Source: Escherichia phage vB_Eco_SLUR29. Taken from it: a stretch of 48,466 nt of DNA. The translations under genes and the position numbers were made by a program. The stretch is taken from the sequence record NC_054895.1; one strand, given 5' to 3'. The notes below the pieces were generated by a model. That model had not been told where the DNA came from, did no database searches, and was given only the letters and a program-made list of their open reading frames with translations. Each line of letters opens with the position of its first letter. Within the stretch, counting starts at the first letter, position 1. Below, in pieces: positions 1 through 48,466 of this stretch.

Positions 1-1569
1 CTATTTATTGCGTAGACCAGCCAGCTTTTTCATCCTTGCTACCGGATCATCTGCCAAGTTCATTTCGACGTTAACAGCATCAACTATATTATCGACAATA
101 TCATCATGGGGATGAGAATCGTCAAAAGTGAACGCTGCAACCTCTGCCAGTATCTCAGGCAGCATGGGATGATTTTCTGGCAGTGCCACACGTCCGGCCC
201 TCATTACTGGCGCGGCGTCCATTGCTCGCGTTACCTTGTCATTGCTTCGCTGAACGGGATTTATATCAATCGGGATCTTCTTTTTGGCCCCCTGAATCAA
301 ACCCGTGCCGCTGGCCTTATCCTCAATGTGAATACGTCGCAAGCTGCCACAATCCTTATTGCGCTTCCAGCACTGATTAACGAAGGCAATAAAATTTAAT
401 TCAAGATCTGGCGCTTCCCACTTGCCGCGAATGCCATCAATGAAGTAAACGCGATTTTTATACATCCCCCAATAACAAAAAACTGAATAGTCGTTAAGCT
501 CTCCGGCCTTCTGTGCTGTATCTCCAGTAATAAATGTGTATTCAAAGCGATCCGGTTTAGGAAGTGCGCATTTTTCGCCTCTGCCGTAATACTGGAACCA
601 CTCTGTTTTAAACACGTTGCCGCCAAGCGCGATTGGTTGTTGTTGGTATTGGCTGGCGAACGTGTAAGGATCTGCATTCCGCAATGCAAGCAATTCCTCC
701 GCGCTTTCCTTTGCAGGCCAAAATGAATAATGAGCAACGCCATCTATCATCACTGGCTTACTTGACAGAACATCACGATCAAATTCAGGCTTCAACCAAT
801 CAGGAAGCGTTTCGCGGTATTCTTTCGTAACCAGCGCCGGAATACTCACAACTTTAAACTCAATACCACCCATCCCGCCATTAAGCATAAACCAGGTGGA
901 ATCATTAACGTGTAGTCGCTGTTGCACCATAACAATCGGCGTAGTGTCTTTCATTCGACGCGATCGCACTGTGTTTTTTAACCGCATGTGGATCGCCTCA
1001 CGCTTGACCTTAGAAAGCATATCATCCGGCTTGTCTGGATCGTCAAGAACCAGCATACCAGTAAAACCATCGTCCATATAGCCGCCACGCAAACCCGTTA
1101 CCTGTCCGCCAATAGATCGTGAGTTAACTTGCAATTTAACCTTGCCGCCATCCGTAACTATGAGATCTTTTGCACTCGCCTTTGCCAGTTTTCCTGGCCA
1201 TAGCTCTTGCCACTCAGGAGAACCGATAATCTCCTTTATCCTGTTGCTGTTTTGCTGGACAAGTCCATCACTAAACGAAAGGTTAAGGTTTCTCACCTTC
1301 CGGCTTTTCAATGACGCGTAGGGTGACATGTGGATCGAGAAAATCTCAGTCTTGCCGCTACCTGGCGTAATATTGAAAATCACATTCTGCGACTCTCCAT
1401 TGATGATCTTCTCTACCTCACTGCACAATAAGCTAAAATGCCAGTTGCTCTGGAATTTTTGCCCCTGCAATAACTGGAACCAGATTCTGATCATCTTTTC
1501 GAATGAATGCTCACTGATTTCTTTAATGGCTCGCTTTTGCGCTGCCGTCAAATCTTCCCATATGATCAT
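1..1569 (-). CDS. terminase large subunit
   Basis: 522-aa ORF; P-loop-like ITPGSGKTE near N-terminus; directly downstream of small-terminase-like ORF with ATG/TAA overlap; portal follows across the window junction. Confidence 0.85.
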   Translation of the reverse strand: MIIWEDLTAAQKRAIKEISEHSFEKMIRIWFQLLQGQKFQSNWHFSLLCSEVEKIINGESQNVIFNITPGSGKTEIFSIHMSPYASLKSRKVRNLNLSFSDGLVQQNSNRIKEIIGSPEWQELWPGKLAKASAKDLIVTDGGKVKLQVNSRSIGGQVTGLRGGYMDDGFTGMLVLDDPDKPDDMLSKVKREAIHMRLKNTVRSRRMKDTTPIVMVQQRLHVNDSTWFMLNGGMGGIEFKVVSIPALVTKEYRETLPDWLKPEFDRDVLSSKPVMIDGVAHYSFWPAKESAEELLALRNADPYTFASQYQQQPIALGGNVFKTEWFQYYGRGEKCALPKPDRFEYTFITGDTAQKAGELNDYSVFCYWGMYKNRVYFIDGIRGKWEAPDLELNFIAFVNQCWKRNKDCGSLRRIHIEDKASGTGLIQGAKKKIPIDINPVQRSNDKVTRAMDAAPVMRAGRVALPENHPMLPEILAEVAAFTFDDSHPHDDIVDNIVDAVNVEMNLADDPVARMKKLAGLRNK

Positions 1570-2096
1570 TAAAGTTGCTCCAGAATATCAATCACAGCCT
1601 CTTTCACCTCATCGGCAGTTACTGCGTCAATGCTTGCATTAGCTGCCGCGCTCGCTTCAACGCTCACTGTTGCTGGCTTCTCTACTCCGATCTCTTTACC
1701 GATAAATCCAGCGTTAATCATGTTATTTGCCGCAAGCTGGAATTTTTGCTCGTAAATTACTTTATCAACAAACTCCATCACATCGCAGAATCCAGGCTCT
1801 TTACGCCATTTGCTTACGGCAGCCTCAGTCACGCCGAGATACAAGCTGAATCCGTTAACCGTGAAAACGCGAGGCTTGTAAACTCTGCTCTCGTACACGT
1901 CACCCTGAAAGGAAGCAGTTTCAGCCGCCTGAATGTGATTCTCTTCGGCCCAAGTGAAATAGCGGATCGCCATGTCAAAAACCTGTTCCGGCGTGTACTT
2001 GTGGCGGTTGTTTAGCGTGACAATATCGCCATAAGTTTTATTGTATAACTCTTTGAAATTTAATGCCTTTACAGCAGGCTCAACGTTTTTAGCCAT
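1569..2096 (-). CDS. terminase small subunit (start at internal ATG, MAKNVEPAV...)
   Basis: ORF upstream of TerL with 1-nt overlap; AGGAGG SD 6 nt before ATG at 2096; HTH-like segment GFSLYLGVTEAAVSKW. Confidence 0.6.
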   Translation of the reverse strand: MAKNVEPAVKALNFKELYNKTYGDIVTLNNRHKYTPEQVFDMAIRYFTWAEENHIQAAETASFQGDVYESRVYKPRVFTVNGFSLYLGVTEAAVSKWRKEPGFCDVMEFVDKVIYEQKFQLAANNMINAGFIGKEIGVEKPATVSVEASAAANASIDAVTADEVKEAVIDILEQL

Positions 2097-2143
2097 TGTT
2101 AATCCTCCTTTGGTTAGATGCCTGATTATACCAGACAACGGGC

Positions 2144-2176
2144 AATAAAAAACCCGCCGTGCGGCGGGTAATTTTT
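2144..2176 (-). terminator. intrinsic terminator upstream of TerS, followed by extended -10 promoter-like TGGTATAAT
   Basis: minus-strand ACCCGCCGCACGGCGGGT followed by TTTTTT; TGGTATAAT about 20 nt further downstream. Confidence 0.55.
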
Positions 2177-2399
2177 AAGCTGTATATTTTACTTTTCCAT
2201 CTTTGGCTCGAATGGAATTTAGGATCTTGCTGCCGATCATCAGGTATTGACCACGCACAAGCCATTTCTTTTGTTTTTCGCTCCAGATTGCAGAAGCGTA
2301 CCAGCCTTTATTAATAACGAACTTATAAGCAAAGCGCATGACAACGGAAAAGATAATGATAGCCATGATAAAACCAATGCAGAAAGATAATGCGATCAT
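2175..2399 (-). CDS. small membrane protein, unknown function
   Basis: 74-aa ORF, hydrophobic N-terminal segment, GAGGG SD. Confidence 0.45.
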   Translation of the reverse strand: MIALSFCIGFIMAIIIFSVVMRFAYKFVINKGWYASAIWSEKQKKWLVRGQYLMIGSKILNSIRAKDGKVKYTA

Positions 2400-2563
2400 T
2401 GTAAAGCCCTCACAAGGTTAATTGAAAATTGATGTGTTTCAGGATTAGCGCCCGATTGCTCTTTTGCTTTTGCTACCGCTTCCAGTTCATCAAGAGCATC
2501 AACTACGCATTCATATTCCTGTTTGCATGATTGGCAATTACGCCCCATTCGCCGGATCGTCAT
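2396..2563 (-). CDS. hypothetical protein (about 55 aa, MTIRRMG...)
   Basis: ORF overlapping the 3' end of 2538..2771 in another frame; start choice uncertain. Confidence 0.3.
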   Translation of the reverse strand: MTIRRMGRNCQSCKQEYECVVDALDELEAVAKAKEQSGANPETHQFSINLVRALQ

Positions 2564-2771
2564 CTTTACTTTGTAATTCATCAGCGACAACCTCACGCTT
2601 AATGCTGGTAATGTTGTGAATCGGATAAGCAACATTGCCGATAGAAATGCAAGTTTCGTCACCGTCTAGCTGATCCTCTGTAGCTTCCACCGTAAAGCAT
2701 TTAACAAAGCTCTTGAGAAAAGGATGGATAACGGTATCACGGAAAGAAACGGTTAATTTGTATTTAATCAT
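2538..2771 (-). CDS. hypothetical protein (77 aa)
   Basis: ORF with GGAG SD upstream of ATG at 2771. Confidence 0.5.
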   Translation of the reverse strand: MIKYKLTVSFRDTVIHPFLKSFVKCFTVEATEDQLDGDETCISIGNVAYPIHNITSIKREVVADELQSKDDDPANGA

Positions 2772-2933
2772 TTTGGATCTCCATTAAAAAAGGCGATACG
2801 TCTTACGGATTATTTTGCATTGCAAAAACCTCCTGCATATCGCCGTTGTTGTGTGACTATCGCGTCACGCGTTCGGACTAAGCCGCTCTTATGTAAACGA
2901 CGCCATGCTAACCAATCAGGAAAGAGTTGTCAA

Positions 2934-3164
2934 TCATTCCCTGTCGAAAGCGTTCCCCCAGCGTCCGCGCAAGTAACCACATAGCCAAATGAATTGAGTG
3001 ATCGTCAACATTGGCGCGATTGGCTGGTAGTGTTCTGCAATGATGCCCTTCATTACTTCATCAACATACTTCCCGCGCTTTTCCACATCCGCTTTCATCG
3101 CCTCGCCGCACTTTTTAGCCTGGCGTTTAGCTGCGTTGAATTGCGCCTCATTCATGCCGAACAT
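2934..3164 (-). CDS. hypothetical protein (76 aa, MFGMNEAQ...)
   Basis: ORF; ATG overlaps stop of upstream small ORF (ATGA-type coupling). Confidence 0.5.
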   Translation of the reverse strand: MFGMNEAQFNAAKRQAKKCGEAMKADVEKRGKYVDEVMKGIIAEHYQPIAPMLTITQFIWLCGYLRGRWGNAFDRE

Positions 3165-3292
3165 CAGTATCCCCTCCCCTTCCATTCTTCCGCAAGTTTG
3201 AAATAGTTCATAGCTTCTTCTACATCTCCGCGCTCAAGTGCTTCCTCCTGCTTCTCTTTGCACCATTGCGAAGGTTGTTTGTACTCATCCAT
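3164..3292 (-). CDS. small hypothetical protein (42 aa, MDEYKQPSQW...)
   Basis: short ORF below track threshold; AAGGTG SD; translationally coupled to downstream gene. Confidence 0.3.
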   Translation of the reverse strand: MDEYKQPSQWCKEKQEEALERGDVEEAMNYFKLAEEWKGRGY

Positions 3293-3362
3293 TAAATCAC
3301 CTTACCAGAAAAATAGCTCGTTAGAATGCGATTTAGGCGCTATAACTGCTATGCGTTTTTAA

Positions 3363-3677
3363 TTAAAAACCGTCGAGAATCTCTCGGAAGTTGTTTAGCG
3401 TCTTAACTTTGGCCTTATCCCACGTTACAGATCCTGCATCTTCCCACGGGGAACCAGGGCCGTGATTTGTCATATCATCAATCAAGCAAGAGATCTCATC
3501 AATAACAACATCTTTTAAATGCTCGCGGTACTCAATATCTTCTACAGGCTCAAAAGCCTGAATGACACCTCCTAAAACCTGTTGCTGCGCCTTTGCCTTG
3601 TCCAAATCATCATGGATGAAACGATGCTCTTTCTTGTTCTCGTTAGTTCCGATTTGGTAGTAGTGAATGTAAATCAT
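3363..3677 (-). CDS. hypothetical protein (104 aa, MIYIHYYQ...)
   Basis: ORF with GGAGGA SD; start overlaps stop of upstream gene. Confidence 0.5.
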   Translation of the reverse strand: MIYIHYYQIGTNENKKEHRFIHDDLDKAKAQQQVLGGVIQAFEPVEDIEYREHLKDVVIDEISCLIDDMTNHGPGSPWEDAGSVTWDKAKVKTLNNFREILDGF

Positions 3678-3937
3678 AAACCTGATTCCTCCATAGTCTC
3701 GTTTATGCGCTTCCAGTTTTCGACTTGCTGATCTCTGTATCCATTCTCTCCGAACCATGCGGCAGCTTCCGCTTGCTCAGTCCCAGCAGGATCAAATGCG
3801 TGTTCTAGCTGGCTGAAAACTTCACGGGCCACTTGCTCAGGAATTTTAACCGTTGCCTGGATGCCGTCATCATCTCGCCAGCCAAAGGCCGCTAACATAA
3901 TGCGCGCTTGCTGCTCTGACAGGTTAATCGTGATCAT
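3674..3937 (-). CDS. hypothetical protein (87 aa, MITINLSEQ...)
   Basis: ORF, translational coupling with neighbours. Confidence 0.5.
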   Translation of the reverse strand: MITINLSEQQARIMLAAFGWRDDDGIQATVKIPEQVAREVFSQLEHAFDPAGTEQAEAAAWFGENGYRDQQVENWKRINETMEESGL

Positions 3938-4146
3938 TCTTCTACTACCTCGCATTCGTCATGGTTAACACTAATATTGTCGCCAGCCTTGATAAACTCG
4001 CTGTTACGCGGCGCAATAACACAATAAGATCCGTCGCTGAAATGTCCGTCAACTTCCAGCACATCACCAACAACCAGGCCACATTGCTCAAGAGTGATTG
4101 ATCCGTCGCCGTTGATAGTGTCGATTTTGGTGATTTTGATTTTCAT
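3934..4146 (-). CDS. hypothetical protein (70 aa)
   Basis: ORF with AGAGGA SD; first gene after the repeated 19-mer/stem-loop element at 4204. Confidence 0.55.
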   Translation of the reverse strand: MKIKITKIDTINGDGSITLEQCGLVVGDVLEVDGHFSDGSYCVIAPRNSEFIKAGDNISVNHDECEVVEE

Positions 4147-4203
4147 TGCGCTTTCCTCTGTTTCGCTTCAATAAGGGCACTTTACCAAATGCCCTTGCGG
4201 AAG

Positions 4204-4222
4204 TTTTAACAAAAAGTGCTAT
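4204..4222 (-). promoter_or_regulatory. conserved early element, minus-strand copy, with stem-loop AGGGCA/TGCCCT
   Basis: reverse complement exact 19-mer followed by hairpin with TGGTAAAGT in loop; precedes gene 3934..4146. Confidence 0.55.
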
Positions 4223-4512
4223 TAGCTCAGATAGTAAAGCTCATCGCGCGCGAAGTCGTCAAAATCTCGCTGTGTCAGCGGTCGATCCTCTCGCGCCGCT
4301 TCCTCTATCATATTGATCAAAAAATCGTTCATCGCCCCTAGTCCGCCATCCGGCATATAGCAAGCTGCGAAAGCTCGCGCCCATGAACGAGCATTTTTGA
4401 ATCCGGCGCGCTTCATTGTGACTGGCGAGTGTTTAGAGTCGTTCCACTTGTTACACTGAGCGATGTTTTCAAAAGCGTTAACCAGTAGTTTGCGGTAAGT
4501 TTTGTTTGCCAT
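4222..4512 (-). CDS. hypothetical protein (96 aa)
   Basis: ORF with AAGGGG SD. Confidence 0.55.
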   Translation of the reverse strand: MANKTYRKLLVNAFENIAQCNKWNDSKHSPVTMKRAGFKNARSWARAFAACYMPDGGLGAMNDFLINMIEEAAREDRPLTQRDFDDFARDELYYLS

Positions 4513-4523
4513 TTCAGATCCCC

Positions 4524-4706
4524 TTATTTTTGTTTAAGCCCCATCAGCATCTTGCGAACGCCATCCTTTTTCCCGTCAGAGTAGCCAGCAATCGAACCAG
4601 CGGCAAACATCATCAAGTTGCCCCAAAAGGCCATAATGCCCTCATAGTTAATGGTTAAATGACTGCCGAAAAGGATCAGGAAAAGAATAATAATACCAGT
4701 TTTCAT
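4524..4706 (-). CDS. small membrane protein (60 aa, MKTGIIILFLILF...)
   Basis: two hydrophobic segments; GAGG SD. Confidence 0.5.
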   Translation of the reverse strand: MKTGIIILFLILFGSHLTINYEGIMAFWGNLMMFAAGSIAGYSDGKKDGVRKMLMGLKQK

Positions 4707-4713
4707 TTTAACC

Positions 4714-4962
4714 TCAGTAACAATCATTAACGTGAATCAGCACGGAAAAACGACACTTGCGTAAGCGGTGGCGCTTCTTGACGTACATATAAGCATCGCT
4801 GTAATACTTAAATTCAGTGGCAATGATGCCGAAAAAGTCGTCTGTAACATAGTGCCAATTGCCTCCTAAGCTGCGTCGCTGCACATGATAAGTAGAACAG
4901 TCTCGGCAAAATACGATCCGGTATTCCGGCTTAAACAGTCGTTTCAATGCGTTAAAAACCAT
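4714..4962 (-). CDS. hypothetical Cys-containing protein (82 aa)
   Basis: ORF with GAGGG SD; CRDC and additional Cys residues suggest possible metal binding. Confidence 0.5.
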   Translation of the reverse strand: MVFNALKRLFKPEYRIVFCRDCSTYHVQRRSLGGNWHYVTDDFFGIIATEFKYYSDAYMYVKKRHRLRKCRFSVLIHVNDCY

Positions 4963-5061
4963 AGTAGCGCCCTCATGCTATAAAGAAAAAGTAGCATTGA
5001 TAATACCGCAATCATTGCGGAATGAAAATCAAAAGGTGGCTTAGGATTCGTTGCGTTATTG

Positions 5062-5442
5062 TTATTTCCCAGCATTGCGCGCGATCCTCTTGTAACCATA
5101 GTAGAAATCATCGCCTACGCCACGGAATTTTAACGCGTTACGCGCCAGGCGGCGGATTCGACGATTATCCAGTTTGCCGTAATTGGTTGGCGCTTTAATC
5201 GTCTTGATTGGGCAGCCGCGATGGTTAGTGATTTGCTTGAGGGTAGCAACAATACCATCAAGCGAACGGATAGCGAAGCCGCCGAATCCAAGATCTTTAT
5301 TGATTAGATAGCCATTGATGCCAGGGATTCCGAATCTTTTGCTATCAACCTTAACAATCTGGCCCTTCTTCATTCCGCTATCTGGAATTGCGTAAGTAAC
5401 TAAGAATTTAGTGCCGACGCGAATTTTTCTGATGTTAACCAT
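5062..5442 (-). CDS. hypothetical protein (126 aa)
   Basis: ORF with AGAGGA SD. Confidence 0.55.
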   Translation of the reverse strand: MVNIRKIRVGTKFLVTYAIPDSGMKKGQIVKVDSKRFGIPGINGYLINKDLGFGGFAIRSLDGIVATLKQITNHRGCPIKTIKAPTNYGKLDNRRIRRLARNALKFRGVGDDFYYGYKRIARNAGK

Positions 5443-5512
5443 TGTGATTTCCTCTTGATTGTTGATGTGCGCATTATAGCGGGGCCGATAACCCCGCGTT
5501 TAGCAATTCGTG

Positions 5513-6103
5513 CTATTTAATCTGTGTGTGCTTCCATTTGACAGTATTGACGATCTCGTTTACAGCCAGTTCCGGCTTGCCGTCCTGCAAGTGGAAGTCA
5601 TAGTGATGGATTCGATAGTGATAACCGCTCAGGTCAATGTAGTCTCTCGAATCGCCAGCAAACGTGAAGCCGTCGCGATGCAATCGGCAAATATGCACTT
5701 CATGCCCTGCCTTAACAAGCGGCTTGATTTCTTCGGGGAATCCGCCATCACTGATTACAACCGCCAAATCTCGGTACATCTCGTGAATCTCTTCAACCAT
5801 TCGACGCCCGAAATACTGCTCCCCAAAAACTGGCTTCATTACATCCTCACTAATCCAGATCATGAATTGTCGAGGTGACTTGCCGCCTAAGATAACTTGA
5901 GGCTTTTCTTTTTGCTCTCGGTCGTTGTACAGGTCCATAAATTCATCGTATCGGTACACGCCCAGCATAGAAAAAGCAATATCGAACATCGACTGTTTGA
6001 ATGACGCCTTGACCGCTGGGTAACGATGGCCCGTTAGGTAAGCTGCAATAGTGTCCTTCCCGCAACCTGGCGGCCCATTAAGGATGATAATGTCTCGTTT
6101 CAT
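5513..6103 (-). CDS. P-loop kinase, possibly deoxynucleoside monophosphate kinase-like
   Basis: Walker A LNGPPGCGKDT at N-terminus; size and GKDT motif resemble phage dNMP kinases; GGAG SD. Confidence 0.55.
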   Translation of the reverse strand: MKRDIIILNGPPGCGKDTIAAYLTGHRYPAVKASFKQSMFDIAFSMLGVYRYDEFMDLYNDREQKEKPQVILGGKSPRQFMIWISEDVMKPVFGEQYFGRRMVEEIHEMYRDLAVVISDGGFPEEIKPLVKAGHEVHICRLHRDGFTFAGDSRDYIDLSGYHYRIHHYDFHLQDGKPELAVNEIVNTVKWKHTQIK

Positions 6104-6105
6104 GA

Positions 6106-6255
6106 TTAATGATCTCCATAGCGAAAAATCGCATTAAATTTTTTCCCGCGCTTCTTGTCTTCGTTGCGCTTCTTGCGTTGCTTTTTCACAAGCTCCACAT
6201 GCTCATCGTACCCGCGACGCTTCTTTTTGGTAATGATTTTTTCAAAGTTACGCAT
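6106..6255 (-). CDS. small highly basic protein (49 aa, K/R-rich)
   Basis: short ORF below track threshold, G-rich SD, stop 2 nt from kinase ATG. Confidence 0.35.
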   Translation of the reverse strand: MRNFEKIITKKKRRGYDEHVELVKKQRKKRNEDKKRGKKFNAIFRYGDH

Positions 6256-6315
6256 CATTCCCCCCCTTTAGGTTTTCTCAACATGGCGCACTGCATGAAT
6301 GCGCCATAGCAAGAA

Positions 6316-6501
6316 TCACCACTCAAATTTCTGTTTGTCTCTGATGATCTCGTAAATTGCTAACCATACCCAAACAAACCAGAAAGCTAGAACGATTTTA
6401 TCGTCCTTGTCTGTCGCGTCAGAATATTTCACCAACGCACGGAACGTAAACAAGCCTGAAATGTAAAGAAAAACAACCAAAAAAGCAAGTAACCAAATCA
6501 T
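6316..6501 (-). CDS. small membrane protein (61 aa)
   Basis: two hydrophobic helices; GAGGGA SD. Confidence 0.45.
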   Translation of the reverse strand: MIWLLAFLVVFLYISGLFTFRALVKYSDATDKDDKIVLAFWFVWVWLAIYEIIRDKQKFEW

Positions 6502-6761
6502 TTATTTTCTCCCTCTACTACCAGCGTGTAAAGCAATTCAGGATCAATCATGTTGCGGCGGCGTGGCTCTCGTGGCGAATCGGGCCATGCGCATTTTCCG
6601 TTTGACACAATATAGCCTACCAGGTCACTAAGTTTTGAGATTCCATCTCGACGGATAACGTCGTACCCAATATCCTTGCCGTCAATAGAATGGATAGCAA
6701 AGAAGCTAGGCTCGCCGTCGATAACGTCCACCGCTTTAAAAAACTCAATCTTGTTAGCCAT
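6498..6761 (-). CDS. hypothetical protein (87 aa)
   Basis: ORF with GAGGA SD; first gene after repeated element at 6818. Confidence 0.55.
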   Translation of the reverse strand: MANKIEFFKAVDVIDGEPSFFAIHSIDGKDIGYDVIRRDGISKLSDLVGYIVSNGKCAWPDSPREPRRRNMIDPELLYTLVVEGENK

Positions 6762-6817
6762 GATTTAATCCTCGTTTGTTGTTTATGGGCTTACTATACC
6801 GCAAGCCCGATAATCTG

Positions 6818-6836
6818 TTTTTGCAAAAAGTGCTAT
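6818..6836 (-). promoter_or_regulatory. degenerate minus-strand copy of 19-mer element with stem-loop GGGCTT/AAGCCC
   Basis: reverse complement ATAGCACTTTTTGCAAAAA; TATAGT in loop; ACAACAAACGAGGA leader; contains TAG stop of lipoprotein gene. Confidence 0.5.
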
Positions 6837-7105
6837 TTTGTCTCGACGGTCATATGTTCTGTCTTCGTGCCTTTGCCATTGCTTTTCGACACTTCCCAGC
6901 TAGTAGCGCCCTTGCAGTTGGTGAAGTAAACAGTGCGATCGTCATAGAATCGGTAAACGGTGCAACCGTCAGCGGTGAATAGCTCCCTTACGCTGTAGTC
7001 ATCGCCAGGGTTAGCCATCTGCACATTGCCAACATGCGCGCCATCTTCTTTGCATCCGGTCAGGAATGCCATTGCCGCCAAAACGCTGATTAATGCCTTT
7101 TTCAT
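6833..7105 (-). CDS. lipoprotein (lipobox LTGC)
   Basis: signal peptide plus LTGC lipobox; 90 aa; AGAGGA SD. Confidence 0.55.
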   Translation of the reverse strand: MKKALISVLAAMAFLTGCKEDGAHVGNVQMANPGDDYSVRELFTADGCTVYRFYDDRTVYFTNCKGATSWEVSKSNGKGTKTEHMTVETK

Positions 7106-7569
7106 TGCTCTTCCTCTTTGATGATTTCGCGGATCATATCCTGGTAGCGGCTTACGCCCTCACAAGCTCCAGCCAGTTTATCCCCTTCCAGGTCAACGAT
7201 ATTCGGGATTGCTGCCAGTATGCGATCGGCAAACTTTTTGATCGCCCTTGCCTTGATGGCTGGCAATTCTTCGGGTGTGATGATTTTCCTTTTCGATTCG
7301 CGGACCATGCGGAAAACGTAAAATTTATCATCTTCCGTTTCCTCTACCTTGATGCTTACCCGACCTGCGGCCATTACTTCTGGAACGCGGTTGATAATGG
7401 TCCGGCTGTAGGATGAACTGCGCGTGATCTTGTAGCAGTCGTCACCGCTTAACATTCCGGCCAGGTCAATTAGTGACATTTTATACTCTTCAATATCGCC
7501 ACTAGCCAGGCGGCGACCAAGCTCGCGAAGCCAATCGCAATAGTCCTTAGTGGTCTTCTGTTCCATTTC
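7102..7569 (-). CDS. hypothetical protein (155 aa, MEQKTTKDY...)
   Basis: first gene of leftward early operon; GGAGGAAAGG SD; consensus sigma70 promoter immediately upstream. Confidence 0.55.
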   Translation of the reverse strand, partial: EMEQKTTKDYCDWLRELGRRLASGDIEEYKMSLIDLAGMLSGDDCYKITRSSSYSRTIINRVPEVMAAGRVSIKVEETEDDKFYVFRMVRESKRKIITPEELPAIKARAIKKFADRILAAIPNIVDLEGDKLAGACEGVSRYQDMIREIIKEEEQ

Positions 7570-7597
7570 CTTTCCTCCAGTTGTTGACTGTTGGCGC

Positions 7598-7625
7598 ATT
7601 ATAAAAGCTATTTGGTGCGTGTCAA
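7598..7625 (-). promoter_or_regulatory. sigma70-type promoter (TTGACA-16-TATAAT) for leftward early operon
   Basis: minus-strand TTGACA at 7625..7620 and TATAAT at 7603..7598 with 16-nt spacer, about 30 nt upstream of ATG 7569. Confidence 0.6.
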
Positions 7626-7708
7626 TGTTTTTGTTGTATTCAAAACGTTACCAATATCGAAAAACTACAAAATCATGCGCAAGTTATTGATTTCGCGGCT
7701 GTTATTTT

Positions 7709-7910
7709 TCTGTTCACTCTGTTAACGCAATCCGCCGGAAAAAGTATATATACATATGCAATCCGCCGCGCGCGCAACTATCCATATATACCCACACACA
7801 ACCACACCATAACCAACAAAAAGCACTGTAACAGTGAGAACAAAAAGAAAACATTATAGATATATATAAATAAATAATCTTTATTTTCAATGTATTATAG
7901 AGGATTTTCT
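7709..7910. repeat. non-coding module R1 (paralogous to 28996..29200)
   Basis: shared ordered blocks GTTATTTTTCT, CGCCGG, TATATACATA, ACAACCACA, AAATAAATAA with the second divergent control region. Confidence 0.5.
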
Positions 7911-8059
7911 TTGTTTTTTCCGTTTTCGCTACACCGGAAAACCGCGCGGAAACACGCCGCCTGAAATCGGTAACAGGGGTGAACAAAAGACAACAACCAC
8001 TGACAGCCAGGCGGAAAAGTGAGGCAAGAGGGGAAGGTTTCACTATCTCCCCTGCAACC

Positions 8060-8157
8060 AATGATTAAACGTGATTACTTTTCTCATCAAATTTGCAAAG
8101 GCAATCATCATTTTGACGTGATTTGATTACGAATGATTACTTTTGATTATTTCGATC
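8060..8157. repeat. helically phased GATTA(C) direct repeats (iteron-like)
   Basis: five or more GATTA(A/C/T) copies at about 10-bp phasing (near 8063, 8073, 8128, 8138, 8147). Confidence 0.4.
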
Positions 8158-8180
8158 GCAATCCTGGCGATAACCGTCAA

Positions 8181-8199
8181 ATAGCACTTTTTGTTAAAA
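8181..8199 (+). promoter_or_regulatory. conserved 19-bp early element ATAGCACTTTTTGTTAAAA, copy 1 (PeSL-like)
   Basis: exact 19-mer; -10-like TACATT 22 nt after TTGTTA; CATCGAAACGAAC leader; precedes gene 8265. Confidence 0.6.
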
Positions 8200-8264
8200 C
8201 TCAGGCCACCTGATCGGGTACATTACACACATCGAAACGAACCGCACTTACTGAGGACCAAACA

Positions 8265-8567
8265 ATGATTAACATGAACCTGTTCACCGCTAAAGACCAC
8301 GAGAATATGGCAGCACTGGCTGACCTGTTCGAAACAGCAGAAATGGCTGAACTGTTCATGACTGAGCATGAATTCCAGGACGGCATCAGCAATGCCATTG
8401 AAACAAATTTTGGCGACGCTCGCGTTACTGGTGCAATGTTTGCAAATATCGCGCGTAAATTCTTCCAGGCTTACCGCGACGCTCGCCATGTAAAGGGCAC
8501 GTTTGGATCTGCGAAAGACACCGCTGAAACTATCCGCGCTTACATTGAGCGCCACGCAAAACAATAA
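8265..8567 (+). CDS. hypothetical early protein (100 aa)
   Basis: ORF with GAGGA SD; TAA stop abuts next 19-mer element. Confidence 0.6.
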   Translation: MINMNLFTAKDHENMAALADLFETAEMAELFMTEHEFQDGISNAIETNFGDARVTGAMFANIARKFFQAYRDARHVKGTFGSAKDTAETIRAYIERHAKQ

Positions 8568-8586
8568 ATAGCACTTTTTGTTAAAA
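8568..8586 (+). promoter_or_regulatory. conserved 19-bp early element, copy 2, with stem-loop GGGATAAC/GTTATCCC
   Basis: exact 19-mer; inverted repeat with TGGTATAGT (extended -10-like) in loop; CATCGAAACGAAC leader. Confidence 0.6.
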
Positions 8587-8646
8587 GCTGATCGGGATAA
8601 CCTGGTATAGTTATCCCATCGAAACGAACCGCTCAGGAGATAGTAA

Positions 8647-8919
8647 ATGAACATCAGCAAAACCACTTTCAGTTTCGCTAAGCGTCACGGTCTGGATCTG
8701 ACTGTTGAAGATTTTGGCGATGTTCTGCAACTCTGCATTTGGGAAGCAGATAACGATTGCGAGTGGCTTTGCTCTTATCGTATCAACTACGATTGCTTGA
8801 CCTGGCACGGCAATATCTATCTGCCGCAAGAAGTGAAAGAAGAGTTGCCAGCGACTATCAACAACGAGGTTTTCTTGCGCCAGGTGCTGAAATTTATCAG
8901 CAAGGAGATCAAGAAGTAA
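8647..8919 (+). CDS. hypothetical early protein (90 aa)
   Basis: ORF with AGGAGA SD. Confidence 0.6.
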   Translation: MNISKTTFSFAKRHGLDLTVEDFGDVLQLCIWEADNDCEWLCSYRINYDCLTWHGNIYLPQEVKEELPATINNEVFLRQVLKFISKEIKK

Positions 8920-9185
8920 TGGCGGTGATTACAGAAAATGATTTGGATCTGGCGGAGGCATTTTGCAGGGCCGCCATGTCTAACCTGGATGTGGCTACTA
9001 AATTTCTTCCGGTGCGCCCACTCTTTTCATGTGCGCCCGTGAATAAACCGACTCGCGTAATGATCGTGATTGAAGGTGATGGCCTGTACGCTGAAAAGAC
9101 GTTCCACATCAGCAACATTAAGGGCCGTGCTGATTTTATCAATGATGTTTGCTTATTGCAGGAGAAGAAAAAATGTTGGATGTGA
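8919..9185 (+). CDS. hypothetical protein (88 aa, MAVITENDL...)
   Basis: ATG overlaps TAA of upstream gene (TAATG). Confidence 0.5.
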   Translation: MAVITENDLDLAEAFCRAAMSNLDVATKFLPVRPLFSCAPVNKPTRVMIVIEGDGLYAEKTFHISNIKGRADFINDVCLLQEKKKCWM

Positions 9186-9382
9186 TCAAGAAAGCCAGTG
9201 AGATGGGTATGGATGTTTCAATCTGCGACGCTTCCGCGCGTCACCCGTCAGCTCCTGAAAATATGGTTGTTGTCATCGTGCATAATCACCGCTATGAGTG
9301 CCGTGCTATGTTTGAGAAGCAGGATAAAGAGTCTCAACGCTGCTTTATCAATGAAGTTTGCGATCTGTATGGGCGGATCTGA
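9173..9382 (+). CDS. hypothetical protein (69 aa, MLDVIKK...)
   Basis: AGGAGA SD 8 nt upstream of ATG 9173. Confidence 0.45.
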   Translation: MLDVIKKASEMGMDVSICDASARHPSAPENMVVVIVHNHRYECRAMFEKQDKESQRCFINEVCDLYGRI

Positions 9383-9383
9383 A

Positions 9384-9596
9384 ATGTTCAAGAAATTGTT
9401 ATGGCTGTACCGCTCCAGGCGCAATAATGGATATTGCATGGGCACGGAAAGGAATCTTGACCGCGCTTATAAATACTGCCTGTTGTTGCTAGCCAGTCTG
9501 CCGGAAAACAGGAAGGAATATATTGCGCTGCGAGAAATAACAATGCGGATATATAGTTACCGCAATAAACTATACGTCTTTAAATCTTTACGATAA
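9384..9596 (+). CDS. hypothetical protein (70 aa, MFKKLLWLY...)
   Basis: ORF; weak SD. Confidence 0.4.
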   Translation: MFKKLLWLYRSRRNNGYCMGTERNLDRAYKYCLLLLASLPENRKEYIALREITMRIYSYRNKLYVFKSLR

Positions 9597-9608
9597 GGAG
9601 TAATAACC

Positions 9609-9872
9609 ATGAAAATTAATGCACCTATTCCAGTTAAGCGCAAAGCACGTTTGCTCAATAACGGGTGTTACGCCCTGCGGCCTGCATTTAAGGATCGCAC
9701 ATTTCCGGTTATCGTTAACGTGTCTCACGTAAGCCGTAGCGGAAACCTGGTATTCGTTAAAGGTGAAGATCTGGCGGCGCTTGGATTCTATGGCGGTGCT
9801 CACGGCGAACCGCTCGGATTCTGGCTTGTAGATCCGTTAACTGGAGAGCGTGAAATCGAATTTCTGGACTAA
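9609..9872 (+). CDS. hypothetical protein (87 aa)
   Basis: strong SD TAAGGAG; TAA stop abuts next 19-mer element. Confidence 0.6.
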   Translation: MKINAPIPVKRKARLLNNGCYALRPAFKDRTFPVIVNVSHVSRSGNLVFVKGEDLAALGFYGGAHGEPLGFWLVDPLTGEREIEFLD

Positions 9873-9891
9873 ATAGCACTTTTTGTTAAAA
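9873..9891 (+). promoter_or_regulatory. conserved 19-bp early element, copy 3, with stem-loop GATGCGCT/AGCGCATC
   Basis: exact 19-mer; TGGTATAGT in loop 22 nt after TTGTTA. Confidence 0.6.
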
Positions 9892-9947
9892 ACGATGCGC
9901 TGCTGATTGGTATAGTAAGCGCATCGACAACAAACGAGGATTTAAAG

Positions 9948-10145
9948 ATGGAAAATCAGGTTGATGTTAAAGTTGTTAAGCGCGACAAGTCTCACGAAAA
10001 AGGTTTGTTTAAGAAAGGTGCTGAAATCACCATTGACCTTGATGATATGGAGGCGTACCACTCAGGGCTAACTTGGAACGTTCGCAAATGTGAAAACGGC
10101 CTGTTCAAGTTAAATGGCTTTGAAACATACATGGAGATCATTTAA
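9948..10145 (+). CDS. hypothetical protein (65 aa)
   Basis: ORF with GAGGA SD. Confidence 0.55.
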   Translation: MENQVDVKVVKRDKSHEKGLFKKGAEITIDLDDMEAYHSGLTWNVRKCENGLFKLNGFETYMEII

Positions 10146-10426
10146 TGGCATACGAAAAGAATGATTTCAATAGCGCAAGAGAAAAAATCAAGGCGGCGAG
10201 AATTAAACAGCGTGCCTTTAGATTCTGGCTTGACTATCGCGATCTAAGAAAAGATATGGATACGCTTATTAAGACTGGTAGCGCATTCTGCTCCAATAGA
10301 ACGGTTTGGCGAAATATGAATGCGCAGTACGGCCAGGGTAAAATTCGTGTATTTGGCGGCGCTGTTGAGGCTTATGTATTTGGCGCAACAAAGGCTGTAA
10401 GTTTTAACGTAGCTGGGATCGTATAA
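10145..10426 (+). CDS. hypothetical protein (93 aa)
   Basis: TAATG coupling to upstream gene. Confidence 0.55.
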   Translation: MAYEKNDFNSAREKIKAARIKQRAFRFWLDYRDLRKDMDTLIKTGSAFCSNRTVWRNMNAQYGQGKIRVFGGAVEAYVFGATKAVSFNVAGIV

Positions 10427-10638
10427 TGGCAAAGCAATTAAAACTTAAATGCGTAGAAACTTATAACTCAATTTGGAAATTCACGCGCGAAAAAGAATAT
10501 CCACTAATGGGAAATCTCAAAGAAGATCCTCATGTAATTTCAGATAATGGTCTTCACCTTTATTTAATGGAATACAACGATGGCTATATTGGCGCTGGTG
10601 TTCCGGGCCATAAATTTAAGATGAAAAATAAGAAATGA
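10426..10638 (+). CDS. hypothetical protein (70 aa)
   Basis: TAATG coupling. Confidence 0.5.
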   Translation: MAKQLKLKCVETYNSIWKFTREKEYPLMGNLKEDPHVISDNGLHLYLMEYNDGYIGAGVPGHKFKMKNKK

Positions 10639-10746
10639 GGCTATTTATTTTCAAAAATGCTTGGATGGTAGCGGTTGCAAATGACCATTACGGCGGCGAC
10701 GGAAAAAGAGCACGACGCCATTCATATTTCAATTGAGGATATTTAA

Positions 10747-10974
10747 ATGAAAGCAAAAGTTTTAAACATTATGTCAACTATTGACGCTCATCACCGCGTG
10801 GCTGTAAAACTTGATAAGTCCTGCGGAATTAGCCAAATCACTATCACCGAGGGAAAGGGCGGCTATCTTATTGGTATTCATCCAGGAGGTAAGGTGCGCA
10901 AATGCAATAAAGATCAGGTAAAAGAATTACTGGAAGAAAACGCCTTCTATATTCAAAGTTGGCGCGCTCTTTAA
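10747..10974 (+). CDS. hypothetical protein (75 aa)
   Basis: ORF with GAGGA SD. Confidence 0.55.
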   Translation: MKAKVLNIMSTIDAHHRVAVKLDKSCGISQITITEGKGGYLIGIHPGGKVRKCNKDQVKELLEENAFYIQSWRAL

Positions 10975-10981
10975 TTAATCT

Positions 10982-11003
10982 GGCGGCGTTTTGCCGCCTT
11001 TTA
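10982..11003 (+). terminator. putative weak intrinsic terminator/attenuator
   Basis: hairpin GGCGGCG-TTTT-GCCGCC followed by TTTT. Confidence 0.35.
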
Positions 11004-11016
11004 AATGAGGTGAAAA

Positions 11017-11133
11017 ATGATAGATAAAGCTATTGATTTCTTTTTTTATTCGATTATTGGCGCGGTTGGATTTTTGGTTACTGCTGCTGGCCTGGCTATT
11101 ATCTTGGCTGTTATTAAGGTAGTTATGCGATGA
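11017..11133 (+). CDS. small hydrophobic peptide (38 aa)
   Basis: short ORF below track threshold, GAGGTG SD, single predicted TM helix; overlaps next ATG. Confidence 0.3.
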   Translation: MIDKAIDFFFYSIIGAVGFLVTAAGLAIILAVIKVVMR

Positions 11134-11354
11134 GTCAGGACGGTTTTTTTGAGCGCCTTCAAATGGCAGAAGATGCCGGGCTAAATAAAGAGTCGGCGCT
11201 TGAAGTGGCATATAAAATTAAGACTCTTGATGAGGCTTTAGGTGATATGGATATGGATCTTGAATCAAGCGCAATATTTGCAGATCCCACTATGATTGTT
11301 AATGATTGTGGATGCGATTTCGATCCTGGTTGTGCGCGCTGTTTTCCGTTTTGA
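11130..11354 (+). CDS. hypothetical protein with C-terminal Cys cluster (CGCDFDPGCARC)
   Basis: 74-aa ORF. Confidence 0.5.
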   Translation: MSQDGFFERLQMAEDAGLNKESALEVAYKIKTLDEALGDMDMDLESSAIFADPTMIVNDCGCDFDPGCARCFPF

Positions 11355-11358
11355 GGTA

Positions 11359-12075
11359 ATGACGATGTATAAAGGTTTAATATTCTCCCTATTTGATGGA
11401 TCTGGTAAAGCCGTTAAAGATTGGGCTGATAATGGCTATAAGTGCATTTGCTTTAATGCTGACGGCGGCGATCACGGTGATTACCAGTCAGTGCGCATAC
11501 AGCATGAGAATATCGAATACGTTAACGTCTGGATTGATGAAAGATTTTACCACCGCGCGCGCTGGGAGGAATGGGGCATTCCTGACTTTATTATGGCATT
11601 TCCGCCGTGCACTGACCTTGCAAATAGCGGATCTCGCCATTGGGCCAAAAAACGCCTTGAGAATCCATCTTTCCAGGATGAGGCCGCCGACACTTGCAGG
11701 ATCGCGGCTGATATAGCTGATTATTTCGGTGTTCCTTACATGATCGAAAATCCGGTTGGCAAGTTGTCAACGTTATGGCGAAAGCCTGATTATACGTTCC
11801 ATCCGTGCGATTACGCTGGCTATCTGCCGGAAGATGATAAACATCCCGACTTCCCTGATATTATTCCGGCGCGGGATCGCTATTTTAAGAAAACATGCCT
11901 CTGGACTGGCAACGGCTTTGTTATTCCTCCACGCGCTTTAATCCTGCCGAAAGAGAAAGACAAAGATAATCCAGGCTGGGCCAAAACTGGCGGCAAGTCA
12001 TCGCGCACAAAGATGATCCGCTCCCTCACTCCGCGCGGCTTTGCTCGCGCCGTCTTTGAGTCAAACTCAAAATAG
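11359..12075 (+). CDS. DNA (cytosine-5)-methyltransferase-like
   Basis: motif I FSLFDGSG, PPC catalytic-Cys motif (FPPCTDL), ENP/ENV-like motif (MIENPVGK); TAG stop lies inside next 19-mer element. Confidence 0.65.
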   Translation: MTMYKGLIFSLFDGSGKAVKDWADNGYKCICFNADGGDHGDYQSVRIQHENIEYVNVWIDERFYHRARWEEWGIPDFIMAFPPCTDLANSGSRHWAKKRLENPSFQDEAADTCRIAADIADYFGVPYMIENPVGKLSTLWRKPDYTFHPCDYAGYLPEDDKHPDFPDIIPARDRYFKKTCLWTGNGFVIPPRALILPKEKDKDNPGWAKTGGKSSRTKMIRSLTPRGFARAVFESNSK

Positions 12076-12090
12076 CACTTTTTGTTAAAA
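12072..12090 (+). promoter_or_regulatory. conserved 19-bp early element, copy 4, with stem-loop GCCAGGT/ACCTGGC
   Basis: exact 19-mer containing stop codon of upstream gene; TGGCATAAT 22 nt after TTGTTA. Confidence 0.6.
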
Positions 12091-12144
12091 GCCAGGTGTA
12101 AAAACCTGGCATAATCACATCGAACAAACAAAGGAGATCTGATC

Positions 12145-12531
12145 ATGAATGTTATCTGTAATGAAACCAACGTATTGATGAAAGGCCGATTTAAAACGGT
12201 TTATCAGAAGATTGCAGGAAGTAATGATGTGATCGAGGTGGAAGAATTCCAGGTTAAGACGCTTGTTAAGGGTAGCCGCTGGCTTCCAGCAAACCGAGAT
12301 GATTACCGCGTCATTAACACAAAAACCGTTCTTTGCAAGTTTGTAGATCATAACATGCCGTGCAAAAAGCACTTTAAGCAGGGAAAGCGATACCAGATCG
12401 AGAAAGGGCGACCGCTTGGAAGCGTTGCGGGTTATGTTTTTGATGAGTGCGGCGACCGCTGGAACCTGTACCGTGAAGAGGTCGGATTCTCTGCTGGCGG
12501 CTGTTATCTTTTTGAGGGTAAATATCTGTGA
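12145..12531 (+). CDS. hypothetical protein (128 aa)
   Basis: strong SD AAAGGAG. Confidence 0.55.
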   Translation: MNVICNETNVLMKGRFKTVYQKIAGSNDVIEVEEFQVKTLVKGSRWLPANRDDYRVINTKTVLCKFVDHNMPCKKHFKQGKRYQIEKGRPLGSVAGYVFDECGDRWNLYREEVGFSAGGCYLFEGKYL

Positions 12532-12749
12532 TAAACAGTGAAAACCGTTACAAAGTAACGAATTCTACCACAAAGACTTTCAAGCCTGGCGATATAGTCA
12601 GGCCCATCAAAAAAACGGCGGTAGGTTGGCTGATTGGTTTTTCATATCATAAGGCTCTTTACTTTACGTTTAAGGATGGGATCATGGGGGAATGCTATAG
12701 CGACCGCCATCCTGATCGACTTCTGGTTGCAATAGAGCGGATCAAATAG
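12528..12749 (+). CDS. hypothetical protein (73 aa, probable GTG start)
   Basis: GTGA overlap with upstream stop; TAG stop inside next 19-mer. Confidence 0.45.
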   Translation: MINSENRYKVTNSTTKTFKPGDIVRPIKKTAVGWLIGFSYHKALYFTFKDGIMGECYSDRHPDRLLVAIERIK

Positions 12750-12764
12750 CACTTTTTGACAAAA
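12746..12764 (+). promoter_or_regulatory. conserved early element, copy 5 (TTGACA variant), with stem-loop GGGCCGT/ACGGCCC
   Basis: ATAGCACTTTTTGACAAAA; TAAAAT in loop; precedes P-loop NTPase gene. Confidence 0.6.
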
Positions 12765-12817
12765 CGGGGTAGTATTGGGCCGTTAAAATTTACGGCCCAC
12801 AAAGGAGAAGCTAACGA

Positions 12818-14398
12818 ATGTTTTCATTAGAAACGAACAAATTAACTCCACAGCAAATAATCGCTATGGCTGAAAGCCAGAACCTTTCACCAGTTCGCGT
12901 ATCAATTCAGGCTAACGGCTATCGCCAGTCGTCCAGCTTTTGGGGCGACGTAAAGGATGTGAATAGCGGTCACGATCGCTACCCCGTTATTTCTCTTGGT
13001 AATGATATTGATGTTGTCGGCAAGTTATCACGCAGCATTGCGCGATCCGTTCAATTCCCTGAATCATCGGCTTACATGCACTTTATCGGCTGCATTTCTG
13101 CCGCTATGCTTGGACGCTTTACGGTTGACTATCACGGAACCGATCAGCCGACTGCGCTTTACGTCGTTACAAGCCAGCCGCCGTCAACTGGTAAATCTGC
13201 GATCAACAGCATGGCTATTGCTCCGATGATTGCGGAAGTTGAGAAGATCAACGAGCAACGCCGCAAGGAAAGAAAGAAAATACAGGCAAAGCTGGCAGGT
13301 CTTGCAAAGGAGATGAAAAGCGAAAGATCCGGCGCTGATATGGAATCTCTATACCAGGAAAAAGAGGATCTGGAGGAAAAGCTGGAAAAAATGTGTGATA
13401 TAACTTTTCCTGTTTCAGATACAACTCCAGAAGGCTTGGCGAAAATCAACAACAAGCAAGGTAACTTTGCCGTAATTTCTGATGAAGCAACAAGTATTAA
13501 CAGTCTGTTAGGTTTGACCTATGCAAATAGCGAAAGGAAGACTAACAGTGAGTTAGTGCTTAAGGCGTGGGATAATGGTCACGTATCAATTGCCCGTGCT
13601 AATGCTGACAATAATATGAGTTTTCGCGCGCTTGGATGTATGAGCGTTATAGCCCAGGATGAAACGATAAGCGGAATCATGGACGCTGGATCGCGAGGCA
13701 TCGGTGTTAGTGAGCGTTTTTTGTTGGTCCGCGAGGAATCATTCTTAGGCCGTCGCTCATTCATTGATGAAAATGGTGATTCTACCTATGAGGCGGTGGA
13801 TTCTGAATTGAAAGCCCAATATTATCAATTGGTGCATAACATCATGAGCGAATCAAATATATCGCTGAAAATAAGCCGTTCAGCTATGCGAGTGCTCAAC
13901 ATTGCTCGCCAGGATATGGAACCGCATCTTGCAGACGGCGGAAAGTATTCTCATACAATGTTACGCGGTGCGCTTGGTAAAATGGATAAACAGGTGATCA
14001 GGCTTGCTTCCGTCCTGCATGTTATCCGTAACTGGTTTAATCCTGCCGGATACCCGCAGAAGTCGAAAGAGATCGACGTGGAAACAATGCAAGAGGCGTT
14101 GATCATGTTTCAGGAATTGAGCAAAACATACATTAGCGCCGCCAATGCTTCTGGTTATGCTGGTGATGATGCTGAAATGGGTAAATTGATTGAATTGATC
14201 ACGAGGCACGGCAAGGCTAACAAAGGGATCCTGAATATTCGCGCCCTGTACGAATCAGCGAGAAAGGTAAAACCTTTCGTTGGTCAGGCTGGCGTAATGA
14301 AAAGGATAGAAGGGCACTTACTGCCAATGCTGGAAGAAAGAAATTATGTTTGTGTGATTAATGGTGTTATTTTTGTCAATCCAATACTGCTGGGATGA
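12818..14398 (+). CDS. P-loop NTPase of unknown function (526 aa)
   Basis: Walker A-like PPSTGKSA and Walker B-like FAVISDEA; strong SD; function not assignable by eye. Confidence 0.7.
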   Translation: MFSLETNKLTPQQIIAMAESQNLSPVRVSIQANGYRQSSSFWGDVKDVNSGHDRYPVISLGNDIDVVGKLSRSIARSVQFPESSAYMHFIGCISAAMLGRFTVDYHGTDQPTALYVVTSQPPSTGKSAINSMAIAPMIAEVEKINEQRRKERKKIQAKLAGLAKEMKSERSGADMESLYQEKEDLEEKLEKMCDITFPVSDTTPEGLAKINNKQGNFAVISDEATSINSLLGLTYANSERKTNSELVLKAWDNGHVSIARANADNNMSFRALGCMSVIAQDETISGIMDAGSRGIGVSERFLLVREESFLGRRSFIDENGDSTYEAVDSELKAQYYQLVHNIMSESNISLKISRSAMRVLNIARQDMEPHLADGGKYSHTMLRGALGKMDKQVIRLASVLHVIRNWFNPAGYPQKSKEIDVETMQEALIMFQELSKTYISAANASGYAGDDAEMGKLIELITRHGKANKGILNIRALYESARKVKPFVGQAGVMKRIEGHLLPMLEERNYVCVINGVIFVNPILLG

Positions 14399-14790
14399 TT
14401 ATGTTTTTGCTTGATCTGTATAAATGGTGTGAGTCATACGATTGGTTTAACAGGCAGCACATAGCCAAATTTATCTATCAGCATAGAGAATGTGAGCGGC
14501 TCGCACGGGCCGCCGGACTTACGCCGCGAATGTTCGCCAGCCTTGCATCTAAGGAATTTTGCGCAAGAATGATGACGGCTGGTTATATAGATGGAGTCTG
14601 CGGAAAATACTGGTCCAAAGGATCGTCAAAGCGGCCTTTCGGATTCGAATTGTATAGCCTGGATGGTATGCGCAACGACTGGATCAGGGATATGGCTAGA
14701 ATAGGGGAGATGGGCGATGATGAATTGTTCCAGGCAAAAGCTAATAGACAAGATCTTGAAGCACTGCGCCGTAAATTCAATCTCACATGA
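14395..14790 (+). CDS. hypothetical protein (131 aa)
   Basis: ATGA coupling to upstream NTPase gene. Confidence 0.5.
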   Translation: MIMFLLDLYKWCESYDWFNRQHIAKFIYQHRECERLARAAGLTPRMFASLASKEFCARMMTAGYIDGVCGKYWSKGSSKRPFGFELYSLDGMRNDWIRDMARIGEMGDDELFQAKANRQDLEALRRKFNLT

Positions 14791-14911
14791 GGATTTTATT
14801 CATGCTTTACTTACGCTACTTTATTCAGATATGCGCGCTTTTAGCACCACTGAACATGTTTTATGCAATGATGATGGTGTATTACTGGTTACGGTAAAGC
14901 GTATGGAATAG
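14717..14911 (+). CDS. possible overlapping small ORF (64 aa)
   Basis: GGGGAGA SD 6 nt before ATG; TAG stop is the TAG of the next 19-mer element, as for other cassette-terminal genes. Confidence 0.3.
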   Translation: MMNCSRQKLIDKILKHCAVNSISHEDFIHALLTLLYSDMRAFSTTEHVLCNDDGVLLVTVKRME

Positions 14912-14926
14912 CATTTTTTGTTAAAA
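14908..14926 (+). promoter_or_regulatory. conserved early element, copy 6 (ATAGCATTTTTTGTTAAAA), stem-loop CCCGGC/GTCGGG
   Basis: near-exact 19-mer; TATATT after hairpin; CATCGAAACGAAAC leader; inverted duplicate of copy at 18151..18169. Confidence 0.6.
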
Positions 14927-14988
14927 CGCCCGGCCTAGTGTCGGGTATATTTGTTTCATCGAAACGAAACAACCAAAAAGGAAAAATT

Positions 14989-15213
14989 ATGTCCAGCAAG
15001 TTTTTAGTAGTTCGCGTATACAATCATGCAAATGGATCTTCTTCTGAAATCCCGACAGTTTACGATAAGGATTCAGGCTGGAGTGAGCAATCGGCGGTTG
15101 AAAATGAGCGCAAGATTGCAGGACTATACGGCGACACTTGCAGCATTGAAGTAAGGAAGTACGACGAATCGAACAAGCCAACAAACGAAAGCCATATGTG
15201 GCCCGACGCATAA
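14989..15213 (+). CDS. hypothetical protein (74 aa, MSSKFLVV...)
   Basis: ATG at 14989 after A-rich leader. Confidence 0.5.
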   Translation: MSSKFLVVRVYNHANGSSSEIPTVYDKDSGWSEQSAVENERKIAGLYGDTCSIEVRKYDESNKPTNESHMWPDA

Positions 15214-15245
15214 AAATAAAGGAGGCGTTAAGCCTCCTTTTTCTT
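15214..15245. terminator. bidirectional intrinsic terminator between convergent operons
   Basis: hairpin GGAGGC-GTTA-AGCCTCC flanked by A-run and T-run. Confidence 0.6.
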
Positions 15246-15623
15246 TTCTATCCAGTAAAGACAAATCAGCACAAGAAACACAACCACGCATATGATTACT
15301 GGATCGTACCATCTCCCGTTATTACGCTGCACGACCTGAATTTTGTCTGCCTTGATGGTATTGGCCTGAATGGTTGATGTTGTGAAATCCTTCTTGCTGG
15401 ACGTGTCCACCTTGTCAACCGCAGATTCCTTTATTGTGGTTTCCTGTTTTGTGCTGGCGTCCTGCCTTGCTGTAATGCCAACTGTCTGCTTCACGTTCTC
15501 CGCGCCAGCCTGCGCTGTGATTTCCGGCTTACTGCCGATTAATCCGGTCAGTGGCGTAACGCTTGAACATCCAGACAAGATCACCGCCATTGCGATTGGT
15601 GTAAGTAAAAATTTCTTCATCAT
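15228..15623 (-). CDS. unimolecular spanin-like lysis protein
   Basis: N-terminal lipoprotein signal (LSGCSS) plus C-terminal TM helix ([16 protein letters not shown]); last gene of lysis cassette. Confidence 0.55.
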
Positions 15624-16111
15624 TTAAGATCCATTGTGCAATATTTGTATTCGACCTTGCGCCTGTTAAGCAAGCCTTTAGACTTCTCTCGCTTTCCTGT
15701 TTTTGGGTTATGGTAATAAGTCCAACGATAAAGCTGATCGCAAGCCTCGTTTAATTTCCCCTGGTTGATGAGTTTCAGCATTGTTGAATTTCTGAAAGCT
15801 CCCACACCTGCATTATAAGTGAATGAGTACATGGCTGCACGCATACTATCGGGAATGTCAACCTTAACTTGCTTGTCAACTTCTTTTTTAGCAACCTGGA
15901 TATGTTTAGCCAACAAAGCATCACACTCTTTTTTAGTGTACGTTTTCCCCAGGATAACATCGGGTCCGGTGATTCCTGCGCAAACCGTCCATACTCCCGC
16001 AATATCTTTGTATGGCTTGTATCTTACCCCTTCGATCTCTTCAAGAAGTGGAGAAGTCAAGGCAACCGCAACGCCAAAGGCCGCCGCCGCTACCCTGTTC
16101 TTTATGCTCAT
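15620..16111 (-). CDS. SAR endolysin (GH24 lysozyme)
   Basis: Gly/Ala-rich N-terminal signal-anchor-release segment; catalytic E-8-D-5-T triad ([16 protein letters not shown]). Confidence 0.8.
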
Positions 16112-16326
16112 TACTTGCCCCTGATCTCAATAGCTTTTTGAATATCACCTTTTTCGATCGCCTCGTGGAATTTTTTACTATCACGCCAGCGAAGGTAAGC
16201 GCCCCACGCACCGAATGCAGCCATTAAAACAAAACTGGCAATAGCAATGGTTAACTGCCCTGTAGCGGCGCTTGCGATAGATGAACCGCCAGATCCGGCG
16301 GTAGCTGCGTTAATAAAATCTTTCAT
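16111..16326 (-). CDS. holin (pinholin-like, two TMDs)
   Basis: 71-aa protein with two hydrophobic segments and charged C-terminus; ATGA coupling to endolysin. Confidence 0.6.
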
Positions 16327-16471
16327 TTTTATTCTCCATATTAATTAAAGTCAATATATTGACCGCATGATAAACGCACATGGTAAAAAATTAAACAAAA
16401 AAAAGAGGCGACAAACGCCGCCCCCTTGCAAGTTTTTGATTTAATTTGTCATTGATTTAAATAAAAATTCA

Positions 16472-17587
16472 TCAATTCATCATTTCTGGATAGTGAACAA
16501 ATCGCCCCACTTCTCCATGCTCTTTGTCGTAAATGATAACCGCCGCACGGCGTCGAGATCTCCAGCCACCTCGCGCGGCGTATGCGTCTTTTGCAGCCAG
16601 GGTGCTATGCACCTCAACGATGCCAAGCGACGTTTCTGTCACGGTCTGGTGATGCCAGTGCCCTACGTGCGCATACATCGTTTTTGAGTTTCCGAAGTCC
16701 TCCCGCCAATCTGACGCGCACATCATTAGCAAAGTCTCCGGTTTACGCACTGTGTGCCCGTGATGGTACGCAAGGAAAGTTTTTCCGTATTGCGTGTGGT
16801 GCACAACGCGAGGGGAAACATCAACGTAAACGCGCGGCTCGTTTTCATATGCTGCCGCCATTGCTGCGCGTAGCCAAATCATTCCTGATTGGTCATGATT
16901 GCCCTCTACGATCTGGACTTCAACATGTTTATGCTTTAACAACATTTTATTGATTGCGCGTCGCATTGCACGGATGGCAACGTAAACCAATTTTGCATAT
17001 CGACTATCTTGATCCAGTACGTGACCGCTTGCAGGTGTAACCGCCTCCAGGCCGTCGCTATGCAGCATATCGCCACCAATCAGGATGACAGCCTTTTCGC
17101 TATCCGGTGCGCACATTAAAGCATAGTCGATAAAGTTATTCATAACGCGCTCTGCCGTGGCAGTATCCCAATTTTCGCCGCATTCGTGCTTATGGGCCAT
17201 AGCGCCTAAGTGCATGTCAAAGATCGGATACAAGGAAAGCGTTTCGTTATAGTCGCGCTCCTGTAATGGGACCGGATCTAATCGCGGAACTTCCTCGCTA
17301 AATGCCTCCATTGCTGCGCGCATTAATGCTTCTAATTGCTCTTTATCCTTGCTGGTTTTAGTCCACTTTAGGATTATGTTGCCTTCTTTGTCAGTCATTA
17401 CTGACTCACCATGAACGCCAAAACCAGGCGCTCCAATGGTGGATACCTGGCCTTGCTTTGCAAGACGCGCCGCGCGACGCTCGACGCTTCTCACATTCAT
17501 TCCGTACTCTTGAGCGATCTGTTTATATGTCTTACCAGCCGCCCGTTCGATCTTGAATTGCTCATCTGTAATTTTTACATTTTTCAT
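16472..17587 (-). CDS. calcineurin-like metallophosphoesterase with N-terminal HTH domain
   Basis: motifs DMHLG, GGDMLHSDG, GNHD, GHWHH; N-terminal HTH-like KTYKQIAQEYGMNVRSVERRAARLAKQ; start taken at internal ATG 17587. Confidence 0.65.
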   Translation of the reverse strand: MKNVKITDEQFKIERAAGKTYKQIAQEYGMNVRSVERRAARLAKQGQVSTIGAPGFGVHGESVMTDKEGNIILKWTKTSKDKEQLEALMRAAMEAFSEEVPRLDPVPLQERDYNETLSLYPIFDMHLGAMAHKHECGENWDTATAERVMNNFIDYALMCAPDSEKAVILIGGDMLHSDGLEAVTPASGHVLDQDSRYAKLVYVAIRAMRRAINKMLLKHKHVEVQIVEGNHDQSGMIWLRAAMAAAYENEPRVYVDVSPRVVHHTQYGKTFLAYHHGHTVRKPETLLMMCASDWREDFGNSKTMYAHVGHWHHQTVTETSLGIVEVHSTLAAKDAYAARGGWRSRRRAAVIIYDKEHGEVGRFVHYPEMMN

Positions 17588-17681
17588 TCTGCTACCTATC
17601 TCATCACTATATGGTACATAACTGTAACAGCGATGATAACGGGTAACGGTAGAACAAACAAGCGCCACATGATAACTATCC

Positions 17682-17924
17682 TCATTTATAATATTTGCGA
17701 GGCTCTCGGATTTTAGCCATTGCCTCTTTGAAATCAATTTTTGTTGGAACTGCTGGAACTCTTACCATTTTTCGCGGCCTTTCCTTGAGGAAAGTCATCT
17801 TGTCGCCGCTAATTATGCTCACATCTGCAATATCAAAGTATTGCGCGATCTTCTTTATGTCGTCGGCAATACCGCATTCTTTAGCGTGATTCCATACCGC
17901 ATCTCTTCCTTGCTCAACCTTCAT
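17682..17924 (-). CDS. hypothetical protein (80 aa, MKVEQGRD...)
   Basis: ORF; GAGGAGG upstream; overlaps stop of preceding small ORF. Confidence 0.45.
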   Translation of the reverse strand: MKVEQGRDAVWNHAKECGIADDIKKIAQYFDIADVSIISGDKMTFLKERPRKMVRVPAVPTKIDFKEAMAKIREPRKYYK

Positions 17925-18093
17925 GCTTATAATATGCCTCCTCTTGTTCAATTGGTGCGTGACCGTATGCAACTTTCAGTAAAAACATTGCGATCTCCCA
18001 ATCAAACTGGAATCCTTCCTTTGAACCGCCATCCACTGAACCTTTTGCCACCTCTTGAGCAAGATTAAAAGCGCGTTTATCGAATACTACCAT
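17914..18093 (-). CDS. small hypothetical protein (59 aa, MVVFDKRAFN...)
   Basis: GAGGA SD; first ORF downstream of 19-mer element at 18151. Confidence 0.4.
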   Translation of the reverse strand: MVVFDKRAFNLAQEVAKGSVDGGSKEGFQFDWEIAMFLLKVAYGHAPIEQEEAYYKHEG

Positions 18094-18150
18094 TTTTATT
18101 TCCTCATGTTTGTTTCGTTGAAATAATTATGCCCGACACTAGGCCGGGCG

Positions 18151-18169
18151 TTTTAACAAAAAGTGCTAT
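18151..18169 (-). promoter_or_regulatory. conserved early element, minus-strand copy; inverted duplicate of copy 6
   Basis: reverse complement is ATAGCACTTTTTGTTAAAA followed by identical hairpin CGCCCGGCCTAGTGTCGGG and CATAAT; contains TAG stop of gene 18166..18405. Confidence 0.6.
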
Positions 18170-18405
18170 TTGATCGCTGAATCGTAAAATTCTTGCAGGT
18201 CTTTAGCAATTATTTCATGCCATTTTTCAAGAGGATGTTTTCTAGTTTCCTCAAAACTCATATCCAGGCAGCCGGAAAACTCCCACAAATCGCAATCAAT
18301 ATATGGCTTAACGAACGAATTTTTTTCCATACAGTCGCACACCATAGCGCGATATAAAAGAAATTCGCCATCCTCATTAAGTAAAACGCTTCTCTCTTTT
18401 TCCAT
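18166..18405 (-). CDS. hypothetical protein (80 aa, MEKERSVLL...)
   Basis: GGAG SD; immediately downstream of Dam gene. Confidence 0.45.
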   Translation of the reverse strand: MEKERSVLLNEDGEFLLYRAMVCDCMEKNSFVKPYIDCDLWEFSGCLDMSFEETRKHPLEKWHEIIAKDLQEFYDSAIK

Positions 18406-18409
18406 CGTA

Positions 18410-19135
18410 TTAACTCCGTTTGCGTGCTCGGCGTTCGGTAACAGAAGGACAAATATCGCTGATCTTAACGTATCGCGTTTTCTGCTCTTCGCCTTCTTTA
18501 AGTTTACGCATGACAAAAATCACGCTCCCCTTATTGTTGCCCTGTACAGGCTCGCCAGTCAATCCAGACACAAAGGCGATTCTTCCGGTGCGGGAATATT
18601 CCACTCCCCCCTCTTCGTAAACCTCGCCAGTGATCCAGATGATTTCAGCCGCGTTTTTCTGCGCCTCATAAAACCATGCTGTAGAGTTGTCGGATGGCAA
18701 CAAAACATCAATTTGGTTGTTGTGCTCCATTTGCTCAATTGCTTTCTTGATAAATGGAGTTGGGTTGCTGTACGGCGGGTTAAGCCATACGTGCTTGTTG
18801 CTACCCCACCAACGCTTTAAGCAGTTTGTTTCCTTGCTATAGAACTTCTCGCAAACTGCGTTTTCCTGGCTTGCTGCCGCGTCGAGATCGTATTCGCCAA
18901 ATTCTGATTCCATCCACTCCACGATCTCTTGAGGTGTGCTCCACATATCGCGCACAACGTCCGGCGTAGTGCTTCCAGCGTATCGGTTGCCGCTTACCTT
19001 ATAATATTGATTTGGCTTTACTGCCTGGTAATGGCCTCCAGTTGCAAGGGCATTCCCTATAAATGTTTCTCTCTCCAACTGCTCAAAGCTAACGAATGCG
19101 TCATGGGTGTCTTTATCTAAAATATCTTTAGCCAT
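18410..19135 (-). CDS. dam: DNA N6-adenine methyltransferase (Dam-like)
   Basis: NPPY catalytic motif (WLNPPYS); 241 aa; GGAGA SD. Confidence 0.75.
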   Translation of the reverse strand: MAKDILDKDTHDAFVSFEQLERETFIGNALATGGHYQAVKPNQYYKVSGNRYAGSTTPDVVRDMWSTPQEIVEWMESEFGEYDLDAAASQENAVCEKFYSKETNCLKRWWGSNKHVWLNPPYSNPTPFIKKAIEQMEHNNQIDVLLPSDNSTAWFYEAQKNAAEIIWITGEVYEEGGVEYSRTGRIAFVSGLTGEPVQGNNKGSVIFVMRKLKEGEEQKTRYVKISDICPSVTERRARKRS

Positions 19136-19199
19136 TTCATTTCTCCGCTATTAAAAGCTATCTCGTGTTATTGAATTATGGCGCAATCCATCGCGCCAG

Positions 19200-19218
19200 T
19201 TTTAACAAAAAGTGCTAT
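19200..19218 (-). promoter_or_regulatory. conserved early element, minus-strand copy, with stem-loop GGCGC/GCGCC
   Basis: reverse complement exact 19-mer followed by hairpin and CATAAT; contains TAG stop of 19215..19634; precedes Dam. Confidence 0.6.
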
Positions 19219-19634
19219 TTAAGCATGTATTCAATAGCCAACTTAAACTGATTAAATCCGTAGGCGACCGCAGCGAATCCTCCTAAGCTGCGAACTCGAC
19301 GCAAAAAAGCCCTTTGTTCATCGCTGACTGGTGATGCTTTACCATTGCCTGATTTATTCACTCGTTTGATCTCAATCGCTGCAAATGGGTATTTTCCGTT
19401 TAAACCAATCAGGATGATGAAATCGCTTACACCCTTAACCAAGCCGGACTGCTGATCAATCATCGCCGTTGCTTTAGACTTCTCATTCTCGTTTACCGTA
19501 TGCCACGCCAGCAAGTAAGGATGAGTATAAGTCAACCACTGAAAGCTATCTATCTGGTGATTAACTTCCTTTCTAGTGTCGGTTGGATCTCTTTCGTAAA
19601 ACTCAAGATAATCTCCTTTATCAGTTATAGCCAT
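19215..19634 (-). CDS. VRR-NUC-like PD-(D/E)xK nuclease
   Basis: 139 aa; D...E.K signature (GVSDFIIL...AIEIK); adjacent to helicase as is common for VRR-NUC. Confidence 0.55.
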   Translation of the reverse strand: MAITDKGDYLEFYERDPTDTRKEVNHQIDSFQWLTYTHPYLLAWHTVNENEKSKATAMIDQQSGLVKGVSDFIILIGLNGKYPFAAIEIKRVNKSGNGKASPVSDEQRAFLRRVRSLGGFAAVAYGFNQFKLAIEYMLK

Positions 19635-21631
19635 TAAACAAACTCCCGTTTTGCAATGTTATCCTCACCTTTGCCGTTTTTGCGATGCGTTACGCGTACA
19701 GGCGGCATGATGTGATGAGCGTATGACATTATTTTACGCGCATTTCTATAGCTCGCCACCATACCAGCAATCTTGCGATCCGGTATGTGCTGCAATGCTA
19801 TTTTTCTCCATATCGTCCTGCAAATGTTGCTTTCTGACTCAGGGAAAAATCTTTCGTATGCCTTGAACGTGTCGCCGTTGGCCTCAAGCTCATAGCAAAA
19901 AATAATTCCTTTCTGGTTTTTCGTCATATCAACGCGGAAAGATTTAACGTTGCACCAATCGTTTTTGGTGTAGTGCTTACCGCTTAACTTCTCGTTAGGA
20001 TCGACAAGAGAAATATCGCAACAACGGCATACTCTCGCCACTACGTCGTTTTTTGTTCCGCAACCGCGCTTGATTATCTTTTTCGTTCTCGGATCTACCT
20101 GGTCCTCGCAAATTCTGTAAGTCCAAAAATGCTCACATCGCTTCCCGTTATCGTCTACGTGCATACATCGGCGAGCGTAAAAGCTGTTTAGCGTTCCACA
20201 TATCGGACAAGTCTTAGGCTCTTTCCCGTTTGTAAATCTCTTTTGGAATTGCGCTTGCTCAAGGATTGGATCGAAATACAAATCACCTAACTCATCCATA
20301 GTACCTGCAAAATCCAATACAAGATGATCTTTTTTCTTGAATCCCTGATCAATGTGCCATTGCTTAAGCAGTCGCATGCCGCGCCCCAAAAGCTGGATAA
20401 GCAATGTTAGAGATCCTATCTTTCTCAGTATTACCGAAGTATCCCAAAACGGAACGTTAACGCCAGTGGTAAGCGCCTGTACCTGGAAGATGTATTTTAC
20501 TTTTCCCTCGTATGCCTCCCTCAGCCACTCTTTACGCTGATTATCTCCAGTCTTGCCAGTTATGATCCTGTATTCAACGCCTGGCGGCAGTGCGGCGGCG
20601 GCCTCCTTGCAGTGCCTTTCCCCTGCGCATGTAACTAAAACTCCGTTCCTGTCTTTGCATATCTCATGGACTTTAGCCATGATTTTCTGTGTCATTGTTG
20701 CGTCTTGATGGATCTTTTCTTCCATCTTGCGCAATGTTTTAGCGTCAAAGTCTGAAACGCCATCCTCGCTACTGGCTTCGAACTCTGAAAGGTCATAACC
20801 CAGGTCGCCTACGTCGCCGAAGTTTGTTGGCACTACCGAACCGAATTTGATTAAGTAGTTTGTGTCTATGTTAGTCACCTGCTCACGCCAGAATCCCTTT
20901 TTGTTCTTATCTTCAACCAGTATTGGAACCACGCCGCGAAATTCAGATCCAGTCATACCGAATATTCGCAATTCGTGCCCGTATGCCTCGCGACACCTGC
21001 GCATCATTTCCATGATTATTACGGTGTACTGTGTGCGTCCTGTTCCGAACATTGGATCGCCATTGGAATCAAATTGCTGTTCTTCTCCAATCAGTACTGG
21101 CAAATCCTTCTTAGTGGTCATCTGCTGGTAAGATTCATTATTTTCTATCGCGTCCGCGAGATCCTCCCAATCCACCTGGTGACATTCATCAATACCGATA
21201 ACGTGCGGAACATAATCACCTAACGACTTAAACAATCCGTTTACTACAGTGCCCTCAGAACCGACCACGATCGGAAAGTATGCGCTTTTTGTTTTCAGTC
21301 CGGCGCAATAGATTGAGTTTGGCACTCCAAGATTGCTGATCTCTTCCGAATCCTGATCAACAATTTCAGCCTGGCGAGCAAGGACCATCATTTTCAATCC
21401 CATTTTTCGGCATTGCGCCGCAACCATCGCAAACATCAATGTTTTGCCAGCCGACACAGAAGCCTTAACAAAGAAAGGATGCTCATAGTTTTTCATGCGC
21501 TTTGCGATCTCGGCATACGCAACGCACTGATAAGGATAAGGCACTATATTGCCAACCGTGAATCGCTCTTGGATGCTTTTTATTACTGCCTCGCCTAACG
21601 CTGATATTTGTTTTTCGATATTTGGAATCAT
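19634..21631 (-). CDS. SF2 DNA helicase with C-terminal Zn-finger region
   Basis: Walker A SAGKT, DECH box, multiple CxxC pairs in C-terminal third. Confidence 0.8.
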   Translation of the reverse strand: MIPNIEKQISALGEAVIKSIQERFTVGNIVPYPYQCVAYAEIAKRMKNYEHPFFVKASVSAGKTLMFAMVAAQCRKMGLKMMVLARQAEIVDQDSEEISNLGVPNSIYCAGLKTKSAYFPIVVGSEGTVVNGLFKSLGDYVPHVIGIDECHQVDWEDLADAIENNESYQQMTTKKDLPVLIGEEQQFDSNGDPMFGTGRTQYTVIIMEMMRRCREAYGHELRIFGMTGSEFRGVVPILVEDKNKKGFWREQVTNIDTNYLIKFGSVVPTNFGDVGDLGYDLSEFEASSEDGVSDFDAKTLRKMEEKIHQDATMTQKIMAKVHEICKDRNGVLVTCAGERHCKEAAAALPPGVEYRIITGKTGDNQRKEWLREAYEGKVKYIFQVQALTTGVNVPFWDTSVILRKIGSLTLLIQLLGRGMRLLKQWHIDQGFKKKDHLVLDFAGTMDELGDLYFDPILEQAQFQKRFTNGKEPKTCPICGTLNSFYARRCMHVDDNGKRCEHFWTYRICEDQVDPRTKKIIKRGCGTKNDVVARVCRCCDISLVDPNEKLSGKHYTKNDWCNVKSFRVDMTKNQKGIIFCYELEANGDTFKAYERFFPESESNICRTIWRKIALQHIPDRKIAGMVASYRNARKIMSYAHHIMPPVRVTHRKNGKGEDNIAKREFV

Positions 21632-21639
21632 CTTAAACC

Positions 21640-21668
21640 TTTAAAAAATGCCATTTGGAGTATATAAT
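21640..21668 (+). promoter_or_regulatory. putative sigma70 promoter (TTTAAA-17-TATAAT) for rightward HTH/primase/fiber block
   Basis: hexamers at 21640..21645 and 21663..21668; overlaps face-to-face with minus-strand -10 of the helicase promoter. Confidence 0.4.
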
Positions 21669-21688
21669 AGACTCATTACAATAAACTG

Positions 21689-21707
21689 TTTTAACAAAAA
21701 ATGCTAT
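21689..21707 (-). promoter_or_regulatory. conserved early element, minus-strand copy driving helicase operon
   Basis: reverse complement ATAGCATTTTTTGTTAAAA; TATTAT 22 nt after TTGTTA; about 58 nt upstream of helicase ATG. Confidence 0.55.
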
Positions 21708-21718
21708 GAGGTGACTAG

Positions 21719-22195
21719 ATGAAAGATGCACGAATTGCGGTGTCTACGGGTGAGATCGACAAGCGCACTATTAACGGTAACAACGGAACGCGACGAGGTA
21801 AAGACAAAAAGCCACGAAAACACCGAACCGGATTTCTTATCCTGCGAGATGAGGTAAAAGCAAGCCTGAAATCTCGCTTGGATATTCTGATCGAGTATTA
21901 TGGCGGTGTTCCTGCTATGGCTCGACGTCTACGCGTATCTCAGCAAGTCGTTAACCAATGGCGAAAGCGTGGTATGATTTCAGCCGCTGGAGCACAAAAG
22001 GTGCATAACGACTACAAATATAATGGATGCAAAGGATACCGCGCATCATTTTGTCGTCCAGATCTGCGGTTTGATTCTAACGGTAAGCCTCTTACTACCC
22101 GTTGCGACAAATACGAGATGTTGCGCGTAGTCAAAAATTCAGACTACGAACCAGGCGGACGATTCTACAAAGGTGATAACAGCACAAATAGCTAA
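21719..22195 (+). CDS. HTH DNA-binding protein (Cro/YdaS-like)
   Basis: HTH-like GGVPAMARRLRVSQQVVNQWRKRG; GAGG SD. Confidence 0.6.
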   Translation: MKDARIAVSTGEIDKRTINGNNGTRRGKDKKPRKHRTGFLILRDEVKASLKSRLDILIEYYGGVPAMARRLRVSQQVVNQWRKRGMISAAGAQKVHNDYKYNGCKGYRASFCRPDLRFDSNGKPLTTRCDKYEMLRVVKNSDYEPGGRFYKGDNSTNS

Positions 22196-22250
22196 TGATA
22201 AGGCTCAGCGAAATGATAATATTTGCTGGGCTTTTTTATTGAGGTTTGCC

Positions 22251-23180
22251 ATGAATACTGAAAACTTTATGACCTATCAGAAAGAAGATGTTTTGCCATA
22301 TATGAAGGGGTTATGGCGTGAAGCACTACAAAGCATTTGCGGACTGCATAGCGATGTTTTCAACAAAAAGCATCAACCTTGCCCACACTGCGGCGGTAAG
22401 GATCGTTTTAGATGGACTGATAAGCTAAATGAAGAGGGCGACGGCGGCGCGATCTGCAACGTATGCGGCAACGACACGGGGATCGGTTGGTTAATGAAAT
22501 TAACTGGCGAACCTTACAGCGAGGCCATCAACATTTTGGGCCGCTTCCTCGGAAAAGTGCCACAAGATTACAGGATCAGAGCAAACAAACGCGCTTCGCG
22601 TTCTTCTGGTTACTCGTTCGGGAAACAGGCAAGTCATGAATGTTGCGAAAAAGTGATGGCAAAAACATTAAAATTCGATCGCACACCTTTAAGCGTTTAT
22701 GAGGGGATATATCCGCCGGAAGATTGTCATTATGATTGCGGCGTCAAGGATGGTCGATACATTCACGCGCTACCTTGTCACCTGGTGCATGATGACGGGC
22801 TGGATGATGAAATGTGTAACGTGCTTTTCATTGATGAGGATGGAAAGGATTGGTTTTTAGCTCGCGACTACACGCGCGGATCTGTTGTTAAAACAGGTAG
22901 CACAGATAAGACGATCTATTTGTGCCTTGATTGGGTTGATTCTCAGCATGTTCATTTATCAACTGGTCAAGAGGTGTGGGCCTGTTTTACTCCTTCAAAT
23001 CTTGAAATGGTTGCGCATAGATATAAAGGAGAAAGAAGAATGCGCGTAGTCTGCCGGAAAGATGATCGTGATGTGATAATCGCGGCAGAGGAAAGAGGGC
23101 TTGACATAATGATGCCTGTTAACGATAATTTTAAACAGGGCGTAGAAAGAAAACTCTACAAGCCCGAATCACTGCTATAA
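22251..23180 (+). CDS. DNA primase (Zn-ribbon plus Toprim-like)
   Basis: CPHCGGKDRFRW...CNVCG zinc ribbon; start at ATG 22251 with GAGG SD rather than the upstream GTG. Confidence 0.7.
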   Translation: MNTENFMTYQKEDVLPYMKGLWREALQSICGLHSDVFNKKHQPCPHCGGKDRFRWTDKLNEEGDGGAICNVCGNDTGIGWLMKLTGEPYSEAINILGRFLGKVPQDYRIRANKRASRSSGYSFGKQASHECCEKVMAKTLKFDRTPLSVYEGIYPPEDCHYDCGVKDGRYIHALPCHLVHDDGLDDEMCNVLFIDEDGKDWFLARDYTRGSVVKTGSTDKTIYLCLDWVDSQHVHLSTGQEVWACFTPSNLEMVAHRYKGERRMRVVCRKDDRDVIIAAEERGLDIMMPVNDNFKQGVERKLYKPESLL

Positions 23181-23196
23181 AACTCCGCTAGTATTG

Positions 23197-23221
23197 CCCC
23201 GCTTATGCGGGGTTTTTTTTT
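23197..23221 (+). terminator. intrinsic terminator
   Basis: hairpin CCCCGCTTATGCGGGG followed by 9 T. Confidence 0.7.
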
Positions 23222-23250
23222 GCACTTGAAAATGCTATTATCTGCATTGT

Positions 23251-23269
23251 CATTAGCAAAAAGTGCTAT
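23251..23269 (-). promoter_or_regulatory. degenerate copy of 19-mer element (16/19), reverse orientation relative to adjacent + gene
   Basis: CATTAGCAAAAAGTGCTAT directly upstream of SD of tail fiber gene. Confidence 0.4.
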
Positions 23270-23286
23270 TTAGGAGGATTTTACAA

Positions 23287-25254
23287 ATGGCGATTTACAG
23301 ACAAGGCCAAGCGTCTATGGACGCGCAAGGTTATGTAACTGGTTACGGTACAAAATGGCGTGAGCAATTAACCTTGATTCGCCCAGGTGCAACTATTTTC
23401 TTTCTTGCTCAACCTTTGCAAGCTGCTGTGATTACGGAAGTGATTAGCGATACAAGCATTCGCGCAATTACTACTGGCGGCGCGGTAGTCCAGAAGACAA
23501 ATTACCTGATCTTGCTTCATGACTCGTTAACGGTTGACGGTCTTGCGCAAGACGTAGCGGAAACGTTGCGTTATTACCAGGGGAAGGAATCGGAGTTTGC
23601 TGGATTTATTGAGATCATCAAGGATTTTGATTGGGATAAGCTACAGAAGATCCAGGAAGACGTAAAGACAAATGCTGACGCAGCCGCAGCAAGCCAGAAG
23701 GCAGCTAAAACTAGCGAGAATAACGCAAAGACAAGCGCAACAAATGCAGAGAATAGCAAGAAAGGTGCTGATACTGCAAAGGCTGCCGCTGAATCCGCGC
23801 GTGACGCTGCAAATACCGCAAAGACTGGCGCTGAAACTGCAAGAAAAGGCGCTGAAACTGCGCGTGATGCTGCGAATGCCGCAAAGACAGGTGCTGAAAG
23901 TGCTAGAGATCAAGCGGAGGAATACGCAAAGCAGGCCGCAGAACCTTACAAAGATTTATTGCAGCCTCTGCCTGACGTGTGGATACCATTTAATGATTCC
24001 CTGGATATGATCACCGGATTCTCGCCGTCATACAAAAAGATTGTCATAGGTGATGATGAGATCACGATGCCGGGCGACAAGATTGTCAAATTTAAACGTG
24101 CATCAACTGCAACATACATTAACAAATCAGGTATTCTTACCGTTGCAGCAATTGATGAACCGCGTTTTGAAAAAGATGGATTGCTGATTGAAGGGCAGAG
24201 AACAAACAACTTCATAAATAGCAATTCACCGAACAAATGGAATAGAAACGTAAACAGACTGGACGTATCAGCTGATTCTACAGATGAATTTGGTATAACT
24301 TCCGCTAAATTCACTTATAAAGAAAGTCAAGATACTGACCCGATCACAGCAATTTCAACTGGTACATCTCGCGTAGTGGATGTTGCGAATGGTGAGTATG
24401 GAACTATCTCAATACGCGCAAGAATCGGCGAGGAATATTCTTCACCAGTTAGGTTAAGATTGCGATTCTCCAAACTCAGTCCTGATGGACAAGGAAACAT
24501 ATTTATAGCTGATGTGATGCTTGATCTTGTCACTCTTGATGTGACTGGAGGGGTTAATTTGACGTATGATGTAAAGCAAGAATCAGGTGGATGGGTACTA
24601 TTCCAGGGTACATATAGAGCAACAGAAGATATAAAGATGTATGCTCGCGTTGAGATGATAGCAAGGGCAGGCCAGGATATTACCGCAGGTCAATTTATGA
24701 CTATAGCTACCGCCCAAGTTGAAAACGGATCATCTGCTTCGTCTCTGGTTATCACTGATGGAACTCCGGCAACAAGGGCAAGCGATATGGTTACATTGCC
24801 AATAAAAAACAACCTTTACAATTTGCCTTTTACAGTGCTTGTGGAAGCTCATAAAAACTGGAGTATAACGCCAAACGCAGCGCCGCGTGTTTTTGATACA
24901 GGCGGCCATCAAACCGGAGCGGCAATTGTTCTTGCTTTTGGGTCTGCTGAGGGAGATAATGACGGATTCCCTTATTGCGGTATAGGTAACTCAAACCGAA
25001 GGGTTTACGAGAATGCGAAACTAAAAAAGATGATCATGGGAATGAGAGTAAAGAGTGATTACAATAATTGCTGTGTAAGTAATGCCAGAATATCAAGCGA
25101 AACAAAAACGGAATGGAGATACATAAGATCGACGGCTACTATAAGGATTGGCGGACAAACAAGTACAGGCGAACGCCATCTTTTCGGGCACGTTAGAAAC
25201 TTCCGTATATGGCACAAGGCGCTAACAGATCATCAATTGGGGGAAATTGTTTAA
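23287..25254 (+). CDS. tail fiber protein
   Basis: 655 aa; A/K/T-rich coiled-coil repeat region typical of phage fibers; strong SD. Confidence 0.75.
   Translation: MAIYRQGQASMDAQGYVTGYGTKWREQLTLIRPGATIFFLAQPLQAAVITEVISDTSIRAITTGGAVVQKTNYLILLHDSLTVDGLAQDVAETLRYYQGKESEFAGFIEIIKDFDWDKLQKIQEDVKTNADAAAASQKAAKTSENNAKTSATNAENSKKGADTAKAAAESARDAANTAKTGAETARKGAETARDAANAAKTGAESARDQAEEYAKQAAEPYKDLLQPLPDVWIPFNDSLDMITGFSPSYKKIVIGDDEITMPGDKIVKFKRASTATYINKSGILTVAAIDEPRFEKDGLLIEGQRTNNFINSNSPNKWNRNVNRLDVSADSTDEFGITSAKFTYKESQDTDPITAISTGTSRVVDVANGEYGTISIRARIGEEYSSPVRLRLRFSKLSPDGQGNIFIADVMLDLVTLDVTGGVNLTYDVKQESGGWVLFQGTYRATEDIKMYARVEMIARAGQDITAGQFMTIATAQVENGSSASSLVITDGTPATRASDMVTLPIKNNLYNLPFTVLVEAHKNWSITPNAAPRVFDTGGHQTGAAIVLAFGSAEGDNDGFPYCGIGNSNRRVYENAKLKKMIMGMRVKSDYNNCCVSNARISSETKTEWRYIRSTATIRIGGQTSTGERHLFGHVRNFRIWHKALTDHQLGEIV
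23690..23925 (+). repeat. imperfect tandem coding repeats inside tail fiber gene
   Basis: repeated GCGCGTGACGCTGCAAAT..GCAAAGAC..GGCGCTGAAACTGC units encoding AxxAKTxAE repeats. Confidence 0.6.
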
Positions 25255-25532
25255 TGCGTGATTTAACATTAAAATTTGCAGACAAGGCCGAGTTTTCGGC
25301 CTTTTTAGGAAAAATTAATTGGGATGATAACGAATCCATTCAGGATGCAATCCTGCTCGATGTAATCGGCAATACTTATACAGTAATTGCACGATCTGAC
25401 GATGGCGAGGAGATTGCGCGAAAGAACGACGGCTATTTCGTTAATGTGCGAATCATTGATGATGAGTTTGATGCCGTAATTTTTAATGGCTACGTGGTTG
25501 AGTTAGATCAGCCGATTAGAGAATGGGCTTAA
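25254..25532 (+). CDS. hypothetical protein (92 aa), possible fiber accessory protein
   Basis: TAATG coupling to tail fiber gene. Confidence 0.45.
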   Translation: MRDLTLKFADKAEFSAFLGKINWDDNESIQDAILLDVIGNTYTVIARSDDGEEIARKNDGYFVNVRIIDDEFDAVIFNGYVVELDQPIREWA

Positions 25533-25544
25533 GGAGTTAGGAAA

Positions 25545-26282
25545 ATGGCTACAGTAACTGTTATACCTAATGATATAACGAGGCTGAAAAATGATGTTTC
25601 AACACTAAAACAGGATGTTGCTACTATTCCTGGTGATATAACGAAGCTGAAAAGTGATGTTTCGACACTAAAACAGGATGTTGCAGGAAAAGCATCAACT
25701 ACTGATGTTGACAATAAGTTGAAGTTGTATCTAAAACAAAATGATCTATCGTCCGAGTTGGATAGCGGAAGGTATGGTGGCAATTTTTACCCCCTGACTG
25801 GTAACGAGGCATTTTATTTGTTTAGACTAAACACAACCGCTCAATCAGCAAACTTATGGCTTGATCCAAATGCTGGAGTGTCGCAAGTTTTACGCTCCAC
25901 TTCCTCTTCTCGTTATAAGCGCAGCGTAGAATCGGTTATTGATGAATATGCGGATCTGATGCTTGAAATGCGTCCTGTGTGGTATCGGTCAACCTGTGAA
26001 AGCGACCGTAAAGATTGGGGATGGTACGGACTGATTGCAGAGGAAGTTGGAGAAATTGCGCCGGAGTACGTTCACTGGCGACCGCTGCAAGAAGGAGAAG
26101 ATCCTGCCATTGCTTCAAGTAATGGCATGGTGGCGGAAGGCGTTATGTATGACCGCCTAACTGTTCCACTGATTCACCACGTTAAGAAACTGAAAGCGGA
26201 AAACGATGAGATGAGAAAAGAAATTGACGAGCTAAAAGCGGTTGTAGCGGCACTGGTAAACAAACCAACCACGTTAGACTAA
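25545..26282 (+). CDS. fiber-like protein with C-terminal intramolecular-chaperone-like domain
   Basis: N-terminal 21-aa tandem repeat; C-terminal segment ...STCESDRKDWGWYGLIAEEVGEIAPEYV resembling peptidase S74 autocleaving chaperone domains. Confidence 0.55.
   Translation: MATVTVIPNDITRLKNDVSTLKQDVATIPGDITKLKSDVSTLKQDVAGKASTTDVDNKLKLYLKQNDLSSELDSGRYGGNFYPLTGNEAFYLFRLNTTAQSANLWLDPNAGVSQVLRSTSSSRYKRSVESVIDEYADLMLEMRPVWYRSTCESDRKDWGWYGLIAEEVGEIAPEYVHWRPLQEGEDPAIASSNGMVAEGVMYDRLTVPLIHHVKKLKAENDEMRKEIDELKAVVAALVNKPTTLD
25569..25694 (+). repeat. 2 x 63-bp direct tandem repeat within CDS
   Basis: about 90% identical units encoding DITRLKNDVSTLKQDVATIPG / DITKLKSDVSTLKQDVAGKAS. Confidence 0.85.
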
Positions 26283-26313
26283 AAAAAGCCCCGCATATGC
26301 GGGGCTTTTTGTT
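26281..26313. terminator. bidirectional intrinsic terminator
   Basis: hairpin AGCCCCGCATATGCGGGGCT with A-run upstream and T-run downstream. Confidence 0.7.
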
Positions 26314-26314
26314 A

Positions 26315-26767
26315 TCAGAATGGTATATCGTCGTCAAAGTCAATCGGAGGCTGATTGCTTTGCTGCGGCTGCTGTTGAGTATTTTGTTGCTGTTGCTGTT
26401 GTGGTTGCCCCCAGCCTCCTTGCGTTCGCTGCTGATATTGTTGCTGGCTTTCACCTCTCTGGCTAAATAGCAAGTTTGCAAATCCGCCAGGCTGCACGGT
26501 GCTGTAAATCTTTCCGTTGTATTCTCGCGTTTCAACTCGCAAGGTATCGCAGGAAACAGAAACAACCTTGCCTACCTGGAACGCCTCGGCATACCAACCA
26601 TTCAGGCCGTCTGTTTTCGCGTTAAAGAAAAACACATAGTTTGTATACTGCCAATTTCCCTCTCGGTCTTTGTATCGCTCGGAAAGCTCAATAACATATA
26701 GCGTGCTGCCGTTAGGCATTTGCTTTACTTTTGGCTCTTTTCGAATCTCACCTGTAATAACGTGCAT
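26315..26767 (-). CDS. ssb: single-stranded DNA-binding protein
   Basis: OB-fold-like N-terminus, Gly/Gln-rich linker, acidic C-terminal tail DFDDDIPF; AGGAG SD before ATG 26767. Confidence 0.8.
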   Translation of the reverse strand: MHVITGEIRKEPKVKQMPNGSTLYVIELSERYKDREGNWQYTNYVFFFNAKTDGLNGWYAEAFQVGKVVSVSCDTLRVETREYNGKIYSTVQPGGFANLLFSQRGESQQQYQQRTQGGWGQPQQQQQQNTQQQPQQSNQPPIDFDDDIPF

Positions 26768-26783
26768 TTTGTTTTCTCCTATG

Positions 26784-26806
26784 ACAAAAGGGGCGCAAGC
26801 GCCCCG
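26784..26806 (-). terminator. intercistronic hairpin (attenuator) between erf and ssb
   Basis: minus-strand hairpin GGGGCGCTTGCGCCCC followed by TTTTG. Confidence 0.4.
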
Positions 26807-26810
26807 TTTA

Positions 26811-27467
<657 letters not shown>

Positions 27468-27725
27468 TTATTCCTTCTCGCTTTCAAGCATTTTAATAAA
27501 TTCTTCTGTTGATTCAGCAACCAACCTCTCGCGCTCTTTGTTTCCCTTGCTCATCGTTGCAACAAGGATAACGTTGTCAATGGATGCAACCACGTCCTTG
27601 ATATAAGTCTTCATTTCTTCCGACTCTTTAATGTTCATCGGCTTAATAAATTCTTTCATTGCAATGGTTACTCGATCAATGAATCGTTCTAAATGCAATA
27701 ATGTGGCATTGTCTTTATCTGTCAT
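27468..27725 (-). CDS. hypothetical protein (85 aa)
   Basis: ORF within recombination operon. Confidence 0.5.
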   Translation of the reverse strand: MTDKDNATLLHLERFIDRVTIAMKEFIKPMNIKESEEMKTYIKDVVASIDNVILVATMSKGNKERERLVAESTEEFIKMLESEKE

Positions 27726-27800
27726 TTCTCATTCTCACGTTATCTGGTTGGCGAATTATATCACCAACCATTATAAAAGTTTAGCTATTTGTTTAGTTTG

Positions 27801-28856
27801 TCACAGATACTGCCTGAATTGAGCACGGACCCAATCAGGAGTATCAAGATCAATTTCTGGCTGCCCGTTTGCATACGAAGGCCATTCATCTAACTGTTGG
27901 CAAACGTTGAACTTGTTGATCACGCTCATGTACTGGATACGCCCGATCTTCAATTGCTCAATGTTCATGCGGAATGCGAGCGGCAAGTAAGGCTCTTTCT
28001 TCTCTTGAGCAAGCAATCTCACAATTACTGGCCTTTCCTCGTCTGGATACGCCTTTTTAAATAAATCATGCTGCAAAGCCATTTTGAGATAATAGCCGTG
28101 ATTGTAAGCTAGGCGCTGGAAGTCAACCGGATTTGCGCTAACCGTTGTTTTATAGTCAGTGATAATCACAGCTTCTGGATAGATGACTTCTTCATAAATC
28201 GGTCGGCCTTTTTCGTCGTAACCGTTAATGATTGTGGCCTTTACATCCTTGTTTACGTCAACGTGATCAAGGCGCACTTTAACTTTTACGCCATTGATGA
28301 TCCCGAATATTGACATTTCACGCTGCGCGGTTGGGCTATTCATGCAAGCATTATGCTCAGGTATTGCCTCAAGTACGCGCCGCATCGCTACACAGGCATC
28401 ATAATCTTTCGCGTCGATTAACTGCACGCCGTCCGCTGCGGCCTGGCATTCTGCCATCATTTCGATAAGCCACCATACATTGAGATCCTCACCGCACTTG
28501 TACAGCATTTCCAGCAATTCTGGATATTGCTTACCCGTTGTACCTTTCAGGCCAAAAGATTTCAGCTTTGAGGCTAACGCCGTTTGACTTGTGATCAGAT
28601 CTTTAAAATCATCCTGCGACGGTGCGCGGCGATATGTTTTTTCGAATAACTCCTTGCTTTCAAAATTGGTATGCGACTGCGTACCGAAAACAAGTGCCTT
28701 AGTTTCCTGGCGAGGCTTGTACTTCCAGTACGCCGGGCAAGTGCTGTAAATCTCCGCCAAGCTGGAACCGCTGACGTATTCAGCCGTCCACGCGTTAGGA
28801 TCATGATAAAGCTCATTGCTCATTTCTTCGCTAGTGTAGGCGTTAAAATCACTCAT
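27801..28856 (-). CDS. PD-(D/E)xK exonuclease (RecB/YqaJ-like)
   Basis: 351 aa; ...VIITDYKT... D-x-K motif; first gene of operon with Erf and SSB; strong SD. Confidence 0.6.
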   Translation of the reverse strand: MSDFNAYTSEEMSNELYHDPNAWTAEYVSGSSLAEIYSTCPAYWKYKPRQETKALVFGTQSHTNFESKELFEKTYRRAPSQDDFKDLITSQTALASKLKSFGLKGTTGKQYPELLEMLYKCGEDLNVWWLIEMMAECQAAADGVQLIDAKDYDACVAMRRVLEAIPEHNACMNSPTAQREMSIFGIINGVKVKVRLDHVDVNKDVKATIINGYDEKGRPIYEEVIYPEAVIITDYKTTVSANPVDFQRLAYNHGYYLKMALQHDLFKKAYPDEERPVIVRLLAQEKKEPYLPLAFRMNIEQLKIGRIQYMSVINKFNVCQQLDEWPSYANGQPEIDLDTPDWVRAQFRQYL

Positions 28857-28886
28857 CTTTAATGCTCCTTGTTGCTTTATGCGTGC

Positions 28887-28914
28887 ATTGTAGCCATTTG
28901 GTTGATTTAGTCAA
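28887..28914 (-). promoter_or_regulatory. sigma70-type promoter (TTGACT-16-TACAAT) for recombination operon
   Basis: minus-strand hexamers at 28914..28909 and 28892..28887. Confidence 0.55.
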
Positions 28915-28995
28915 TAGTTGTTTTGTTTTTTCTGTTTTCTAAACGTTCTCAGATGGCAATAAAACAAATTTGACGCGTAAGTTAATGATTAATAT

Positions 28996-29200
28996 GTGTT
29001 ATTTTTCTTGTTCCCTTGTTCTCTCATATACGCCGGATTATATACATACACATGAATGATGGCGCATGCAGATACTCAGAAAGAAAAATCACCACAAACA
29101 ACCAAAACCACAAGAAACACAGATAACAAGAAAAAACAAATATACATACATAAATAAATAAACTATTGATTTTATATGTATATATCTATTTTATTGATTA
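28996..29200. repeat. non-coding module R2 (paralogous to 7709..7910)
   Basis: same ordered blocks as R1 (GTTATTTTTCT, CGCCGG, TATATACATA, ACAACCA, AAATAAATAA). Confidence 0.5.
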
Positions 29201-29283
29201 TTTATTGTTCTTATGTTGGCTAAAATTTGCGCTAAATTTACGCCGTCTTAAATTCGATAACACCGTAAAACAAAAAATAACAA

Positions 29284-29302
29284 GTAGCACTTTTTGCTAA
29301 AC
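29284..29302 (+). promoter_or_regulatory. degenerate copy of 19-mer element (GTAGCACTTTTTGCTAAAC) with -10-like TATAGT
   Basis: TATAGT 21 nt after TTGCTA; ACAACAACAAAGGAG leader; precedes lipoprotein gene. Confidence 0.45.
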
Positions 29303-29356
29303 GCGCGCCTTAAAATCGTGTATAGTTGAACCAACAACAACAAAGGAGATGAAAAG

Positions 29357-29584
29357 ATGAAAAAGTTAATTGCCGTTTTAATCGCAGCCGTTGCGCTGAC
29401 TGGTTGCGCAAATATGCCTAAACGTGAATGCACGGCTATTTATGAAAATAGCGGAATGCAGTATTCAGTTGCTATCTTTGGGGCAAAACGAGTTGGCGAC
29501 CGCACTCTTGTCAAGGCTGGCTATCCATTTAATTTTCAGTGGGTGAGCATTGATAACTTTAAAAACGCTGATTGCAGTCTGTAA
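29357..29584 (+). CDS. small lipoprotein (75 aa), candidate superinfection-exclusion (Cor-like) protein
   Basis: signal peptide plus LTGC lipobox; isolated gene next to tail module. Confidence 0.5.
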   Translation: MKKLIAVLIAAVALTGCANMPKRECTAIYENSGMQYSVAIFGAKRVGDRTLVKAGYPFNFQWVSIDNFKNADCSL

Positions 29585-29585
29585 A

Positions 29586-29616
29586 TAAAAATAAAGGGGC
29601 AAAAGCCCCTTTTTAA
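29586..29616. terminator. bidirectional intrinsic terminator
   Basis: hairpin AGGGGCAAAAGCCCCT flanked by A- and T-runs, between convergent genes. Confidence 0.65.
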
Positions 29617-30207
29617 TTAGTCGTAAATATCAGTCTTTATTGCTGTAATTATATTTCCATGATTAATATAACCTTGAGCGCCTGGAGGCTGTCCGGCTGC
29701 CTTGCCATAAATCCTTGTAGTGCTTCCGTTATATTTTGTTGCGGCATAAATAGATGCAGATCCCATTCCAACAATAGCACCAAGCAATTGTGGCGCAACC
29801 GCATAAGAACCTGTAAGAGTCTGATCTATGTATATTCCACCTTTATTTCCAGGGGTGCCAACCTTTACAAGATCTGTAAGAATCCTTGATTCATTTGTTA
29901 ATATTAGTTGACCTTGAGCATTCCAGATCGCCATTCCATATTTTGGAAGCGAAGGAGTAAAAATAGTAAAGATGTAACCTACTCCATTTCCAGGCCCAAC
30001 CAACAATTCTGTTGCTGAATTTCTAAAGGCCATTGATATTCCGTCAGCGTCACGAGCAAAATACATGACAGGCTTACCAGATGGAATTGTCACTGATTGG
30101 TAACTTGACGTTAGCGTCATTCGCCTATAAAGGCACAAAGGACTTGCGTCAGGAGTAACGAAAACATTGCCATTGGATAATTTTAAACTTGCTCCGTATT
30201 GTGCCAT
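29617..30207 (-). CDS. putative tail (fiber/tip-associated) protein (196 aa)
   Basis: last gene of tail module; Gly/Ser/Thr-rich. Confidence 0.5.
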   Translation of the reverse strand: MAQYGASLKLSNGNVFVTPDASPLCLYRRMTLTSSYQSVTIPSGKPVMYFARDADGISMAFRNSATELLVGPGNGVGYIFTIFTPSLPKYGMAIWNAQGQLILTNESRILTDLVKVGTPGNKGGIYIDQTLTGSYAVAPQLLGAIVGMGSASIYAATKYNGSTTRIYGKAAGQPPGAQGYINHGNIITAIKTDIYD

Positions 30208-30519
30208 TTATGCAGTCTCCAAAAAAACAACAACATCGCATTTTGTTGTAGGCCATATGTCAGCACCTATTGATGATCCAGCATTTGAAATAGTAATTTT
30301 GTTGCCTGATATTGTGATTTTTCTCCTATCTCCGGCGCTGCTACCTTCATCAAGGGATATTGCGTATGATAGTTTATATCCAGAAGGAACATTAAACGTA
30401 TAACTGCCAGAAACCTGGCCTGTAGAAAGCGAGAACATTCCAACAACAACGGATGGCTTGATGCCGTAGTTGTTATATTTTCCGTTTGCATCCCATGTTG
30501 ATATTCCATATTCAGCCAT
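30208..30519 (-). CDS. putative tail protein (103 aa, MAEYGISTWD...)
   Basis: GGAGG SD; immediately downstream of J-like gene. Confidence 0.5.
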   Translation of the reverse strand: MAEYGISTWDANGKYNNYGIKPSVVVGMFSLSTGQVSGSYTFNVPSGYKLSYAISLDEGSSAGDRRKITISGNKITISNAGSSIGADIWPTTKCDVVVFLETA

Positions 30520-30562
30520 TATTAAACCTCCATAAATGCGGGGCAAGCGCCCCGCTTTGATT

Positions 30563-33500
30563 TTACCACGTACCAGTAAGCCTACCAATCTGAACACGCA
30601 AGCGCCCGTTTGCGTCCCGTACACTTATCGTTTCGTTGGTCAACTTCATGGCCCCTTCTCCAGATGTAGAACCATAGTTCTCAAATCTGCCATTTTTATC
30701 CAGCCTCCACCCCTGCTGATTAGCAACAAAGTTATTCGACTGAATATAATTACCGATCATAGCATTTGTGATGGACCCGTTTTTCACTAGCAGGCTGTTA
30801 ATGAAAACCTGGTTGTTTTCAACAACGAAAGGCAAAGTAAACGTTCCGCCAGTAGAGCTAGTCATGATCGCGAACCTGTTAGCATCGAACAAGATTTGCG
30901 AGATCAGGCCTTGAGAAGATTGCGACAACTGCATGATCATTCCTGCGCTGTACTTCTGCCCCTTGTAAGTAAGGCCCAATTTCATAGCGTACTTAGCGCC
31001 AACAGAATCAACGTTAGCCCACGAATCAAGTTTTTCGGCTAGTGCTGATTCAACATCTCCGAATTTAGCTGTTAAAGCCTGGTCAGCCTGAACCCTTGCC
31101 TCTGTCTCATTGGCGATCGCCTGTTTCACTTCTGAGATGTTAGCCTCGACTTCTGTTTTGATAACTCCGTCAAGGTCGTTTATCTCTTTCGTGAACTTAG
31201 CGTCAAGCTGCTGAACGGCCTGAGCGCGCGCTTCTGATTCATTGGTAATGGTTTGCCTTACCTCGCCAATGCTTGCAGCCGTATCTCGTTTTACGCCGTC
31301 TATTTCCTTCGTAAATTTAGAATCAAGCTGCTGCACTTGAGTAGCTCGCGTCTCTGATTCATTGGCAATCGCTTCCTGAACGGTTTTGATACTTGAAACT
31401 ATATCTTCATCAATTGACGCCTTTAACTCTTCGATTTGAGTTACTCGCGCCTCCGTTTCGGTAGCAATAAGCTCCAGTGCATGACCATATTCAGCCTTAC
31501 GCTTTCCGTTTTGTACTCGCGTCCACTTCACATCGGCATCGTTTGCCAATGCGTTCTGGATGATTGATTGCGCCTGGTCTTTGATTTTGTTTGCACTGTC
31601 TATGGCGTTCTCTTTGATTTCTTGACCCGCTTCGGTATCAAAAATCTTGTCCAGAATGTCGCCTAAAACAGATTCAACATCATCTGACGCCATGCCGCGA
31701 ACAAAGTCAGTCCAGCCGGAAACGTTGCCGATCCTGTCAACGCTACGGATTCTATACCATACAACTTGACCCGCTGGTAACGTGCTATGCCAATACTCAT
31801 ATTGAGGATACGGGATCAGCGTAAGAAGACTTGAGTTTTCCACCGTTCCATCTGGCGATTGGTGAAGCTCAATGTAGGCAGTATCGCCTGAACCTTCCGG
31901 CATACCCCATTTAACACGAATGCCAAAAACTTCATTATCAGAGGCTGTAAGATTAATCGGCGCTCCTGGCTCGCCAACTTTACCTGTCAGGGTTGCGGTT
32001 GCAATCTTTGACCACGGGGAAGTGTTACCGCTTGCAGAAACGGATCTCACCCTTACTTGGTAGTTGCCTGAATAAATCCCTTCTACCTCTATCTCTTTGT
32101 TAGCGGTCTGCGGCGTATTCAGCCAGTTACCATCACCTTTTCGCCACTGCATTTCATAAAGCGATGCGTAAGGAACCTTATCCCATGAAACAACCATAGT
32201 CTCAACGCTAACACCCTGCACGACGCGAGAATAAGATGAGATCTTAACGTTCTCAGGCGCTGCCATCACGTCAGGCTGAACAATTGAAGTCGGCCTGTCA
32301 TCAATGTTTACGCCATAATCAATCTCGTCGTATTTGTTCGGATCGTACTCCACAGCCGTGATTGAATAGGTAAACTCGTTTTCGTCATCACCCTTGCTGA
32401 TAGTTGTCACAACGTATTGCTGCAACGCAAGATCAGTACGGTCAATCGCAAAAACAGTATCAGGCTTAACATCAAAACCAAATCCAATATTTAACTCAAT
32501 GGTTTTTCCGTCTGCGCTAACCTTTGAGATCGTGCGCTTAACTGGCTTGCCGTCCGGCTTGTTGATGATAATAAAATCACCAGGGCGAGCATCAACCTTA
32601 AACGGAACGAAAACCTGCAATCCTGAAACTTCCATCACTCGGCCTGATAGGTTTAACGTTAGGTTGCTGCTCTGAAAATTATCAGCGATAGCAATCACAT
32701 CACCTATTGATGGAATCATCCCCTCTAGTCCGGTAGCAAAGTTTACAGTAGTGCTTCTAAGGTTTGTTTTCAAAACCCACCGACCGCGACGATTCGCTTC
32801 GCTCCTGCGTGTACAACCGATCGCTGTAATGCTTGTTGGATTGTATCCAAATCGTAATGCAGCCTCAGTATCAAAAACCCCCTCTACGTCCTGCTGATAC
32901 ATGTTTTGTTCGTCGTCAAACGTCACGTTACACTGCGTGTACATGCTTTTTTCGCTTGCGTTTGTGTACTGAAAATCACCGTTGATGACGTTTTCATTAG
33001 TAAACACGTATGATGGATCGCGCGGCTTATCAATCACGATTGATAAGCTCTCACCATTCCAAAAACTCATTCCGCGAAAGATTGAGCAAATGTCACGGAT
33101 TAGCTGATAAGCCTCAACTTGATTCTGAATCACCACATCGCATAGGTAGCGAGGCTCTGTACCGCCCTTGCCGTCTGGAACTTTCTGATCACAGTAAACA
33201 CCCGCCTCATATAAGCTCCACTTGTCGATCTGTATTCCTAACTCTCGCTGATCAAGTCCGTAACGCTGATTTGTCACCAGATCATAAAGAACCCAAGCCG
33301 GATTATTTGACCACGCTTTTTTAAAAGTCCCATCCCATGACCCGTGATATTCTCTTGATATTGGATCATAGTTGCTTGGCACATTAATAATCTTCCATTT
33401 CTTTTTTATAGAAATGTTAGGGATTTGCGTAGGAAACAGTTCGCTGTCAAATTCTACGAATACAAGGCCAGTCAGAGGATAACGGAATTTTGCATCAACA

Positions 33501-34141
33501 ACCTCAGCGTAACTTTGCAGCTTGATTTTATCAGTCACCTTTGAAGACGTGCTATCTGGCGTCATTCTCCTGACTCGTATTAAAACACGCTCATCAAATT
33601 TAGGAAGATCAATCCTTCTGCTGCGGTCATATCCTGATCTTGTCTTGCCGTCAATTGCATCCCTCATAACCTCGCTATAAGAACCGCCATCAATAGCCAT
33701 ATCTACGGCATACTCAACCCTTACGCCAACAAGATCGCCGTTATCCTCCTGTTTTATGCCAACTGGCATCAGAATCTTGATTCTTATTGCAGAAAGATTT
33801 TTGTTTGTCACAGAGATAATATAGGGATTGTCTGTTGTAATGTCTCGCGAAACTGTCACCTCGCTTGATGTGTCAGTAAACCCCTGGATGTAATCTTGCG
33901 TCTGTGTGCCTGGTCTATATTCAGCCGTTACCCCATCATAGTTAACAGTGCCATCGCTGGCAATAACCGGAACATCATCAAGATAAAGATCACGCAACGT
34001 GAAATCTGGATCGCACTCGCCATCAGATACAGCCAGCAAAACTTTAATCTTGTTTATCGAGATCAGGTTATCTTCCATCTCTTTTGGCACGTATGGCTTT
34101 TTGCTTCCGCCCTTACTGCCACTTATCATATATTTATCCAT
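30563..34141 (-). CDS. central tail fiber / host specificity protein (lambda J-like)
   Basis: 1192 aa; blocks ...RVRRMTPDST..., ...VPSNYDP..R.Y.G.WDGTFK.A.SNN.AW..., ...YCDQ.VPDG.GGTEPR... recalled as matching lambda gpJ. Confidence 0.85.
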   Translation of the reverse strand: MDKYMISGSKGGSKKPYVPKEMEDNLISINKIKVLLAVSDGECDPDFTLRDLYLDDVPVIASDGTVNYDGVTAEYRPGTQTQDYIQGFTDTSSEVTVSRDITTDNPYIISVTNKNLSAIRIKILMPVGIKQEDNGDLVGVRVEYAVDMAIDGGSYSEVMRDAIDGKTRSGYDRSRRIDLPKFDERVLIRVRRMTPDSTSSKVTDKIKLQSYAEVVDAKFRYPLTGLVFVEFDSELFPTQIPNISIKKKWKIINVPSNYDPISREYHGSWDGTFKKAWSNNPAWVLYDLVTNQRYGLDQRELGIQIDKWSLYEAGVYCDQKVPDGKGGTEPRYLCDVVIQNQVEAYQLIRDICSIFRGMSFWNGESLSIVIDKPRDPSYVFTNENVINGDFQYTNASEKSMYTQCNVTFDDEQNMYQQDVEGVFDTEAALRFGYNPTSITAIGCTRRSEANRRGRWVLKTNLRSTTVNFATGLEGMIPSIGDVIAIADNFQSSNLTLNLSGRVMEVSGLQVFVPFKVDARPGDFIIINKPDGKPVKRTISKVSADGKTIELNIGFGFDVKPDTVFAIDRTDLALQQYVVTTISKGDDENEFTYSITAVEYDPNKYDEIDYGVNIDDRPTSIVQPDVMAAPENVKISSYSRVVQGVSVETMVVSWDKVPYASLYEMQWRKGDGNWLNTPQTANKEIEVEGIYSGNYQVRVRSVSASGNTSPWSKIATATLTGKVGEPGAPINLTASDNEVFGIRVKWGMPEGSGDTAYIELHQSPDGTVENSSLLTLIPYPQYEYWHSTLPAGQVVWYRIRSVDRIGNVSGWTDFVRGMASDDVESVLGDILDKIFDTEAGQEIKENAIDSANKIKDQAQSIIQNALANDADVKWTRVQNGKRKAEYGHALELIATETEARVTQIEELKASIDEDIVSSIKTVQEAIANESETRATQVQQLDSKFTKEIDGVKRDTAASIGEVRQTITNESEARAQAVQQLDAKFTKEINDLDGVIKTEVEANISEVKQAIANETEARVQADQALTAKFGDVESALAEKLDSWANVDSVGAKYAMKLGLTYKGQKYSAGMIMQLSQSSQGLISQILFDANRFAIMTSSTGGTFTLPFVVENNQVFINSLLVKNGSITNAMIGNYIQSNNFVANQQGWRLDKNGRFENYGSTSGEGAMKLTNETISVRDANGRLRVQIGRLTGTW

Positions 34142-34188
34142 GACTTTTAACCTTTTGTGCTGTTTATTGGTTTGCTCATTATAAATGC

Positions 34189-34222
34189 ACAAAAAAACCC
34201 GCGCAAGGCGGGTATTTTTTTT
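34189..34222. terminator. hairpin with flanking A/T runs between I and J
   Basis: ACCCGCGCAAGGCGGGT flanked by 7 A and 8 T. Confidence 0.55.
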
Positions 34223-34817
34223 ATGCTTTATCTTCTGCGTAGCTGCCAGCCGACCAGATCGCTCCGCCTACTGTCCTATATCCATATGGCAAAGGAACCG
34301 GATAACCTGCCGCCGTGGTATTTACTGCGCCGCCGAAAGCGTAAGAAGGCTTGTTTTCTGCTGATTGGCTTTGCAGTTTCATTCCGCCCTGCTGCGGCGA
34401 GATCATTTGCATGACACCGCCAAGCGCGATAGCACCACCCATCATAAATGCGGAAGATGCAAAAGCACCCATAGCAGCAAGACTTGCACCACCAGTAAAG
34501 AACGCAGTAGCCATAATTGCAGCGCCAAGAACAACATTAAACAGGCCGCCGGACTTAGAACCAGTTGGAACAGGAACTATTCGAACCTCTCGCGCGCACT
34601 TCCATGATTTTTCATCATGCTGACCAACGTTTTTTCCATCAACGAATACAGCATACTTCATTCGCGATCCTACTTCGCTTTGCATGTAGTCCTTGAACCC
34701 TTCAACCTGGGAAGATAACGCGCGTATTGCTTCGGGGTATGAGTCAACCGCCATTTTGTGAAAGACGCCAAATCTACGCCCCAGGGAACCGGATAGTTTA
34801 ATTACTTTCAATGTCAT
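34221..34817 (-). CDS. tail assembly protein I-like
   Basis: 198 aa; position between K and J; Gly/Ala-rich hydrophobic C-terminal half. Confidence 0.65.
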   Translation of the reverse strand: MTLKVIKLSGSLGRRFGVFHKMAVDSYPEAIRALSSQVEGFKDYMQSEVGSRMKYAVFVDGKNVGQHDEKSWKCAREVRIVPVPTGSKSGGLFNVVLGAAIMATAFFTGGASLAAMGAFASSAFMMGGAIALGGVMQMISPQQGGMKLQSQSAENKPSYAFGGAVNTTAAGYPVPLPYGYRTVGGAIWSAGSYAEDKA

Positions 34818-35529
34818 ATTTCAGATCCTTATGTCGGCAAATTTTTACAGTGTGCTCCTGATACCATCCAGAATACAAGTCGATGCGAGATAGCTTTCCA
34901 AACGCATGATGTAATAGCTGGTTGTTACCCAAATAAATCCCCGCATGATTCCAGACTGGCGATGATAGTTGCATAATCACCATATCACCAGGTTTTGGAG
35001 GCTCGTTAGTTTCAACAAATCCCTCTTTCAAATAATTATCCTGGTAAAGATTTTCACCATATTCTGACTTCCACCACTCGTAAGGCTTTCGGAAGTCATT
35101 CAATACTACTCCGTGCTGTTTATGCCATGCCATGATAAGACCCCAGCAATCGAACGACCCAAGCGACCACGGGCGACCGATAAGCGGCCTCTCCTGCGGC
35201 TCGACAATTCTCATATCACCTTCGGGCCATGAAACTATAATCCACGATACACCCATTTCATCGCACATACATGAGTCGTGCGCGCTCGGTATCGTACTAG
35301 CACCATCCCCGCAATGGGAATGCACCACCGCGATTAATTCGCCTTTGTCGAGCGATTCAGCGTATTCTACGGCGTCCATTTCAAAATGATTTTCTGGATC
35401 GTCATGCACGTTGGTTATGCGGTGATATTTCTGTACCCGTGACTTTTGAGTTATGACGCCGCAAGCCTCTTTAGGGTATTCCTCTTTAACGTGCTGCATT
35501 ATTTCAAGTTTAATTTTTGCACTAATCAT
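34798..35529 (-). CDS. tail assembly protein K-like (JAB/MPN plus NlpC/P60-like)
   Basis: JAMM-like motif HSHCGDGASTIPSAHD; synteny L-K-I-J. Confidence 0.75.
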   Translation of the reverse strand: MISAKIKLEIMQHVKEEYPKEACGVITQKSRVQKYHRITNVHDDPENHFEMDAVEYAESLDKGELIAVVHSHCGDGASTIPSAHDSCMCDEMGVSWIIVSWPEGDMRIVEPQERPLIGRPWSLGSFDCWGLIMAWHKQHGVVLNDFRKPYEWWKSEYGENLYQDNYLKEGFVETNEPPKPGDMVIMQLSSPVWNHAGIYLGNNQLLHHAFGKLSRIDLYSGWYQEHTVKICRHKDLKYDIESN

Positions 35530-36290
35530 TATTGATTCCTCCGTAGCAGTGACGCCACCGCGCAACCGCCGAAATCCAACTCGTTTTGCTGACCGAATCT
35601 CAATTTGCAAGCCGTTACAGTTCCGGCGCAATAGTCTTGTGATGGATCTGTTACTGGCTTATTGTCTTTATCGAACATTGCCGATCCGTTATAAGAGCAA
35701 CCCTTTCCGCTCCTGTACCACCCCCTTTGCGCCCAATAGCAGACGCTTTGAGTGATGCGCGGCGGGATCATTAATCCATCCATATCGTAAGGCGATGTTA
35801 GATCAAATTTCGCTATCTCTCTATTGTACTGGCTTGGGCGCTCAATGTAATAAACCAATTTTCTGTAAGCGCCATCTTTGATTGCTCCGCCTTCTCCGAT
35901 AAATTCCTTTGCCGTTATCCAGAAAGTCACCTTTGCTTGCATCATGCCATTGTAATTTCTGATCATGGCGCTCACCCTGCTGTCAAGGTTTGACACTATA
36001 AGCTGAGGCTTATCTGCCCTGCCGTTACTTGTGAAGTTAATACCGCTCACACCGAAAGGCCGCGCTCCGTAAACCTCACCCTGAAAAATAATATCTTTCG
36101 GCGGCAATATTCCGGTTTGCTGCGCTTGCATTAATTCTTCGGCAGTATAAGAGATGTTCTCATTGTGAAATCGGTAAATATTTGCTCCGAACTTCGTCCC
36201 GTCAATCTCTACAAGCGTTATAATTTCGCCTGGGTACAAACTTTGTAGGCAGTTCTCAAATTCAACTCTACCTGATTCTTTATTAGCCAT
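35529..36290 (-). CDS. minor tail protein L-like
   Basis: 253 aa; C-terminal Cys cluster (CYWAQRGW..C..C); synteny. Confidence 0.75.
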   Translation of the reverse strand: MANKESGRVEFENCLQSLYPGEIITLVEIDGTKFGANIYRFHNENISYTAEELMQAQQTGILPPKDIIFQGEVYGARPFGVSGINFTSNGRADKPQLIVSNLDSRVSAMIRNYNGMMQAKVTFWITAKEFIGEGGAIKDGAYRKLVYYIERPSQYNREIAKFDLTSPYDMDGLMIPPRITQSVCYWAQRGWYRSGKGCSYNGSAMFDKDNKPVTDPSQDYCAGTVTACKLRFGQQNELDFGGCAVASLLRRNQ

Positions 36291-36322
36291 TTTCTACCTC
36301 CTTTTTGCTCATTGTAACATCA

Positions 36323-36348
36323 AGAAAAAAGCCGCACAAAGGCGGCTT
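36323..36348 (-). terminator. intercistronic hairpin plus U-tract between M and L
   Basis: minus-strand AGCCGCCTTTGTGCGGCT followed by TTTTTT. Confidence 0.5.
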
Positions 36349-36352
36349 TAAA

Positions 36353-36709
36353 TTACTGCATTGATGTAAATTGTTCCGTAAAAGTGGCTTTTACTTCCTG
36401 AACGGTTGGCGACAATGGAGTAAGGCCGACGCTACCGCTTTTCACCCTAAACAATCCAGGGCTTCCATCTGGCATGATCCACAAGAAAGGTTTTAGCCTG
36501 TGCTCATTCAGGAACTTGACAACATCTCTGTAATCAAGCCCAGCGTAAACAATGCTGAACTCTCGCCGGATTGTGTTAAAACCTCCAGATGCTACCTGTG
36601 TGTATCCGTTACCGAATGCAATCTCTCGATCGTTATTCGATGACGTCATGGCCCCGCCACCATTCTGAACCTGCGTACACCACTTAAACTGATCCAGCTT
36701 CATTATCAA
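36353..36709 (-). CDS. minor tail protein M-like
   Basis: 118 aa; ATGA coupling to tape measure; synteny. Confidence 0.7.
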   Translation of the reverse strand: MIMKLDQFKWCTQVQNGGGAMTSSNNDREIAFGNGYTQVASGGFNTIRREFSIVYAGLDYRDVVKFLNEHRLKPFLWIMPDGSPGLFRVKSGSVGLTPLSPTVQEVKATFTEQFTSMQ

Positions 36710-39387
36710 CCTCTCTTGCTCATAACAAATTCGTAAACCTCGCCGCCCTGCATACAGGAACGTTTAATCATATCAGTAAAGATCATCTTAACACCAGTTT
36801 CGATGCCCTTCGGATCGTTTCCGTTAGTGATGCTAACATCAATCCCGCCGATGTTAAATTGAGGTGCTCCACCAGTTACAGCGCCACCGCCAGTATAGCC
36901 GGAACTACCAACAACGCCGCCGTTAGCATAGCCTCGCATCATGCGGTACAAGTTTCCTACCCCGATACGCTGCGTCGCCTCCTTCGTCATGACAAATTCA
37001 CCTTTATGGACAATTCCGGCTGGCTCATACTTCCCGCCGTCGCCAGTGTATCCACCGCCAGCAAATCCGCCAATATTCTTAAGCAAGCTCCCCATCGTCC
37101 AGGTTTGACCACCCATCAGGCCAGATAACGCATTAAAGACAACCATTTTCGTAATCATCTGAATAATCATTTTGATGATAGCCGTCGAGAAGTCTTTAAA
37201 GTTTGCCTTGCCAGTAGCGATAAAATTCGCTAATTGGTTTGTAAGGCCGTTTAACGCCTCGCTTGCGATCTGCTGAACATTGCCATAGGCATTGTTTGCA
37301 TCTTCCGCGAACATCTCCCATGCGTTTTTTGCTCCTGCCAACCAGTTGCCTTGAACCTCATCCTGTGTCTGATAATACTGCTTAAGTTTCGCCTCCATTT
37401 GCTGAAAAACTTCATCGCTAACGCTTCCGCCTTGCGCCTCGTAGTCGGTGCGCAGCTTGCGTAACTCTAGCTCACGCTCGATCTGCTTTTCAGTGTAGCC
37501 AAGTTGCTTAAGGCCAAGCACATCAATAGCCGCCTGAGTTTCACGGATAAACTTAATGCTATCTTGCTCCAGCTTGTTTTTGCGCTCCTGTAAAACAATC
37601 TGATCCCCTAGCTCCGCTTTTTGCCTTGCCATTTCAAGAACGGCTTTTTGCTCGTTTAGTAGCGCCTGTTCCGCTCCGGTCAATTTACGCTTGCTCTGCG
37701 CTTCCTCCAGGATCTCGATCTGCTTTTCGATACTCCATAATGATTTACGCTGGCGAGAAATAACATCGTTAACAGTGCGATGCTCTTTAAGCATCTCCAG
37801 TTGCGCTTTTAAAACGTACAACTCTTTATCAAGCTGCTCAGTCGGGCCGCGAACTATTCCACCTTTAGCCTCTTTCTTTTTCTGCTCCTGCTTCTTGATT
37901 TCCTCAAGCTCTTTGCGCCTAAACTCCACGTTTTCAGCCGCGCGCTTTTTCAGTTCTTCATCAGCCGAACGCGCCACATTTTTCTGATCCTCAATAGCTT
38001 TGTTTAAAGCCTCCTGTGCTGCGCGCACTCTGTTTAAGGCCAGGTTTTCTTTGTCGATTCGCTCCGCTCGTTCCGCCATGTCCTTATTCGCATCTTTTAC
38101 GACCTTTCCAATGTCTTCATAAGTGTTAAGTGCAAACTTAAGCATAGGGTTAACATAGCCAAGCTCCTTACCTAACAGGCCGCCGGACGGGGAAGCGTAA
38201 TCACGCTTCGCTTTCAAAACCTCATACCACGAATCGCCCAACTCAAGGACTTTGTTTTTGTGGTTTGCAATTTCGTTATTCAAGCTGACAAAGCTAGACG
38301 CGCCCTTGTACTCGTTGACTTTCTTTTTTGCGTCATCATAAGTCATGCCAACGTCAACCAGTTTTTTAATCGCCTCGCTCGCGCCGTCTTTCGTGGTGAT
38401 GTAAGCCTTTGCAAGATCTTCGGCGCTTTCGCCTGTCTTGTCGGAAAGCTCCTGTATTCCGGTAGCAATCTTTTCGGCAAAATCACCAGTCAAGCCAGTT
38501 GTTTCCTGAACGGTTTTTTTAATTGCCTCAAACTCTGTCTGTGTTTTGTAGGCATTATATGCAGCAATTGCCAGCGTACCGGAAAGCAAGCCAAACGCCA
38601 CGTTTACCGGATTCAGGAAAGATAGCAACGCTTTTAAAGCATTGGATGCGCCACCAAAAGAATCCTTAATCTGTCCGCCCTGCTGGATTGCGACCAACCA
38701 AACAGGCATTCCAGAAGCAAGTGAAGTCACCACGTCTGTGATCTGCATTGGCAATTGCGCCATTGCTTGTTTGTATTGGCCCGTAGAAATTCCAAGTTTT
38801 TGGATCTGCTTTTCCTGCTCTTTCAGCCTTGCGATGTAAGGCGCTGCCTCCTGGCTAACACCAAGCTGTGCCGCTTTCATTTCCAGCAATTCAGACTTGC
38901 TTTTTCCGGCTGCTTCTTCCTGCTCACGCAAAGCCTGGACGAATTTTTTAGCCTCTTCCGCTGCACGCGCTTTGTTCTTTGATTCCTCAAGCGCCGCGCG
39001 GCCTTCCTCCGTCATCGCTTTTTTTGTTGCGATCAGCTTGTTTTGCTGCGTCTCAAGAATTGATCCAAGCTCAAAAAAAGTCTCATCAGGAACAATGCCC
39101 TTTTTCCATAGCGCATCAAGCTGTGTCGCTGCCTTTCGCAGCTTATCCATCTTTGACGCGGTGGGATCAATTGACTCCTGGATTTTCTTAAATTCTGCTT
39201 TCTGGCGCGCCAGTTCTTCGGCAAACTGTTTTGCTTGCTGTCGCGCCACAACCTCAGAATCAACAAATTCATTAACGCTTTTTTTTGCGTCGTCGTTTGC
39301 CTTCTTGAATTGCTGCAATGATTTAACAGCATTGTTGACCTGCGACACGTCAACGCCTAGCGTTAGGCCAGCGTATTTTTCAGCCAT
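36706..39387 (-). CDS. tail tape measure protein
   Basis: 893 aa, long coiled-coil-rich, Gly-rich C-terminus; follows G/G-T chaperone. Confidence 0.85.
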   Translation of the reverse strand: MAEKYAGLTLGVDVSQVNNAVKSLQQFKKANDDAKKSVNEFVDSEVVARQQAKQFAEELARQKAEFKKIQESIDPTASKMDKLRKAATQLDALWKKGIVPDETFFELGSILETQQNKLIATKKAMTEEGRAALEESKNKARAAEEAKKFVQALREQEEAAGKSKSELLEMKAAQLGVSQEAAPYIARLKEQEKQIQKLGISTGQYKQAMAQLPMQITDVVTSLASGMPVWLVAIQQGGQIKDSFGGASNALKALLSFLNPVNVAFGLLSGTLAIAAYNAYKTQTEFEAIKKTVQETTGLTGDFAEKIATGIQELSDKTGESAEDLAKAYITTKDGASEAIKKLVDVGMTYDDAKKKVNEYKGASSFVSLNNEIANHKNKVLELGDSWYEVLKAKRDYASPSGGLLGKELGYVNPMLKFALNTYEDIGKVVKDANKDMAERAERIDKENLALNRVRAAQEALNKAIEDQKNVARSADEELKKRAAENVEFRRKELEEIKKQEQKKKEAKGGIVRGPTEQLDKELYVLKAQLEMLKEHRTVNDVISRQRKSLWSIEKQIEILEEAQSKRKLTGAEQALLNEQKAVLEMARQKAELGDQIVLQERKNKLEQDSIKFIRETQAAIDVLGLKQLGYTEKQIERELELRKLRTDYEAQGGSVSDEVFQQMEAKLKQYYQTQDEVQGNWLAGAKNAWEMFAEDANNAYGNVQQIASEALNGLTNQLANFIATGKANFKDFSTAIIKMIIQMITKMVVFNALSGLMGGQTWTMGSLLKNIGGFAGGGYTGDGGKYEPAGIVHKGEFVMTKEATQRIGVGNLYRMMRGYANGGVVGSSGYTGGGAVTGGAPQFNIGGIDVSITNGNDPKGIETGVKMIFTDMIKRSCMQGGEVYEFVMSKRG

Positions 39388-39404
39388 TTTAAAACCTCCA
39401 GATA

Positions 39405-39429
39405 TTAAAAAAAGCGCCTCGCGGCGCTT
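39405..39429 (-). terminator. intercistronic hairpin plus U-tract upstream of tape measure gene
   Basis: minus-strand AGCGCCGCGAGGCGCT followed by TTTTTTT. Confidence 0.45.
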
Positions 39430-39754
39430 ATGTTTTGTTTGAATGAATCATTTCTAGCGCCTTTTGTTCCATGATGCGCAAATCATTTAGCGCCATCTCC
39501 CGATCCTCAATCTTGTAAATGTCAAAAAGCATAGGCAAAACGTTATAGTCGAACCCATACACACTGCCGCTAGTCGATCTCCATTGCGTCTGCATGGCGC
39601 AAAATAGATCCCAAGATTGAAACATTGATTCATCAAAAATTACCTCCGGCGGATCCTCCCCTTCGTAGTCTGAACGGGATAGGCCGACGGCCTCTAATTG
39701 TGCGTCAGTTGGCGGCTTGAGGTAAAACAGGTAAACCGCCCGCTTTAGTTTTTT
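39428..39754 (-). CDS. tail assembly chaperone G-T, -1 frameshift extension
   Basis: -1 frame open from slippery site to stop at 39428 with no in-frame ATG/SD; joins annotated 65-aa ORF frame. Confidence 0.5.
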   Translation of the reverse strand, partial: KKLKRAVYLFYLKPPTDAQLEAVGLSRSDYEGEDPPEVIFDESMFQSWDLFCAMQTQWRSTSGSVYGFDYNVLPMLFDIYKIEDREMALNDLRIMEQKALEMIHSNKT

Positions 39755-40062
39755 ACCCGCTGCCCCGCAAGTGCTTTCATATAATGACCAGTCAGCGATA
39801 ATGACGCAGACGGGTAATAATCCAGCAATTTAGCAACGTTTTCCTCGTTAAATTCATCTTCCAGATCCCAACCGGAAGCAAGGAAGGTGATCATTTCTAC
39901 GTCGCTCATCGGCTTTTCTGCCGTGTATCGTTCGTGAATTTCGCTTGCCTTCTTGTGGCGCACGGTAAAAACAATAACTTGCTCATCACCATTTGGAAGC
40001 ACGAAAGAAACAGGCAGCTTAAAATCAGGCAGTGGGCCTAACGTTAGTTTCATCTTTGCCAT
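39745..40062 (-). CDS. tail assembly chaperone G-like
   Basis: 105 aa between major tail and tape measure genes; AAGGAG SD. Confidence 0.65.
   Translation of the reverse strand: MAKMKLTLGPLPDFKLPVSFVLPNGDEQVIVFTVRHKKASEIHERYTAEKPMSDVEMITFLASGWDLEDEFNEENVAKLLDYYPSASLSLTGHYMKALAGQRVKN
39748..39754 (-). other. putative -1 programmed ribosomal frameshift slippery heptamer A_AAA_AAC
   Basis: last codons of G are GTA AAA AAC TAA; X_XXY_YYZ pattern in frame; analogous to lambda G/G-T. Confidence 0.5.
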
Positions 40063-40076
40063 CTTAAGATCTCCTT

Positions 40077-40095
40077 ATAGCACTTTTTGTTAAAA
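40077..40095 (+). promoter_or_regulatory. exact 19-mer copy in plus orientation inside leftward structural operon
   Basis: ATAGCACTTTTTGTTAAAA; TAGATT 22 nt after TTGTTA; about 45 nt before terminator at 40141; its reverse complement abuts SD of G gene. Confidence 0.45.
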
Positions 40096-40132
40096 GTGGA
40101 ATTAATTTATTTGATAGATTGATTTTACAGGA

Positions 40133-40160
40133 ATGAAAAAAGGGGCGCAACGCCCCTTGT
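40133..40160 (-). terminator. intrinsic terminator after major tail protein gene
   Basis: minus-strand GGGGCGTTGCGCCCCT followed by TTTTTTT. Confidence 0.7.
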
Positions 40161-40161
40161 T

Positions 40162-40824
40162 TTACTTAACGTCGGAAGGTAAGAACGTGAATCGGCCTTT
40201 CAGAGATACAGAGAGGGAAACAGTTTCTATTTCGTTCATAGTGGTTTGCGGAATGTCATTAAAAGACAATACGCCAGCCCAGCAACGCATCTCTTTAGCT
40301 TTCGGCACGTACATACGCAAAGCGGTTACGTCGCCGGATTCCTCAGCCTCGCGCAAGATAGGATAAATCGGGTTATCATATTCATGCGCGAAAGTGTAGG
40401 TAAGAGAAACTGCGCTCTTGTAGGTCGGTAACTGCTGCTCCTGGTCGTCAGCCAAACACTGATAAGTGTAATACTGTTGCTCGCCGCCGTCCTGCGCAAG
40501 ATCCTGTACGCAAGGAATCTCTACCCAAGATTTTACTTCTCGGAAAGTTGCGGTATTAGAACCAGCCGGAAAAACATTGGTGTCTTTCGTGCTTACACCC
40601 TCAAGAGTAACGCTTGCATCATCTGATACCTCCTTAACTCGAAGCACGCGACTAACAAGTTTGCCCCAGGAAGATGTTTCAATAAGAACATAAGCGCCTT
40701 TTTTGATGCTTTGAGTGTTTGCAGTCGTAAAAACAGGATCATCAGCATTTGAAATAGCCGTAGCCTGAATCGGATCACCCATATTAACGCCGATGAAAAT
40801 TTGAGAACCATTAGGCAAGTGCAT
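40162..40824 (-). CDS. major tail protein
   Basis: 220 aa; AGGAGG SD; position before chaperone/TMP; followed by strong terminator. Confidence 0.7.
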   Translation of the reverse strand: MHLPNGSQIFIGVNMGDPIQATAISNADDPVFTTANTQSIKKGAYVLIETSSWGKLVSRVLRVKEVSDDASVTLEGVSTKDTNVFPAGSNTATFREVKSWVEIPCVQDLAQDGGEQQYYTYQCLADDQEQQLPTYKSAVSLTYTFAHEYDNPIYPILREAEESGDVTALRMYVPKAKEMRCWAGVLSFNDIPQTTMNEIETVSLSVSLKGRFTFLPSDVK

Positions 40825-40826
40825 GA

Positions 40827-41228
40827 TTATTCCTCCTTTGTATCAAGCCTAACACTGAAACGGATCGGCAAGAACCAACCTGTTTCACTTTTTAGTAATG
40901 CGTGGACGTTTGCCCCCTCGCTAATATAGCCAGTTTCAAGCATTCTACCATCATAGAAAAATCTCGCAATCTCTTTAGCCAGCAAACGCGCTTTATCAGT
41001 GCCACCGCCAGGAGGAATGACAATCCCAACCTGAACCAAACCGATATAAGAAACACATTTTCTATCAAGAGATATGCGATCCGTGCCTGCTTCCATGTAG
41101 TTAAATTTTAACCACATAGAACCATCTCCAGGCGGCACAAAATCAACGTTTTCATAGGCTATCTTAAATCGTGATTCATATTCAGCCGCCAGCGCCTTTC
41201 TTGCCGCCAACATTAAATCATAGTGCAT
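40827..41228 (-). CDS. putative tail terminator / tail completion protein
   Basis: 133 aa immediately upstream of major tail gene (synteny only). Confidence 0.45.
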   Translation of the reverse strand: MHYDLMLAARKALAAEYESRFKIAYENVDFVPPGDGSMWLKFNYMEAGTDRISLDRKCVSYIGLVQVGIVIPPGGGTDKARLLAKEIARFFYDGRMLETGYISEGANVHALLKSETGWFLPIRFSVRLDTKEE

Positions 41229-41661
41229 TTTTTGCCCTCGAATCCTTTATTGCCTTAGCCATATAAGATCGCAGCTTTACCGCCACGATTCCAAGTACGC
41301 CGGACGGCGCTTGTTTTGAATGCCCGTATTCAAGCGCGTTTGCGTAAATGAGCATGTTTGAAAAATAGATTGACCGCACAGCGCCACCGCCACGCATGAT
41401 TGCATATATTGCTCGCTTACCTTCTGCAATGGTTTTACCACCATCGCGATCGTATTGGTTGAGCGCATATAGCGGCGGCTTGTTTGCTGTTATCTGCCAG
41501 TTAGCTTTATATCGGCCCGTATCAACTGGCGAGCGCTTCACAAGATCCTCGTGGACGTTTGTCGCGAACATTTCAACGCAATCAACAAGGCCGCTGCTTA
41601 CTGAATCAATCCACCTGCTTATATCACCGTGAAATTCTCTGATCTTATAATTATCAGCCAT
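41218..41661 (-). CDS. HK97 gp10-like neck/tail component
   Basis: motif RSPVDTGRYKANW; start at ATG 41661 with AGGAGG SD. Confidence 0.55.
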   Translation of the reverse strand: MADNYKIREFHGDISRWIDSVSSGLVDCVEMFATNVHEDLVKRSPVDTGRYKANWQITANKPPLYALNQYDRDGGKTIAEGKRAIYAIMRGGGAVRSIYFSNMLIYANALEYGHSKQAPSGVLGIVAVKLRSYMAKAIKDSRAKNAL

Positions 41662-42025
41662 ACACAGCAATCCTCCTTAATATCGGACGATAAGCCGCCG
41701 TGATGTTAGTCTGCCTGACTGGTCTTGCTTCAACGACAACATAACGTTCGCCATCAATTTCAATCTGATAACCATTTTTGATCTCAGTTTCATTGGTGAA
41801 TATCCCCAACTTGTCGGTTACTCGGATTGTTTCACCGTCAACCTCTCTAGTTCTAGGGGATCTAACAAGCCCCTTTATCATCACTGAAATCTCCGGCTTG
41901 GTAACTTCCTCTCCGCCGATAATCTCAACTCCGCCCTGCTGCGTGATGCACTTAAACATACCGTTAGCGTCGCTGAAAAAGTTAATCCCAGCCGTAGCCA
42001 TTCTTGCAATCTCATTGTAGTTCAT
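41654..42025 (-). CDS. putative head closure / head-tail joining protein
   Basis: synteny between connector and gp10-like gene. Confidence 0.45.
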
Positions 42026-42441
42026 CGGCAACATCTCCGGCGCAATCCAGTTACAAGGCCAAAACCTCCACCGTGCTTACGGTTTAACACTTCGTACATT
42101 TTGCCCCACGGCGTTTGTCGGATCTGCTTTCCGCTTGTATCGGAAGAGATTCGATCAAACGTCTGACTAAACTCACCAGTCAGAGCGAACGAGGCGACGC
42201 GGCGGGAATAGCTTTCTACGCTTTCACCTTCCTGTTTCATTGCCCCGTCTAAGGTCATAAGGTGAAGAGTGTAAAGCGCAACCGCTTTCGGGTATGAGTT
42301 TTTAAACCGCTTTTTGCAAACAAACTCTTTAGCAAGCTCAATCCATGCCACAATTAAATCGGGATCAACTTGTTGCATTGGTGGGGCCAACTTTACGATT
42401 TGCTGAACGATTTCAGCGTCTGTGTAAAATTCATCTACCAT
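42022..42441 (-). CDS. putative head-tail connector (adaptor) protein
   Basis: synteny downstream of capsid gene; GGAGA SD before ATG 42441. Confidence 0.45.
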
Positions 42442-42485
42442 TTTTTTCTCCAGATATGACAAGTGGCGCATAAGCGCCCCAATTA

Positions 42486-42752
42486 TTAATATTCGCCGCC
42501 ATCCTCTAGCTCTTTGCGGCTCTTGCCCTCGGTAGGATCTTTTTTGCGCTTCTTCTCCGCTTTCTCCTTGATTTGCTCGTTAATTTCGGAATTGTCTTTA
42601 ACTTCCACATCGCCGCGAGCGATCAGGTATTCAATTGCGGAATCATTAATGCGATCTGATTCAATTTCAATTTCATCACCAGGATGATAACGCTTACCGT
42701 CCATAATAATCATGCAAACGCCAGTTACTTTAAGTTTTAAAGTTTTGCTCAT
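42486..42752 (-). CDS. hypothetical head module protein (88 aa, Lys/Glu-rich C-terminus)
   Basis: ORF with GGAG SD after hairpin/U-tract. Confidence 0.45.
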
Positions 42753-42769
42753 TTTGTGTACTCCATAAA

Positions 42770-42797
42770 TAAAAAAGGGGAACCCTTAAGGCTCCCC
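42770..42797 (-). terminator. hairpin plus U-tract after major capsid gene
   Basis: minus-strand GGGGAGCC-TTAA-GGGTTCCCC followed by TTTTTAT. Confidence 0.5.
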
Positions 42798-42808
42798 ATG
42801 TTATCTAA

Positions 42809-43780
42809 TTAAACTGACTTTTTCAAGCCAGTAATAAGCACCATCGTAAACGGACGGTAAATCGTAAGGCCAGTACACTTGGAAGTGCAAGGAACCTTGA
42901 AATGAAGGTCTTTTGGCTGCGCCGGAAGCATGTTAAACGCTTCTGGAATCTCAATGCTCATGTTCATTGGATCTTTTTCGTAAACCAAGCAACCTTTAGT
43001 ACCTTTGCCGTCAATATCCTCAAGCTCTGCGATAGAGTCGATAGTGATGCCGCCGTTTTGCTTCTGGAAGTATTCCAGATAACTTTCAGTGGTATTTTCC
43101 ATTCGAACCGTCAGGACTTTGCGCATGGACGGCGGGATCAGGATGTTAGTCGCGCGGTGCTGGCCTTTTGTTACTTCCTCGATCGTTTCGATTGCGGCCT
43201 CCAGTTCATCGCTTGCCACATCAGGGAACTTGGTGTTTCCATCCTGGCTCATCCATCCTTTAGAAACAATTTTCGTAAGGTTAGGATGATCGAAAACGGA
43301 AACGATCTTATGAGGCTTGGAACCTTTGAACACCAGGAAGTTAATCAGCTGATCATGTGCATTTTGCGCGGCGTTAGCCTTGCGAGTTGACAGGCTCTTG
43401 CCAGTTCGCTGGCCTGCTTTAATCTCATCAATGGAGATCAGAAAAGCGTTACCCAGGCGGAACACTTTGCCAAACTCAGAAGTCATCAGCGCGTCCACAG
43501 TCGGCAGATCGTCGGTGTAGTCTGCGATAATTTTCGCGTAGCCAACCTTATCAAAAGTCTGATACTCGAAAGTCTTGTCAGTATCAGAAAGCTCGTTTGT
43601 TACGGGGAATACGCGAAGCGCGGAACCTGCCGGATACTCTTTCTCGTATGCCGTTGAACGGATCTTGTGTAGCTCTTGAGCGGTCCAAATACCCATATCA
43701 GAAGCATCACCCTTAACGCCATGAACCTGTAAATGATTTGCTACAATGGTAGCATCTAATTCATCGTATTTTTTAGCCAT
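42809..43780 (-). CDS. major capsid protein
   Basis: 323 aa; position after decoration/scaffold genes; strong SD GGAGG; by synteny and size. Confidence 0.7.
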   Translation of the reverse strand: MAKKYDELDATIVANHLQVHGVKGDASDMGIWTAQELHKIRSTAYEKEYPAGSALRVFPVTNELSDTDKTFEYQTFDKVGYAKIIADYTDDLPTVDALMTSEFGKVFRLGNAFLISIDEIKAGQRTGKSLSTRKANAAQNAHDQLINFLVFKGSKPHKIVSVFDHPNLTKIVSKGWMSQDGNTKFPDVASDELEAAIETIEEVTKGQHRATNILIPPSMRKVLTVRMENTTESYLEYFQKQNGGITIDSIAELEDIDGKGTKGCLVYEKDPMNMSIEIPEAFNMLPAQPKDLHFKVPCTSKCTGLTIYRPFTMVLITGLKKSV

Positions 43781-43793
43781 TTTGCTTCCTCCA

Positions 43794-43820
43794 TAAAAAA
43801 GGCCGTTAAATGTAACGGCC
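43794..43820 (-). terminator. hairpin plus U-tract immediately upstream of capsid gene SD
   Basis: minus-strand GGCCGTTACATTTAACGGCC followed by TTTTTT. Confidence 0.4.
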
Positions 43821-43826
43821 TAGATG

Positions 43827-43845
43827 ATAGCACTTTTTGTTAAAC
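43827..43845 (+). promoter_or_regulatory. 19-mer copy (ATAGCACTTTTTGTTAAAC) in plus orientation inside structural operon
   Basis: 18/19 match; TATTAG 22 nt after TTGTTA. Confidence 0.4.
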
Positions 43846-43870
43846 GTGCAATGTTTTTTTATGCTATTAG

Positions 43871-44653
43871 TTATTCGCCAGCGGTTTTCGTAAATACAAT
43901 ATCAAACTGGTCAGCAACTCCAGAACCATCATTAGCAGTCCAGTTGACGTTAACTCTGCCTCCTACACCAGTAGGAACAACAAGACCTGTACGGCTAACG
44001 CTGGCAACCTTTGGATCTTGCTCGTTTGTAATTGTCCACTGACCCGTTTTGTCATCAGCCCAAGTAGGAACAACCGTTACCTTTAATTGAACGTTATTAA
44101 TCGTCTCTGTTCCCTCTATGTAGCCATTTTCGGCCTCAATGATCGCACCAGTAAGAAGGTATTTTCTATGATGAAGCGGCGTTATTCTGACTCCGACTAT
44201 GTTCATTGTTTCATCAAACTTGTAGAAGTCACCAGTAAAAATCCAGCCATCGACGATTTCATCGCCATCACTTTTTGCTACAAAACCATCATTGTTAACA
44301 TAAACAAGATCGCCATGTTCAGGCGCAGACTCAATCGTTTGAGTTAAGCACCATACAACCCCTCTTGTTAAAATATTGATAGAATCTCCTTCCTTATAGT
44401 CAGAGTATCCGTCTTCCTCGTTAACCGTTGTCGTGATATTGCTCCTTATAGCAACACCAGCAACCACAGCATCATACTCTTTATGATCAACAAATATGTT
44501 ATAACCTTCCACTCTCTCTTTGAAGAAAACAACTTTGCCAGCAATGATCGACTCAGATCCGCAAACGCCAGTTCCATCAATATTGTAGCGAGTAGAATCA
44601 ACCAAACAACCAGGGCAAGAAAGACCCATAACAGATGAATAATCTTTAGCCAT
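43871..44653 (-). CDS. putative capsid decoration/structural protein with C-terminal Ig-like (Big_2-like) domain
   Basis: 260 aa; N-terminal half paralogous to 44704..45213 product; beta-rich C-terminus. Confidence 0.5.
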   Translation of the reverse strand: MAKDYSSVMGLSCPGCLVDSTRYNIDGTGVCGSESIIAGKVVFFKERVEGYNIFVDHKEYDAVVAGVAIRSNITTTVNEEDGYSDYKEGDSINILTRGVVWCLTQTIESAPEHGDLVYVNNDGFVAKSDGDEIVDGWIFTGDFYKFDETMNIVGVRITPLHHRKYLLTGAIIEAENGYIEGTETINNVQLKVTVVPTWADDKTGQWTITNEQDPKVASVSRTGLVVPTGVGGRVNVNWTANDGSGVADQFDIVFTKTAGE

Positions 44654-44672
44654 TTCATTTCTCCTTACATAA

Positions 44673-44699
44673 TAAAAAAGGCGCTCAAGCGAGCGCCTT
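44673..44699 (-). terminator. intercistronic hairpin plus U-tract
   Basis: minus-strand AGGCGCTCGCTTGAGCGCCT followed by TTTTTT. Confidence 0.5.
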
Positions 44700-44703
44700 A
44701 ATT

Positions 44704-45213
44704 TTAGCTTGGGAAGACCTGAACTTCAAACAAAGTCAACACATCATCGCCAGTTCCAAATGTGGTTTTATCTCCCGTGTAAATCCAGTTGGTATTGATA
44801 GTGCCAGCACTTTTCACCTTGCCAGTGTTTTCATCAATTTTTACAGGCTCACGATACGATGGTTTTTTGCTCTTGTCGGTATCATCGCCAACCATCCAAA
44901 CGCGGCCCTCTGTCATAACGTTGATTCCGCCGCCAGCCTCATAAACCATTCGTCCATTATCAGCCGTAGTTTGAAAGTGCGAACGGATGCCAACGCCATA
45001 AGGAACATCACCACTACCAGAAATAGCGTCGATCAGCTTATTACCCATTGAGTCAACGCCTTTTAGCTTAACAGCCACGCCAACCAGGATTGGGATGCCG
45101 TCTTCCTTGTCAAGAACACAAGCGCCGTCGATGTTATATGCCGAAGTATCGGATACCTGACCAGGAAGCGCACGCGCCATAGTGTCAAAATAACTTGCTC
45201 CAATTTTAGCCAT
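44704..45213 (-). CDS. putative capsid structural protein (paralog of 43871..44653)
   Basis: 169 aa; shared pattern MAK..S....YNIDG......G..V....GV.IRS. Confidence 0.5.
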   Translation of the reverse strand: MAKIGASYFDTMARALPGQVSDTSAYNIDGACVLDKEDGIPILVGVAVKLKGVDSMGNKLIDAISGSGDVPYGVGIRSHFQTTADNGRMVYEAGGGINVMTEGRVWMVGDDTDKSKKPSYREPVKIDENTGKVKSAGTINTNWIYTGDKTTFGTGDDVLTLFEVQVFPS

Positions 45214-45225
45214 TTTAATTACTCC

Positions 45226-46341
45226 TTATTTCAGTTTCTCAAAACGAGCGTTAGGATTCAGCTTAGAACCTGCGTCATCCTGCTTTTCATTCGCGAAAGA
45301 GTCACCTTTAATGCTCTTACGCTGCGCCGCCATTTTATCAGAGTTTTTGGCGATGTCGAAAGCTGTTTCGATATAGGCATCAGTTTTATCAGAAACGTCA
45401 TTGCCCATAACTTCCTTGATGTATGCAACCTTGATTGCTTTCGCATCCAGGCCGTCGCACTTGATGCCTAACTCTTTAGCGTCTGCCACTAATTGAGCAT
45501 ATTGCTCGGCATCTTCTTTGGCCTTCTTGACTGCGGCATCAATCTGATCCTGAATGCCATCTACTTTGGTTTGCAGTGCGTCTCGCTCAGCTTCCAGGCT
45601 GTCAGCCTTTTCTTTCTGAGCTTTGGTATCAGCTTTCAGTGATTCAATGTGATCCGCAACCGCTTTCGGCACGTCAAACTCTACAGCGCCATCCAGTTTA
45701 ATTTTTACAGTCATGATTTGATCCTCTTTGTTGTTAATAACGTCGTCACTATACGGAAAATCTTGCTGGCTATCAAGGTTTAATTTTGCAATGCCAGCTC
45801 GACCTCGGAAAACTAACGCGATGTGGTTTACCTTGATTTCAGTCTGGATTGCATCAAACTTAACCCAATCAGGAGAATCAGGTTTCCAGTCTTCGCTAAC
45901 GTCCTCATCGAAAACGTACTCACCAGTTTTATTATTGCCCCAGCCTGGTTTATCAATATCAACCGATGTATAACCAACTGAAATTTCAGCCGTGTCTCGC
46001 TTCTTTGCGCTTTCGATTGCTCGTTTTGAGTAAATGCTTAACGGAACCTCTACGCCGATCCCGTTAGGCACACCAGCGCCAGCACAAGAACCAACCACAA
46101 CCTTTTCGGCATTTTCTGGCGTTACCGTGACGTGACCAACCGTGACCGGCTTCCCTGCAAAGGTGGCGAGCGAGTCGGCCTTGAATACTTCTGACGCAGG
46201 GCGAAATTCTCGGCGCTCACCGAAAGGAGTCTGATAGACTTGTAAACCAATTCGCGCCACGATAGGGCGATCAACTAAAAACCCGTTATCATCAAAGTGC
46301 GCCTTTACTTTGGCGCTATCAAATCTTTGTTTTGCCTTCAT
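45226..46341 (-). CDS. putative prohead protease/scaffold protein
   Basis: 371 aa; globular N-terminal domain followed by long charged coiled-coil C-terminus; position between head morphogenesis and capsid genes. Confidence 0.5.
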   Translation of the reverse strand: MKAKQRFDSAKVKAHFDDNGFLVDRPIVARIGLQVYQTPFGERREFRPASEVFKADSLATFAGKPVTVGHVTVTPENAEKVVVGSCAGAGVPNGIGVEVPLSIYSKRAIESAKKRDTAEISVGYTSVDIDKPGWGNNKTGEYVFDEDVSEDWKPDSPDWVKFDAIQTEIKVNHIALVFRGRAGIAKLNLDSQQDFPYSDDVINNKEDQIMTVKIKLDGAVEFDVPKAVADHIESLKADTKAQKEKADSLEAERDALQTKVDGIQDQIDAAVKKAKEDAEQYAQLVADAKELGIKCDGLDAKAIKVAYIKEVMGNDVSDKTDAYIETAFDIAKNSDKMAAQRKSIKGDSFANEKQDDAGSKLNPNARFEKLK

Positions 46342-46351
46342 TTAATACCTC

Positions 46352-47107
46352 TTAACTGTTCCAATCTGGTATGGCCCAACAACGACAACCGAAAGGCTCA
46401 CCAGGAAAATCATGTTCAGAATCTAGCGCAATGCGCTTACCTTCCCATTGTACATGCTGCAATCGCTCTCTGTCATCAAGCATACCATGCCAAAAATAAT
46501 GAGTTACTTTTGAATCATAAAGACGCTGGCGCATGAGTCTACTATTCCAAGCGCCTATGATGTTTTCCGCCCTTGTCTTACCCCAAGAGCTATACACTGC
46601 GAACCTCTTACCAGCCAATTCATTAACCTGGCTATCTCTCATTCCGCGAAAGTTTGCCAATCTAATATTGGTTGACCAGTCAGACACGATGTTTCCAAAT
46701 AGCTTTTGAAGAGATGCGATCGTCATGTCATGCCATTGACCGTATAGCGTCCTATACCAACTCTCATTCGCATTGGCCCCAATAGCCATAAGGATGATAA
46801 CGGCTGAATTTGACTTGCCTCCCGTTGATTTGGCTACGTTAATAAATTGCTTCGAGTTGAATTTATAAACAGCAAGACCGATAGCCGGAAGTGATGCGGC
46901 GATGCCAGCTATTAGCTTTAACGCGAAGCTACTAATCTCATCCTCTGCGGCGTTGATTTCTTCGGTGTCCGCGTCAAATTTCATTTCCTTTGTTTTGCTG
47001 CGCATCAGCACAACAAGATCCCTTATCGCCTCCTGAATTGAGCGGCGCAATTGCCGCTCGCTTGCTTCAGGAAAGCGCCATTGTTTAACGACGCCTTTCA
47101 CTATCAT
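46352..47107 (-). CDS. head morphogenesis protein (SPP1 gp7 / Mu F-like)
   Basis: C-terminal ...EPFGCRCW... motif typical of Mu F-like minor capsid proteins; ATGA coupling to portal. Confidence 0.7.
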   Translation of the reverse strand: MIVKGVVKQWRFPEASERQLRRSIQEAIRDLVVLMRSKTKEMKFDADTEEINAAEDEISSFALKLIAGIAASLPAIGLAVYKFNSKQFINVAKSTGGKSNSAVIILMAIGANANESWYRTLYGQWHDMTIASLQKLFGNIVSDWSTNIRLANFRGMRDSQVNELAGKRFAVYSSWGKTRAENIIGAWNSRLMRQRLYDSKVTHYFWHGMLDDRERLQHVQWEGKRIALDSEHDFPGEPFGCRCWAIPDWNS

Positions 47108-48402
47108 TGATTGCTACCCTCGGTTGTTCCTGGCTCCGGCTCTACGTCCTGCTCAGGTAATTTAATGTTATTGCCGTCTTTTAGTTTAACGTTAGGCGCA
47201 ATGGCTCGCAATGTGTCGCGCGCCTCCTCTGTATCCATGAATTGACCGTCAATAGCCTTGCTCAAAGAATCAATGTTCTTGTTCAAGATCTCGGCCTGGT
47301 CCTTTTCGCTGGGAACGCTTAACGGCGCAAACTGAATACTCCATTCTTCCTCTTGAATCAGGAACGGGATCAGAAATTCAAGGATTGGTTTGTATTCTTC
47401 CTTTCGCTTTCTGTCGATCAGCTTGTAGAAGGTTTCAAGCGCCGTGTTTTGGCTCGCGCTAACACCGCCAACGTTCTTGTTTTTGAGGATGATTTCATGG
47501 ATGCCGGAAAGAGATACAATGCGATCCATCTTCTTTTCCAAGAACGAATCGACGGCAGAAATATCAGAATTTAAAACATCATATTCCTCATCTTCCGCAT
47601 CAATGCCGATCGCACGGCCTACGCCACCCTCATCATCAACTTGAGCAAGTCGCAAACGTGCGGCACTAACACCATCATCATCATCACAAAGATCAGCAAG
47701 ACCTTTAACTTTCCATACCGCCTGTTGCTTACGTCGCAACAATTGAGTTGCTAAGTTTTCGCAGTAGTTATAATCACAAATAGCCTCAACAAGTCTCTTA
47801 TTCAGGATCGACTCACCCCACCCATCATTTGATTGACGCCGCTGATTTGGTAGCCGCTCACCGTCGATAATACAGACTCGCGAATAGTGAACCTGGTATT
47901 CTGGCAAGTCGGCACCAGGTGAAATGGTGTAAATTAATGGCTCACCATATCTTACCTTGCGTGGATTAGTTTCGCGCTTTTCTACCCTAACCTGAAAGCG
48001 ATCGTAAACGCGAACATCTTCAAGGATTGCACCAGGCGCTACAGGTGACTTTAACGACCTGCCATCCTGGACGATTGCCACGATTGCAGCGCCACCAAAA
48101 AGACGCGACCAGCAAAGCGCATCAATGATTTTATCGTTTAGTCGCTTCTCATCCCACAAAGATCTAAAACTTTCCTCATCTTCCACGCCATCAATATTAA
48201 ATCCAGGCGTCACCATTTCTTCTGGAACAACGTCGATGATTCGTTTTGCTAGGCCGTCACGAATGTAAAAATCAGCGTGCGTGGTGTATTCGAACCCCTG
48301 CATAAAGAAAGGCAACTCTACACGCCCATTGCCCTTACTACCCTTGAAAATCTCGTTGTATCCATCGGCCTTAACTAGCCTTGTTTTTTCGCTCATCGTC
48401 AA
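47104..48402 (-). CDS. portal protein
   Basis: 432 aa; follows TerL across the window junction; precedes Mu F-like gene; GGAG SD. Confidence 0.8.
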   Translation of the reverse strand: MTMSEKTRLVKADGYNEIFKGSKGNGRVELPFFMQGFEYTTHADFYIRDGLAKRIIDVVPEEMVTPGFNIDGVEDEESFRSLWDEKRLNDKIIDALCWSRLFGGAAIVAIVQDGRSLKSPVAPGAILEDVRVYDRFQVRVEKRETNPRKVRYGEPLIYTISPGADLPEYQVHYSRVCIIDGERLPNQRRQSNDGWGESILNKRLVEAICDYNYCENLATQLLRRKQQAVWKVKGLADLCDDDDGVSAARLRLAQVDDEGGVGRAIGIDAEDEEYDVLNSDISAVDSFLEKKMDRIVSLSGIHEIILKNKNVGGVSASQNTALETFYKLIDRKRKEEYKPILEFLIPFLIQEEEWSIQFAPLSVPSEKDQAEILNKNIDSLSKAIDGQFMDTEEARDTLRAIAPNVKLKDGNNIKLPEQDVEPEPGTTEGSNQ

Positions 48403-48412
48403 ATCTCCATAA

Positions 48413-48439
48413 TAAAAAAGGCTGGAAAAATCCAGCCTT
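48413..48439 (-). terminator. hairpin plus U-tract between TerL and portal (across junction)
   Basis: minus-strand AGGCTGGATTTTTCCAGCCT followed by TTTTTT then ATTATGGAG SD. Confidence 0.5.
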
Positions 48440-48466
48440 GATTATATAACTTTTTAGCAATTAGTG

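Follow-up and report, generated by a model that had tools for sequence, protein, structure and literature searches.

A published intergenic repeat of T1-like phages as the probable mark of a shared class of factor-dependent promoters

Judged from its sequence context, the repeated element described here is most likely the common mark of one class of factor-dependent phage promoters. Specifically, we estimate a probability of about 60% that the analysed DNA carries approximately 13 sigma-70 "middle" promoters, each with an upstream element read by one sequence-specific factor, and that the hairpin is a separate, overlaid signal. Each copy would then be the upstream half of a composite promoter for the host sigma-70 RNA polymerase: an element of 18-21 bp, aAATAGCAC-NNN-TTG(C/T)TAAAA, at -52 to -32, a non-conserved spacer of 19 nt, a -10 box (T/C)ATAAT at -12 to -7, usually with G at -14, a presumed C/A start 7 nt further on, and an A/C-rich leader of some 20-30 nt leading to the Shine-Dalgarno sequence and the gene.

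The window, that is, the whole analysed stretch of 48,466 nt, comes from a T1-like coliphage with 99.9% identity to Escherichia phage tunus (Drexlerviridae) over positions 17000-22000. The 19-mer singled out in the first-pass annotation is the published, unexplained "T1/TLS intergenic repeat". In T1 it was reportedly noted in 2004, with function unknown. The repeat has also been described, again with function unknown, in Stevie (2015) and in TLS (2024). Apart from the genome papers on T1 (2004) and Rtp (2006), the literature was searched for transcript 5' ends determined by experiment, for reporter assays and for binding data, and none were found.

The 19-mer, ATAGCACTTTTTGTTAAAA, occurs on the minus strand at 4222-4204, 6836-6818, 18169-18151, 19218-19200 and 21707-21689, exactly where the first-pass annotation had placed it. 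Three of these five copies are exact, the copy at 6836-6818 reads TTGCAA instead of TTGTTA, and that at 21707-21689 is a TAGCAT variant. An additional minus-strand copy in the interval 4204-21707, of the GAA subtype and followed by the -10 box TATAAT, had been overlooked (5515-5498). At up to three mismatches the window contains 14 copies, vs 0.01 expected from shuffled sequences, and with the relaxed family pattern TAGCACNNNTTGNTAAAA the counts are 16 for the window, 21 for T1 and 20 for TLS. The element, the spacing and the -10 box are found together in T1 (Tunavirinae), TLS and Stevie (Tempevirinae), and KLPN1 (Webervirus). For 13 of the 16 window copies a co-directional start codon lies 71-83 nt downstream of the motif start, and in seven of these 13 the TAG of the motif is the stop codon of the preceding gene. 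Hence the claim that the orientation of the element follows the direction of the genes holds for these 13 copies, while the remaining three, at 23268-23251 (minus strand), 40078-40095 and 43828-43845 (both plus strand), face away from the adjoining gene. Approximately 13 putative transcription units in the window carry the signal, the earlier estimate being at least 11.

To describe the anatomy of the putative promoters, we drew on 35 related sequences, namely the window, T1, TLS and 32 IMG/VR loci, which together yielded 180 unique copies, and defined a -10-like hexamer as one with A at the second and T at the sixth position and at least four of six matches. In 74% of the copies such a hexamer follows the 18-mer at a distance of exactly 19 nt, the background being approximately 2%; the 18-nt spacing accounts for a further 13%, so that 87% of the copies have a spacing of 18 or 19 nt, and the remaining offsets mostly contribute 0-3% each. 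In the window, the hexamer occurs at the expected offset in 14 of 16 copies, including all five hexamers quoted previously (TAAAGT preceded by TGG, TATAGT, CATAAT, CATAAT and TATTAT), each 19 nt after the 18-mer. In the profile of 134 sites, numbered from the predicted start, positions -50 to -32 are nearly invariant, G is found at -14 in 81% of the sites, A at -11 and T at -7 in 100%, and the usual start context is seen at -1 (C, 73%) and +1 (A, 77%), followed by an A-rich leader. The full extended -10 motif TGn is present in about 30% of the copies. No -35 box is seen in this profile, positions -35 to -30 reading AAAAcn, and a generic sigma-70 scan did not call the module sites; the TLS authors list three sigma-70 promoters only in the TLS genome. 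As the -35 hexamer is missing, the polymerase would presumably depend on a sequence-specific factor that binds the dyad described below.

One could suppose instead that these are constitutive early promoters served by the host sigma-70 polymerase alone, with the 18-mer acting as an UP-like element via the alpha C-terminal domain, and G-14 or TGn compensating for the missing -35 box. The good -10 boxes, the frequencies of G-14 (81%) and TGn (about 30%) and the T and A tracts within the element would fit this, and UP-like enhancers are among the options considered in the TLS paper. However, none of the 134 sites deviates at the G, C and A of TAGCAC or at the G of TTG, a specificity the alpha C-terminal domain does not have; the tracts lie at -45 to -32, whereas the UP register is -59 to -38; and the T tract is not a conserved feature, since the middle triplet may be GAA, AAA, TAA or TTT. 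Thus, we consider purely constitutive promoters unlikely, although the good -10 boxes and the TGn in about 30% of the copies make some activity with the host polymerase only possible.

The core of the 18-mer is an imperfect dyad, TAGCA-N5-TG(C/T)TA, centred at approximately -42; by its sequence, it is the kind of site read by a dimeric DNA-binding protein. The position of the dyad centre corresponds to the class II activator geometry known from lambda PRM, CRP class II promoters and the Mor-dependent Pm of phage Mu. It had been claimed that the signal is directional and promoter-type rather than symmetric. Its promoter-type nature is indeed the best supported, given the locked -10 box, the C-1/A+1 context, the leader and the Shine-Dalgarno sequence, but symmetry is present in the core, and the direction derives from the flanks together with the position-locked -10 box rather than from the dyad core.

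The leftward modules illustrate this anatomy, and the A/C-rich leader, Shine-Dalgarno sequence and gene reported earlier for the five copies are all there, with 71-83 nt separating the motif start from the start codon. The first module (4172-4222) comprises the 18-mer at 4221-4204 and the extended -10 box TGgTAAAGT (hexamer 4184-4179), with the predicted start at ~4172 and a hairpin at 4196-4173 (-14.2 kcal/mol, z -3.4), and precedes a 70-aa ORF (4146-3934). In the overlooked module (5466-5515) the GAA-subtype 18-mer TAGCACGAATTGCTAAAC (5515-5498) is followed by a hairpin (5497-5479; -14.0 kcal/mol, z -2.2), TATAAT at 5478-5473, the predicted start at ~5466 and the ORF 5442-5062. The module at 6786-6836 (18-mer 6835-6818, predicted start ~6786) has its -10 box TATAGT (6798-6793) in the loop of a hairpin (6808-6787; -14.9 kcal/mol, z -4.5), and its TAG is the stop codon of the ORF 7105-6833, the target being an 87-aa ORF (6761-6498). 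At 18119-18169 (18-mer 18168-18151, CATAAT 18131-18126, predicted start ~18119) the hairpin (18149-18131; -13.0 kcal/mol, z -3.2) ends at -12 and shows compensatory stem changes among 24 unique orthologues; the TAG terminates the ORF 18516-18166, and a 59-aa ORF (18093-17914) and, further on, the phosphoesterase gene follow. The next module (19168-19218; 18-mer 19217-19200, CATAAT 19180-19175, predicted start ~19168, hairpin 19198-19179 with -12.1 kcal/mol and z -2.7) has as its TAG the stop codon of the VRR-NUC gene (19634-19215) and precedes the Dam methyltransferase gene (19135-18410). Finally, at 21657-21707, the TAGCAT-variant 18-mer (21706-21689), an AT-rich spacer without a hairpin, TATTAT (21669-21664) and the predicted start at ~21657 precede the helicase gene (21631-19634). 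Dam and the helicase are thus located downstream of minus-strand copies, as noted initially.

The same arrangement is seen in the rightward modules. The first of them (8182-8231; TACATT 8219-8224) has a weak hairpin of 4-5 bp and precedes the ORF 8265-8567. In two modules TGgTATAGT is situated in the hairpin loop: 8569-8618 (hexamer 8606-8611; ORF 8647-8919) and 9874-9923 (hexamer 9911-9916; ORF 9948-10145, Pfam Gp54). The module at 12073-12122 has a hairpin at 12091-12110 and TGgCATAAT (hexamer 12110-12115) before the ORF 12145-12531, and a TTGACA variant at 12747-12799, where the loop of the hairpin 12776-12799 holds TAAAAT (12784-12789), precedes a second helicase gene (12818-14398). The module at 14909-14958 (TATATT 14946-14951; ORF 14989-15213) contains a hairpin (14928-14946) identical in sequence to that at 18149-18131. 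The module at 29285-29333, with the 18-nt spacing to TATAGT (29321-29326), serves a lone lipoprotein-like ORF (29357-29584). A degenerate plus-strand module lies before the primase gene (22180-22240; ATG 22251): CAGCACAAATAGCTAATG at 22180-22197 overlaps the last codons of the regulator gene discussed below, and the -10 box TAATAT (22217-22222) falls within the loop of a terminator hairpin (22203-22231), followed by TTTTTTATT. Its equivalents are better preserved in T1 (35994, minus strand), TLS (35239, minus strand, listed as terminator T57) and KLPN1.

The GC hairpin, which lies between the element and the predicted start, has a mean minimum free energy of -10.7 kcal/mol, vs -4.3 for shuffles (p = 2e-22), and the pairs change in a compensatory manner: G-C in 15 vs C-G in 8 at -16, and C-G in 14, G-C in 4 and A-T in 3 at -15. 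The hairpin was said to accompany all five initially noted copies; this is so for four of them (-12 to -15 kcal/mol, z -2.7 to -4.5), but at the helicase copy (21707-21689) it is absent (-1.9 kcal/mol, z +0.3), nor was it found in 20 unique orthologues. Hairpins downstream of a co-directional ORF are strong, the others weak (-11.6 vs -7.2 kcal/mol, p = 9e-4). As the hairpin is missing where the upstream co-directional gene is missing, this GC hairpin is probably a signal on read-through RNA rather than a component of the promoter.

If, on the contrary, the entire unit were a terminator or an RNA element, the hairpin would serve to terminate or process the transcript arriving from upstream, with the 18-mer as a part of the RNA signal and the "-10" as a mere AT-rich tail. 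The T1 and TLS annotators indeed list several of these hairpins as rho-independent terminators, the stems are conserved by compensation, and the motif begins at the stop codon of the upstream gene. Nevertheless, this is highly improbable: a U-rich tail follows only 17% of the hairpins (in 46% there are at most two T in the next 8 nt), hence most are not canonical terminators; the helicase copy and others retain the 18-mer and the -10 box without a hairpin; A-11 and T-7 are 100% conserved at a fixed offset in any hairpin register; and the unit has no match in Rfam.

The leading candidate for the activating factor is a Cro-like helix-turn-helix regulator of 158 aa, encoded divergently from the helicase module (21719-22195, plus strand) and possibly reading the 18-mer. 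It has a sub-threshold Pfam match to YdaS/P22_Cro, belongs to phrog_2856, shares the Cro fold with Xfaso1 and N15 Cro, and has homologues in 828 phage records. Among approximately 40 early-region proteins scanned against Pfam, it is the only clear DNA-binding protein, besides a sub-threshold helix-turn-helix on the phosphoesterase. Cro proteins bind as dimers to pseudo-palindromic operators. The regulator has its own predicted sigma-70 promoter (21640-21668, plus strand; TTTAAA-17-TATAAT), homologous to P57 of TLS, one of only three sigma-70 promoters listed for that phage. Its -10 box (21663-21668) overlaps that of the helicase module on the opposite strand, and its transcript crosses the 18-mer (21689-21706), placing the element within the mRNA leader. 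A consensus sigma-70 promoter without the 18-mer, TTGACA-16-TATAAT (7598-7625, minus strand), is the probable immediate-early leftward promoter.

The recognition helices of the regulator differ (SQQVVNQW in tunus, SNQTVQGW in T1, NLKTVWGW in TLS and SIQVVQQW in KLPN1), while the DNA element is identical in all four, which speaks against a classical read-out through the helix-turn-helix of this protein; what stays invariant in it are the N-terminal arm, predicted to be disordered, and the C-terminal domain. The invariance of the element across the family could point to a host-determined target. The promoter reading might hold with an exploited host protein as the reader, Lrp being the best lead: its SELEX consensus yAGhAwATTwTdCTr, quoted in PMC5554404, appears to agree with TAGCACTTTTTGCTA at 13 of 15 positions, including both dyad arms, TAGCA and TGCTA, and an invariant element alongside divergence of every phage candidate protein is expected if a conserved host protein fixes the target. 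Yet the phage sites are far stricter than the consensus (T not Y, C not H, G not D, A not R), invariant bases break it (C at -44) or fall outside it (A at -50, AAA at -34 to -32), the copies are single, whereas Lrp sites are normally clustered, and no literature report of an lrp effect on T1-like phages was found. Hence we regard a host reader as very unlikely.

Three reversed copies do not fit a simple activation model. The one at 23251-23268 (minus strand) adjoins the Shine-Dalgarno sequence of the tail-fibre gene (ATG 23287) and has no -10 box at the canonical offset; the same arrangement is seen in T1 (34903, plus strand). The second (40078-40127, plus strand) adjoins the Shine-Dalgarno sequence of the gene for the tape-measure chaperone (40062-39745, minus strand), its -10-like TAGATT (40115-40120) faces a bidirectional terminator (40133-40160), and it is conserved in T1 (18849, minus strand). 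The third (43828-43845, plus strand) lies upstream of the minus-strand gene for the major capsid protein, 48 nt from its start at 43780; read on the minus strand, its end forms an extended -10 box, TGCTATCAT, followed by the terminator GGCCGTTAcattTAACGGCC-TTTTTT and a Shine-Dalgarno sequence, with the counterparts TGCTATTAT in T1 (15085, minus strand) and TGCTATATT in TLS (15041, minus strand).

Binding in the regulator leader and before the tail-fibre and chaperone Shine-Dalgarno sequences could only repress, and Cro-fold proteins are classically repressors. Hence the element could be a negative operator, resembling the stoperators to which it is likened in the Stevie and TLS papers: a phage protein would silence constitutive extended -10 promoters or block upstream elongation, ending early expression. 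However, a repressor site or a roadblock needs no single-base spacing, yet 74% of the copies lie at exactly 19 nt; the element occupies -49 to -32, upstream of the core promoter, where the -35 contacts are missing, which is the position of an activator; and a virulent phage has no prophage to silence. Thus, a role as a negative operator appears quite unlikely.

Under the preferred reading, that of factor-dependent promoters, ordinary sigma-70 promoters (7625-7598 and 28914-28887 on the minus strand, and the regulator promoter at 21640-21668 on the plus strand) would fire first. A phage factor would next activate the approximately 13 "middle" units, to which most of the early and replication genes belong, among them Dam and both helicases. 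The hairpin would be a separate overlaid signal on the upstream read-through RNA (an attenuator, a terminator or a 3' stabiliser), which the module's own transcripts would escape, since their start would lie past the hairpin or within its 3' arm. The repeat itself is not new; its proposed promoter anatomy offers a testable answer to the question of its function.

The segment 17000-22000 of the window is 99.9% identical to Escherichia phage tunus (Drexlerviridae, Tempevirinae, Warwickvirus), and hundreds of matches at lower identity come from T1-like phages whose hosts are Escherichia, Klebsiella, Salmonella, Citrobacter and Shigella. The window phage is a member of the virulent Drexlerviridae. 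In the terminase gene, window positions 1-1569 correspond to tunus 21119-22687, and the segment 17000-22000 is offset from tunus by 24033. These two offsets differ by approximately 2.9 kb, and therefore the window phage either lacks some 2.9 kb of the tunus early-region DNA or carries a replacement.

The five minus-strand copies of the 19-mer ATAGCACTTTTTGTTAAAA listed in the first-pass annotation are all present, at exactly 4204-4222, 6818-6836, 18151-18169, 19200-19218 and 21689-21707. The Dam and helicase genes that it had placed downstream are also found, the tunus annotation giving a DNA N6-adenine methyltransferase at 18410-19135 and an ATP-dependent helicase at 19634-21631, both on the minus strand. 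With at most three mismatches, TAGCACTTTTTGTTAAAAC occurs in the window 14 times (five copies on the minus strand and nine on the plus strand) versus 0.01 in shuffled sequence. A relaxed family pattern, TAGCACNNNTTGNTAAAA, yields 16 copies in the window, 21 in phage T1 and 20 in phage TLS; the two window copies that it adds are 5515-5498 on the minus strand, which is of the GAA subtype and falls within the interval spanned by the original five, and 23268-23251. The original observation is confirmed, with minor corrections.

The repeat itself is already known, and in T1 it was reportedly described by Roberts et al. in 2004 (Virology). The genome announcement of the related phage Stevie (PMC4319613) gives it as VWATAGCAYKWWTTGYTAAAAV, in 16 copies, describes it as asymmetric and as following the direction of transcription, declares its role unknown, and cites 20 copies for T1; the 2024 paper on TLS (PMC11447400) gives aaATAGCACnnnTTGnTAAAA in 21 copies, offers a stoperator, an enhancer or an UP element, and poses the function as a question. 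The window element has the same consensus as this 21-22-bp repeat (ATAGCAC-NNN-TTG-N-TAAAA), the same intergenic position, about 76 nt 5' of start codons, the same orientation with transcription and the same copy number, 16-21 per genome. It fits as a member of the T1-like intergenic repeat, the published consensus and lists agreeing with the pattern counts in the window, T1 and TLS. The mechanism would be a phage promoter class dependent on a bound factor.

The -10-like hexamers quoted for the minus-strand copies are all found, each exactly 19 nt 3' of the 18-mer core of the repeat. We considered this spacing in a family set comprising T1, TLS, KLPN1 (a further T1-like phage) and 32 IMG/VR loci, each with the neighbouring regulator gene at its centre. 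Among 180 unique copies, the hexamer lies exactly 19 nt from the 18-mer in 74% and at 18 nt in 13% (87% together), other offsets mostly accounting for 0-3%. The profile of the 134 copies with this locked -10, numbered from the predicted start, reads aAATAGCAC(T/G)(T/A)(T/A)TTG(C/T)TAAAAc from -52 to -31; the spacer between the element and the -10 is not conserved. The hexamer reads (T/C)ATAAT, its A at -11 and its T at -7 being found in 100% of these copies, and the start context has C at -1 in 73% and A at +1 in 77%, followed by an A-rich leader. As for an extended -10 TG, G is found at -14 in 81% and T at -15 in only 34%; in the copies designated class A the G at -14 also belongs to the hairpin stem. 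Downstream of the minus-strand copies an A/C-rich leader (frequently CATCGAAACGAAC), an SD and a gene follow in the order originally described, the start codon lying 71-83 nt from the motif start. In 7 of the 13 sense copies (those co-directional with the downstream gene) the upstream gene ends with the motif's TAG as its stop codon. One module is predicted to serve a 65-aa ORF (9948-10145, plus strand) matching the Pfam family PF25180, 'Phage antiviral trigger protein Gp54' (E = 2e-38).

In the 134-copy profile no -35 hexamer close to TTGACA is present 16-18 bp 5' of the -10, the positions -35 to -30 being AAAAcn, and a generic sigma-70 scan did not call the element sites. The TTGNTA within the element is 22 bp from the -10 and therefore too far to be the -35 for sigma-70. 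Were it nevertheless a normal -35, the -10 should be sought 17 bp downstream; the hexamers there are poor (TTTGGT, TGCGGT, ATTGGT), and a good -10 is 22 bp off in every copy. A sigma-54 promoter has the consensus TGGCAC-N5-TTGCW, with GG and GC 11 nt apart. The element, TAGCAC-N3-TTG(C/T)TA, has A for the first G, a spacing 2 nt short and TTGT in half of the copies, and the locked -10 would be left unexplained, so that this candidate was rejected. Rfam and tRNA scans gave no match.

The element contains an imperfect dyad, TAGCA (-49 to -45)-N5-TG(C/T)TA (-39 to -35), centred at -42. At class II sigma-70 promoters, such as those of CRP, lambda cI at PRM and Mu Mor at the middle promoter Pm, a good -10 and a poor or absent -35 are combined with a dyad of ~15-19 bp near -42, abutting or overlapping the -35 position; in phage Mu one phage-encoded activator switches on a temporal gene class. 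The motif units have the same layout, and the class II geometry, an activator site centred near -41.5 to -42 and overlapping the -35 region, fits. A good -10, no -35 and a dyad placed at -42 with single-base precision are, as far as sequence can tell, the anatomy of a class II activator-dependent promoter, and not that of a roadblock site or of an UP element; for an UP element alone, the register and the invariant G/C bases are a misfit. There are also differences from the known class II systems: the element is flanked asymmetrically, by AAA on its left and AAAA on its right, and about 13-20 such predicted promoters occur per T1-like genome, unlike the one to four of the class II examples.

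T4 middle promoters likewise are numerous and have one upstream box that replaces the -35, the sigma-70 -10 being kept; they work by the MotA box and by AsiA sigma appropriation, with the box centred at -30, 11-13 bp from the -10. The part TTTGCTAAA of the element resembles the MotA box, (a/t)(a/t)(a/t)TGCTTtA. However, the box here is 22 bp from the -10, that is, ~10 bp or roughly one helical turn further upstream, and Pfam detected no MotA or AsiA domain in the proteins scanned, so a MotA-type middle promoter was rejected. The analogy to mycobacteriophage L5 stoperators, drawn in both PMC4319613 and PMC11447400, is based on a real likeness, as these too are short, repeated, oriented intergenic sites, many per genome. 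Yet L5 stoperators are 13 bp long, lie inside the transcription units of a temperate phage, where the prophage repressor binds them to block elongation, and are not tied to a -10, whereas the sites here are locked to a -10 at 19 nt and the phage is virulent; this candidate was rejected as well, although the three reversed copies described below may still have a repressive role.

Thus, a directional promoter-type signal, as had been proposed, is the best-supported reading. It is only partly supported, because the case is made by sequence statistics and the initial proposal needs corrections. We put the probability that the motif units are promoters at about 0.8, and it is probable, though somewhat less so, that these promoters need a sequence-specific factor. 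The Stevie and TLS papers do not report the locked -10, the missing -35, the dyad at -42, the two-register compensatory hairpins or the reversed late-region copies described below. A literature search on T1-like phages found no transcriptome, start-site or 5'-end study and no binding study, the genome papers of T1 (2004) and Rtp (2006) being outside its reach.

One correction concerns the hairpin, which the first-pass annotation had made a part of every unit. Folding of positions -31 to +3 gives a mean energy of -10.7 kcal/mol versus -4.3 in shuffles (p = 2e-22), and the hairpin is significant in four of the five minus-strand copies (-12 to -15 kcal/mol, z from -2.7 to -4.5), but there is none at the helicase copy (21707-21689, minus strand; z +0.3) or in any of its 20 unique orthologues. 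Weak hairpins are also observed at the first rightward copy (8182) and at the reversed late-region copies. Where present, the hairpin occurs in two registers: its 3' arm ends at -12 in about half of the copies, and in about 37% the -10 is in the loop, the 3' arm then spanning roughly -6 to +5. Orthologues show compensatory stem changes (CCCGG/TCGGG, CCCCG/TGGGG, CCAGG/TCTGG), and therefore the base pairing is under selection; at -16, 15 sequences have a G-C stem pair and 8 have C-G, as counted from the 3' arm, the 5' arms being in differing registers in the pooled alignment A2.

N4-type promoters have a conserved hairpin at a fixed position, needed by a phage-encoded RNA polymerase. Such a promoter, or a cruciform presenting the -10, is unlikely here, given the two registers and the absence of a hairpin at the helicase copy; the annotations of this phage family list no RNA polymerase gene. 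In the window, T1 and TLS, copies at which a co-directional ORF ends at the motif have stronger hairpins than the others (-11.6 vs -7.2 kcal/mol, p = 9e-4). Intrinsic terminators likewise have a GC-rich stem-loop straight after the stop codon, and the T1 and TLS annotations list several of these hairpins as rho-independent terminators, including T57 and T62 of TLS. Unlike intrinsic terminators, most of the hairpins here have no U tract, and a predicted promoter is nested in them or directly behind: 115 of 138 copies have a stem of -7 kcal/mol or lower, but the 8 nt after it contain at least 5 T in only 23/138 and at most 2 T in 64/138. True U tracts are found at the primase and capsid-gene copies, each forming a true terminator with the -10 in its loop or just 5' of its 5' arm. 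The hairpin is not part of every unit. Since it is absent from some units, is stronger after a co-directional ORF and rarely has a U tract, it may be read as a signal on the RNA coming from the upstream gene, a terminator where a U tract follows and otherwise an attenuator or a 3' stabiliser. Transcripts from the -10 of the module itself would begin past the hairpin or within its 3' arm and so would escape it.

Two modules share more than the element. The segments 14909-14946 (plus strand) and 18168-18131 (minus strand) agree in the 18-mer, apart from one mismatch, and fully in the hairpin sequence, GCCCGGCCTAGTGTCGGG. The two make up a 38-nt inverted repeat with ~3.2 kb between its copies, flanking the lysis cassette and a phosphoesterase gene, which suggests that modules have been copied or exchanged as units.

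The second correction concerns orientation, said to follow the direction of the downstream genes. This holds for the 13 sense copies, but three of the 16 point away from the abutting gene: 23268-23251 (minus strand) is directly 5' of the SD of the tail-fibre gene, 40078-40095 (plus strand) is directly 5' of the SD of the tape-measure chaperone gene, and 43828-43845 (plus strand) is 48 nt before the start codon of the capsid gene. The same reversed placements are observed in T1, and that at the capsid gene also in TLS; thus, the reversed copies are conserved across subfamilies. A protein occupying them could act on transcription toward the abutting genes only as an obstacle. At the capsid gene, the end of the reversed element is an extended -10 facing the gene (TGCTATCAT in the window, TGCTATTAT in T1, TGCTATATT in TLS), and there are hints that one site may both activate middle promoters and restrain late ones.

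The capsid-gene region 43780-43850 (minus strand) also contains a true terminator, GGCCGTTAcattTAACGGCC followed by TTTTTT, which ends 3 nt before the SD, and the extended -10 TGCTATCAT gives a predicted transcript start inside the 5' arm of this terminator. The region is a candidate late promoter nested in a terminator. The copy at 40078 is followed by a plausible -10, TAGATT (TAAGAT in T1), with a predicted RNA of ~35 nt in the region 40127-40160 (plus strand), which has the conserved sequence gattttacagRaatgaa... and runs into the bidirectional terminator of the major tail gene. A small antisense RNA is one possible reading, a dead-end promoter another.

Ordinary sigma-70 promoters are few in the window by the sequence scan, and three of them correspond to P01, P51 and P57, the only sigma-70 promoters accepted by the TLS authors (PMC11447400). 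A perfect one (7625-7598, minus strand; TTGACA-16-TATAAT, 12/12) heads the leftward early genes, a second (28914-28887, minus strand; TTGACT-16-TACAAT, 10/12) precedes the exonuclease VIII gene, and a third (21640-21668, plus strand; TTTAAA-17-TATAAT, 10/12) precedes the gene of a 158-aa Cro-like regulator (21719-22195, plus strand), divergent from the helicase module. The -10 hexamers of the regulator promoter (21663-21668) and of the helicase module (21669-21664) overlap on opposite strands, and the predicted regulator transcript crosses the element before the SD. This interlocking supports a cascade, in which host polymerase would first make a few immediate-early products, the regulator among them, and a factor bound to the element would then switch on roughly 13 motif units.

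Two further regions were noted in this context. The promoter at 7625-7598 is at the left edge of a non-coding stretch of ~580 bp (7600-8180) between the divergent early arms, which is AT-rich in places (atatatacatatgcaatccgccg, tatccatatatac), has several repeats that contain GATTAC (gtgattac, tttgattac, aatgattac), and could be a replication origin or another control region. A near-consensus sigma-70 promoter (23101-23129, plus strand; TTGACA-17-GATAAT, 11/12) is situated within the primase gene, at its 3' end; the primase terminator, the reversed repeat and the tail-fibre gene all follow downstream of it.

The Cro-like regulator is the leading candidate for the factor that reads the element, although we regard this assignment as tentative, with somewhat less than even odds. 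The regulator has a Cro-type helix-turn-helix (Pfam YdaS and P22_Cro, both sub-threshold), matches Xfaso1 Cro and N15 Cro in sequence and fold (AlphaFold2 model, pLDDT 85), and occurs in 828 phage records; among ~40 early-region proteins scanned, Pfam detected no other clear DNA-binding protein. It differs from the Mor/C and CRP family activators in having a Cro fold. When regulator and motif were compared across lineages for co-variation, the recognition helix varied (SQQVVNQW in tunus, SNQTVQGW in T1, NLKTVWGW in TLS, SIQVVQQW in KLPN1) while the DNA element is identical in all four, and this counts against the regulator as the reader. What is invariant in the protein is a C-terminal segment and an N-terminal arm modelled with low confidence (DKRxxNGNNGxxRxxD).

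The most conserved part of the regulator is this low-confidence N-terminal segment, DKRTINGNNGTRRGKDKK, within residues 1-40 (21719-21840), and not the helix-turn-helix; D14, R16, N19-G23, R26, D29 and R33 are invariant across 30 diverse homologues. In many homologues the C-terminal ending 'STNS/STNC/STDC' is apparently dictated by the DNA element that overlaps it before the primase gene. Klebsiella phage VLCpiS13c, an outgroup, has no copies of the motif, no other promoter-associated repeat and only an 80-aa helix-turn-helix homologue, and it is uninformative on the reader. Shigella phage 2019SD1 (IMG/VR locus L033) was considered as a regulator carrier devoid of the motif, and was set aside as uninformative because it is an 'UNVERIFIED_ASMBLY' with homopolymer-length errors (ATAGCACTTTTG) and frameshifts, including one in the regulator gene.

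Two other proteins are possible alternative readers, judging by sequence resemblance. One is host Lrp, whose consensus yAGhAwATTwTdCTr (PMC5554404) agrees with the 15-mer of the element at 11-13 of 15 positions, depending on the subtype; the sites are, however, far less variable than this consensus allows. The other is the product of the gene 16475-17587 (minus strand), annotated as 'DNA repair exonuclease / phosphoesterase', which consists of two parts: an N-terminus with a helix-turn-helix like that of sigma-70 region 4 or an ECF sigma (GMNVRSVERRAARLAKQG; Pfam Sigma70_r4_2, E = 0.002, sub-threshold) and a C-terminus with a weak Metallophos domain. Its recognition helix is better conserved than that of the regulator, being fairly conserved in T1, TLS and KLPN1, and the gene itself lies downstream of a predicted motif promoter.

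A more far-reaching possibility, which we consider unlikely, is that one site and one factor run the whole temporal programme of a virulent phage by a nested 'promoter-inside-hairpin' design. The factor, bound at -42, would activate about 13-20 middle promoters; the reversed site in the leaders of three genes (regulator, tail-fibre and tape-measure chaperone) would restrain these, the factor's own gene included, and that of the capsid gene, overlapping the candidate late promoter, would hold back late expression. Each stem-loop would stop or process RNA arriving from upstream, whereas transcripts born in the module, having no 5' arm of the stem-loop, would pass through, and the genome would be a series of about 20 insulated, co-regulated single-gene cassettes. 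In a stronger variant, the element would be read not by the diverged helix-turn-helix of the regulator, but by its invariant disordered N-terminal arm or by a host protein, for example Lrp, that the phage has hijacked.

Besides being abundant and represented in therapy collections, T1-like phages (Drexlerviridae) are notorious as contaminants of laboratories. Their transcription programme has hardly been mapped, the genome papers finding only about three recognisable promoters for roughly 80 genes. The locked -10, the class II position and the replaced -35 provide a concrete model, cheap to test, for the switching on of most early and replication genes; the model names a candidate regulator and flags the evidence against it, and the question on the function of the repeat stated in the TLS paper in 2024 is now directly testable. 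If confirmed, the model would yield a phage-inducible promoter, both compact and portable, for use in E. coli, Klebsiella, Salmonella and Citrobacter, and the 'abundance of terminators' in these genomes would be explained as insulators nested in promoters.

What the first reader, a model, noticed from the sequence alone, without database searches (positions are those of the whole stretch)
4963..5061. Promoter-in-hairpin architecture also occurs without the 19-mer
On the minus strand upstream of gene 4714..4962, TTGATT is followed 21 nt later by TATTAT, which sits at the 3' end of the inverted repeat CCGCAATGATTGCGG. A similar TATAAT-in-hairpin (GGTTGGTG ATATAATT CGCCAACC) occurs at about 27740-27790 upstream of gene 27468..27725. 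The stem-loop plus -10 unit thus seems to be a general design in this genome, with the 19-mer an added, possibly regulatory, layer.
Basis: seen in the sequence. Interest (0 to 1): 0.4.

Follow-up and report, generated by a model that had tools for sequence, protein, structure and literature searches.

The report
Promoter-with-hairpin: one real, one coding
Of the two "promoter inside a hairpin" sites, the first lies inside a small conserved membrane-protein gene and looks like chance, while the second is a real, conserved phage promoter: a worn-down member of the known 19-mer repeat family, whose hairpin most likely acts on RNA read through from the upstream gene.

Summary
The window is a T1-like coliphage (Drexlerviridae, Warwickvirus-like). 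The quoted sequences are all present.

**Site A (4963-5061)**
- It is not intergenic. It lies inside a conserved 43-codon ORF (5075..4944, minus strand) for a small membrane protein.
- That ORF is annotated as a CDS in several relatives and is detectable in 146 phage records.
- The stem CCGCAA/TTGCGG is not conserved.
- The TTGATT-21-TATTAT spacing is too long for sigma70.
- Hairpin-next-to-(-10) units outside 19-mer promoters occur at the chance rate.

**Site B (27746-27790)**
- It is a real extended -10 promoter (TGaTATAAT) whose -10 hexamer is the hairpin loop.
- It sits after recE in every Drexlerviridae lineage examined, with at least 12 different stem sequences and strong covariation.
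- It is not free of the 19-mer. In TLS the orthologous site is a canonical 19-mer promoter, and the window keeps the 3' half at the canonical spacing.

**The hairpins**
- Across 72 19-mer promoters in seven genomes the hairpins are significant.
- They tolerate G.T but not A.C mismatches on the sense strand.
- They are weak or absent at promoters with no upstream co-directional gene.
- This fits attenuators or insulators acting on read-through RNA, as in the T4-type PeSL cassettes, better than cruciform switches.

This is a new member of a known kind and of modest interest.

The parts
4944..5075 (-). Site A: conserved 43-codon ORF, MLGNNNNATNPKPPFDFHSAMIAVLSMLLFLYSMRALLWFLTH*. It encodes a small membrane protein (N-terminal NPKPPFDF motif plus a hydrophobic helix). 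It overlaps the stop of gene 5062..5442 and the start of gene 4714..4962, and it fills the supposed intergenic gap.
   Evidence: Translation is. The same-length ORF is kept in Hanrivervirus-like, BabyEgg and Klebsiella-phage relatives, with 9-10 synonymous codon changes per pair and conservative hydrophobic substitutions. tblastn finds it in 146 phage records. It is annotated as a CDS in ExeQuayColi, JLBYU09 and BabyEgg. A Shine-Dalgarno-like AAGAGGA lies about 9 nt upstream of the ATG.
5006..5020 (-). Site A inverted repeat CCGCAA-TGA-TTGCGG. It encodes Ser-Ala-Met-Ile-Ala within the small ORF.
   Evidence: Present. It is not conserved: relatives have GAAATCATGATTGTG. Pair counts do not differ from the controls.
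5000..5032 (-). Site A promoter-like strings: TTGATT (5032-5027), TTTTCA (5028-5023) and TATTAT (5005-5000).
   Evidence: TTGATT lies 21 nt from TATTAT, which is too far. TTTTCA-17-TATTAT scores 9/12, at the shuffle expectation. In relatives TATTAT becomes TTATTC/TATTCT.
5473..5516 (-). Canonical G-type 19-mer promoter that most likely drives the operon containing site A: ATAGCACGAATTGCTAAAC (5516-5498), the spacer hairpin GCGGGG-ttatcgg-CCCCGC, and TATAAT (5478-5473).
   Evidence: hairpin -14 kcal/mol.
27779..27797 (-). Site B: remnant of the 19-mer, ACTAAACAAATAGCTAAAC. The 3' part AAATAGCTAAAC (27790-27779) is conserved. The 5' ATAGCAC half is lost in this lineage.
   Evidence: Alignment A1. 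It matches 10 of 15 specified consensus positions, against 13 of 15 in Hanrivervirus/T1-like phages (ACAGCACAAATAGCTAAAC) and 15 of 15 in TLS-like phages (ATAGCACTTTTTGCTAAAA). All have an 18-nt spacing to the -10.
27755..27763 (-). Site B extended -10 element TGaTATAAT. The hexamer is at 27760-27755.
   Evidence: The T, A, T and final T of the hexamer are invariant, and the TG is at least 90% conserved, across 20 diverged orthologues.
27745..27770 (-). Site B stem-loop: the 5' arm TGGTTGGTGA (27770-27761), the loop TATAAT, and the 3' arm TCGCCAACCA (27754-27745). It contains one U.G pair.
   Evidence: Fold is -16.9 kcal/mol, z = -5.5. For the 8-bp core (-21..-14 with -5..+3), 78.8% of cells pair against 59.1% in shuffles, 7 of 8 pairs change on both sides, 35 cells are compensatory against 13.4 in shuffles (0 of 500 reach this), and slid controls pair at 53% or less.
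27770..27775 (-). A second, upstream TATAAT hexamer. It is specific to the window lineage and overlaps the start of the 5' arm.
   Evidence: It is absent from the Hanrivervirus, T1 and TLS orthologues.
27726..27748 (-). Inferred transcription start (about 27748, 7 nt after the -10) and the short leader with a GAG-rich Shine-Dalgarno region before the ATG at 27725.
   Evidence: This is an inference. In 72 19-mer promoters, C at -1 (53 of 72) and A at +1 (51 of 72) are conserved 7 nt downstream of the -10. The start has not been mapped.
27468..27725 (-). 85-codon ORF downstream of site B. It is a variable cassette: in several close and distant relatives the same promoter and leader run straight into the Erf-like gene (26811..27464).
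   Evidence: Similarity breaks exactly at the ATG (the matches end at query positions 216-219, L015 and L011, L017).

Best explanation
The two sites are different things.

Site A is the coding sequence of a small, conserved, single-helix membrane protein. It is translated from a polycistronic mRNA that most likely starts at the canonical 19-mer promoter about 450 nt upstream (5516-5473). Its inverted repeat and its TATTAT are by-products of codon choice in one lineage.

Site B is a real sigma70 promoter of the extended -10 type that drives the recombination genes downstream of recE. It belongs to the Drexlerviridae 19-mer (TLS '21-nt repeat') promoter family. That family is built as follows:
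- an upstream element at about -50 to -32;
- a fixed 18-19-nt spacer;
- a conserved G at -14;
- a -10 hexamer;
- C-1/A+1 at the inferred start.
The window lineage has lost the 5' half of the upstream element.

The stem-loop uses the only freely evolvable positions of this compact cassette. Either it lies within the spacer, or it pairs the spacer with the discriminator so that it brackets the -10. Transcripts that start at the promoter begin inside or after the 3' arm, so they lack the hairpin. Only RNA read through from the upstream gene can form it. There it most likely attenuates, terminates or 3'-protects the upstream transcript and so insulates successive transcription units, as shown experimentally for the T4-type PeSL cassettes.

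Shown here: the coding status of site A; the conservation and covariation at site B; family membership by orthology; the strand bias of the wobble pairs; and the dependence of hairpins on upstream genes.

Inferred: the transcription start position, promoter activity, and the RNA-level function.
For: Site A:
- Coding is supported.
- There is no structural conservation and no enrichment over chance.

Site B:
- A promoter follows recE in all 45 Drexlerviridae loci, with an invariant extended -10 and variable stems.
- Covariation is 0 of 500 shuffles, with weak slid controls.
- The orthologue in the locus whose contig length equals the TLS genome (L036) is a canonical 19-mer promoter.

The family:
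- 72 unique 19-mer promoters have a mean hairpin z of -2.3, and 58% reach p <= 0.05.
- The spacing is 19 nt in 61 and 18 nt in 11. G-14 occurs in 59 of 72, C-1 in 53 of 72 and A+1 in 51 of 72.

RNA level:
- In 60 distinct stems, interior G.T outnumbers A.C 35 to 4. Composition-matched shuffles give 159 to 233.
- The sense strand folds better than the antisense strand in 67 against 26 cases.
- Promoters with an upstream co-directional ORF have mean z -2.81 (n = 49). Those without have -1.18 (n = 23), Mann-Whitney p = 0.006.
- In the window, the two block-first promoters (8181, 21707) and the isolated one (29284) lack significant hairpins.

Precedent:
- PeSL cassettes place their stem-loops between -35 and -10 or over the -10, contain G-T pairs, and terminate transcription in a lacZ assay (PMC2839356).
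Against: - No transcription start or 3'-end data exist for any of these phages in the searched literature. Promoter activity and the RNA role are therefore inferred.
- The hairpins are not followed by U-tracts, so classical intrinsic termination is not predicted.
- At site B the stem keeps the same register around the -10 across genera. An RNA-only role does not strictly require this.
- The statistics pool orthologous promoters and are not phylogenetically independent.
- The filter used required A at -11 and T at -7, so those two columns of the logo are circular.
- Site A could still carry a weak internal promoter in the Warwickvirus lineage. There is no sequence variation there with which to test it.
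Confidence: 0.6

Rival explanations
1. The hairpin or cruciform is an intrinsic DNA-level part of the promoter. For example, supercoil-driven extrusion exposes the -10 as single-stranded DNA. On this model the unit is a general design independent of the 19-mer.
For: At site B and at many 19-mer promoters the -10 sits exactly in the loop. At site B the stem register (-21..-14 with -5..+3) is conserved across genera. The 5' arm includes the TG of the extended -10, so the sense-strand hairpin would resemble a fork-junction promoter. That resemblance is an inference.
Against: - A cruciform needs both strands to pair, but mismatches are G.T on the sense strand 35 to 4, which means A.C on the other strand.
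- About a third of the stems lie entirely in the spacer and leave the -10 outside.
- Hairpins are weak or absent at the window's two block-first promoters and at the isolated one, although these keep the 19-mer and the -10.
- Stems of 5-10 bp with 6-16-nt loops are poor cruciform formers by established DNA energetics.
- The sigma70-type promoter matches with a good -35 have no hairpin.
- The only non-19-mer example left, site B, is itself a decayed 19-mer promoter.
Confidence: 0.12
2. The inverted repeats are operators for a dimeric DNA-binding regulator that overlaps the -10.
For: Palindromes overlapping the -10 are typical repressor sites (established knowledge). A putative AbrB-like regulator is annotated nearby in a relative.
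Against: The stem sequences differ between promoters and between lineages, with at least 12 variants at site B alone. Complementarity is preserved rather than sequence, and G.T pairs are tolerated. That is the signature of a nucleic-acid structure, not of a protein recognition sequence.
Confidence: 0.04
3. Site A is a genuine internal promoter-plus-hairpin embedded in the small ORF. It would give extra transcription of gene 4714..4962 in the Warwickvirus lineage.
For: TTTTCA-17-TATTAT scores 9/12. A 6-bp stem abuts the -10, as in spacer-type 19-mer promoters. The local fold has z = -2.1.
Against: - Match quality and frequency equal the shuffle expectation.
- There is no G at -14 or TG, no C-1/A+1, and no 19-mer remnant beyond 10 of 19 at a shifted register (direct reading).
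- Neither the stem nor TATTAT is conserved, while the protein is.
- A canonical promoter lies about 450 nt upstream.
Confidence: 0.08
4. The hairpins act on read-through RNA purely as 3'-end stabilisers or processing sites, like REP or intercistronic stem-loops, and not as attenuators or terminators.
For: The hairpins are not followed by a U-tract. A promoter-less intercistronic hairpin of similar type exists at 6259-6315, -22 kcal/mol, z = -2.65. The sense-strand bias and the dependence on upstream genes fit this model equally well.
Against: The PeSL stem-loop, the closest analogue, reduced downstream reporter expression as strongly as rrnB T1. No data here separate the two RNA-level roles.
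Confidence: 0.2

Closest known systems
TLS / T1-like intergenic 21-nt direct repeats (aaATAGCACnnnTTGnTAAAA), German, Kropinski, Misra et al. 2024, PMC11447400
   Same: It is intergenic, oriented with transcription and lies upstream of start codons. The window has 16 copies. Site B is orthologous to one such repeat in the TLS-like loci.
   Different: That paper leaves the function open (stoperator, enhancer site or UP element). A word search of it found no 'hairpin' or 'stem-loop', and the passages retrieved describe no fixed spacing to a -10. Here the repeat sits a fixed 18-19 nt upstream of a -10 with G-14, and it is usually accompanied by a covarying stem. Site B in the window has lost the ATAGCAC half.
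PeSL (promoter-early stem-loop) cassettes of T4-type phages RB49/phi1, Arbiol et al. 2010, PMC2839356
   Same: Both are repeated intergenic cassettes that run from the upstream stop to the downstream ATG. Both have a sigma70 promoter with an AT-rich upstream region and a GC-rich stem-loop placed between the -35 region and the -10 or overlapping the -10. Both contain G-T pairs and are associated with small variable genes. The PeSL stem-loop is proposed, and was shown in a reporter, to terminate or attenuate upstream transcription.
   Different: The phage family is different and the sequences are unrelated. Here the upstream element is the 19-mer rather than a consensus -35. Terminator activity and mini-circle recombination were not tested. 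The 85-codon cassette at site B is not flanked by two cassettes.
Extended -10 (TGn) sigma70 promoters of E. coli
   Same: Site B reads TGaTATAAT and has no usable -35 (best 3 of 6). The family conserves G at -14.
   Different: Activity was not measured. Most family members have G-14 without T-15 (T at -15 in 21 of 72) and carry an additional conserved upstream element centred near -41, where class II activators bind. The activator comparison is an inference from my own knowledge.
Phage N4 virion-RNA-polymerase hairpin promoters, and the supercoil-extruded cruciform promoter of Horwitz and Loeb 1988 (both from my own knowledge, not checked here)
   Same: A short DNA hairpin at a promoter serves as a regulatory or recognition structure.
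   Different: N4 hairpins have 3-nt loops and are read by a phage-encoded polymerase, whereas T1-like phages encode none (PMC11447400). The strand-biased wobble pairs and the dependence on upstream genes found here argue for RNA and not for extruded DNA.

Membership tests
Sigma70 extended -10 promoter (site B) | A -10 hexamer with A at position 2 and T at position 6, preceded by TG one base upstream | tested here: met
   TGaTATAAT at 27763-27755. The hexamer T, A, T and final T are invariant, and the TG is at least 90% conserved, in 20 diverged orthologues.
Sigma70 extended -10 promoter (site B) | Lies upstream of, and is oriented with, a gene that has a ribosome-binding site | tested here: met
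   It lies in the 75-nt gap between the recE stop (27801) and the ATG at 27725. The same arrangement holds in all lineages whatever the downstream gene is.
Sigma70 extended -10 promoter (site B) | A primary transcript 5' end about 7 nt downstream of the -10 | not testable with these tools
   No start-site data were found. The only indirect support is the C-1/A+1 conservation in the family.
Drexlerviridae 19-mer / 21-nt repeat promoter family (site B) | Match to the consensus ATAGCAYnnnTTGnTAAAM | tested here: inconclusive
   The window matches 10 of 15 specified positions. The 3' half TAAAC and the G of TTG are kept, and the ATAGCA half is lost. Hanrivervirus/T1 orthologues match 13 of 15 and TLS orthologues 15 of 15. 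The site is not found by the <=2-mismatch search.
Drexlerviridae 19-mer / 21-nt repeat promoter family (site B) | Fixed 18-19-nt spacing from the repeat's 3' end to the -10 | tested here: met
   There are 18 nt between AAATAGCTAAAC and TATAAT in the window and in all orthologues. The family as a whole has 19 nt in 61 promoters and 18 nt in 11.
Drexlerviridae 19-mer / 21-nt repeat promoter family (site B) | Positional orthology with a canonical family member | tested here: met
   Directly after the recE stop, the TLS-like loci L032-L040 carry TAAATAGCACTTTTTGCTAAAA, a spacer, gTATACTa and the stem GATGCGTG/CACGCATC.
Drexlerviridae 19-mer / 21-nt repeat promoter family (site A) | Consensus repeat at the canonical spacing, in an intergenic position | tested here: not met
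   The best register gives 10 of 19, at a 20-nt spacing (direct reading). The site lies inside a conserved ORF. It is not returned by the pattern searches.
PeSL-like promoter/stem-loop cassette (site B and the 19-mer promoters) | A stem-loop between the upstream element and the -10, or overlapping the -10, within a repeated intergenic promoter cassette | tested here: met
   Both geometries are found. The mean z is -2.3 over 72 promoters, and site B has z = -5.5. The definition is taken from PMC2839356.
PeSL-like promoter/stem-loop cassette (site B and the 19-mer promoters) | The stem-loop terminates or attenuates transcription coming from upstream | not testable with these tools
   Support is indirect only: the sense-strand G.T bias and the weakness of hairpins where there is no upstream gene. 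No U-tract follows the stems.
PeSL-like promoter/stem-loop cassette (site B and the 19-mer promoters) | Cassettes mediate insertion or deletion of adjacent small genes | tested here: inconclusive
   The 85-codon ORF after site B is present or absent, with the breakpoint exactly at the ATG. It is not flanked by a second cassette.
Intrinsic (rho-independent) terminator | A GC-rich stem followed directly by a U-tract | tested here: not met
   The scanner reports no terminator at either site. The stems are followed by AGATAACG at site B and by TATTATCAATG at site A.
Protein-coding gene (site A region) | An open frame of conserved length, with synonymous or conservative substitutions, a ribosome-binding site and homologues | tested here: met
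   The 132-nt frame is kept in 10 of 12 homologues. There are 9-10 synonymous codon changes per pair, and third-position differences exceed those at the first and second positions. It is found in 146 records by tblastn and annotated as a CDS in three relatives. It has no PHROG family.

The most novel reading that the evidence does not exclude
The most novel reading not excluded is that the stem bracketing the -10 is a DNA-level device. The non-template-strand hairpin would pair the TG-containing spacer arm with the discriminator and present the -10 hexamer as a single-stranded loop. That would be a built-in fork-junction mimic, letting host sigma70 polymerase use promoters without a -35 in a supercoil-dependent or replication-dependent way. 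On this reading the 19-mer is the binding site of an unidentified phage or host activator centred near -41. The conserved register at site B across genera, and the sense-strand-only pairing, are compatible with a non-template-strand hairpin as well as with RNA.
Probability: 0.1. Interest if true: 0.7.

Novelty: new member of a known kind. Interest (0 to 1): 0.33.

Why it matters
For this finding, the main value is corrective:
- One of the two exhibits is an overlooked small membrane-protein gene. It is unannotated in many related records (several records list only two CDSs under the match, while others list three).
- The other exhibit ties the supposedly 19-mer-free promoter back to the 19-mer family.

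[quoted passage not shown] The analysis here gives a concrete, testable architecture:
- the repeat;
- a fixed 18-19-nt spacer;
- a G-14 plus -10 core;
- a C/A start.

A covarying stem-loop accompanies this architecture and behaves like an RNA-level insulator between tandem transcription units. It parallels the PeSL cassettes of T4-type phages, which would suggest convergent use of promoter/stem-loop cassettes in unrelated lytic phages. The architecture is useful for annotating and engineering Drexlerviridae genomes.

Tried and rejected
- **TTGTTA inside the 19-mer as the -35.** Rejected, because it lies 22 nt from the -10 in all copies.
- **Hairpins as antisense-strand terminators (stem followed by TTTTAAC on the other strand).** Rejected, for two reasons. 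The wobble pairs are G.T on the sense strand, which means A.C on the antisense strand. In the bracketing type the T-run lies 9-12 nt from the stem.
- **Site A as a decayed 19-mer.** Only 10 of 19 positions match, at a shifted register, and relatives have no canonical repeat at that position. They have the ORF instead.
- **IMG/VR search with the two downstream small proteins.** This gave few loci, 8 and 1. The recE C-terminus query gave 62 loci and was used instead.
- **Literature searches for transcription-start or transcriptome data on T1-like phages.** Nothing usable was found. A full-text search for 'ATAGCAC' returned only unrelated primer hits.
- **Rfam.** No family matched anywhere in the window.
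- **PHROGs.** No family matched the 43-aa protein or its two neighbours.
- **RNAalifold on the site B alignment.** It recovered only part of the stem, because some lineages use a shifted register. The fixed-register pair count and the per-sequence helix search were used instead.
Full report
**Identity of the window.** The window is a T1-like coliphage of the family Drexlerviridae (Tempevirinae, Warwickvirus-like). It is 97% identical to Escherichia phage JLBYU07 over the tested 4 kb. With the degenerate consensus ATAGCAYnnnTTGnTAAAM it occurs 16 times. It is the known '21-nt intergenic direct repeat' of phage TLS, also reported in T1, Rtp and Rogue1. The 2024 TLS paper explicitly leaves its function open. 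A word search of that paper found no 'hairpin' or 'stem-loop' (PMC11447400).

**Observation check, site A.** On the minus strand:
- TTGATT is at 5032-5027.
- A 21-nt spacer follows.
- TATTAT is at 5005-5000.
- The repeat CCGCAA-TGA-TTGCGG (5020-5006) abuts TATTAT, exactly as described.

A 21-nt spacer is outside the sigma70 range. The consensus scanner instead finds TTTTCA-17-TATTAT at 9/12, with no TG. The surrounding 4 kb holds 6 such matches against 6.0 +/- 2.7 in shuffles.

**Site A is coding.** When the region was aligned with relatives, the 'intergenic' 99 nt turned out to be highly conserved in a codon-like pattern.
- It lies within an ORF at 5075..4944 that encodes MLGNNNNATNPKPPFDFHSAMIAVLSMLLFLYSMRALLWFLTH.
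- The ORF overlaps the stop of the upstream gene and the start of the downstream gene. AAGAGGA precedes its ATG.
- Hanrivervirus-like phages, BabyEgg and a Klebsiella phage keep the frame. Ten of 12 homologues have the same 132-nt length.
- They keep the NP(K/Q)PPFDF motif and a hydrophobic helix, with 9-10 synonymous codon changes per pair.
- tblastn finds the peptide in 146 phage records, down to about 38% identity.
- Three records annotate it as a CDS, one as 'putative FeoB-associated Cys-rich membrane protein'.

The stem is not kept in relatives, which read GAAATCATGATTGTG. Pair counts do not differ from shuffled or slid controls. Its fold is only mildly unusual: z = -2.1 locally and -1.0 for the 99 nt.

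I scanned the whole window for perfect stems of at least 6 bp that abut or enclose a -10-like hexamer. That gave 5 abutting and 14 enclosing units, against 2.5 +/- 1.4 and 9.0 +/- 3.3 in shuffles. After removing the canonical 19-mer promoters, 3 and 10 remain, which is chance level. A canonical G-type 19-mer promoter lies about 450 nt upstream: 5516-5498, a GCGGGG/CCCCGC hairpin and TATAAT at 5478-5473. It can serve this operon. Site A is therefore best read as coding sequence with incidental promoter-like strings.

**Observation check, site B.** GGTTGGTG-ATATAATT-CGCCAACC lies at 27769-27746.
- RNAfold extends it to 10 bp with the loop exactly TATAAT, at -16.9 kcal/mol and z = -5.5.
- The hexamer is preceded by TGa, which makes it an extended -10 element.
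- No acceptable -35 exists, which is why the consensus scanner missed it.
- The site lies in the 75-nt gap between the recE (exonuclease VIII) stop and an 85-codon ORF that is followed by an Erf-like gene.

**Comparative analysis of site B.** A search with the RecE C-terminus returned 62 loci, of which 45 are Drexlerviridae. Every one has a promoter-like cassette directly after the recE stop.
- The extended -10 is essentially invariant.
- The flanking stems differ. The variants seen are GGTTGGTG/CGCCAACC, GCGGTG/CACCGC, CGGGGTG/CATCCCG, GCGGGAT/ATCTCGC, TGGAGG/CCTCCA, GATGCGTG/CACGCATC, AGCCAATT/AATTGGCT, GCGGGC/GCCCGC, ATGAGGTG/CACCTCAT, CGGGGTG/CACCCCG, CGGTGATT/AATCACCG and TGATGCTCA/TGAGCATCA.
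- For a fixed 8-bp register (-21..-14 with -5..+3), 78.8% of cells pair against 59.1 +/- 2.6% in shuffles.
- Seven of 8 pairs change on both sides.
- 35 cells are compensatory against 13.4 +/- 3.1 in shuffles (0 of 500 reach this).
- The covariation score is 0.52, against 0.08-0.19 when the partner is slid.

The hairpin around the -10 is therefore under selection.

**Site B is not free of the 19-mer.**
- In the TLS-like loci the sequence after recE is TAAATAGCACTTTTTGCTAAAA, then 18 nt, then TATACT. This is a canonical repeat. One of these loci, L036, comes from a 49,902-bp contig, the size of the TLS genome.
- Hanrivervirus-like and T1-like loci have ACAGCACAAATAGCTAAAC, then 18 nt, then TATAAT. 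This matches 13 of 15 consensus positions and corresponds to the 'A' subtype of the TLS paper.
- The window lineage has ACTAAACAAATAGCTAAAC, then 18 nt, then TATAAT. This matches 10 of 15 positions. The ATAGCAC half is lost, and the TAAAC half and the spacing are kept.

Site B is thus a decayed member of the 19-mer family, not an independent class.

**Architecture of the family.** In seven genomes I found 72 unique 19-mer promoters. Each was selected for having a hexamer with A at position 2 and T at position 6 at 18-20 nt from the repeat, so those two positions are circular.
- The spacing is 19 nt in 61 and 18 nt in 11.
- G-14 occurs in 59 of 72 and G-13 in 53 of 72.
- T-10 occurs in 62, A-9 in 61, C-1 in 53 and A+1 in 51.
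- TTGTTA inside the repeat lies 22 nt from the -10 and cannot be a -35. The repeat spans about -50 to -32.

The region from the spacer to +10 folds more stably than shuffles that keep the -10 fixed: mean z is -2.3, and 58% reach p <= 0.05. Two geometries occur:
- The stem brackets the -10, for example at 8568, 9873, 12746, 6836 and 4222.
- The stem lies wholly within the spacer, for example at 12072, 18169, 19218 and 5497.

**How the hairpin most likely works.** Three results bear on the mechanism.
1. *Wobble-pair bias.* In 60 distinct stems, interior mismatches are G.T 35 times and A.C 4 times on the sense strand. Composition-matched shuffles give 159 to 233. The sense strand folds better than the antisense strand in 67 against 26 cases. 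A cruciform would need both strands to pair. The bias points to a sense single strand, most simply RNA.
2. *Start position.* The conserved C-1/A+1 places the start 7 nt after the -10, inside or just past the 3' arm. Transcripts from the promoter itself therefore lack the hairpin, and only read-through RNA can form it. This step is an inference.
3. *Dependence on upstream genes.* Promoters preceded by a co-directional ORF have mean z -2.81 (n = 49). Those without have -1.18 (n = 23; Mann-Whitney p = 0.006, orthologues not independent). In the window, the two block-first promoters (8181 and 21707) and the isolated one (29284) have z of -0.3, +0.8 and -1.0.

In addition, the three sigma70-type promoter matches with a good -35 and no 19-mer show no hairpin: 7625 TTGACA-16-TATAAT, 28914 and 26866.

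Together these results favour a stem-loop that acts on transcripts arriving from upstream. It would work as an attenuator or terminator, or as a 3'-end protector. It is squeezed into the only freely variable positions of a compact cassette, namely the spacer and the discriminator.

**Comparison with known systems.** This is the architecture described for the PeSL cassettes of the T4-type phages RB49 and phi1 (PMC2839356):
- they are repeated intergenic sigma70 promoters with an AT-rich upstream region;
[quoted passage not shown] - the stem-loop reduced reporter expression like rrnB T1;
- the cassettes flank small variable genes.

Consistent with that last point, the 85-codon ORF after site B is present in some relatives and absent in others, with the breakpoint exactly at the ATG. 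It is not flanked by two cassettes, however. Membership in the PeSL kind is therefore supported structurally. The defining activities, termination and recombination, could not be tested. No U-tract follows the stems, so classical intrinsic termination is not predicted.

**Verdict.**
Both strings exist, and only site B is more than chance.
The hairpin-plus-(-10) unit is real, but it belongs to the 19-mer promoter family rather than existing without it. A DNA or cruciform switch is the less likely mechanism.
- Novelty: a new member of a known kind, namely PeSL-like promoter/stem-loop cassettes in Drexlerviridae.
- There is a useful by-product. The analysis gives a concrete architecture for the unexplained T1/TLS 21-nt repeats.
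- Interest is modest.

Noticed in passing
window 7598-7625 (-): A perfect-consensus sigma70 promoter, TTGACA-16-TATAAT, lies upstream of gene 7102..7599. It has no 19-mer and no hairpin (z = +0.8). It is probably a strong early promoter.
   Followed up: partly
window 7607-7614, 26850-26857, 27784-27791 (all -), and 28892-28900 (-): CAAATAGC is the 5' start of the 21-nt repeat. It also occurs in the spacers of two 19-mer-free sigma70-type promoter matches (7625 and 26866), with CCAAATGGC in a third (28914), and upstream of site B. There are 11 copies against 2.7 expected, and 3 of the 11 are canonical repeats. It could be a half-site for a regulator that activates 19-mer promoters and represses early ones.
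   Followed up: partly
window 6259-6315 (-): A strong promoter-less intercistronic hairpin, ATGGCGCA...TGCGCCAT (-22 kcal/mol, z = -2.65), with no U-tract. It shows that RNA-type stem-loops between cistrons also exist apart from promoters.
   Followed up: partly
window 40077-40161 (+): A canonical 19-mer in antisense orientation within the structural-gene block. It is followed about 40 nt later by a bidirectional GC-rich terminator (GGGGCGCAACGCCCC). It could produce a very short antisense RNA. Its -10 (TAGATT) is weak.
   Followed up: no
window 43827-43866 (+) and 23251-23269 (-): These 19-mer copies lack a credible -10 at the canonical spacing (TATTAG and TTTCAA). One is antisense between capsid-region genes, next to a minus-strand terminator. 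They may be non-functional or serve another role.
   Followed up: no
window 29284-29584 (+): A 19-mer promoter (18-nt spacing, TATAGT) drives an isolated opposite-strand 75-codon ORF. The ORF begins MKKLIAVLIAAVAL, which looks like a lipoprotein or signal peptide and is reminiscent of the T1 Cor exclusion protein (from memory). This promoter has no significant hairpin.
   Followed up: partly
L011 16449 (-), L012 25206 (-), L014 25393 (-); L015 578 (+), L016 20600 (+): In some relatives the stem after a 19-mer is followed by a T-run, giving a full intrinsic-terminator shape with the -10-like hexamer in its loop (GCCTGGCA...TGTCAGGCTTTTTG; AAGGCTGGATTTTTCCAGCCTTTTTT). Promoter and terminator would then be fused in one element.
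   Followed up: no
L011 31392, L012 39254, L013 16618, L015 42425, L016 11150: One orthologous group of internal 19-mer promoters has no stem around the -10. Instead it carries a GC-rich hairpin (GGGCGGCACGGCGTCGCCC) about 12 nt downstream, in the leader.
   Followed up: no
window 27468-27725 (-): The 85-codon ORF after site B matches phrog_11265, which is labelled 'tail length tape measure protein'. Some GenBank records annotate it that way. Given its size and its position between recE and erf, the label looks like a propagated misannotation.
   Followed up: no
L013 (MG065669.1) homologue of ORF 5075..4944: A single-base deletion frameshifts the small ORF in this 'UNVERIFIED Campylobacter phage' record. 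These Campylobacter-labelled records are T1-like coliphage genomes by sequence.
   Followed up: no

What the first reader, a model, noticed from the sequence alone, without database searches (positions are those of the whole stretch)
7709..7910. Non-coding module R1, one of two paralogous ~200-bp modules in the divergent control regions
The 660-bp gene-free region between the divergent early operons contains a ~200-bp A/T- and CA-rich segment. It shares an ordered series of blocks with a segment in the second divergent region (28996-29200): GTTATTTTTCT, CGCCGG, TATATACATA, ACAACCACA, AAACA runs and AAATAAATAA. Both copies are in the same orientation and lie 300-450 bp upstream of a 19-mer element. 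The only ORF here (7714..8061) is low-complexity with no SD. Conservation of a non-coding paralog pair suggests function, for example a replication origin, a host-factor-bound architectural site, or a structured RNA.
Basis: seen in the sequence. Interest (0 to 1): 0.7.

Follow-up and report, generated by a model that had tools for sequence, protein, structure and literature searches.

The report
Paired origin-like DNA modules in T1-like phage
The two similar non-coding stretches are real and are kept in every relative of phage T1 examined; each is a very A/T-rich core flanked by short, phased, oppositely oriented repeats, which makes them the first concrete candidates for this phage family's unidentified DNA replication origins.

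Summary
The window is Escherichia phage tunus (Drexlerviridae). The R1/R2 similarity is real: z = 14.6 at the stated coordinates and z = 30 over the whole intergenic regions. There are only two copies, and the similarity runs further than reported (7626-8000 vs 28924-29284).

Both modules share one ordered layout. A sigma-70 promoter points left. Then come a TGTT x3 array, a CGCCGGA motif, a TATATA block and a CA-rich spacer. An AACA x3 array leads into an A/T core, which holds the two most A/T-rich 80-bp windows of the 48 kb. After the core come an inverted TGTT array, a second CGCCGGA-like motif and another AACA x3 array.

The layout recurs in 43/43 R2 loci and all 31 untruncated R1 loci. 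The repeat word changes by lineage (rAACAr, GTGTAACA in T1, GGGACA) while the layout stays.

It is not coding and not a conserved RNA structure. The phage's DUF3987 helicase models as MCM-like with a C-terminal winged helix. Three of four distant DUF3987 phages carry a comparable element upstream of that helicase operon.

Best reading: paired replication origins, or an origin plus helper site (about 0.5). Main rival: a control region for the divergent early promoters. No replication function has been demonstrated.

The parts
7598..7625 (-). Leftward sigma-70 promoter of the early-left operon (TTGACA-16-TATAAT, 12/12). Paralogous to 28887-28914.
   Evidence: aligned with the R2 promoter
7626..7650 (.). 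T-rich block TGTTTTTGTTGTATTCAAAACGTT directly upstream of the -35 (UP-element-like). This is the first block of the R1/R2 paralogy.
7680..7692 (-). AATCAATAACTTG, a perfect IHF core consensus (WATCAANNNNTTR). It lies in the family-conserved block GTAAGTnAnTGATT. The R2 counterpart at 28978-28990 has one mismatch.
7700..7726 (-). Iteron array A: TGTT x3 (TGTTATTTTTCTGTTCACTCTGTTAAC), which reads rAACAr x3 on the - strand at 9-11 bp spacing.
   Evidence: inverted arm I1
7730..7739 (.). GC motif 1, ATCCGCCGGA (family consensus tTTrCGCCGGAt). In tunus GCAATCCGCCG is repeated at 7758-7768.
7744..7758 (.). GTATATATACATATG block of alternating purine and pyrimidine. TATATA-type words are almost confined to the two modules.
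7780..7826 (+). CA-rich, G-poor spacer. It varies in sequence and length between genera, but its composition is conserved.
7828..7854 (+). Iteron array B: GTAACAGTGAGAACAAAAAGAAAACA (AACA x3, spacing 9-10 bp), pointing at the core.
7855..7904 (.). A/T core (DUE-like). The 80-bp window starting at 7839 is 85% A+T, the second highest in the 48 kb. It contains TTTCAATGTATTA, an IHF consensus with one mismatch (7885-7897).
7905..7927 (-). Iteron array C: TTTTCTTTGTTTTTTCCGTTTTC, in inverted orientation relative to array B.
   Evidence: I3: 7836-7851 / 7905-7920, 81% complementary
7944..7963 (.). GC motif 2, GCGCGGAAACACGCCGCCTG, a second copy of the CGCCGG-type motif. Family consensus ATTTTrCGCCGGA.
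7970..7997 (+). Iteron array D: GTAACAGGGGTGAACAAAAGACAACAAC (AACA x3-4). It includes GGTGAACA.
8000..8180 (.). R1-only insert, absent from R2, with TGATTA/TGATTT repeats (8062-8150). The T1, TLS and haarsle records start in the positionally equivalent stretch, so it probably holds pac. It is not part of the shared module.
   Evidence: PMC11447400
8182..8224 (+). 19-mer TAGCACTTTTTGTTAAAAC plus a -10-like TACATT. This is the rightward promoter region of the operon that ends with the DUF3987 helicase. The element has 15 copies in the window.
28887..28914 (-). R2: leftward sigma-70 promoter of recE-erf-ssb (TTGACT-16-TACAAT).
28997..29024 (-). R2 iteron array A: TGTTATTTTTCTTGTTCCCTTGTTCTC.
   Evidence: (I3)
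29030..29055 (.). R2 GC motif 1 (ACGCCGGAT) followed by the TATATACATACACATG block.
29075..29112 (+). R2 CA-rich, G-poor spacer.
29114..29139 (+). R2 iteron array B: GAAACACAGATAACAAGAAAAAACAA.
29140..29203 (.). R2 A/T core. The 80-bp window starting at 29123 is 88% A+T, the highest in the window. It carries a perfect IHF consensus, AATCAATAGTTTA, at 29159-29171 (-).
29201..29219 (-). R2 iteron array C (inverted): TTTATTGTTCTTATGTTGG.
   Evidence: I4
29237..29247 (.). R2 GC motif 2: TTTACGCCGTC.
29257..29284 (+). R2 iteron array D: GATAACACCGTAAAACAAAAAATAACAAG. It abuts the 19-mer at 29285-29303.
12818..14398 (+). Candidate trans-factor: DUF3987 helicase. The model has an MCM-like AAA+ fold and a C-terminal winged helix (residues 450-526).
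   Evidence: PMC4889955
21719..22195 (+). Alternative candidate trans-factor: a Cro/YdaS-type HTH protein (T1 ST23 homolog) whose gene overlaps the start of the primase gene.

Best explanation
R1 (about 7626-8000) and R2 (about 28924-29284) are two copies of a DNA-level cis-element that works as a replication-origin module. They are either two origins, or an origin plus a helper site bound by the same protein.

**Anatomy (shown).** Each copy has an easily melted A/T core, often carrying an IHF-type bending site. Short phased iterons flank it and point at it from both sides (AACA x3, then the core, then inverted TGTT x2). Two further arrays lie outside these, and a CGCCGGA-type motif occurs twice.

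**Mechanism (inferred).**
1. A phage-encoded sequence-specific protein binds the arrays. The best candidate is the winged-helix C-terminus of the MCM-like DUF3987 helicase. The alternative is the Cro-like HTH protein encoded next to the primase.
2. IHF, together with the negative supercoiling generated between the two strong divergent promoters, helps the core to open.
3. The helicase then loads on both sides of the core, and the P4-alpha-type primase starts synthesis.

Replication initiation itself has not been shown. The binding protein, the melting step and the division of labour between R1 and R2 are all inferred.
For: 1. **Real paralogy.** z = 14.6 to 30, and only two copies in the window.
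2. **Most meltable DNA.** The cores are the two most A/T-rich 80-bp windows of the 48 kb. The same holds at a fixed position in 43/43 R2 loci (270-380 bp from recE) and in all 31 untruncated R1 loci.
3. **Shared positional profile.** Anchored on the core, R1 and R2 give the same pattern: TGTT at -170..-150, AACA at -60..-30, neither word in the core, TGTT at +20..+50, AACA at +80..+110. Ordered conserved blocks are seen across genera.
4. **Helical phasing.** AACA-AACA spacing is 9-10 bp in 131 of 181 spacings of 25 bp or less. Phased AACA triplets occur 5 times in 48 kb, and all 5 are in the modules. Inverted arms are confirmed.
5. **Layout kept while the word changes.**
   - In T1, TGTAACA/TGTTACA occurs 6 times in 48.8 kb, and all 6 are in R1 or R2.
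   - One lineage uses GGGACA x2, core, TGTCCC x2, GGGACA x2.
   - T1 R1 matches T1 R2 (score 66) better than it matches the other 12 genomes' R1 or R2 (27-46).
   - T1 and tunus share a host, so a co-evolving phage factor fits better than a host factor.
6. **IHF sites.** A perfect IHF core consensus lies in 13/32 R1 and 14/43 R2 cores, against about 1 expected from shuffles.
8. **Known precedent.** SaPI origins are 6-12 short iterons around a central AT-rich region. At least two iterons on each side point in opposite directions, and the winged helix of a self-loading helicase binds them (PMC9371898).
9. **Recurrence in distant phages.** In three of four phages whose DUF3987 helicase is 36-41% identical, the intergenic region just upstream of the helicase operon has an A/T-rich centre flanked by lineage-specific iterons. 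In L097 and L100 the iterons are separated by orientation to left and right of a TATATA core. In L098 both orientations occur on both sides, and the centre is an (AAC)13 run plus an A/T tract. Enrichment in those regions: G5/C5 16 of 19, GGGGT/ACCCC 12 of 15, TGTAAG/CTTACA 10 of 15.
10. **Operon position.** R1 heads the operon that encodes the helicase.
11. **No competing origin.** None is known for T1-like phages (PMC11447400).
Against: - There are no replication data of any kind.
- Both modules lie exactly between divergent promoters. Their left edge keeps a fixed distance to the leftward promoter, so promoter control could explain much of the conservation.
- In T1 an inverted GTGTAACAC pair sits between the -35 and the start of the first gene, which looks like an operator.
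- Neither module is adjacent to the helicase gene in tunus (4.5 kb and 15 kb away).
- No binding protein has been shown. The winged-helix assignment rests on a predicted structure.
- The comparative counts come from related sequences and are not independent.
- One of the four distant phages (L099) showed no clear element.
- GC skew only tracks gene orientation.
- There are no DnaA boxes, although the model does not need them.
Confidence: 0.5

Rival explanations
1. The module is a transcription-control and architectural region for the divergent early promoters. A phage regulator, for example the Cro-like ST23 homolog, binds the arrays. IHF bends the core, and the resulting complex activates or later shuts off the leftward sigma-70 promoter and the rightward 19-mer promoter. 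No role in replication is implied.
For: - The module fills the whole space between two divergent promoters in R2.
- Its distance to the leftward promoter and to recE is fixed across the family.
- IHF consensus sites lie about -96 from the leftward promoter and in the core.
- In T1 an inverted GTGTAACAC pair lies between the -35 and the first gene, like an operator.
- An HTH regulator family is encoded by the phage.
Against: - Only 2 of at least 15 promoter regions carry the module, and a 300-bp, four-array element with the most meltable DNA of the genome is far more than an operator needs.
- The same layout recurs directly upstream of DUF3987 helicase operons in distant phages with quite different iterons. 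It also matches the SaPI origin layout (PMC9371898).
- Dual use, as an origin that also autoregulates, is common for iteron replicons. This rival therefore overlaps with the best explanation rather than excluding it.
Confidence: 0.27
2. The module is a packaging recognition (pac) site. The small terminase subunit binds the repeat arrays on both sides of a bendable centre, as at P1 pac or SPP1 pacL/pacR.
For: - The T1, TLS and other isolate records start inside the R1 intergenic region, and T1's terminal repeat begins there.
- Restriction mapping places the TLS pac site in this region (PMC11447400).
- Repeat arrays around a bendable, IHF-associated centre resemble P1 pac (from memory).
Against: - Record starts map 85-125 bp upstream of the rightward 19-mer. 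That places them in the R1-only insert to the right of the shared module. In T1 the core is at 214-294, inside the terminal repeat.
- R2 has the module but not that insert. A second pac 21 kb away would give a second set of ends, whereas one submolar pac fragment is reported for TLS (PMC11447400).
Confidence: 0.05
3. The module encodes a non-coding RNA or a structured leader. The inverted TGTT/AACA arms would form its stems.
For: - The fold z-score is -3.7 for the R1 + strand and -3.4 for the R2 - strand.
- The arrays are partly complementary.
Against: - The significant strand differs between the two co-oriented copies. R1 - gives z = -0.8 and R2 + gives z = -0.6, as expected from DNA-level inverted repeats.
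- RNAalifold on 46 non-redundant cores gives no consensus structure on either strand.
- Rfam gives nothing at gathering thresholds and only chance hits at E > 0.3.
- No promoter reads into the module.
- Arm spacings differ by indels, so register is not kept.
Confidence: 0.03
4. The module has no specific function. The similarity would be a leftover of an old duplication of a promoter region, plus general A/T richness of intergenic DNA.
For: - Intergenic phage DNA is often A/T-rich.
- Global identity between A/T-rich sequences is inflated, with a baseline of about 0.6.
Against: - R1 orthologs between genera (scores 40-100) are no more alike than R1-R2 paralogs (40-98). Neutral sequence has therefore saturated, and only shared constrained blocks remain.
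- The positional architecture, the phasing and the module-exclusive words are far beyond shuffle expectations.
Confidence: 0.02

Closest known systems
SaPI replication origins with Rep self-loading initiator-helicases (Staphylococcus pathogenicity islands; PMC9371898)
   Same: - Short (5-6 nt) iterons, 6-12 per origin.
- A central AT-rich region with at least two iterons on each side pointing in opposite directions.
- The cognate protein is a hexameric helicase (SaPIbov1/SaPI2 Rep is SF6, MCM-like) that reads iterons through a C-terminal winged helix.
- Iteron sequence differs between lineages while the layout is kept.
   Different: - There is no sequence homology.
- The SaPI ori lies immediately downstream of rep. 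R1 and R2 are 4.5 kb and 15 kb from the helicase gene.
- The phage has two copies, four arrays per copy, an extra CGCCGGA-type motif, IHF-like sites and flanking divergent promoters.
- Binding and melting have been shown for SaPI but not here.
Satellite phage P4 ori plus crr, bound by the alpha protein
   Same: - Two separate cis regions several kb apart carry the same short iteron in arrays at 10-11 bp spacing (GGTGAACAgtGGTGAACAgacGGTGAACAg; record annotation).
- The iteron word is similar: TGTTCACC against TGTTCAC / GGTGAACA / rAACAr.
- The tunus primase is homologous to the alpha primase domain (24% identity, E 2e-14).
   Different: - The exact P4 octamer occurs only once in the tunus modules.
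- No homolog of alpha's helicase or C-terminal origin-binding domain is found in the window.
- The helicase is a separate MCM-like protein.
- P4 crr is a tandem 120-bp duplication, not a copy of the ori layout.
Bacillus phage SPP1 oriL and oriR (from memory; context in PMC3561973, PMC5737612, abstracts only)
   Same: - A virulent pac-type siphophage with two distant, related origin regions.
- Both regions are bound by one phage initiator and lie next to A/T-rich DNA.
   Different: - The initiator is different (G38P), as are the repeats.
- oriL lies inside the initiator gene.
- The helicase is DnaB-like and has a loader.
Iteron plasmid origins (pSC101, R6K gamma and similar; review PMC4980987, not read in detail)
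   Same: - Iterons plus an A/T-rich DUE plus an IHF site.
- Inverted iteron copies at a promoter serve for autoregulation. Compare the T1 GTGTAACAC pair at the ST77 promoter.
   Different: - Plasmid iterons are 17-22 bp direct repeats at about 22-bp spacing, bound by Rep monomers, and usually DnaA-dependent.
- Here the repeats are 5-8 bp at 9-10 bp spacing in inverted arrays, and there are no DnaA boxes.

Membership tests
SaPI-type origin (iterons around an AT-rich centre, read by a self-loading helicase) | Six to twelve short (5-6 nt) iterons | tested here: met
   Each module has three phased rAACAr triplets, or near-triplets, plus an inverted doublet or triplet, giving about 11 copies.
SaPI-type origin (iterons around an AT-rich centre, read by a self-loading helicase) | AT-rich region at the centre, with at least 2 iterons on each side pointing in opposite directions | tested here: met
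   The layout is AACA x3, then a core of 85-88% A+T, then inverted TGTT x2-3. It is the same in 31 R1 and 42-43 R2 sequences. A GGGACA/TGTCCC version exists in lineage L081.
SaPI-type origin (iterons around an AT-rich centre, read by a self-loading helicase) | The element encodes a hexameric helicase with a C-terminal winged-helix domain | tested here: met
   [not shown]
SaPI-type origin (iterons around an AT-rich centre, read by a self-loading helicase) | The helicase binds the iterons and melts the origin, and the origin supports replication | not testable with these tools
   This needs EMSA or footprinting, KMnO4 probing, and plasmid replication or marker-frequency assays.
SaPI-type origin (iterons around an AT-rich centre, read by a self-loading helicase) | Origin immediately adjacent to the initiator-helicase gene | tested here: not met
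   R1 is 4.5 kb upstream of the helicase gene in the same operon, and R2 is about 15 kb away. Adjacency on the upstream side is seen in the distant DUF3987 phages L097, L098 and L100.
P4 ori/crr system | Type 1 iteron TGTTCACC in both cis regions | tested here: not met
   The P4 record confirms TGTTCACC. The tunus modules have one GGTGAACA and one TGTTCAC, and otherwise degenerate rAACAr.
P4 ori/crr system | Alpha protein combining primase, helicase and a C-terminal origin-binding domain | tested here: not met
   Only alpha residues 20-263 (primase) have a homolog in the window. The Pfam hit is Zn_Ribbon_Prim only.
P4 ori/crr system | Two separated cis regions sharing the same iterons | tested here: met
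   R1 and R2 lie 21 kb apart and have the same layout and words. In T1 all six TGTAACA sites are confined to the two regions.
DnaA-dependent oriC-type origin | Cluster of DnaA boxes (TTWTNCACA) next to the DUE | tested here: not met
   Each intergenic region has one site with a single mismatch, against 84 such sites in the whole window.
Lambda-type origin (iterons inside the initiator gene) | Iteron array within a replication gene | tested here: not met
   Phased AACA triplets occur only in the two intergenic modules. The TLS authors also found none in the helicase gene (PMC11447400).
IHF-bound architectural site | Match to WATCAANNNNTTR in an A/T-rich context | tested here: inconclusive
   Perfect matches lie at 7680-7692 and 29159-29171, out of 6 in the window. 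Perfect sites occur in 13/32 R1 and 14/43 R2 cores against about 1 expected. The site is not universal, the sequences are related, and binding was not tested.
Structured non-coding RNA (Rfam family or new) | Conserved secondary structure with covariation on one strand, or an Rfam match | tested here: not met
   See (no Rfam match; significant strand inconsistent between copies; no RNAalifold consensus).
pac site | Coincides with the packaging start or the physical genome end | tested here: not met
   The T1, TLS and haarsle record starts map into the R1-only insert to the right of the shared module, and R2 lacks that insert.

The most novel reading that the evidence does not exclude
The two modules are the loading sites of a bacterial-virus MCM-like helicase. 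Its winged-helix domains read inverted iteron arrays, so that two hexamers assemble facing each other across the A/T core. R1 and R2 would cooperate as a coupled pair, for example by looping like P4 ori-crr, or with R1 present in both terminal repeats of the infecting DNA. That arrangement would tie replication start to early divergent transcription and to the neighbouring pac site. It would give a simple phage model for origin-directed MCM double-hexamer loading without ORC, Cdc6 or Cdt1.
Probability: 0.15. Interest if true: 0.8.

Novelty: new member of a known kind. Interest (0 to 1): 0.6.

Why it matters
- **An old gap.** Phage T1 is one of the original T phages, yet its replication origin has never been located. 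A 2024 reannotation of the relative TLS states that no origin-like repeats were found (PMC11447400).
- **Precise targets.** The finding names two sites, conserved across the family, and two candidate binding proteins. The question can now be tested directly with marker-frequency sequencing, origin-trap plasmids and footprinting.
- **Wider reach.** DUF3987 (MCM-related) helicases are widespread in phages and mobile elements, but their origins are poorly defined. A rule such as 'A/T core with lineage-specific iterons at the head of the helicase operon' could help find them elsewhere.
- **Practical use.** It would help in engineering or rebooting T1-like therapeutic phages, and in understanding T1 contamination of laboratories.

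Tried and rejected
- **P4 alpha origin-binding domain.** tblastn of alpha against the window finds the primase domain only. PDB sequence searches with the primase, the HTH protein and the helicase gave nothing useful.
- **First gene of the left operon as a Rep-like binder.** The gene 7102..7566 is DUF7174 / phrog_4841 of unknown function, barely alignable to T1 ST77. I found no support and did not pursue it.
- **DnaA boxes and GATC clusters.** Absent.
- **Cumulative GC/AT skew.** It follows gene strand only and says nothing about an origin.
- **Rfam, single-sequence folding and RNAalifold.** No RNA signal.
- **Internal promoters or terminators.** Only the two leftward promoters were found, plus one weak terminator-like hairpin at 7824-7836, which is the GTAACAG palindrome of array B.
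- **Module-like DNA in E. coli genomes or plasmids** (a possible satellite or captured origin). None found.
- **Global identity comparison of R1 and R2.** Uninformative, because the A/T-rich baseline is about 0.6. Replaced by local scores.
- **Viral-contig scan for GGGACA arrays**, intended to find the R2 of lineage L081.
- **Literature searches.** Searches for Drexlerviridae transcription start sites, for a T1 origin, and for TGTTCACC returned nothing usable; the last returned only primer noise.
Full report
**Identity and context.** The window matches Escherichia phage tunus (MN850638; Drexlerviridae, Tempevirinae, Warwickvirus) at 100% over the R1 region.
- R1 lies between two divergent clusters of small early genes.
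- The rightward cluster runs on to a Dcm-like methylase and a 526-aa DUF3987 helicase.
- R2 lies between the leftward recE-erf-ssb recombination genes and a rightward Cor-like lipoprotein gene.

- The stated segments align far better than shuffles: score 71 against 21.0 +/- 3.4, z = 14.6.
- The whole intergenic regions give z = 30.3, and the reverse-complement control is much weaker.
- blastn finds exactly one partner for each region (E = 1e-12).
- Four of the five listed blocks are exact in both copies. ACAACCACA is exact only in R1.
- The similarity is wider than reported. It starts directly upstream of the leftward sigma-70 promoters (7625..7598, 12/12 matches; 28914..28887, 10/12). It runs to about 8000 in R1 and 29284 in R2.
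- R1 then has a 180-bp insert that R2 lacks.
- The '19-mer' is a 15-copy element. It was already published as the 21-nt repeat of TLS/T1, with unknown function (PMC11447400). It is not specific to the pair.

**Anatomy.** In window orientation both modules read as follows:
1. leftward promoter;
2. T-rich UP-like block;
3. conserved GTAAGTnAnTGATT, which in R1 is a perfect IHF core consensus on the - strand (7680-7692);
4. TGTT x3 array;
5. tTTrCGCCGGAt motif;
6. (G)TATATACATA block;
7. a CA-rich, G-poor spacer of variable sequence;
8. AACA x3 array;
9. A/T core;
10. inverted TGTT x2-3 array;
11. a second CGCCGGA-type motif;
12. AACA x3 array;
13. rightward promoter region.

Supporting measurements:
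- The two cores are the two most A/T-rich 80-bp windows of the 48 kb (88% at 29123, 85% at 7839).
- Phased AACA triplets occur five times in the window, and all five are in the modules.
- TATATA-type words are almost confined to the modules.
- The repeat finder confirms the inverted arms: 7700-7724/7829-7853, 7836-7851/7905-7920, 28993-29012/29125-29144 and 29198-29209/29269-29280.
- On the + strand, composition is A/C-rich and G-poor from -140 to -20. It flips to T-rich at the core centre, in both R1 and R2.

**Family-wide conservation.**
- I fetched 43 loci around recE homologs (57-100% identity) and 45 around the helicase (63-100%).
- In every R2 locus the most A/T-rich 80-bp window lies 270-380 bp upstream of recE.
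- In every R1 locus not cut by a record end, one outstanding A/T window lies 3.3-5.6 kb upstream of the helicase.
- Anchored on the core, R1 (32 distinct sequences) and R2 (43) show the same TGTT/AACA profile.
- AACA-AACA spacing is 9-10 bp in 131 of 181 spacings of 25 bp or less.
- Within-genome R1-R2 similarity is significant in all 14 genomes where I had both copies (z = 8-27).

**Evidence for a shared, co-evolving reader.**
- Between genera, R1 orthologs are no more alike (scores about 40-100) than R1-R2 paralogs (about 40-98). What remains is therefore the constrained set of blocks common to both copies.
- T1 R1 matches T1 R2 (66) better than it matches the other 12 genomes' R1 or R2 (27-46).
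- In T1 the repeat word is GTGTAACA/TGTTACA. That 7-mer occurs six times in 48.8 kb, and all six are in the two regions.
- Another lineage (L081) keeps the layout with a different word: GGGACA x2, core, TGTCCC x2, GGGACA x2.
- T1 and tunus both grow on E. coli K-12. A phage-encoded reader therefore fits better than a host factor.
- These counts come from related sequences and are not independent events.

**Not coding, not RNA.**
- ORF 7714..8061 (-) has a TTG start and no Shine-Dalgarno sequence. It is frameshifted in a 97.7%-identical relative and carries stops in two others.
- RNA fold z-scores are significant on opposite strands in the two co-oriented copies: R1 + at -3.7 and R2 - at -3.4, against R1 - at -0.8 and R2 + at -0.6. 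DNA-level inverted repeats would give this pattern.
- RNAalifold on 46 non-redundant cores finds no consensus structure on either strand.
- Rfam gives nothing.
- No promoter reads into the module.

**Candidate trans-factors.**
- *The DUF3987 helicase (12818..14398).*
  - It models confidently (pLDDT 87.6).
  - Residues 450-526 form a winged helix that also hits ORC2 and Cdc6 winged-helix domains.
  - This agrees with the published assignment of DUF3987 to SF6 helicases with a C-terminal wHTH (PMC4889955) and with a biochemically shown DUF3987 helicase (PMC11724360).
- *The Cro/YdaS-type HTH protein (21719..22195).*
  - It is the T1 ST23 homolog, and its gene overlaps the primase start.
- *The primase.*
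  - It is homologous only to the primase part of P4 alpha.

**Independent comparative support.** I looked at four distant phages whose DUF3987 helicase is 36-41% identical. In three of them, the intergenic region directly upstream of the helicase operon has an A/T-rich centre flanked by lineage-specific short repeats.
- *L097:* G5 repeats on the left and C5 on the right of a TATATA core. 16 of 19 occurrences in the 21.5-kb locus fall in this 622-bp region.
- *L100:* GGGGT on the left and ACCCC on the right of a TATATA core (12 of 15).
- *L098:* TGTAAG/CTTACA (10 of 15), with both orientations on both sides of an (AAC)13 run plus an A/T tract.
- *L099:* unclear.
- In L097 the small gene between that region and the helicase is a homolog of the tunus HTH protein (E 4e-7).

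**Relation to pac.**
- The T1 record starts inside the R1-equivalent region, and its 2.8-kb terminal repeat begins there.
- The T1 core lies at 214-294, inside the repeat.
- T1, TLS and haarsle records all start 85-125 bp upstream of the rightward 19-mer. That is in the stretch corresponding to the R1-only insert, to the right of the shared module.
- Restriction mapping placed the TLS pac site in this area (PMC11447400).
- The insert, not the shared module, is therefore the likely pac region. This also explains why R2 lacks it.

**Most likely mechanism.** The anatomy matches an iteron-flanked DNA-unwinding element. The closest described layout is the SaPI origin. That origin has 6-12 short iterons and a central AT-rich region, with at least two iterons on each side pointing in opposite directions. 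The winged helix of a self-loading helicase reads the iterons (PMC9371898).

I propose the following, all inferred:
1. A phage protein binds the arrays. The helicase winged helix is the first choice and the HTH protein the second.
2. IHF bending and the negative supercoiling between the divergent promoters help the core to open.
3. The helicase loads on both sides.

Whether R1 and R2 are two origins or an origin plus a helper is open. P4 ori/crr and SPP1 oriL/oriR are precedents for a pair.

I put this at about 0.5. The main rival is a control region for the divergent early promoters (about 0.27). The fixed distance to the leftward promoter and the operator-like T1 inverted pair support it, and it may coexist with an origin role. 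The pac, RNA and no-function readings are unlikely.

**Comparison and novelty.**
- The module works like a SaPI-type or P4-type origin but is not a member by homology. The P4 octamer and alpha's binding domain are absent, there are no DnaA boxes, and the origin is not adjacent to the helicase gene.
- In the held literature I found no description of this pair or of any origin in T1-like phages. The TLS paper states that none was found.
- I rate it a new member of a known kind, with good practical interest, because it makes the T1 origin question directly testable.

Noticed in passing
window 4203, 6817, 8182, 8569, 9874, 12073, 12747, 14909, 18150, 19199, 21688, 23250, 29285, 40078, 43828: Most copies of the 19-mer TAGCACTTTTTGTTAAAAC are followed by a GC-rich inverted repeat. 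Its sequence differs from copy to copy, but the dyad is kept. A -10-like TAnnnT lies about 18-19 nt after the 19-mer. The TTGTTA within the 19-mer is about 22 nt from that hexamer, too far to serve as a sigma-70 -35. The arrangement looks like an activator box plus dyad plus -10. The function of this repeat is listed as an open question in PMC11447400.
   Followed up: partly
window 40078-40096 and 43828-43846 (+ strand): Two 19-mer copies point against the - strand structural genes. They could be antisense or internal promoters. The copy at 40078 is followed by a terminator-like hairpin (GGGGCGCAACGCCCC).
   Followed up: no
window 8000-8180: The R1-only insert carries about six TGATTA/TGATTT repeats. 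T1, TLS and haarsle GenBank records start in the positionally equivalent stretch, 85-125 bp upstream of the rightward 19-mer. It is probably the pac region.
   Followed up: partly
[not shown]
   Followed up: yes
window 21719-22195 and L097 9681-9995: The gene for a Cro/YdaS-type HTH protein overlaps the start of the primase gene in tunus. In a distant 78-kb phage contig its homolog sits directly between the origin-like region and the DUF3987 gene.
   Followed up: partly
L097 9059-9681; L100 67-633; L098 4202-4760: Distant DUF3987 phages have A/T cores with lineage-specific iterons (G5/C5, GGGGT/ACCCC, TGTAAG/CTTACA) just upstream of the helicase operon. L098 has an (AAC)13 run in place of the CA-rich spacer.
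   Followed up: partly
phage records MG0656xx ('Campylobacter phage' A14a, A136, E6 and others): About 18 records labelled as Campylobacter jejuni phages match R1 and R2 of this coliphage family at 72-82% identity. They look like T1-like coliphage genomes that are mislabelled or come from contamination.
   Followed up: no
GenBank records OR912983, OR896819, OR896836, ON716453: Two to four 'hypothetical proteins' are annotated under the R1 match in some relatives. The tunus and BASEL records annotate none there. The one long ORF is not conserved, so these are probably over-calls.
   Followed up: partly
window 7727-7768: A tunus-lineage direct repeat, GCAATCCGCCG, occurs at 7727 and 7758 and brackets the TATATACATA block. 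A CGCGCGCGC run follows. R2 has a single copy of the motif.
   Followed up: no
L178 1790-1900; L134 1280-1410; L139 5455-5580; L112 8480-8740: Unrelated viral contigs picked up by the GGGACA scan show triplet GGGACA arrays facing TGTCCC arrays across a 60-200-bp spacer. This may be the same kind of origin layout in other elements. I did not examine their context.
   Followed up: no

What the first reader, a model, noticed from the sequence alone, without database searches (positions are those of the whole stretch)
8060..8157. Helically phased GATTA(C) direct repeats immediately upstream of the first rightward early element
At least five GATTA(A/C/T) motifs occur with about 10-bp periodicity in two clusters (TGATTAAACGTGATTAC and TGATTTGATTACGAATGATTACTTTTGATTAT). 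Phased short direct repeats on one face of the helix are characteristic of iterons or operator arrays. A weaker version (TGATTTAG, AATGATTAAT) is present in the second divergent region near 28903-28996.
Basis: seen in the sequence. Interest (0 to 1): 0.5.

Follow-up and report, generated by a model that had tools for sequence, protein, structure and literature searches.

The report
Phased TGATTA repeats: probable phage packaging site
Five same-strand TGATTA repeats, one per DNA helical turn, sit in the one non-coding stretch of this T1-like coliphage where relatives have their DNA-packaging start (pac) site, so they are most likely docking sites for the small terminase rather than a gene switch or replication origin.

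Summary
TGATTA occurs on the + strand at 8062, 8072, 8124, 8134 and 8144, far beyond chance and all on one helical face. The segment is predicted to be among the most curved in the window.

The window is Escherichia phage tunus (Drexlerviridae), collinear with T1 but flipped. The repeats lie 82-169 bp upstream of the first rightward promoter, inside a 185-bp block (7997-8180). That block is missing from the otherwise paralogous second divergent region.

This untranslated region is where the T1, TLS and SU57 genomes are linearised at their mapped or inferred pac ends. T1 and TLS position 1 fall inside equivalent AATCA/TGATT arrays. Three other records end 12-20 bp left of the first repeat.

Relatives with non-alignable cassettes still carry TGATT/AATCA clusters here, in varying number and orientation.

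My best reading (about 0.5) is a pac recognition array for the P22-gp3-type small terminase. The array-versus-terminase covariation proved confounded by clade structure.

An operator, an upstream activator, or origin iterons remain possible. The claimed "weaker copy" at 28903-28996 is not homologous.

In passing: the family's unexplained 21-nt intergenic repeat perfectly matches the MarA/SoxS/Rob marbox in class II position.

The parts
8062..8078 (+). Repeat cluster 1: TGATTAA-acg-TGATTAC (copies at 8062 and 8072)
   Evidence: In Hanrivervirus relatives the homologous position carries TTAATCA-NN-TGATTAA followed 10 bp later by TGATCAA.
8119..8150 (+). Repeat cluster 2: TGATT-TGATTAC-gaa-TGATTAC-ttt-TGATTAT (copies at 8119, 8124, 8134, 8144). 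The 11-mer TGATTACTTTT occurs at both 8072 and 8134.
   Evidence: The last copy lies 35 bp before the AAATAGCAC promoter element, the same offset (36 bp) as the single TGATTA in type-B cassettes.
8099..8115 (+). Central spacer element AGGCAATCATCATTTTG. It contains the one inverted AATCA and an IHF-consensus-like site with one mismatch. It resembles the GCAAYAATCA motif that T1 position 1 splits.
   Evidence: The IHF-like match is at chance frequency in the window (72 found, 72 expected), so it is only a lead.
7997..8180 (.). Block of 185 bp specific to this divergent region. It holds a purine-rich tract, a conserved tttcact-atc-tcccc motif and the TGATTA array, and it is absent from the paralogous region at 28870-29360. 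It is the candidate pac region.
   Evidence: Alignment A1. A conserved CCAGG...tttcNcNat..cccc motif precedes the array in cassette types A-E.
8044..8055 (.). Positions equivalent to the record termini of related phages. XY3 is exactly at 8044|8045, G29-2 at the homologous position, and haarsle at the equivalent of 8054|8055.
   Evidence: Whether these are physical DNA ends is inferred, not shown.
8181..8224 (+). First rightward promoter: 21-nt family repeat/marbox-like element ATAGCACTTTTTGTTAAAAC (8181-8200), an 18-bp gap, then a -10-like TACATT (8219-8224). The predicted start is near 8231.
   Evidence: The repeat is described as of unknown function in TLS (PMC11447400).
1572..2096 (-). Small terminase gene (P22 gp3 family), the proposed reader of the array.
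   Evidence: Pfam PF16677 at 3.8e-11; PDB 3P9A at 1.7e-15; T1 ST54 54% identical. The segment VTEAAVSKW (residues 89-97) is the most variable between cassette types.
8265..8567 (+). First rightward gene (phrog_12926, unknown function), downstream of the array and promoter.

Best explanation
The TGATTA array is the recognition part of the phage's pac site, the place where DNA packaging starts.

Proposed mechanism (all of this paragraph is inferred). Late in infection, the ring-shaped small terminase (P22 gp3 family, gene at 1572-2096 on the - strand) binds the phased TGATT(A) motifs. These present one contact per helical turn on one face of an intrinsically curved segment of about 90 bp, so the DNA can wrap on the oligomer. 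The large terminase then makes the first cut a few tens of bp away, probably near 8044-8055 or in the 8100-8110 spacer. Headful packaging runs leftward in window coordinates, towards the small-ORF cluster and the terminase genes.

Shown here:
- The repeats are real and in helical phase.
- The array is unique in the genome.
- It lies in the untranslated region that carries the mapped or inferred pac end in T1, TLS and SU57.
- The motif recurs in relatives.
- The segment is predicted to be strongly curved.

Not shown: that the small terminase is the binder, where the cut falls, or the DNA-wrapping geometry.
For: 1. Identity and synteny. The window is Escherichia phage tunus. It is collinear with T1 but flipped, so 7600-8265 corresponds to the T1 untranslated region between ST1 and ST77.

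2. Record starts in T1, TLS and SU57.
- The T1 record starts in that region and is annotated with a 2.8-kb terminal repeat from position 1.
- The TLS record also starts there. Its pac end was mapped by restriction digests (PMC11447400).
- SU57 was opened there at a PhageTerm end with an abrupt coverage change. Its authors state that the pac of T1 and T1-likes lies in this region (PMC7718038).

3. Ends fall in or beside the arrays.
- In window orientation, T1 position 1 and TLS position 1 fall inside AATCA/TGATT repeat arrays directly upstream of the first promoter of the ST1-side operon. That is the positional equivalent of 8062-8149.
- The records of XY3, G29-2 and haarsle end 17, 20 and 12 bp left of the first TGATTA/TAATCA.

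4. Elimination. The rest of the untranslated region (7580-7997) has a paralogue at 28870-29360. Only the 185-bp block carrying the array is unique.

5. Motif recurrence. AATCA/TGATT is the most enriched 5-mer (30 observed against 6.3 expected) upstream of this promoter across seven non-alignable cassette types. Orientation and number vary.

6. Small terminase divergence. It diverges more than its neighbours when the cassette type changes.
- tunus against MatMar: small terminase 66%, large terminase 90%, genes right of the array 94-100%.
- tunus against haarsle: small terminase 74%, large terminase 92%.
- The most variable small terminase segment aligns with P22 gp3 residues 78-86.

7. Curvature. 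Predicted curvature is in the top 0.1% of the window, and A/T-tract phasing is in the top 0.3-1%.

8. Precedent. The P1 pac site has two clusters of TGATCA/G hexamers (HEX4 and HEX3) with an IHF site and the cleavage site (PMC10028697).
Against: - No experiment on this phage. The termini of XY3, G29-2 and haarsle may be assembly or curation choices.
- The nucleotide-level start of TLS was chosen by resemblance to the P22 pac. I suspect the same for T1. So 'inside the array' is accurate only to roughly 100 bp.
- The covariation test is confounded. The 59 records with this array are exactly the 59 with small terminase at least 98% identical. But the HTH regulator is at least 99% identical in 59 records too, so these records are simply one clade.
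- Small terminase divergence between types is not an outlier among all genes: about 20-28% of shared genes are as divergent or more.
- The array is also suitably placed to act on the adjacent promoter.
- In type-B cassettes the distal TGATTA is not in helical phase with the proximal ones (69 bp apart).
Confidence: 0.5

Rival explanations
1. Upstream regulatory array for the first rightward early promoter. A DNA-binding protein occupies the phased sites at -82 to -169 and activates or represses the promoter at 8181-8224. Candidates are the phage Cro/YdaS-like HTH regulator at 21719-22195, another small early protein, or a host response regulator that reads 10-bp direct repeats. Alternatively the intrinsic bend alone stimulates RNA polymerase.
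For: - Position immediately upstream of the promoter.
- The last TGATTA keeps a constant 35-36 bp offset from the promoter element in type A and type B cassettes.
- Strong predicted curvature.
- The HTH regulator (phrog_2856 at 1.6e-72, weak P22_Cro/YdaS Pfam hits) is at least 99% identical in 59 records, the same number as carry the array.
- TGATTACTTTTGATTA resembles OmpR-type tandem half-sites. This rests on my memory only and was not tested.
Against: - Fourteen other copies of the same promoter type lack any such array.
- The paralogous second divergent region lacks it.
- No site overlaps the -35/-10 region.
- No TGATTA cluster lies at the regulator's own promoter.
- Motif orientation flips relative to the promoter in T1, TLS and Samwise. 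That is unusual for a positioned activator site.
- The immediate neighbours (DUF7174 and phrog_6147) do not co-vary with cassette type.
Confidence: 0.22
2. Iterons of the phage replication origin. A phage initiator (unknown) or the primase/helicase binds the repeats, and a nearby AT-rich stretch (7855-7905) melts.
For: - Direct repeats next to an AT-rich core that is conserved across Tempevirinae.
- The origin of T1-like phages is unknown, and no lambda-like iterons were found elsewhere in TLS (PMC11447400).
- Divergent transcription at this point could activate an origin.
Against: - The AT-rich core is duplicated in the second divergent region, which has no repeats.
- The repeat core is only 6-7 bp.
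- The array is about 160 bp from the AT-rich core, with a G-rich tract between them.
- No initiator-like protein was recognised among ten flanking proteins.
- Physical genome ends, not replication features, map here in relatives.
Confidence: 0.08
3. No sequence-specific reader. The array is a by-product of selection for phased T-tracts (intrinsically bent DNA, or a nucleoid-protein target such as H-NS or Fis), or of local slippage and duplication of a 10-bp unit.
For: - The T-tracts that follow each TGATTAC are themselves phased.
- Tandem 5- and 10-bp AATCN units in Samwise, Punny and TLS look like slippage products.
Against: - The specific pentamer TGATT/AATCA, not just A/T richness, recurs in seven unrelated cassette types. 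In types B and C it appears as inverted repeats with a variable centre, which is the signature of a protein site.
- The 126-bp array region is 97.6-100% identical in all 59 carriers, while sequence further left in the same untranslated region is replaced in part of the clade.
Confidence: 0.1

Closest known systems
Bacteriophage P1 pac site (HEX4/HEX3 TGATCA/G hexamers, IHF site, PacA/PacB)
   Same: Two clusters of a short hexamer (2 + 3-4 here, 4 + 3 in P1) flank a spacer within about 90-160 bp. The motif differs by one base (TGATTA against TGATCA). Tlsvirus relatives even carry three TGATC(A/G) hexamers beside their AATCA repeats. The phage encodes a Dam methylase. P1 description: PMC10028697.
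   Different: The tunus hexamers contain no GATC, so methylation control cannot act on them. The terminase here is P22-gp3-like, not PacA/PacB. The IHF-like site is no better than chance. The site is intergenic, about 6 kb from the small terminase gene, whereas P1 pac lies inside pacA.
pac assignments in T1 and TLS (Drexlerviridae)
   Same: Same untranslated region and same side of it. T1 and TLS position 1 lie inside AATCA/TGATT arrays homologous in position to 8062-8149.
   Different: The TLS authors named a single P22-like hexamer (AGATTT) as pac by resemblance. Neither paper in the held library describes phased repeats. In T1, TLS and Samwise the motif is on the opposite strand.
Phage P22 pac and gp3 small terminase
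   Same: The small terminase is of the same protein family (PF16677; PDB 3P9A nonamer). Both use headful packaging with terminal redundancy.
   Different: From the TLS paper, P22 pac is a single asymmetric sequence of about 22 bp. From my own knowledge, it lies inside gene 3. Here the candidate is a repeated motif array in a distant intergenic region.
Lambda cosB (R3-I1-R2-R1) and SPP1 pacL/pacR (from my own knowledge, not checked here)
   Same: Several small-terminase binding boxes are arranged on bent DNA next to the cut site, with a bend between the boxes.
   Different: The terminase families differ, the boxes are longer, and lambda uses cos ends rather than headful packaging.
Plasmid and phage origin iterons; operator arrays of phage repressors
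   Same: Clustered direct repeats in a non-coding control region.
   Different: The unit is much shorter. There is no cognate initiator or repressor gene next to it, no overlap with a core promoter, and the array is absent from the paralogous control region.

Membership tests
pac site of a headful-packaging phage | The first-headful DNA end maps at or next to the element | tested here: inconclusive
   This holds by homology only. The T1, TLS and SU57 records start in the equivalent segment. The XY3, G29-2 and haarsle records end 12-20 bp from the array. There are no end-mapping data for tunus itself.
pac site of a headful-packaging phage | Single copy in the genome | tested here: met
   This is the only dense TGATT/AATCA cluster in the window. 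The 185-bp block is absent from the paralogous second divergent region.
pac site of a headful-packaging phage | Specifically bound by the small terminase and required for packaging initiation | not testable with these tools
   The evidence is indirect only. Small terminase is more diverged than large terminase between cassette types. The 59/59 set match is confounded by clade structure.
P1-type pac (Dam-regulated TGATCA/G hexamers) | Hexamers contain GATC and are read by PacA/PacB | tested here: not met
   TGATTA has no GATC. The only GATC sites in the untranslated region are at 8154 and 8212. The terminase is of the gp3 family.
P1-type pac (Dam-regulated TGATCA/G hexamers) | Two hexamer clusters with an IHF site between them | tested here: inconclusive
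   The two clusters are present. The IHF-like site at 8103-8115 has one mismatch, and such matches occur at the chance rate.
Replication-origin iterons | Repeats of about 17-22 bp next to an AT-rich unwinding element, with a cognate initiator gene | tested here: not met
   The core is 6-7 bp on a 10-bp period. The AT-rich core is about 160 bp away and is duplicated elsewhere without repeats. No initiator was recognised in ten flanking proteins.
Operator array of a phage HTH regulator | Sites overlap or abut the core promoter and recur at the regulator's own promoter | tested here: not met
   The array spans -82 to -169. There is no TGATTA cluster near 21600-21720. Binding itself was not testable.
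Upstream curved-DNA activator / UP element | Intrinsic bend or A/T-rich element upstream of the promoter | tested here: inconclusive
   Predicted curvature is in the top 0.1% (wedge parameters recalled from memory, with a parameter-free tract-phasing check in the top 0.3-1%). The position is too far upstream for a UP element. Any effect on transcription is untested.

The most novel reading that the evidence does not exclude
The array would be the first sequence-defined pac recognition module of the Drexlerviridae: a ring-shaped gp3-type small terminase reading one TGATT(A) motif per helical turn on a pre-bent 90-bp wrap. The repeat cassette and the small terminase recognition segment (residues 89-97) would be swapped together between phage lineages. 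Because the array abuts a marbox-type early promoter, terminase loading could at the same time shut off that operon late in infection.
Probability: 0.3. Interest if true: 0.6.

Novelty: new member of a known kind. Interest (0 to 1): 0.42.

Why it matters
T1-like phages are notorious laboratory and fermentation contaminants, are generalised transducers, and are being developed for therapy. Yet their pac site has been placed only roughly and named by resemblance to P22.

A defined repeat array co-occurring with a terminase type would provide:
- a testable packaging signal,
- a rational way to open and compare Drexlerviridae genomes,
- a handle for building or preventing transducing particles,
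- a natural system for studying how a gp3-type small terminase ring reads DNA.

If the array turns out to be regulatory instead, it marks the only specially controlled copy among about 15 otherwise uniform promoters.

Tried and rejected
- Pattern scans of IMG/VR with TGATTA-N4-TGATTA-N4-TGATTA and with an AT-rich 15-mer returned only unrelated low-complexity hits. A promoter-specific 27-mer found just four contigs.
- The Rfam scan of the whole window gave no family.
- I looked for a co-varying neighbour gene. DUF7174 (7102-7566) is 30% identical in atuna, which has the same array. phrog_6147 (8647-8919) is 94-98% identical across cassette types A, B and C. Neither is the specificity partner.
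- The covariation of array type with small terminase type first looked perfect: 59 against 59 records, and 64 against 63 for the second type. The control with the HTH regulator also gave 59 records at 99% or more, and large terminase gave 53. The match therefore reflects a clade and is not specific evidence.
- An IHF site between the clusters is at chance level.
- A contig-end survey through exact-protein look-up gave only two uninformative places.
- Resemblances to OmpR (TTTACTTTTG), CpxR (GTAAA-N5-GTAAA) and Fur boxes came from memory. They do not fit the AATCA repeats of other genera, so I did not pursue them.
- The T1 genome paper is not in the held library.

Full report
**Observation**

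TGATTAAACGTGATTAC lies at 8062-8078 and TGATTTGATTACGAATGATTACTTTTGATTAT at 8119-8150. TGATTA occurs on the + strand at 8062, 8072, 8124, 8134 and 8144, and never on the - strand within 8050-8160. There is an additional TGATT at 8119 and one inverted AATCA at 8103.

In 300 first-order Markov simulations, no sequence had more than three same-strand copies in 100 bp. Pairs at exactly 10 bp averaged about 0.02, against three observed. The stretch is the densest TGATT/AATCA cluster in the window, with 7 sites against a next best of 4. With 10.4 bp per turn, all five copies lie within 1.2 bp of one face.

**Context**

The window is Escherichia phage tunus (Drexlerviridae, Tempevirinae, Warwickvirus), 99.8% identical over the region.

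The array lies in a non-coding stretch of about 660 bp between divergent gene clusters.
- On the left is a perfect sigma-70 consensus promoter (TTGACA-16-TATAAT, 7625..7598, - strand). It drives a cluster that begins with a DUF7174 protein and ends with the terminase genes.
- On the right is a promoter built on the family's conserved repeat, AATAGCACTTTTTGTTAAAA at 8179-8199. A -10-like TACATT follows at 8219-8224, then the first rightward gene at 8265.
- The array therefore spans about -82 to -169 relative to the predicted start.

About 15 copies of that promoter type exist in the window, and none of the others has such an array.

The second divergent region (28870-29360) is a clear paralogue of 7580-7997. 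It has the same leftward promoter, CA-rich tract, AT-rich core and rightward promoter element. It lacks the 185-bp block 7997-8180, which carries a purine-rich tract, a conserved tttcact-atc-tcccc motif and the array.

**Relatives**

Fifty-nine phage records carry the array region at 97.6-100% identity. Elsewhere in the subfamily, the sequence between the conserved tttcNcNat..cccc motif and the promoter is replaced by non-alignable cassettes.
- Hanrivervirus: TTAATCA-NN-TGATTAA with a variable centre, TGATCAA 10 bp further on, and a distal TGATTA inside a GGAATA palindrome.
- MatMar and WaterSpirit: TGATTAATCA.
- Tlsvirus and Samwise: runs of TAATCAAATC units on the other strand.
- T1: TGATTG/AATCA repeats and, near the opposite promoter, three tandem GATTAAC.

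Across seven cassette types, AATCA/TGATT is the most enriched pentamer (30 observed, 6.3 expected) and TAATCA/TGATTA the most enriched hexamer. A short motif kept through turnover of number, spacing and orientation is the behaviour of a protein-binding site cluster. It is not the behaviour of a coding or RNA element. Rfam finds nothing in the window.

**What the region is known for**

A protein comparison shows the window is collinear with T1 but flipped. So 7600-8265 corresponds to the T1 untranslated region between ST1 and ST77.
- The T1 reference record is linearised in that region and annotates a 2.8-kb terminal repeat from position 1.
- The TLS record is linearised there too. Its authors mapped the pac end by restriction digestion and then chose the exact base by resemblance to the P22 pac.
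- SU57 was opened there at a PhageTerm end with an abrupt coverage change. Its authors state that the pac site of T1 and other T1-like phages lies in this region.

In window orientation, T1 position 1 and TLS position 1 both fall inside the AATCA/TGATT arrays just upstream of the first promoter of the ST1-side operon. This is the positional equivalent of 8062-8149.

Three further records from different laboratories end just left of the first repeat. XY3 ends at window 8044|8045, G29-2 at the homologous base, and haarsle 10 bp further right. The junctions are seamless circular ones.

These phages use a pac site, and the rest of the untranslated region is duplicated elsewhere in the genome. The unique 185-bp block is therefore the natural candidate for pac, and the array makes up half of it.

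**The proposed reader**

The small terminase (1572-2096, - strand) belongs to the P22 gp3 family (Pfam PF16677; PDB 3P9A, a nine-chain entry).

When the cassette type changes, the small terminase changes more than its neighbours.
- tunus against MatMar: small terminase 66%, large terminase 90%. The six genes right of the array are 94-100% identical, yet the array itself is replaced.
- tunus against haarsle: small terminase 74%, large terminase 92%.

The most variable small terminase segment between types is VTEAAVSKW / LSASVLEKW / ISDSNIQRL / FSGTALAKW / ASEAAIIKW. It aligns with P22 gp3 residues 78-86. From memory, that is where pac-specificity (high-transduction) mutations map. I did not verify this.

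**A control that weakens one argument**

The 59 records with the array are exactly the 59 with small terminase at least 98% identical, with nothing between 98% and 72%. The second cassette type gives 64 against 63 records.

However, the HTH regulator is also at least 99% identical in 59 records, and large terminase in 53. The concordance therefore reflects a tight clade and does not single out the terminase.

Within that clade there is recombination immediately left of the array. DUF7174 is at least 95% identical in only 43 records, and atuna's copy is 30% identical. The right-hand neighbour is conserved across cassette types. Neither immediate neighbour is the partner.

**Physical properties**

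A wedge-model calculation puts 8060-8160 in the top 0.1% of predicted curvature in the window: about 75 degrees over 60 bp, against a mean of 25 degrees. The parameters were recalled from memory. A parameter-free measure of A/T-tract phasing puts it in the top 0.3-1%. Bent DNA suits wrapping on a terminase ring, but it equally suits upstream activation of a promoter.

An IHF-like site lies between the clusters (AATCATCATTTTG, 8103-8115). It has one mismatch, and such matches occur at exactly the chance rate.

**Verdict on mechanism**

I put about 0.5 on the array being the small terminase recognition part of pac. The analogy is with P1 pac, which has two clusters of TGATCA/G hexamers with an IHF site and the cut site. 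It is not a member of that system: there is no GATC in the hexamers and the terminase family is different.

The remaining probability is spread as follows.
- About 0.22 on an upstream regulatory array for the adjacent promoter.
- About 0.08 on origin iterons.
- About 0.1 on a structural or slippage by-product with no specific reader.
- The rest is unassigned.

These are not fully exclusive. A terminase-bound array next to an early promoter could also silence it.

**Novelty**

The pac site of T1-like phages is already placed in this untranslated region. What is new is a concrete, phased, lineage-specific repeat array as the candidate signal. That makes it a new member of a known kind.

**In passing**

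The family's '21-base intergenic repeat' is listed as an open question in the 2024 TLS paper. It matches the MarA/SoxS/Rob marbox as defined in PMC12052159 (gcannwwntgnnaaa) perfectly in 15 copies, against 1.5 expected. Thirteen of these are oriented with the flanking genes (the two in the late region, 40080 and 43830, are not) and are followed by a -10-like hexamer 20 bp further on in most copies (21 bp in the 29287 copy). That places the centre of the box near -40, in the forward orientation, which is that paper's class II position. I found no paper in the held library linking marboxes to these phages. This may deserve more attention than the original finding.

Noticed in passing
window 8181-8200 and 14 other copies (4219-, 5513-, 6833-, 8571+, 9876+, 12075+, 12749+, 14911+, 18166-, 19215-, 21704-, 29287+, 40080+, 43830+): The T1-family '21-base intergenic repeat' (function called unknown in PMC11447400) matches the MarA/SoxS/Rob marbox definition gcannwwntgnnaaa perfectly: 15 copies against 1.5 expected. 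In most copies a -10-like hexamer follows 20 bp after the 15-mer (21 bp in the 29287 copy). That puts the centre of the box near -40 in forward orientation, the class II geometry. It suggests host Rob/MarA/SoxS, or a mimic, drives or boosts these promoters.
   Followed up: partly
window 7580-7997 versus 28870-29360: The two divergent control regions are paralogues over about 420 bp. They share the leftward consensus promoter, a T-rich tract, TATATACAT, a CA-rich tract, an AT-rich core and the rightward promoter element. The function of the shared module is unknown (two origins? divergent early promoters?).
   Followed up: partly
window 7855-7905: The AT-rich core atatatataaataaataatctttattttcaatgtattatagagg is conserved in every Tempevirinae genus examined and, in altered form, in T1 and SU57. 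It could be a DNA-unwinding element or a binding platform.
   Followed up: no
window, between each marbox-like element and its -10 (for example 8586-8612, 9892-9925, 14927-14945): Each promoter copy carries a different small G+C-rich hairpin in the spacer or around the -10 hexamer. The stems differ in sequence between copies but keep pairing potential. Read on the opposite strand, each hairpin followed by TTTTAACAAAAAG looks like an intrinsic terminator.
   Followed up: no
window 40080-40094 (+) and 43830-43844 (+): Two marbox-like elements in the late (structural) region point away from the - strand genes they abut. One sits directly upstream of the ribosome-binding site of the gene that starts at 40062.
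   Followed up: no
window 7709-7726: A direct 9-bp repeat, TCTGTTCAC / TCTGTTAAC, is conserved in MatMar, PaulSarasin and others and resembles response-regulator half-sites. A perfect IHF consensus (AATCAATAACTTG) lies nearby at 7680-7692 on the - strand.
   Followed up: no
L124, L246-L248, L254, L257 (type B) and L122, L250 (type C), 40-80 bp upstream of the promoter element: Where tunus has repeat cluster 2, other genera have a large palindrome of TTATTCC / GGAATAA units (two on each side), centred on TGATTAA or on an unrelated 9-mer. This suggests interchangeable binding modules.
   Followed up: no
L256 (T1) position 1 and 48800-48836; L125 (PaulSarasin); L251 (PMBT35); L263 (SU57): The motif GCAAC-AATCA(C) recurs in T1 (twice, 30 bp apart, and T1 position 1 splits one copy), PaulSarasin, PMBT35 and SU57. 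The closest tunus match is GGCAATCATCA at 8100-8110, between the two TGATTA clusters. It may be the conserved core of pac.
   Followed up: partly
window 9948-10145 (+): A 65-aa early protein matches Pfam PF25180, 'Phage antiviral trigger protein Gp54' (1.7e-38).
   Followed up: no
phage database records MG0656xx: About 20 records named 'Campylobacter phage' carry the Hanrivervirus cassette and small terminase at 92-100% identity to coliphages. They are probably mislabelled or contaminant T1-like coliphages.
   Followed up: no
window 23429/23441 (+) and 37152/37164 (-): Two further TGATTA pairs at 12-bp spacing lie inside coding regions (a tail fibre homologue and the tape-measure gene). I did not examine them.
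   Followed up: no
whole window: GATC occurs 302 times in 48.5 kb, about 1 per 160 bp and more than the 1 per 256 bp expected for a random tetramer. This fits the phage-encoded Dam methylase, but GATC is not concentrated at the array (sites only at 8154 and 8212).
   Followed up: no
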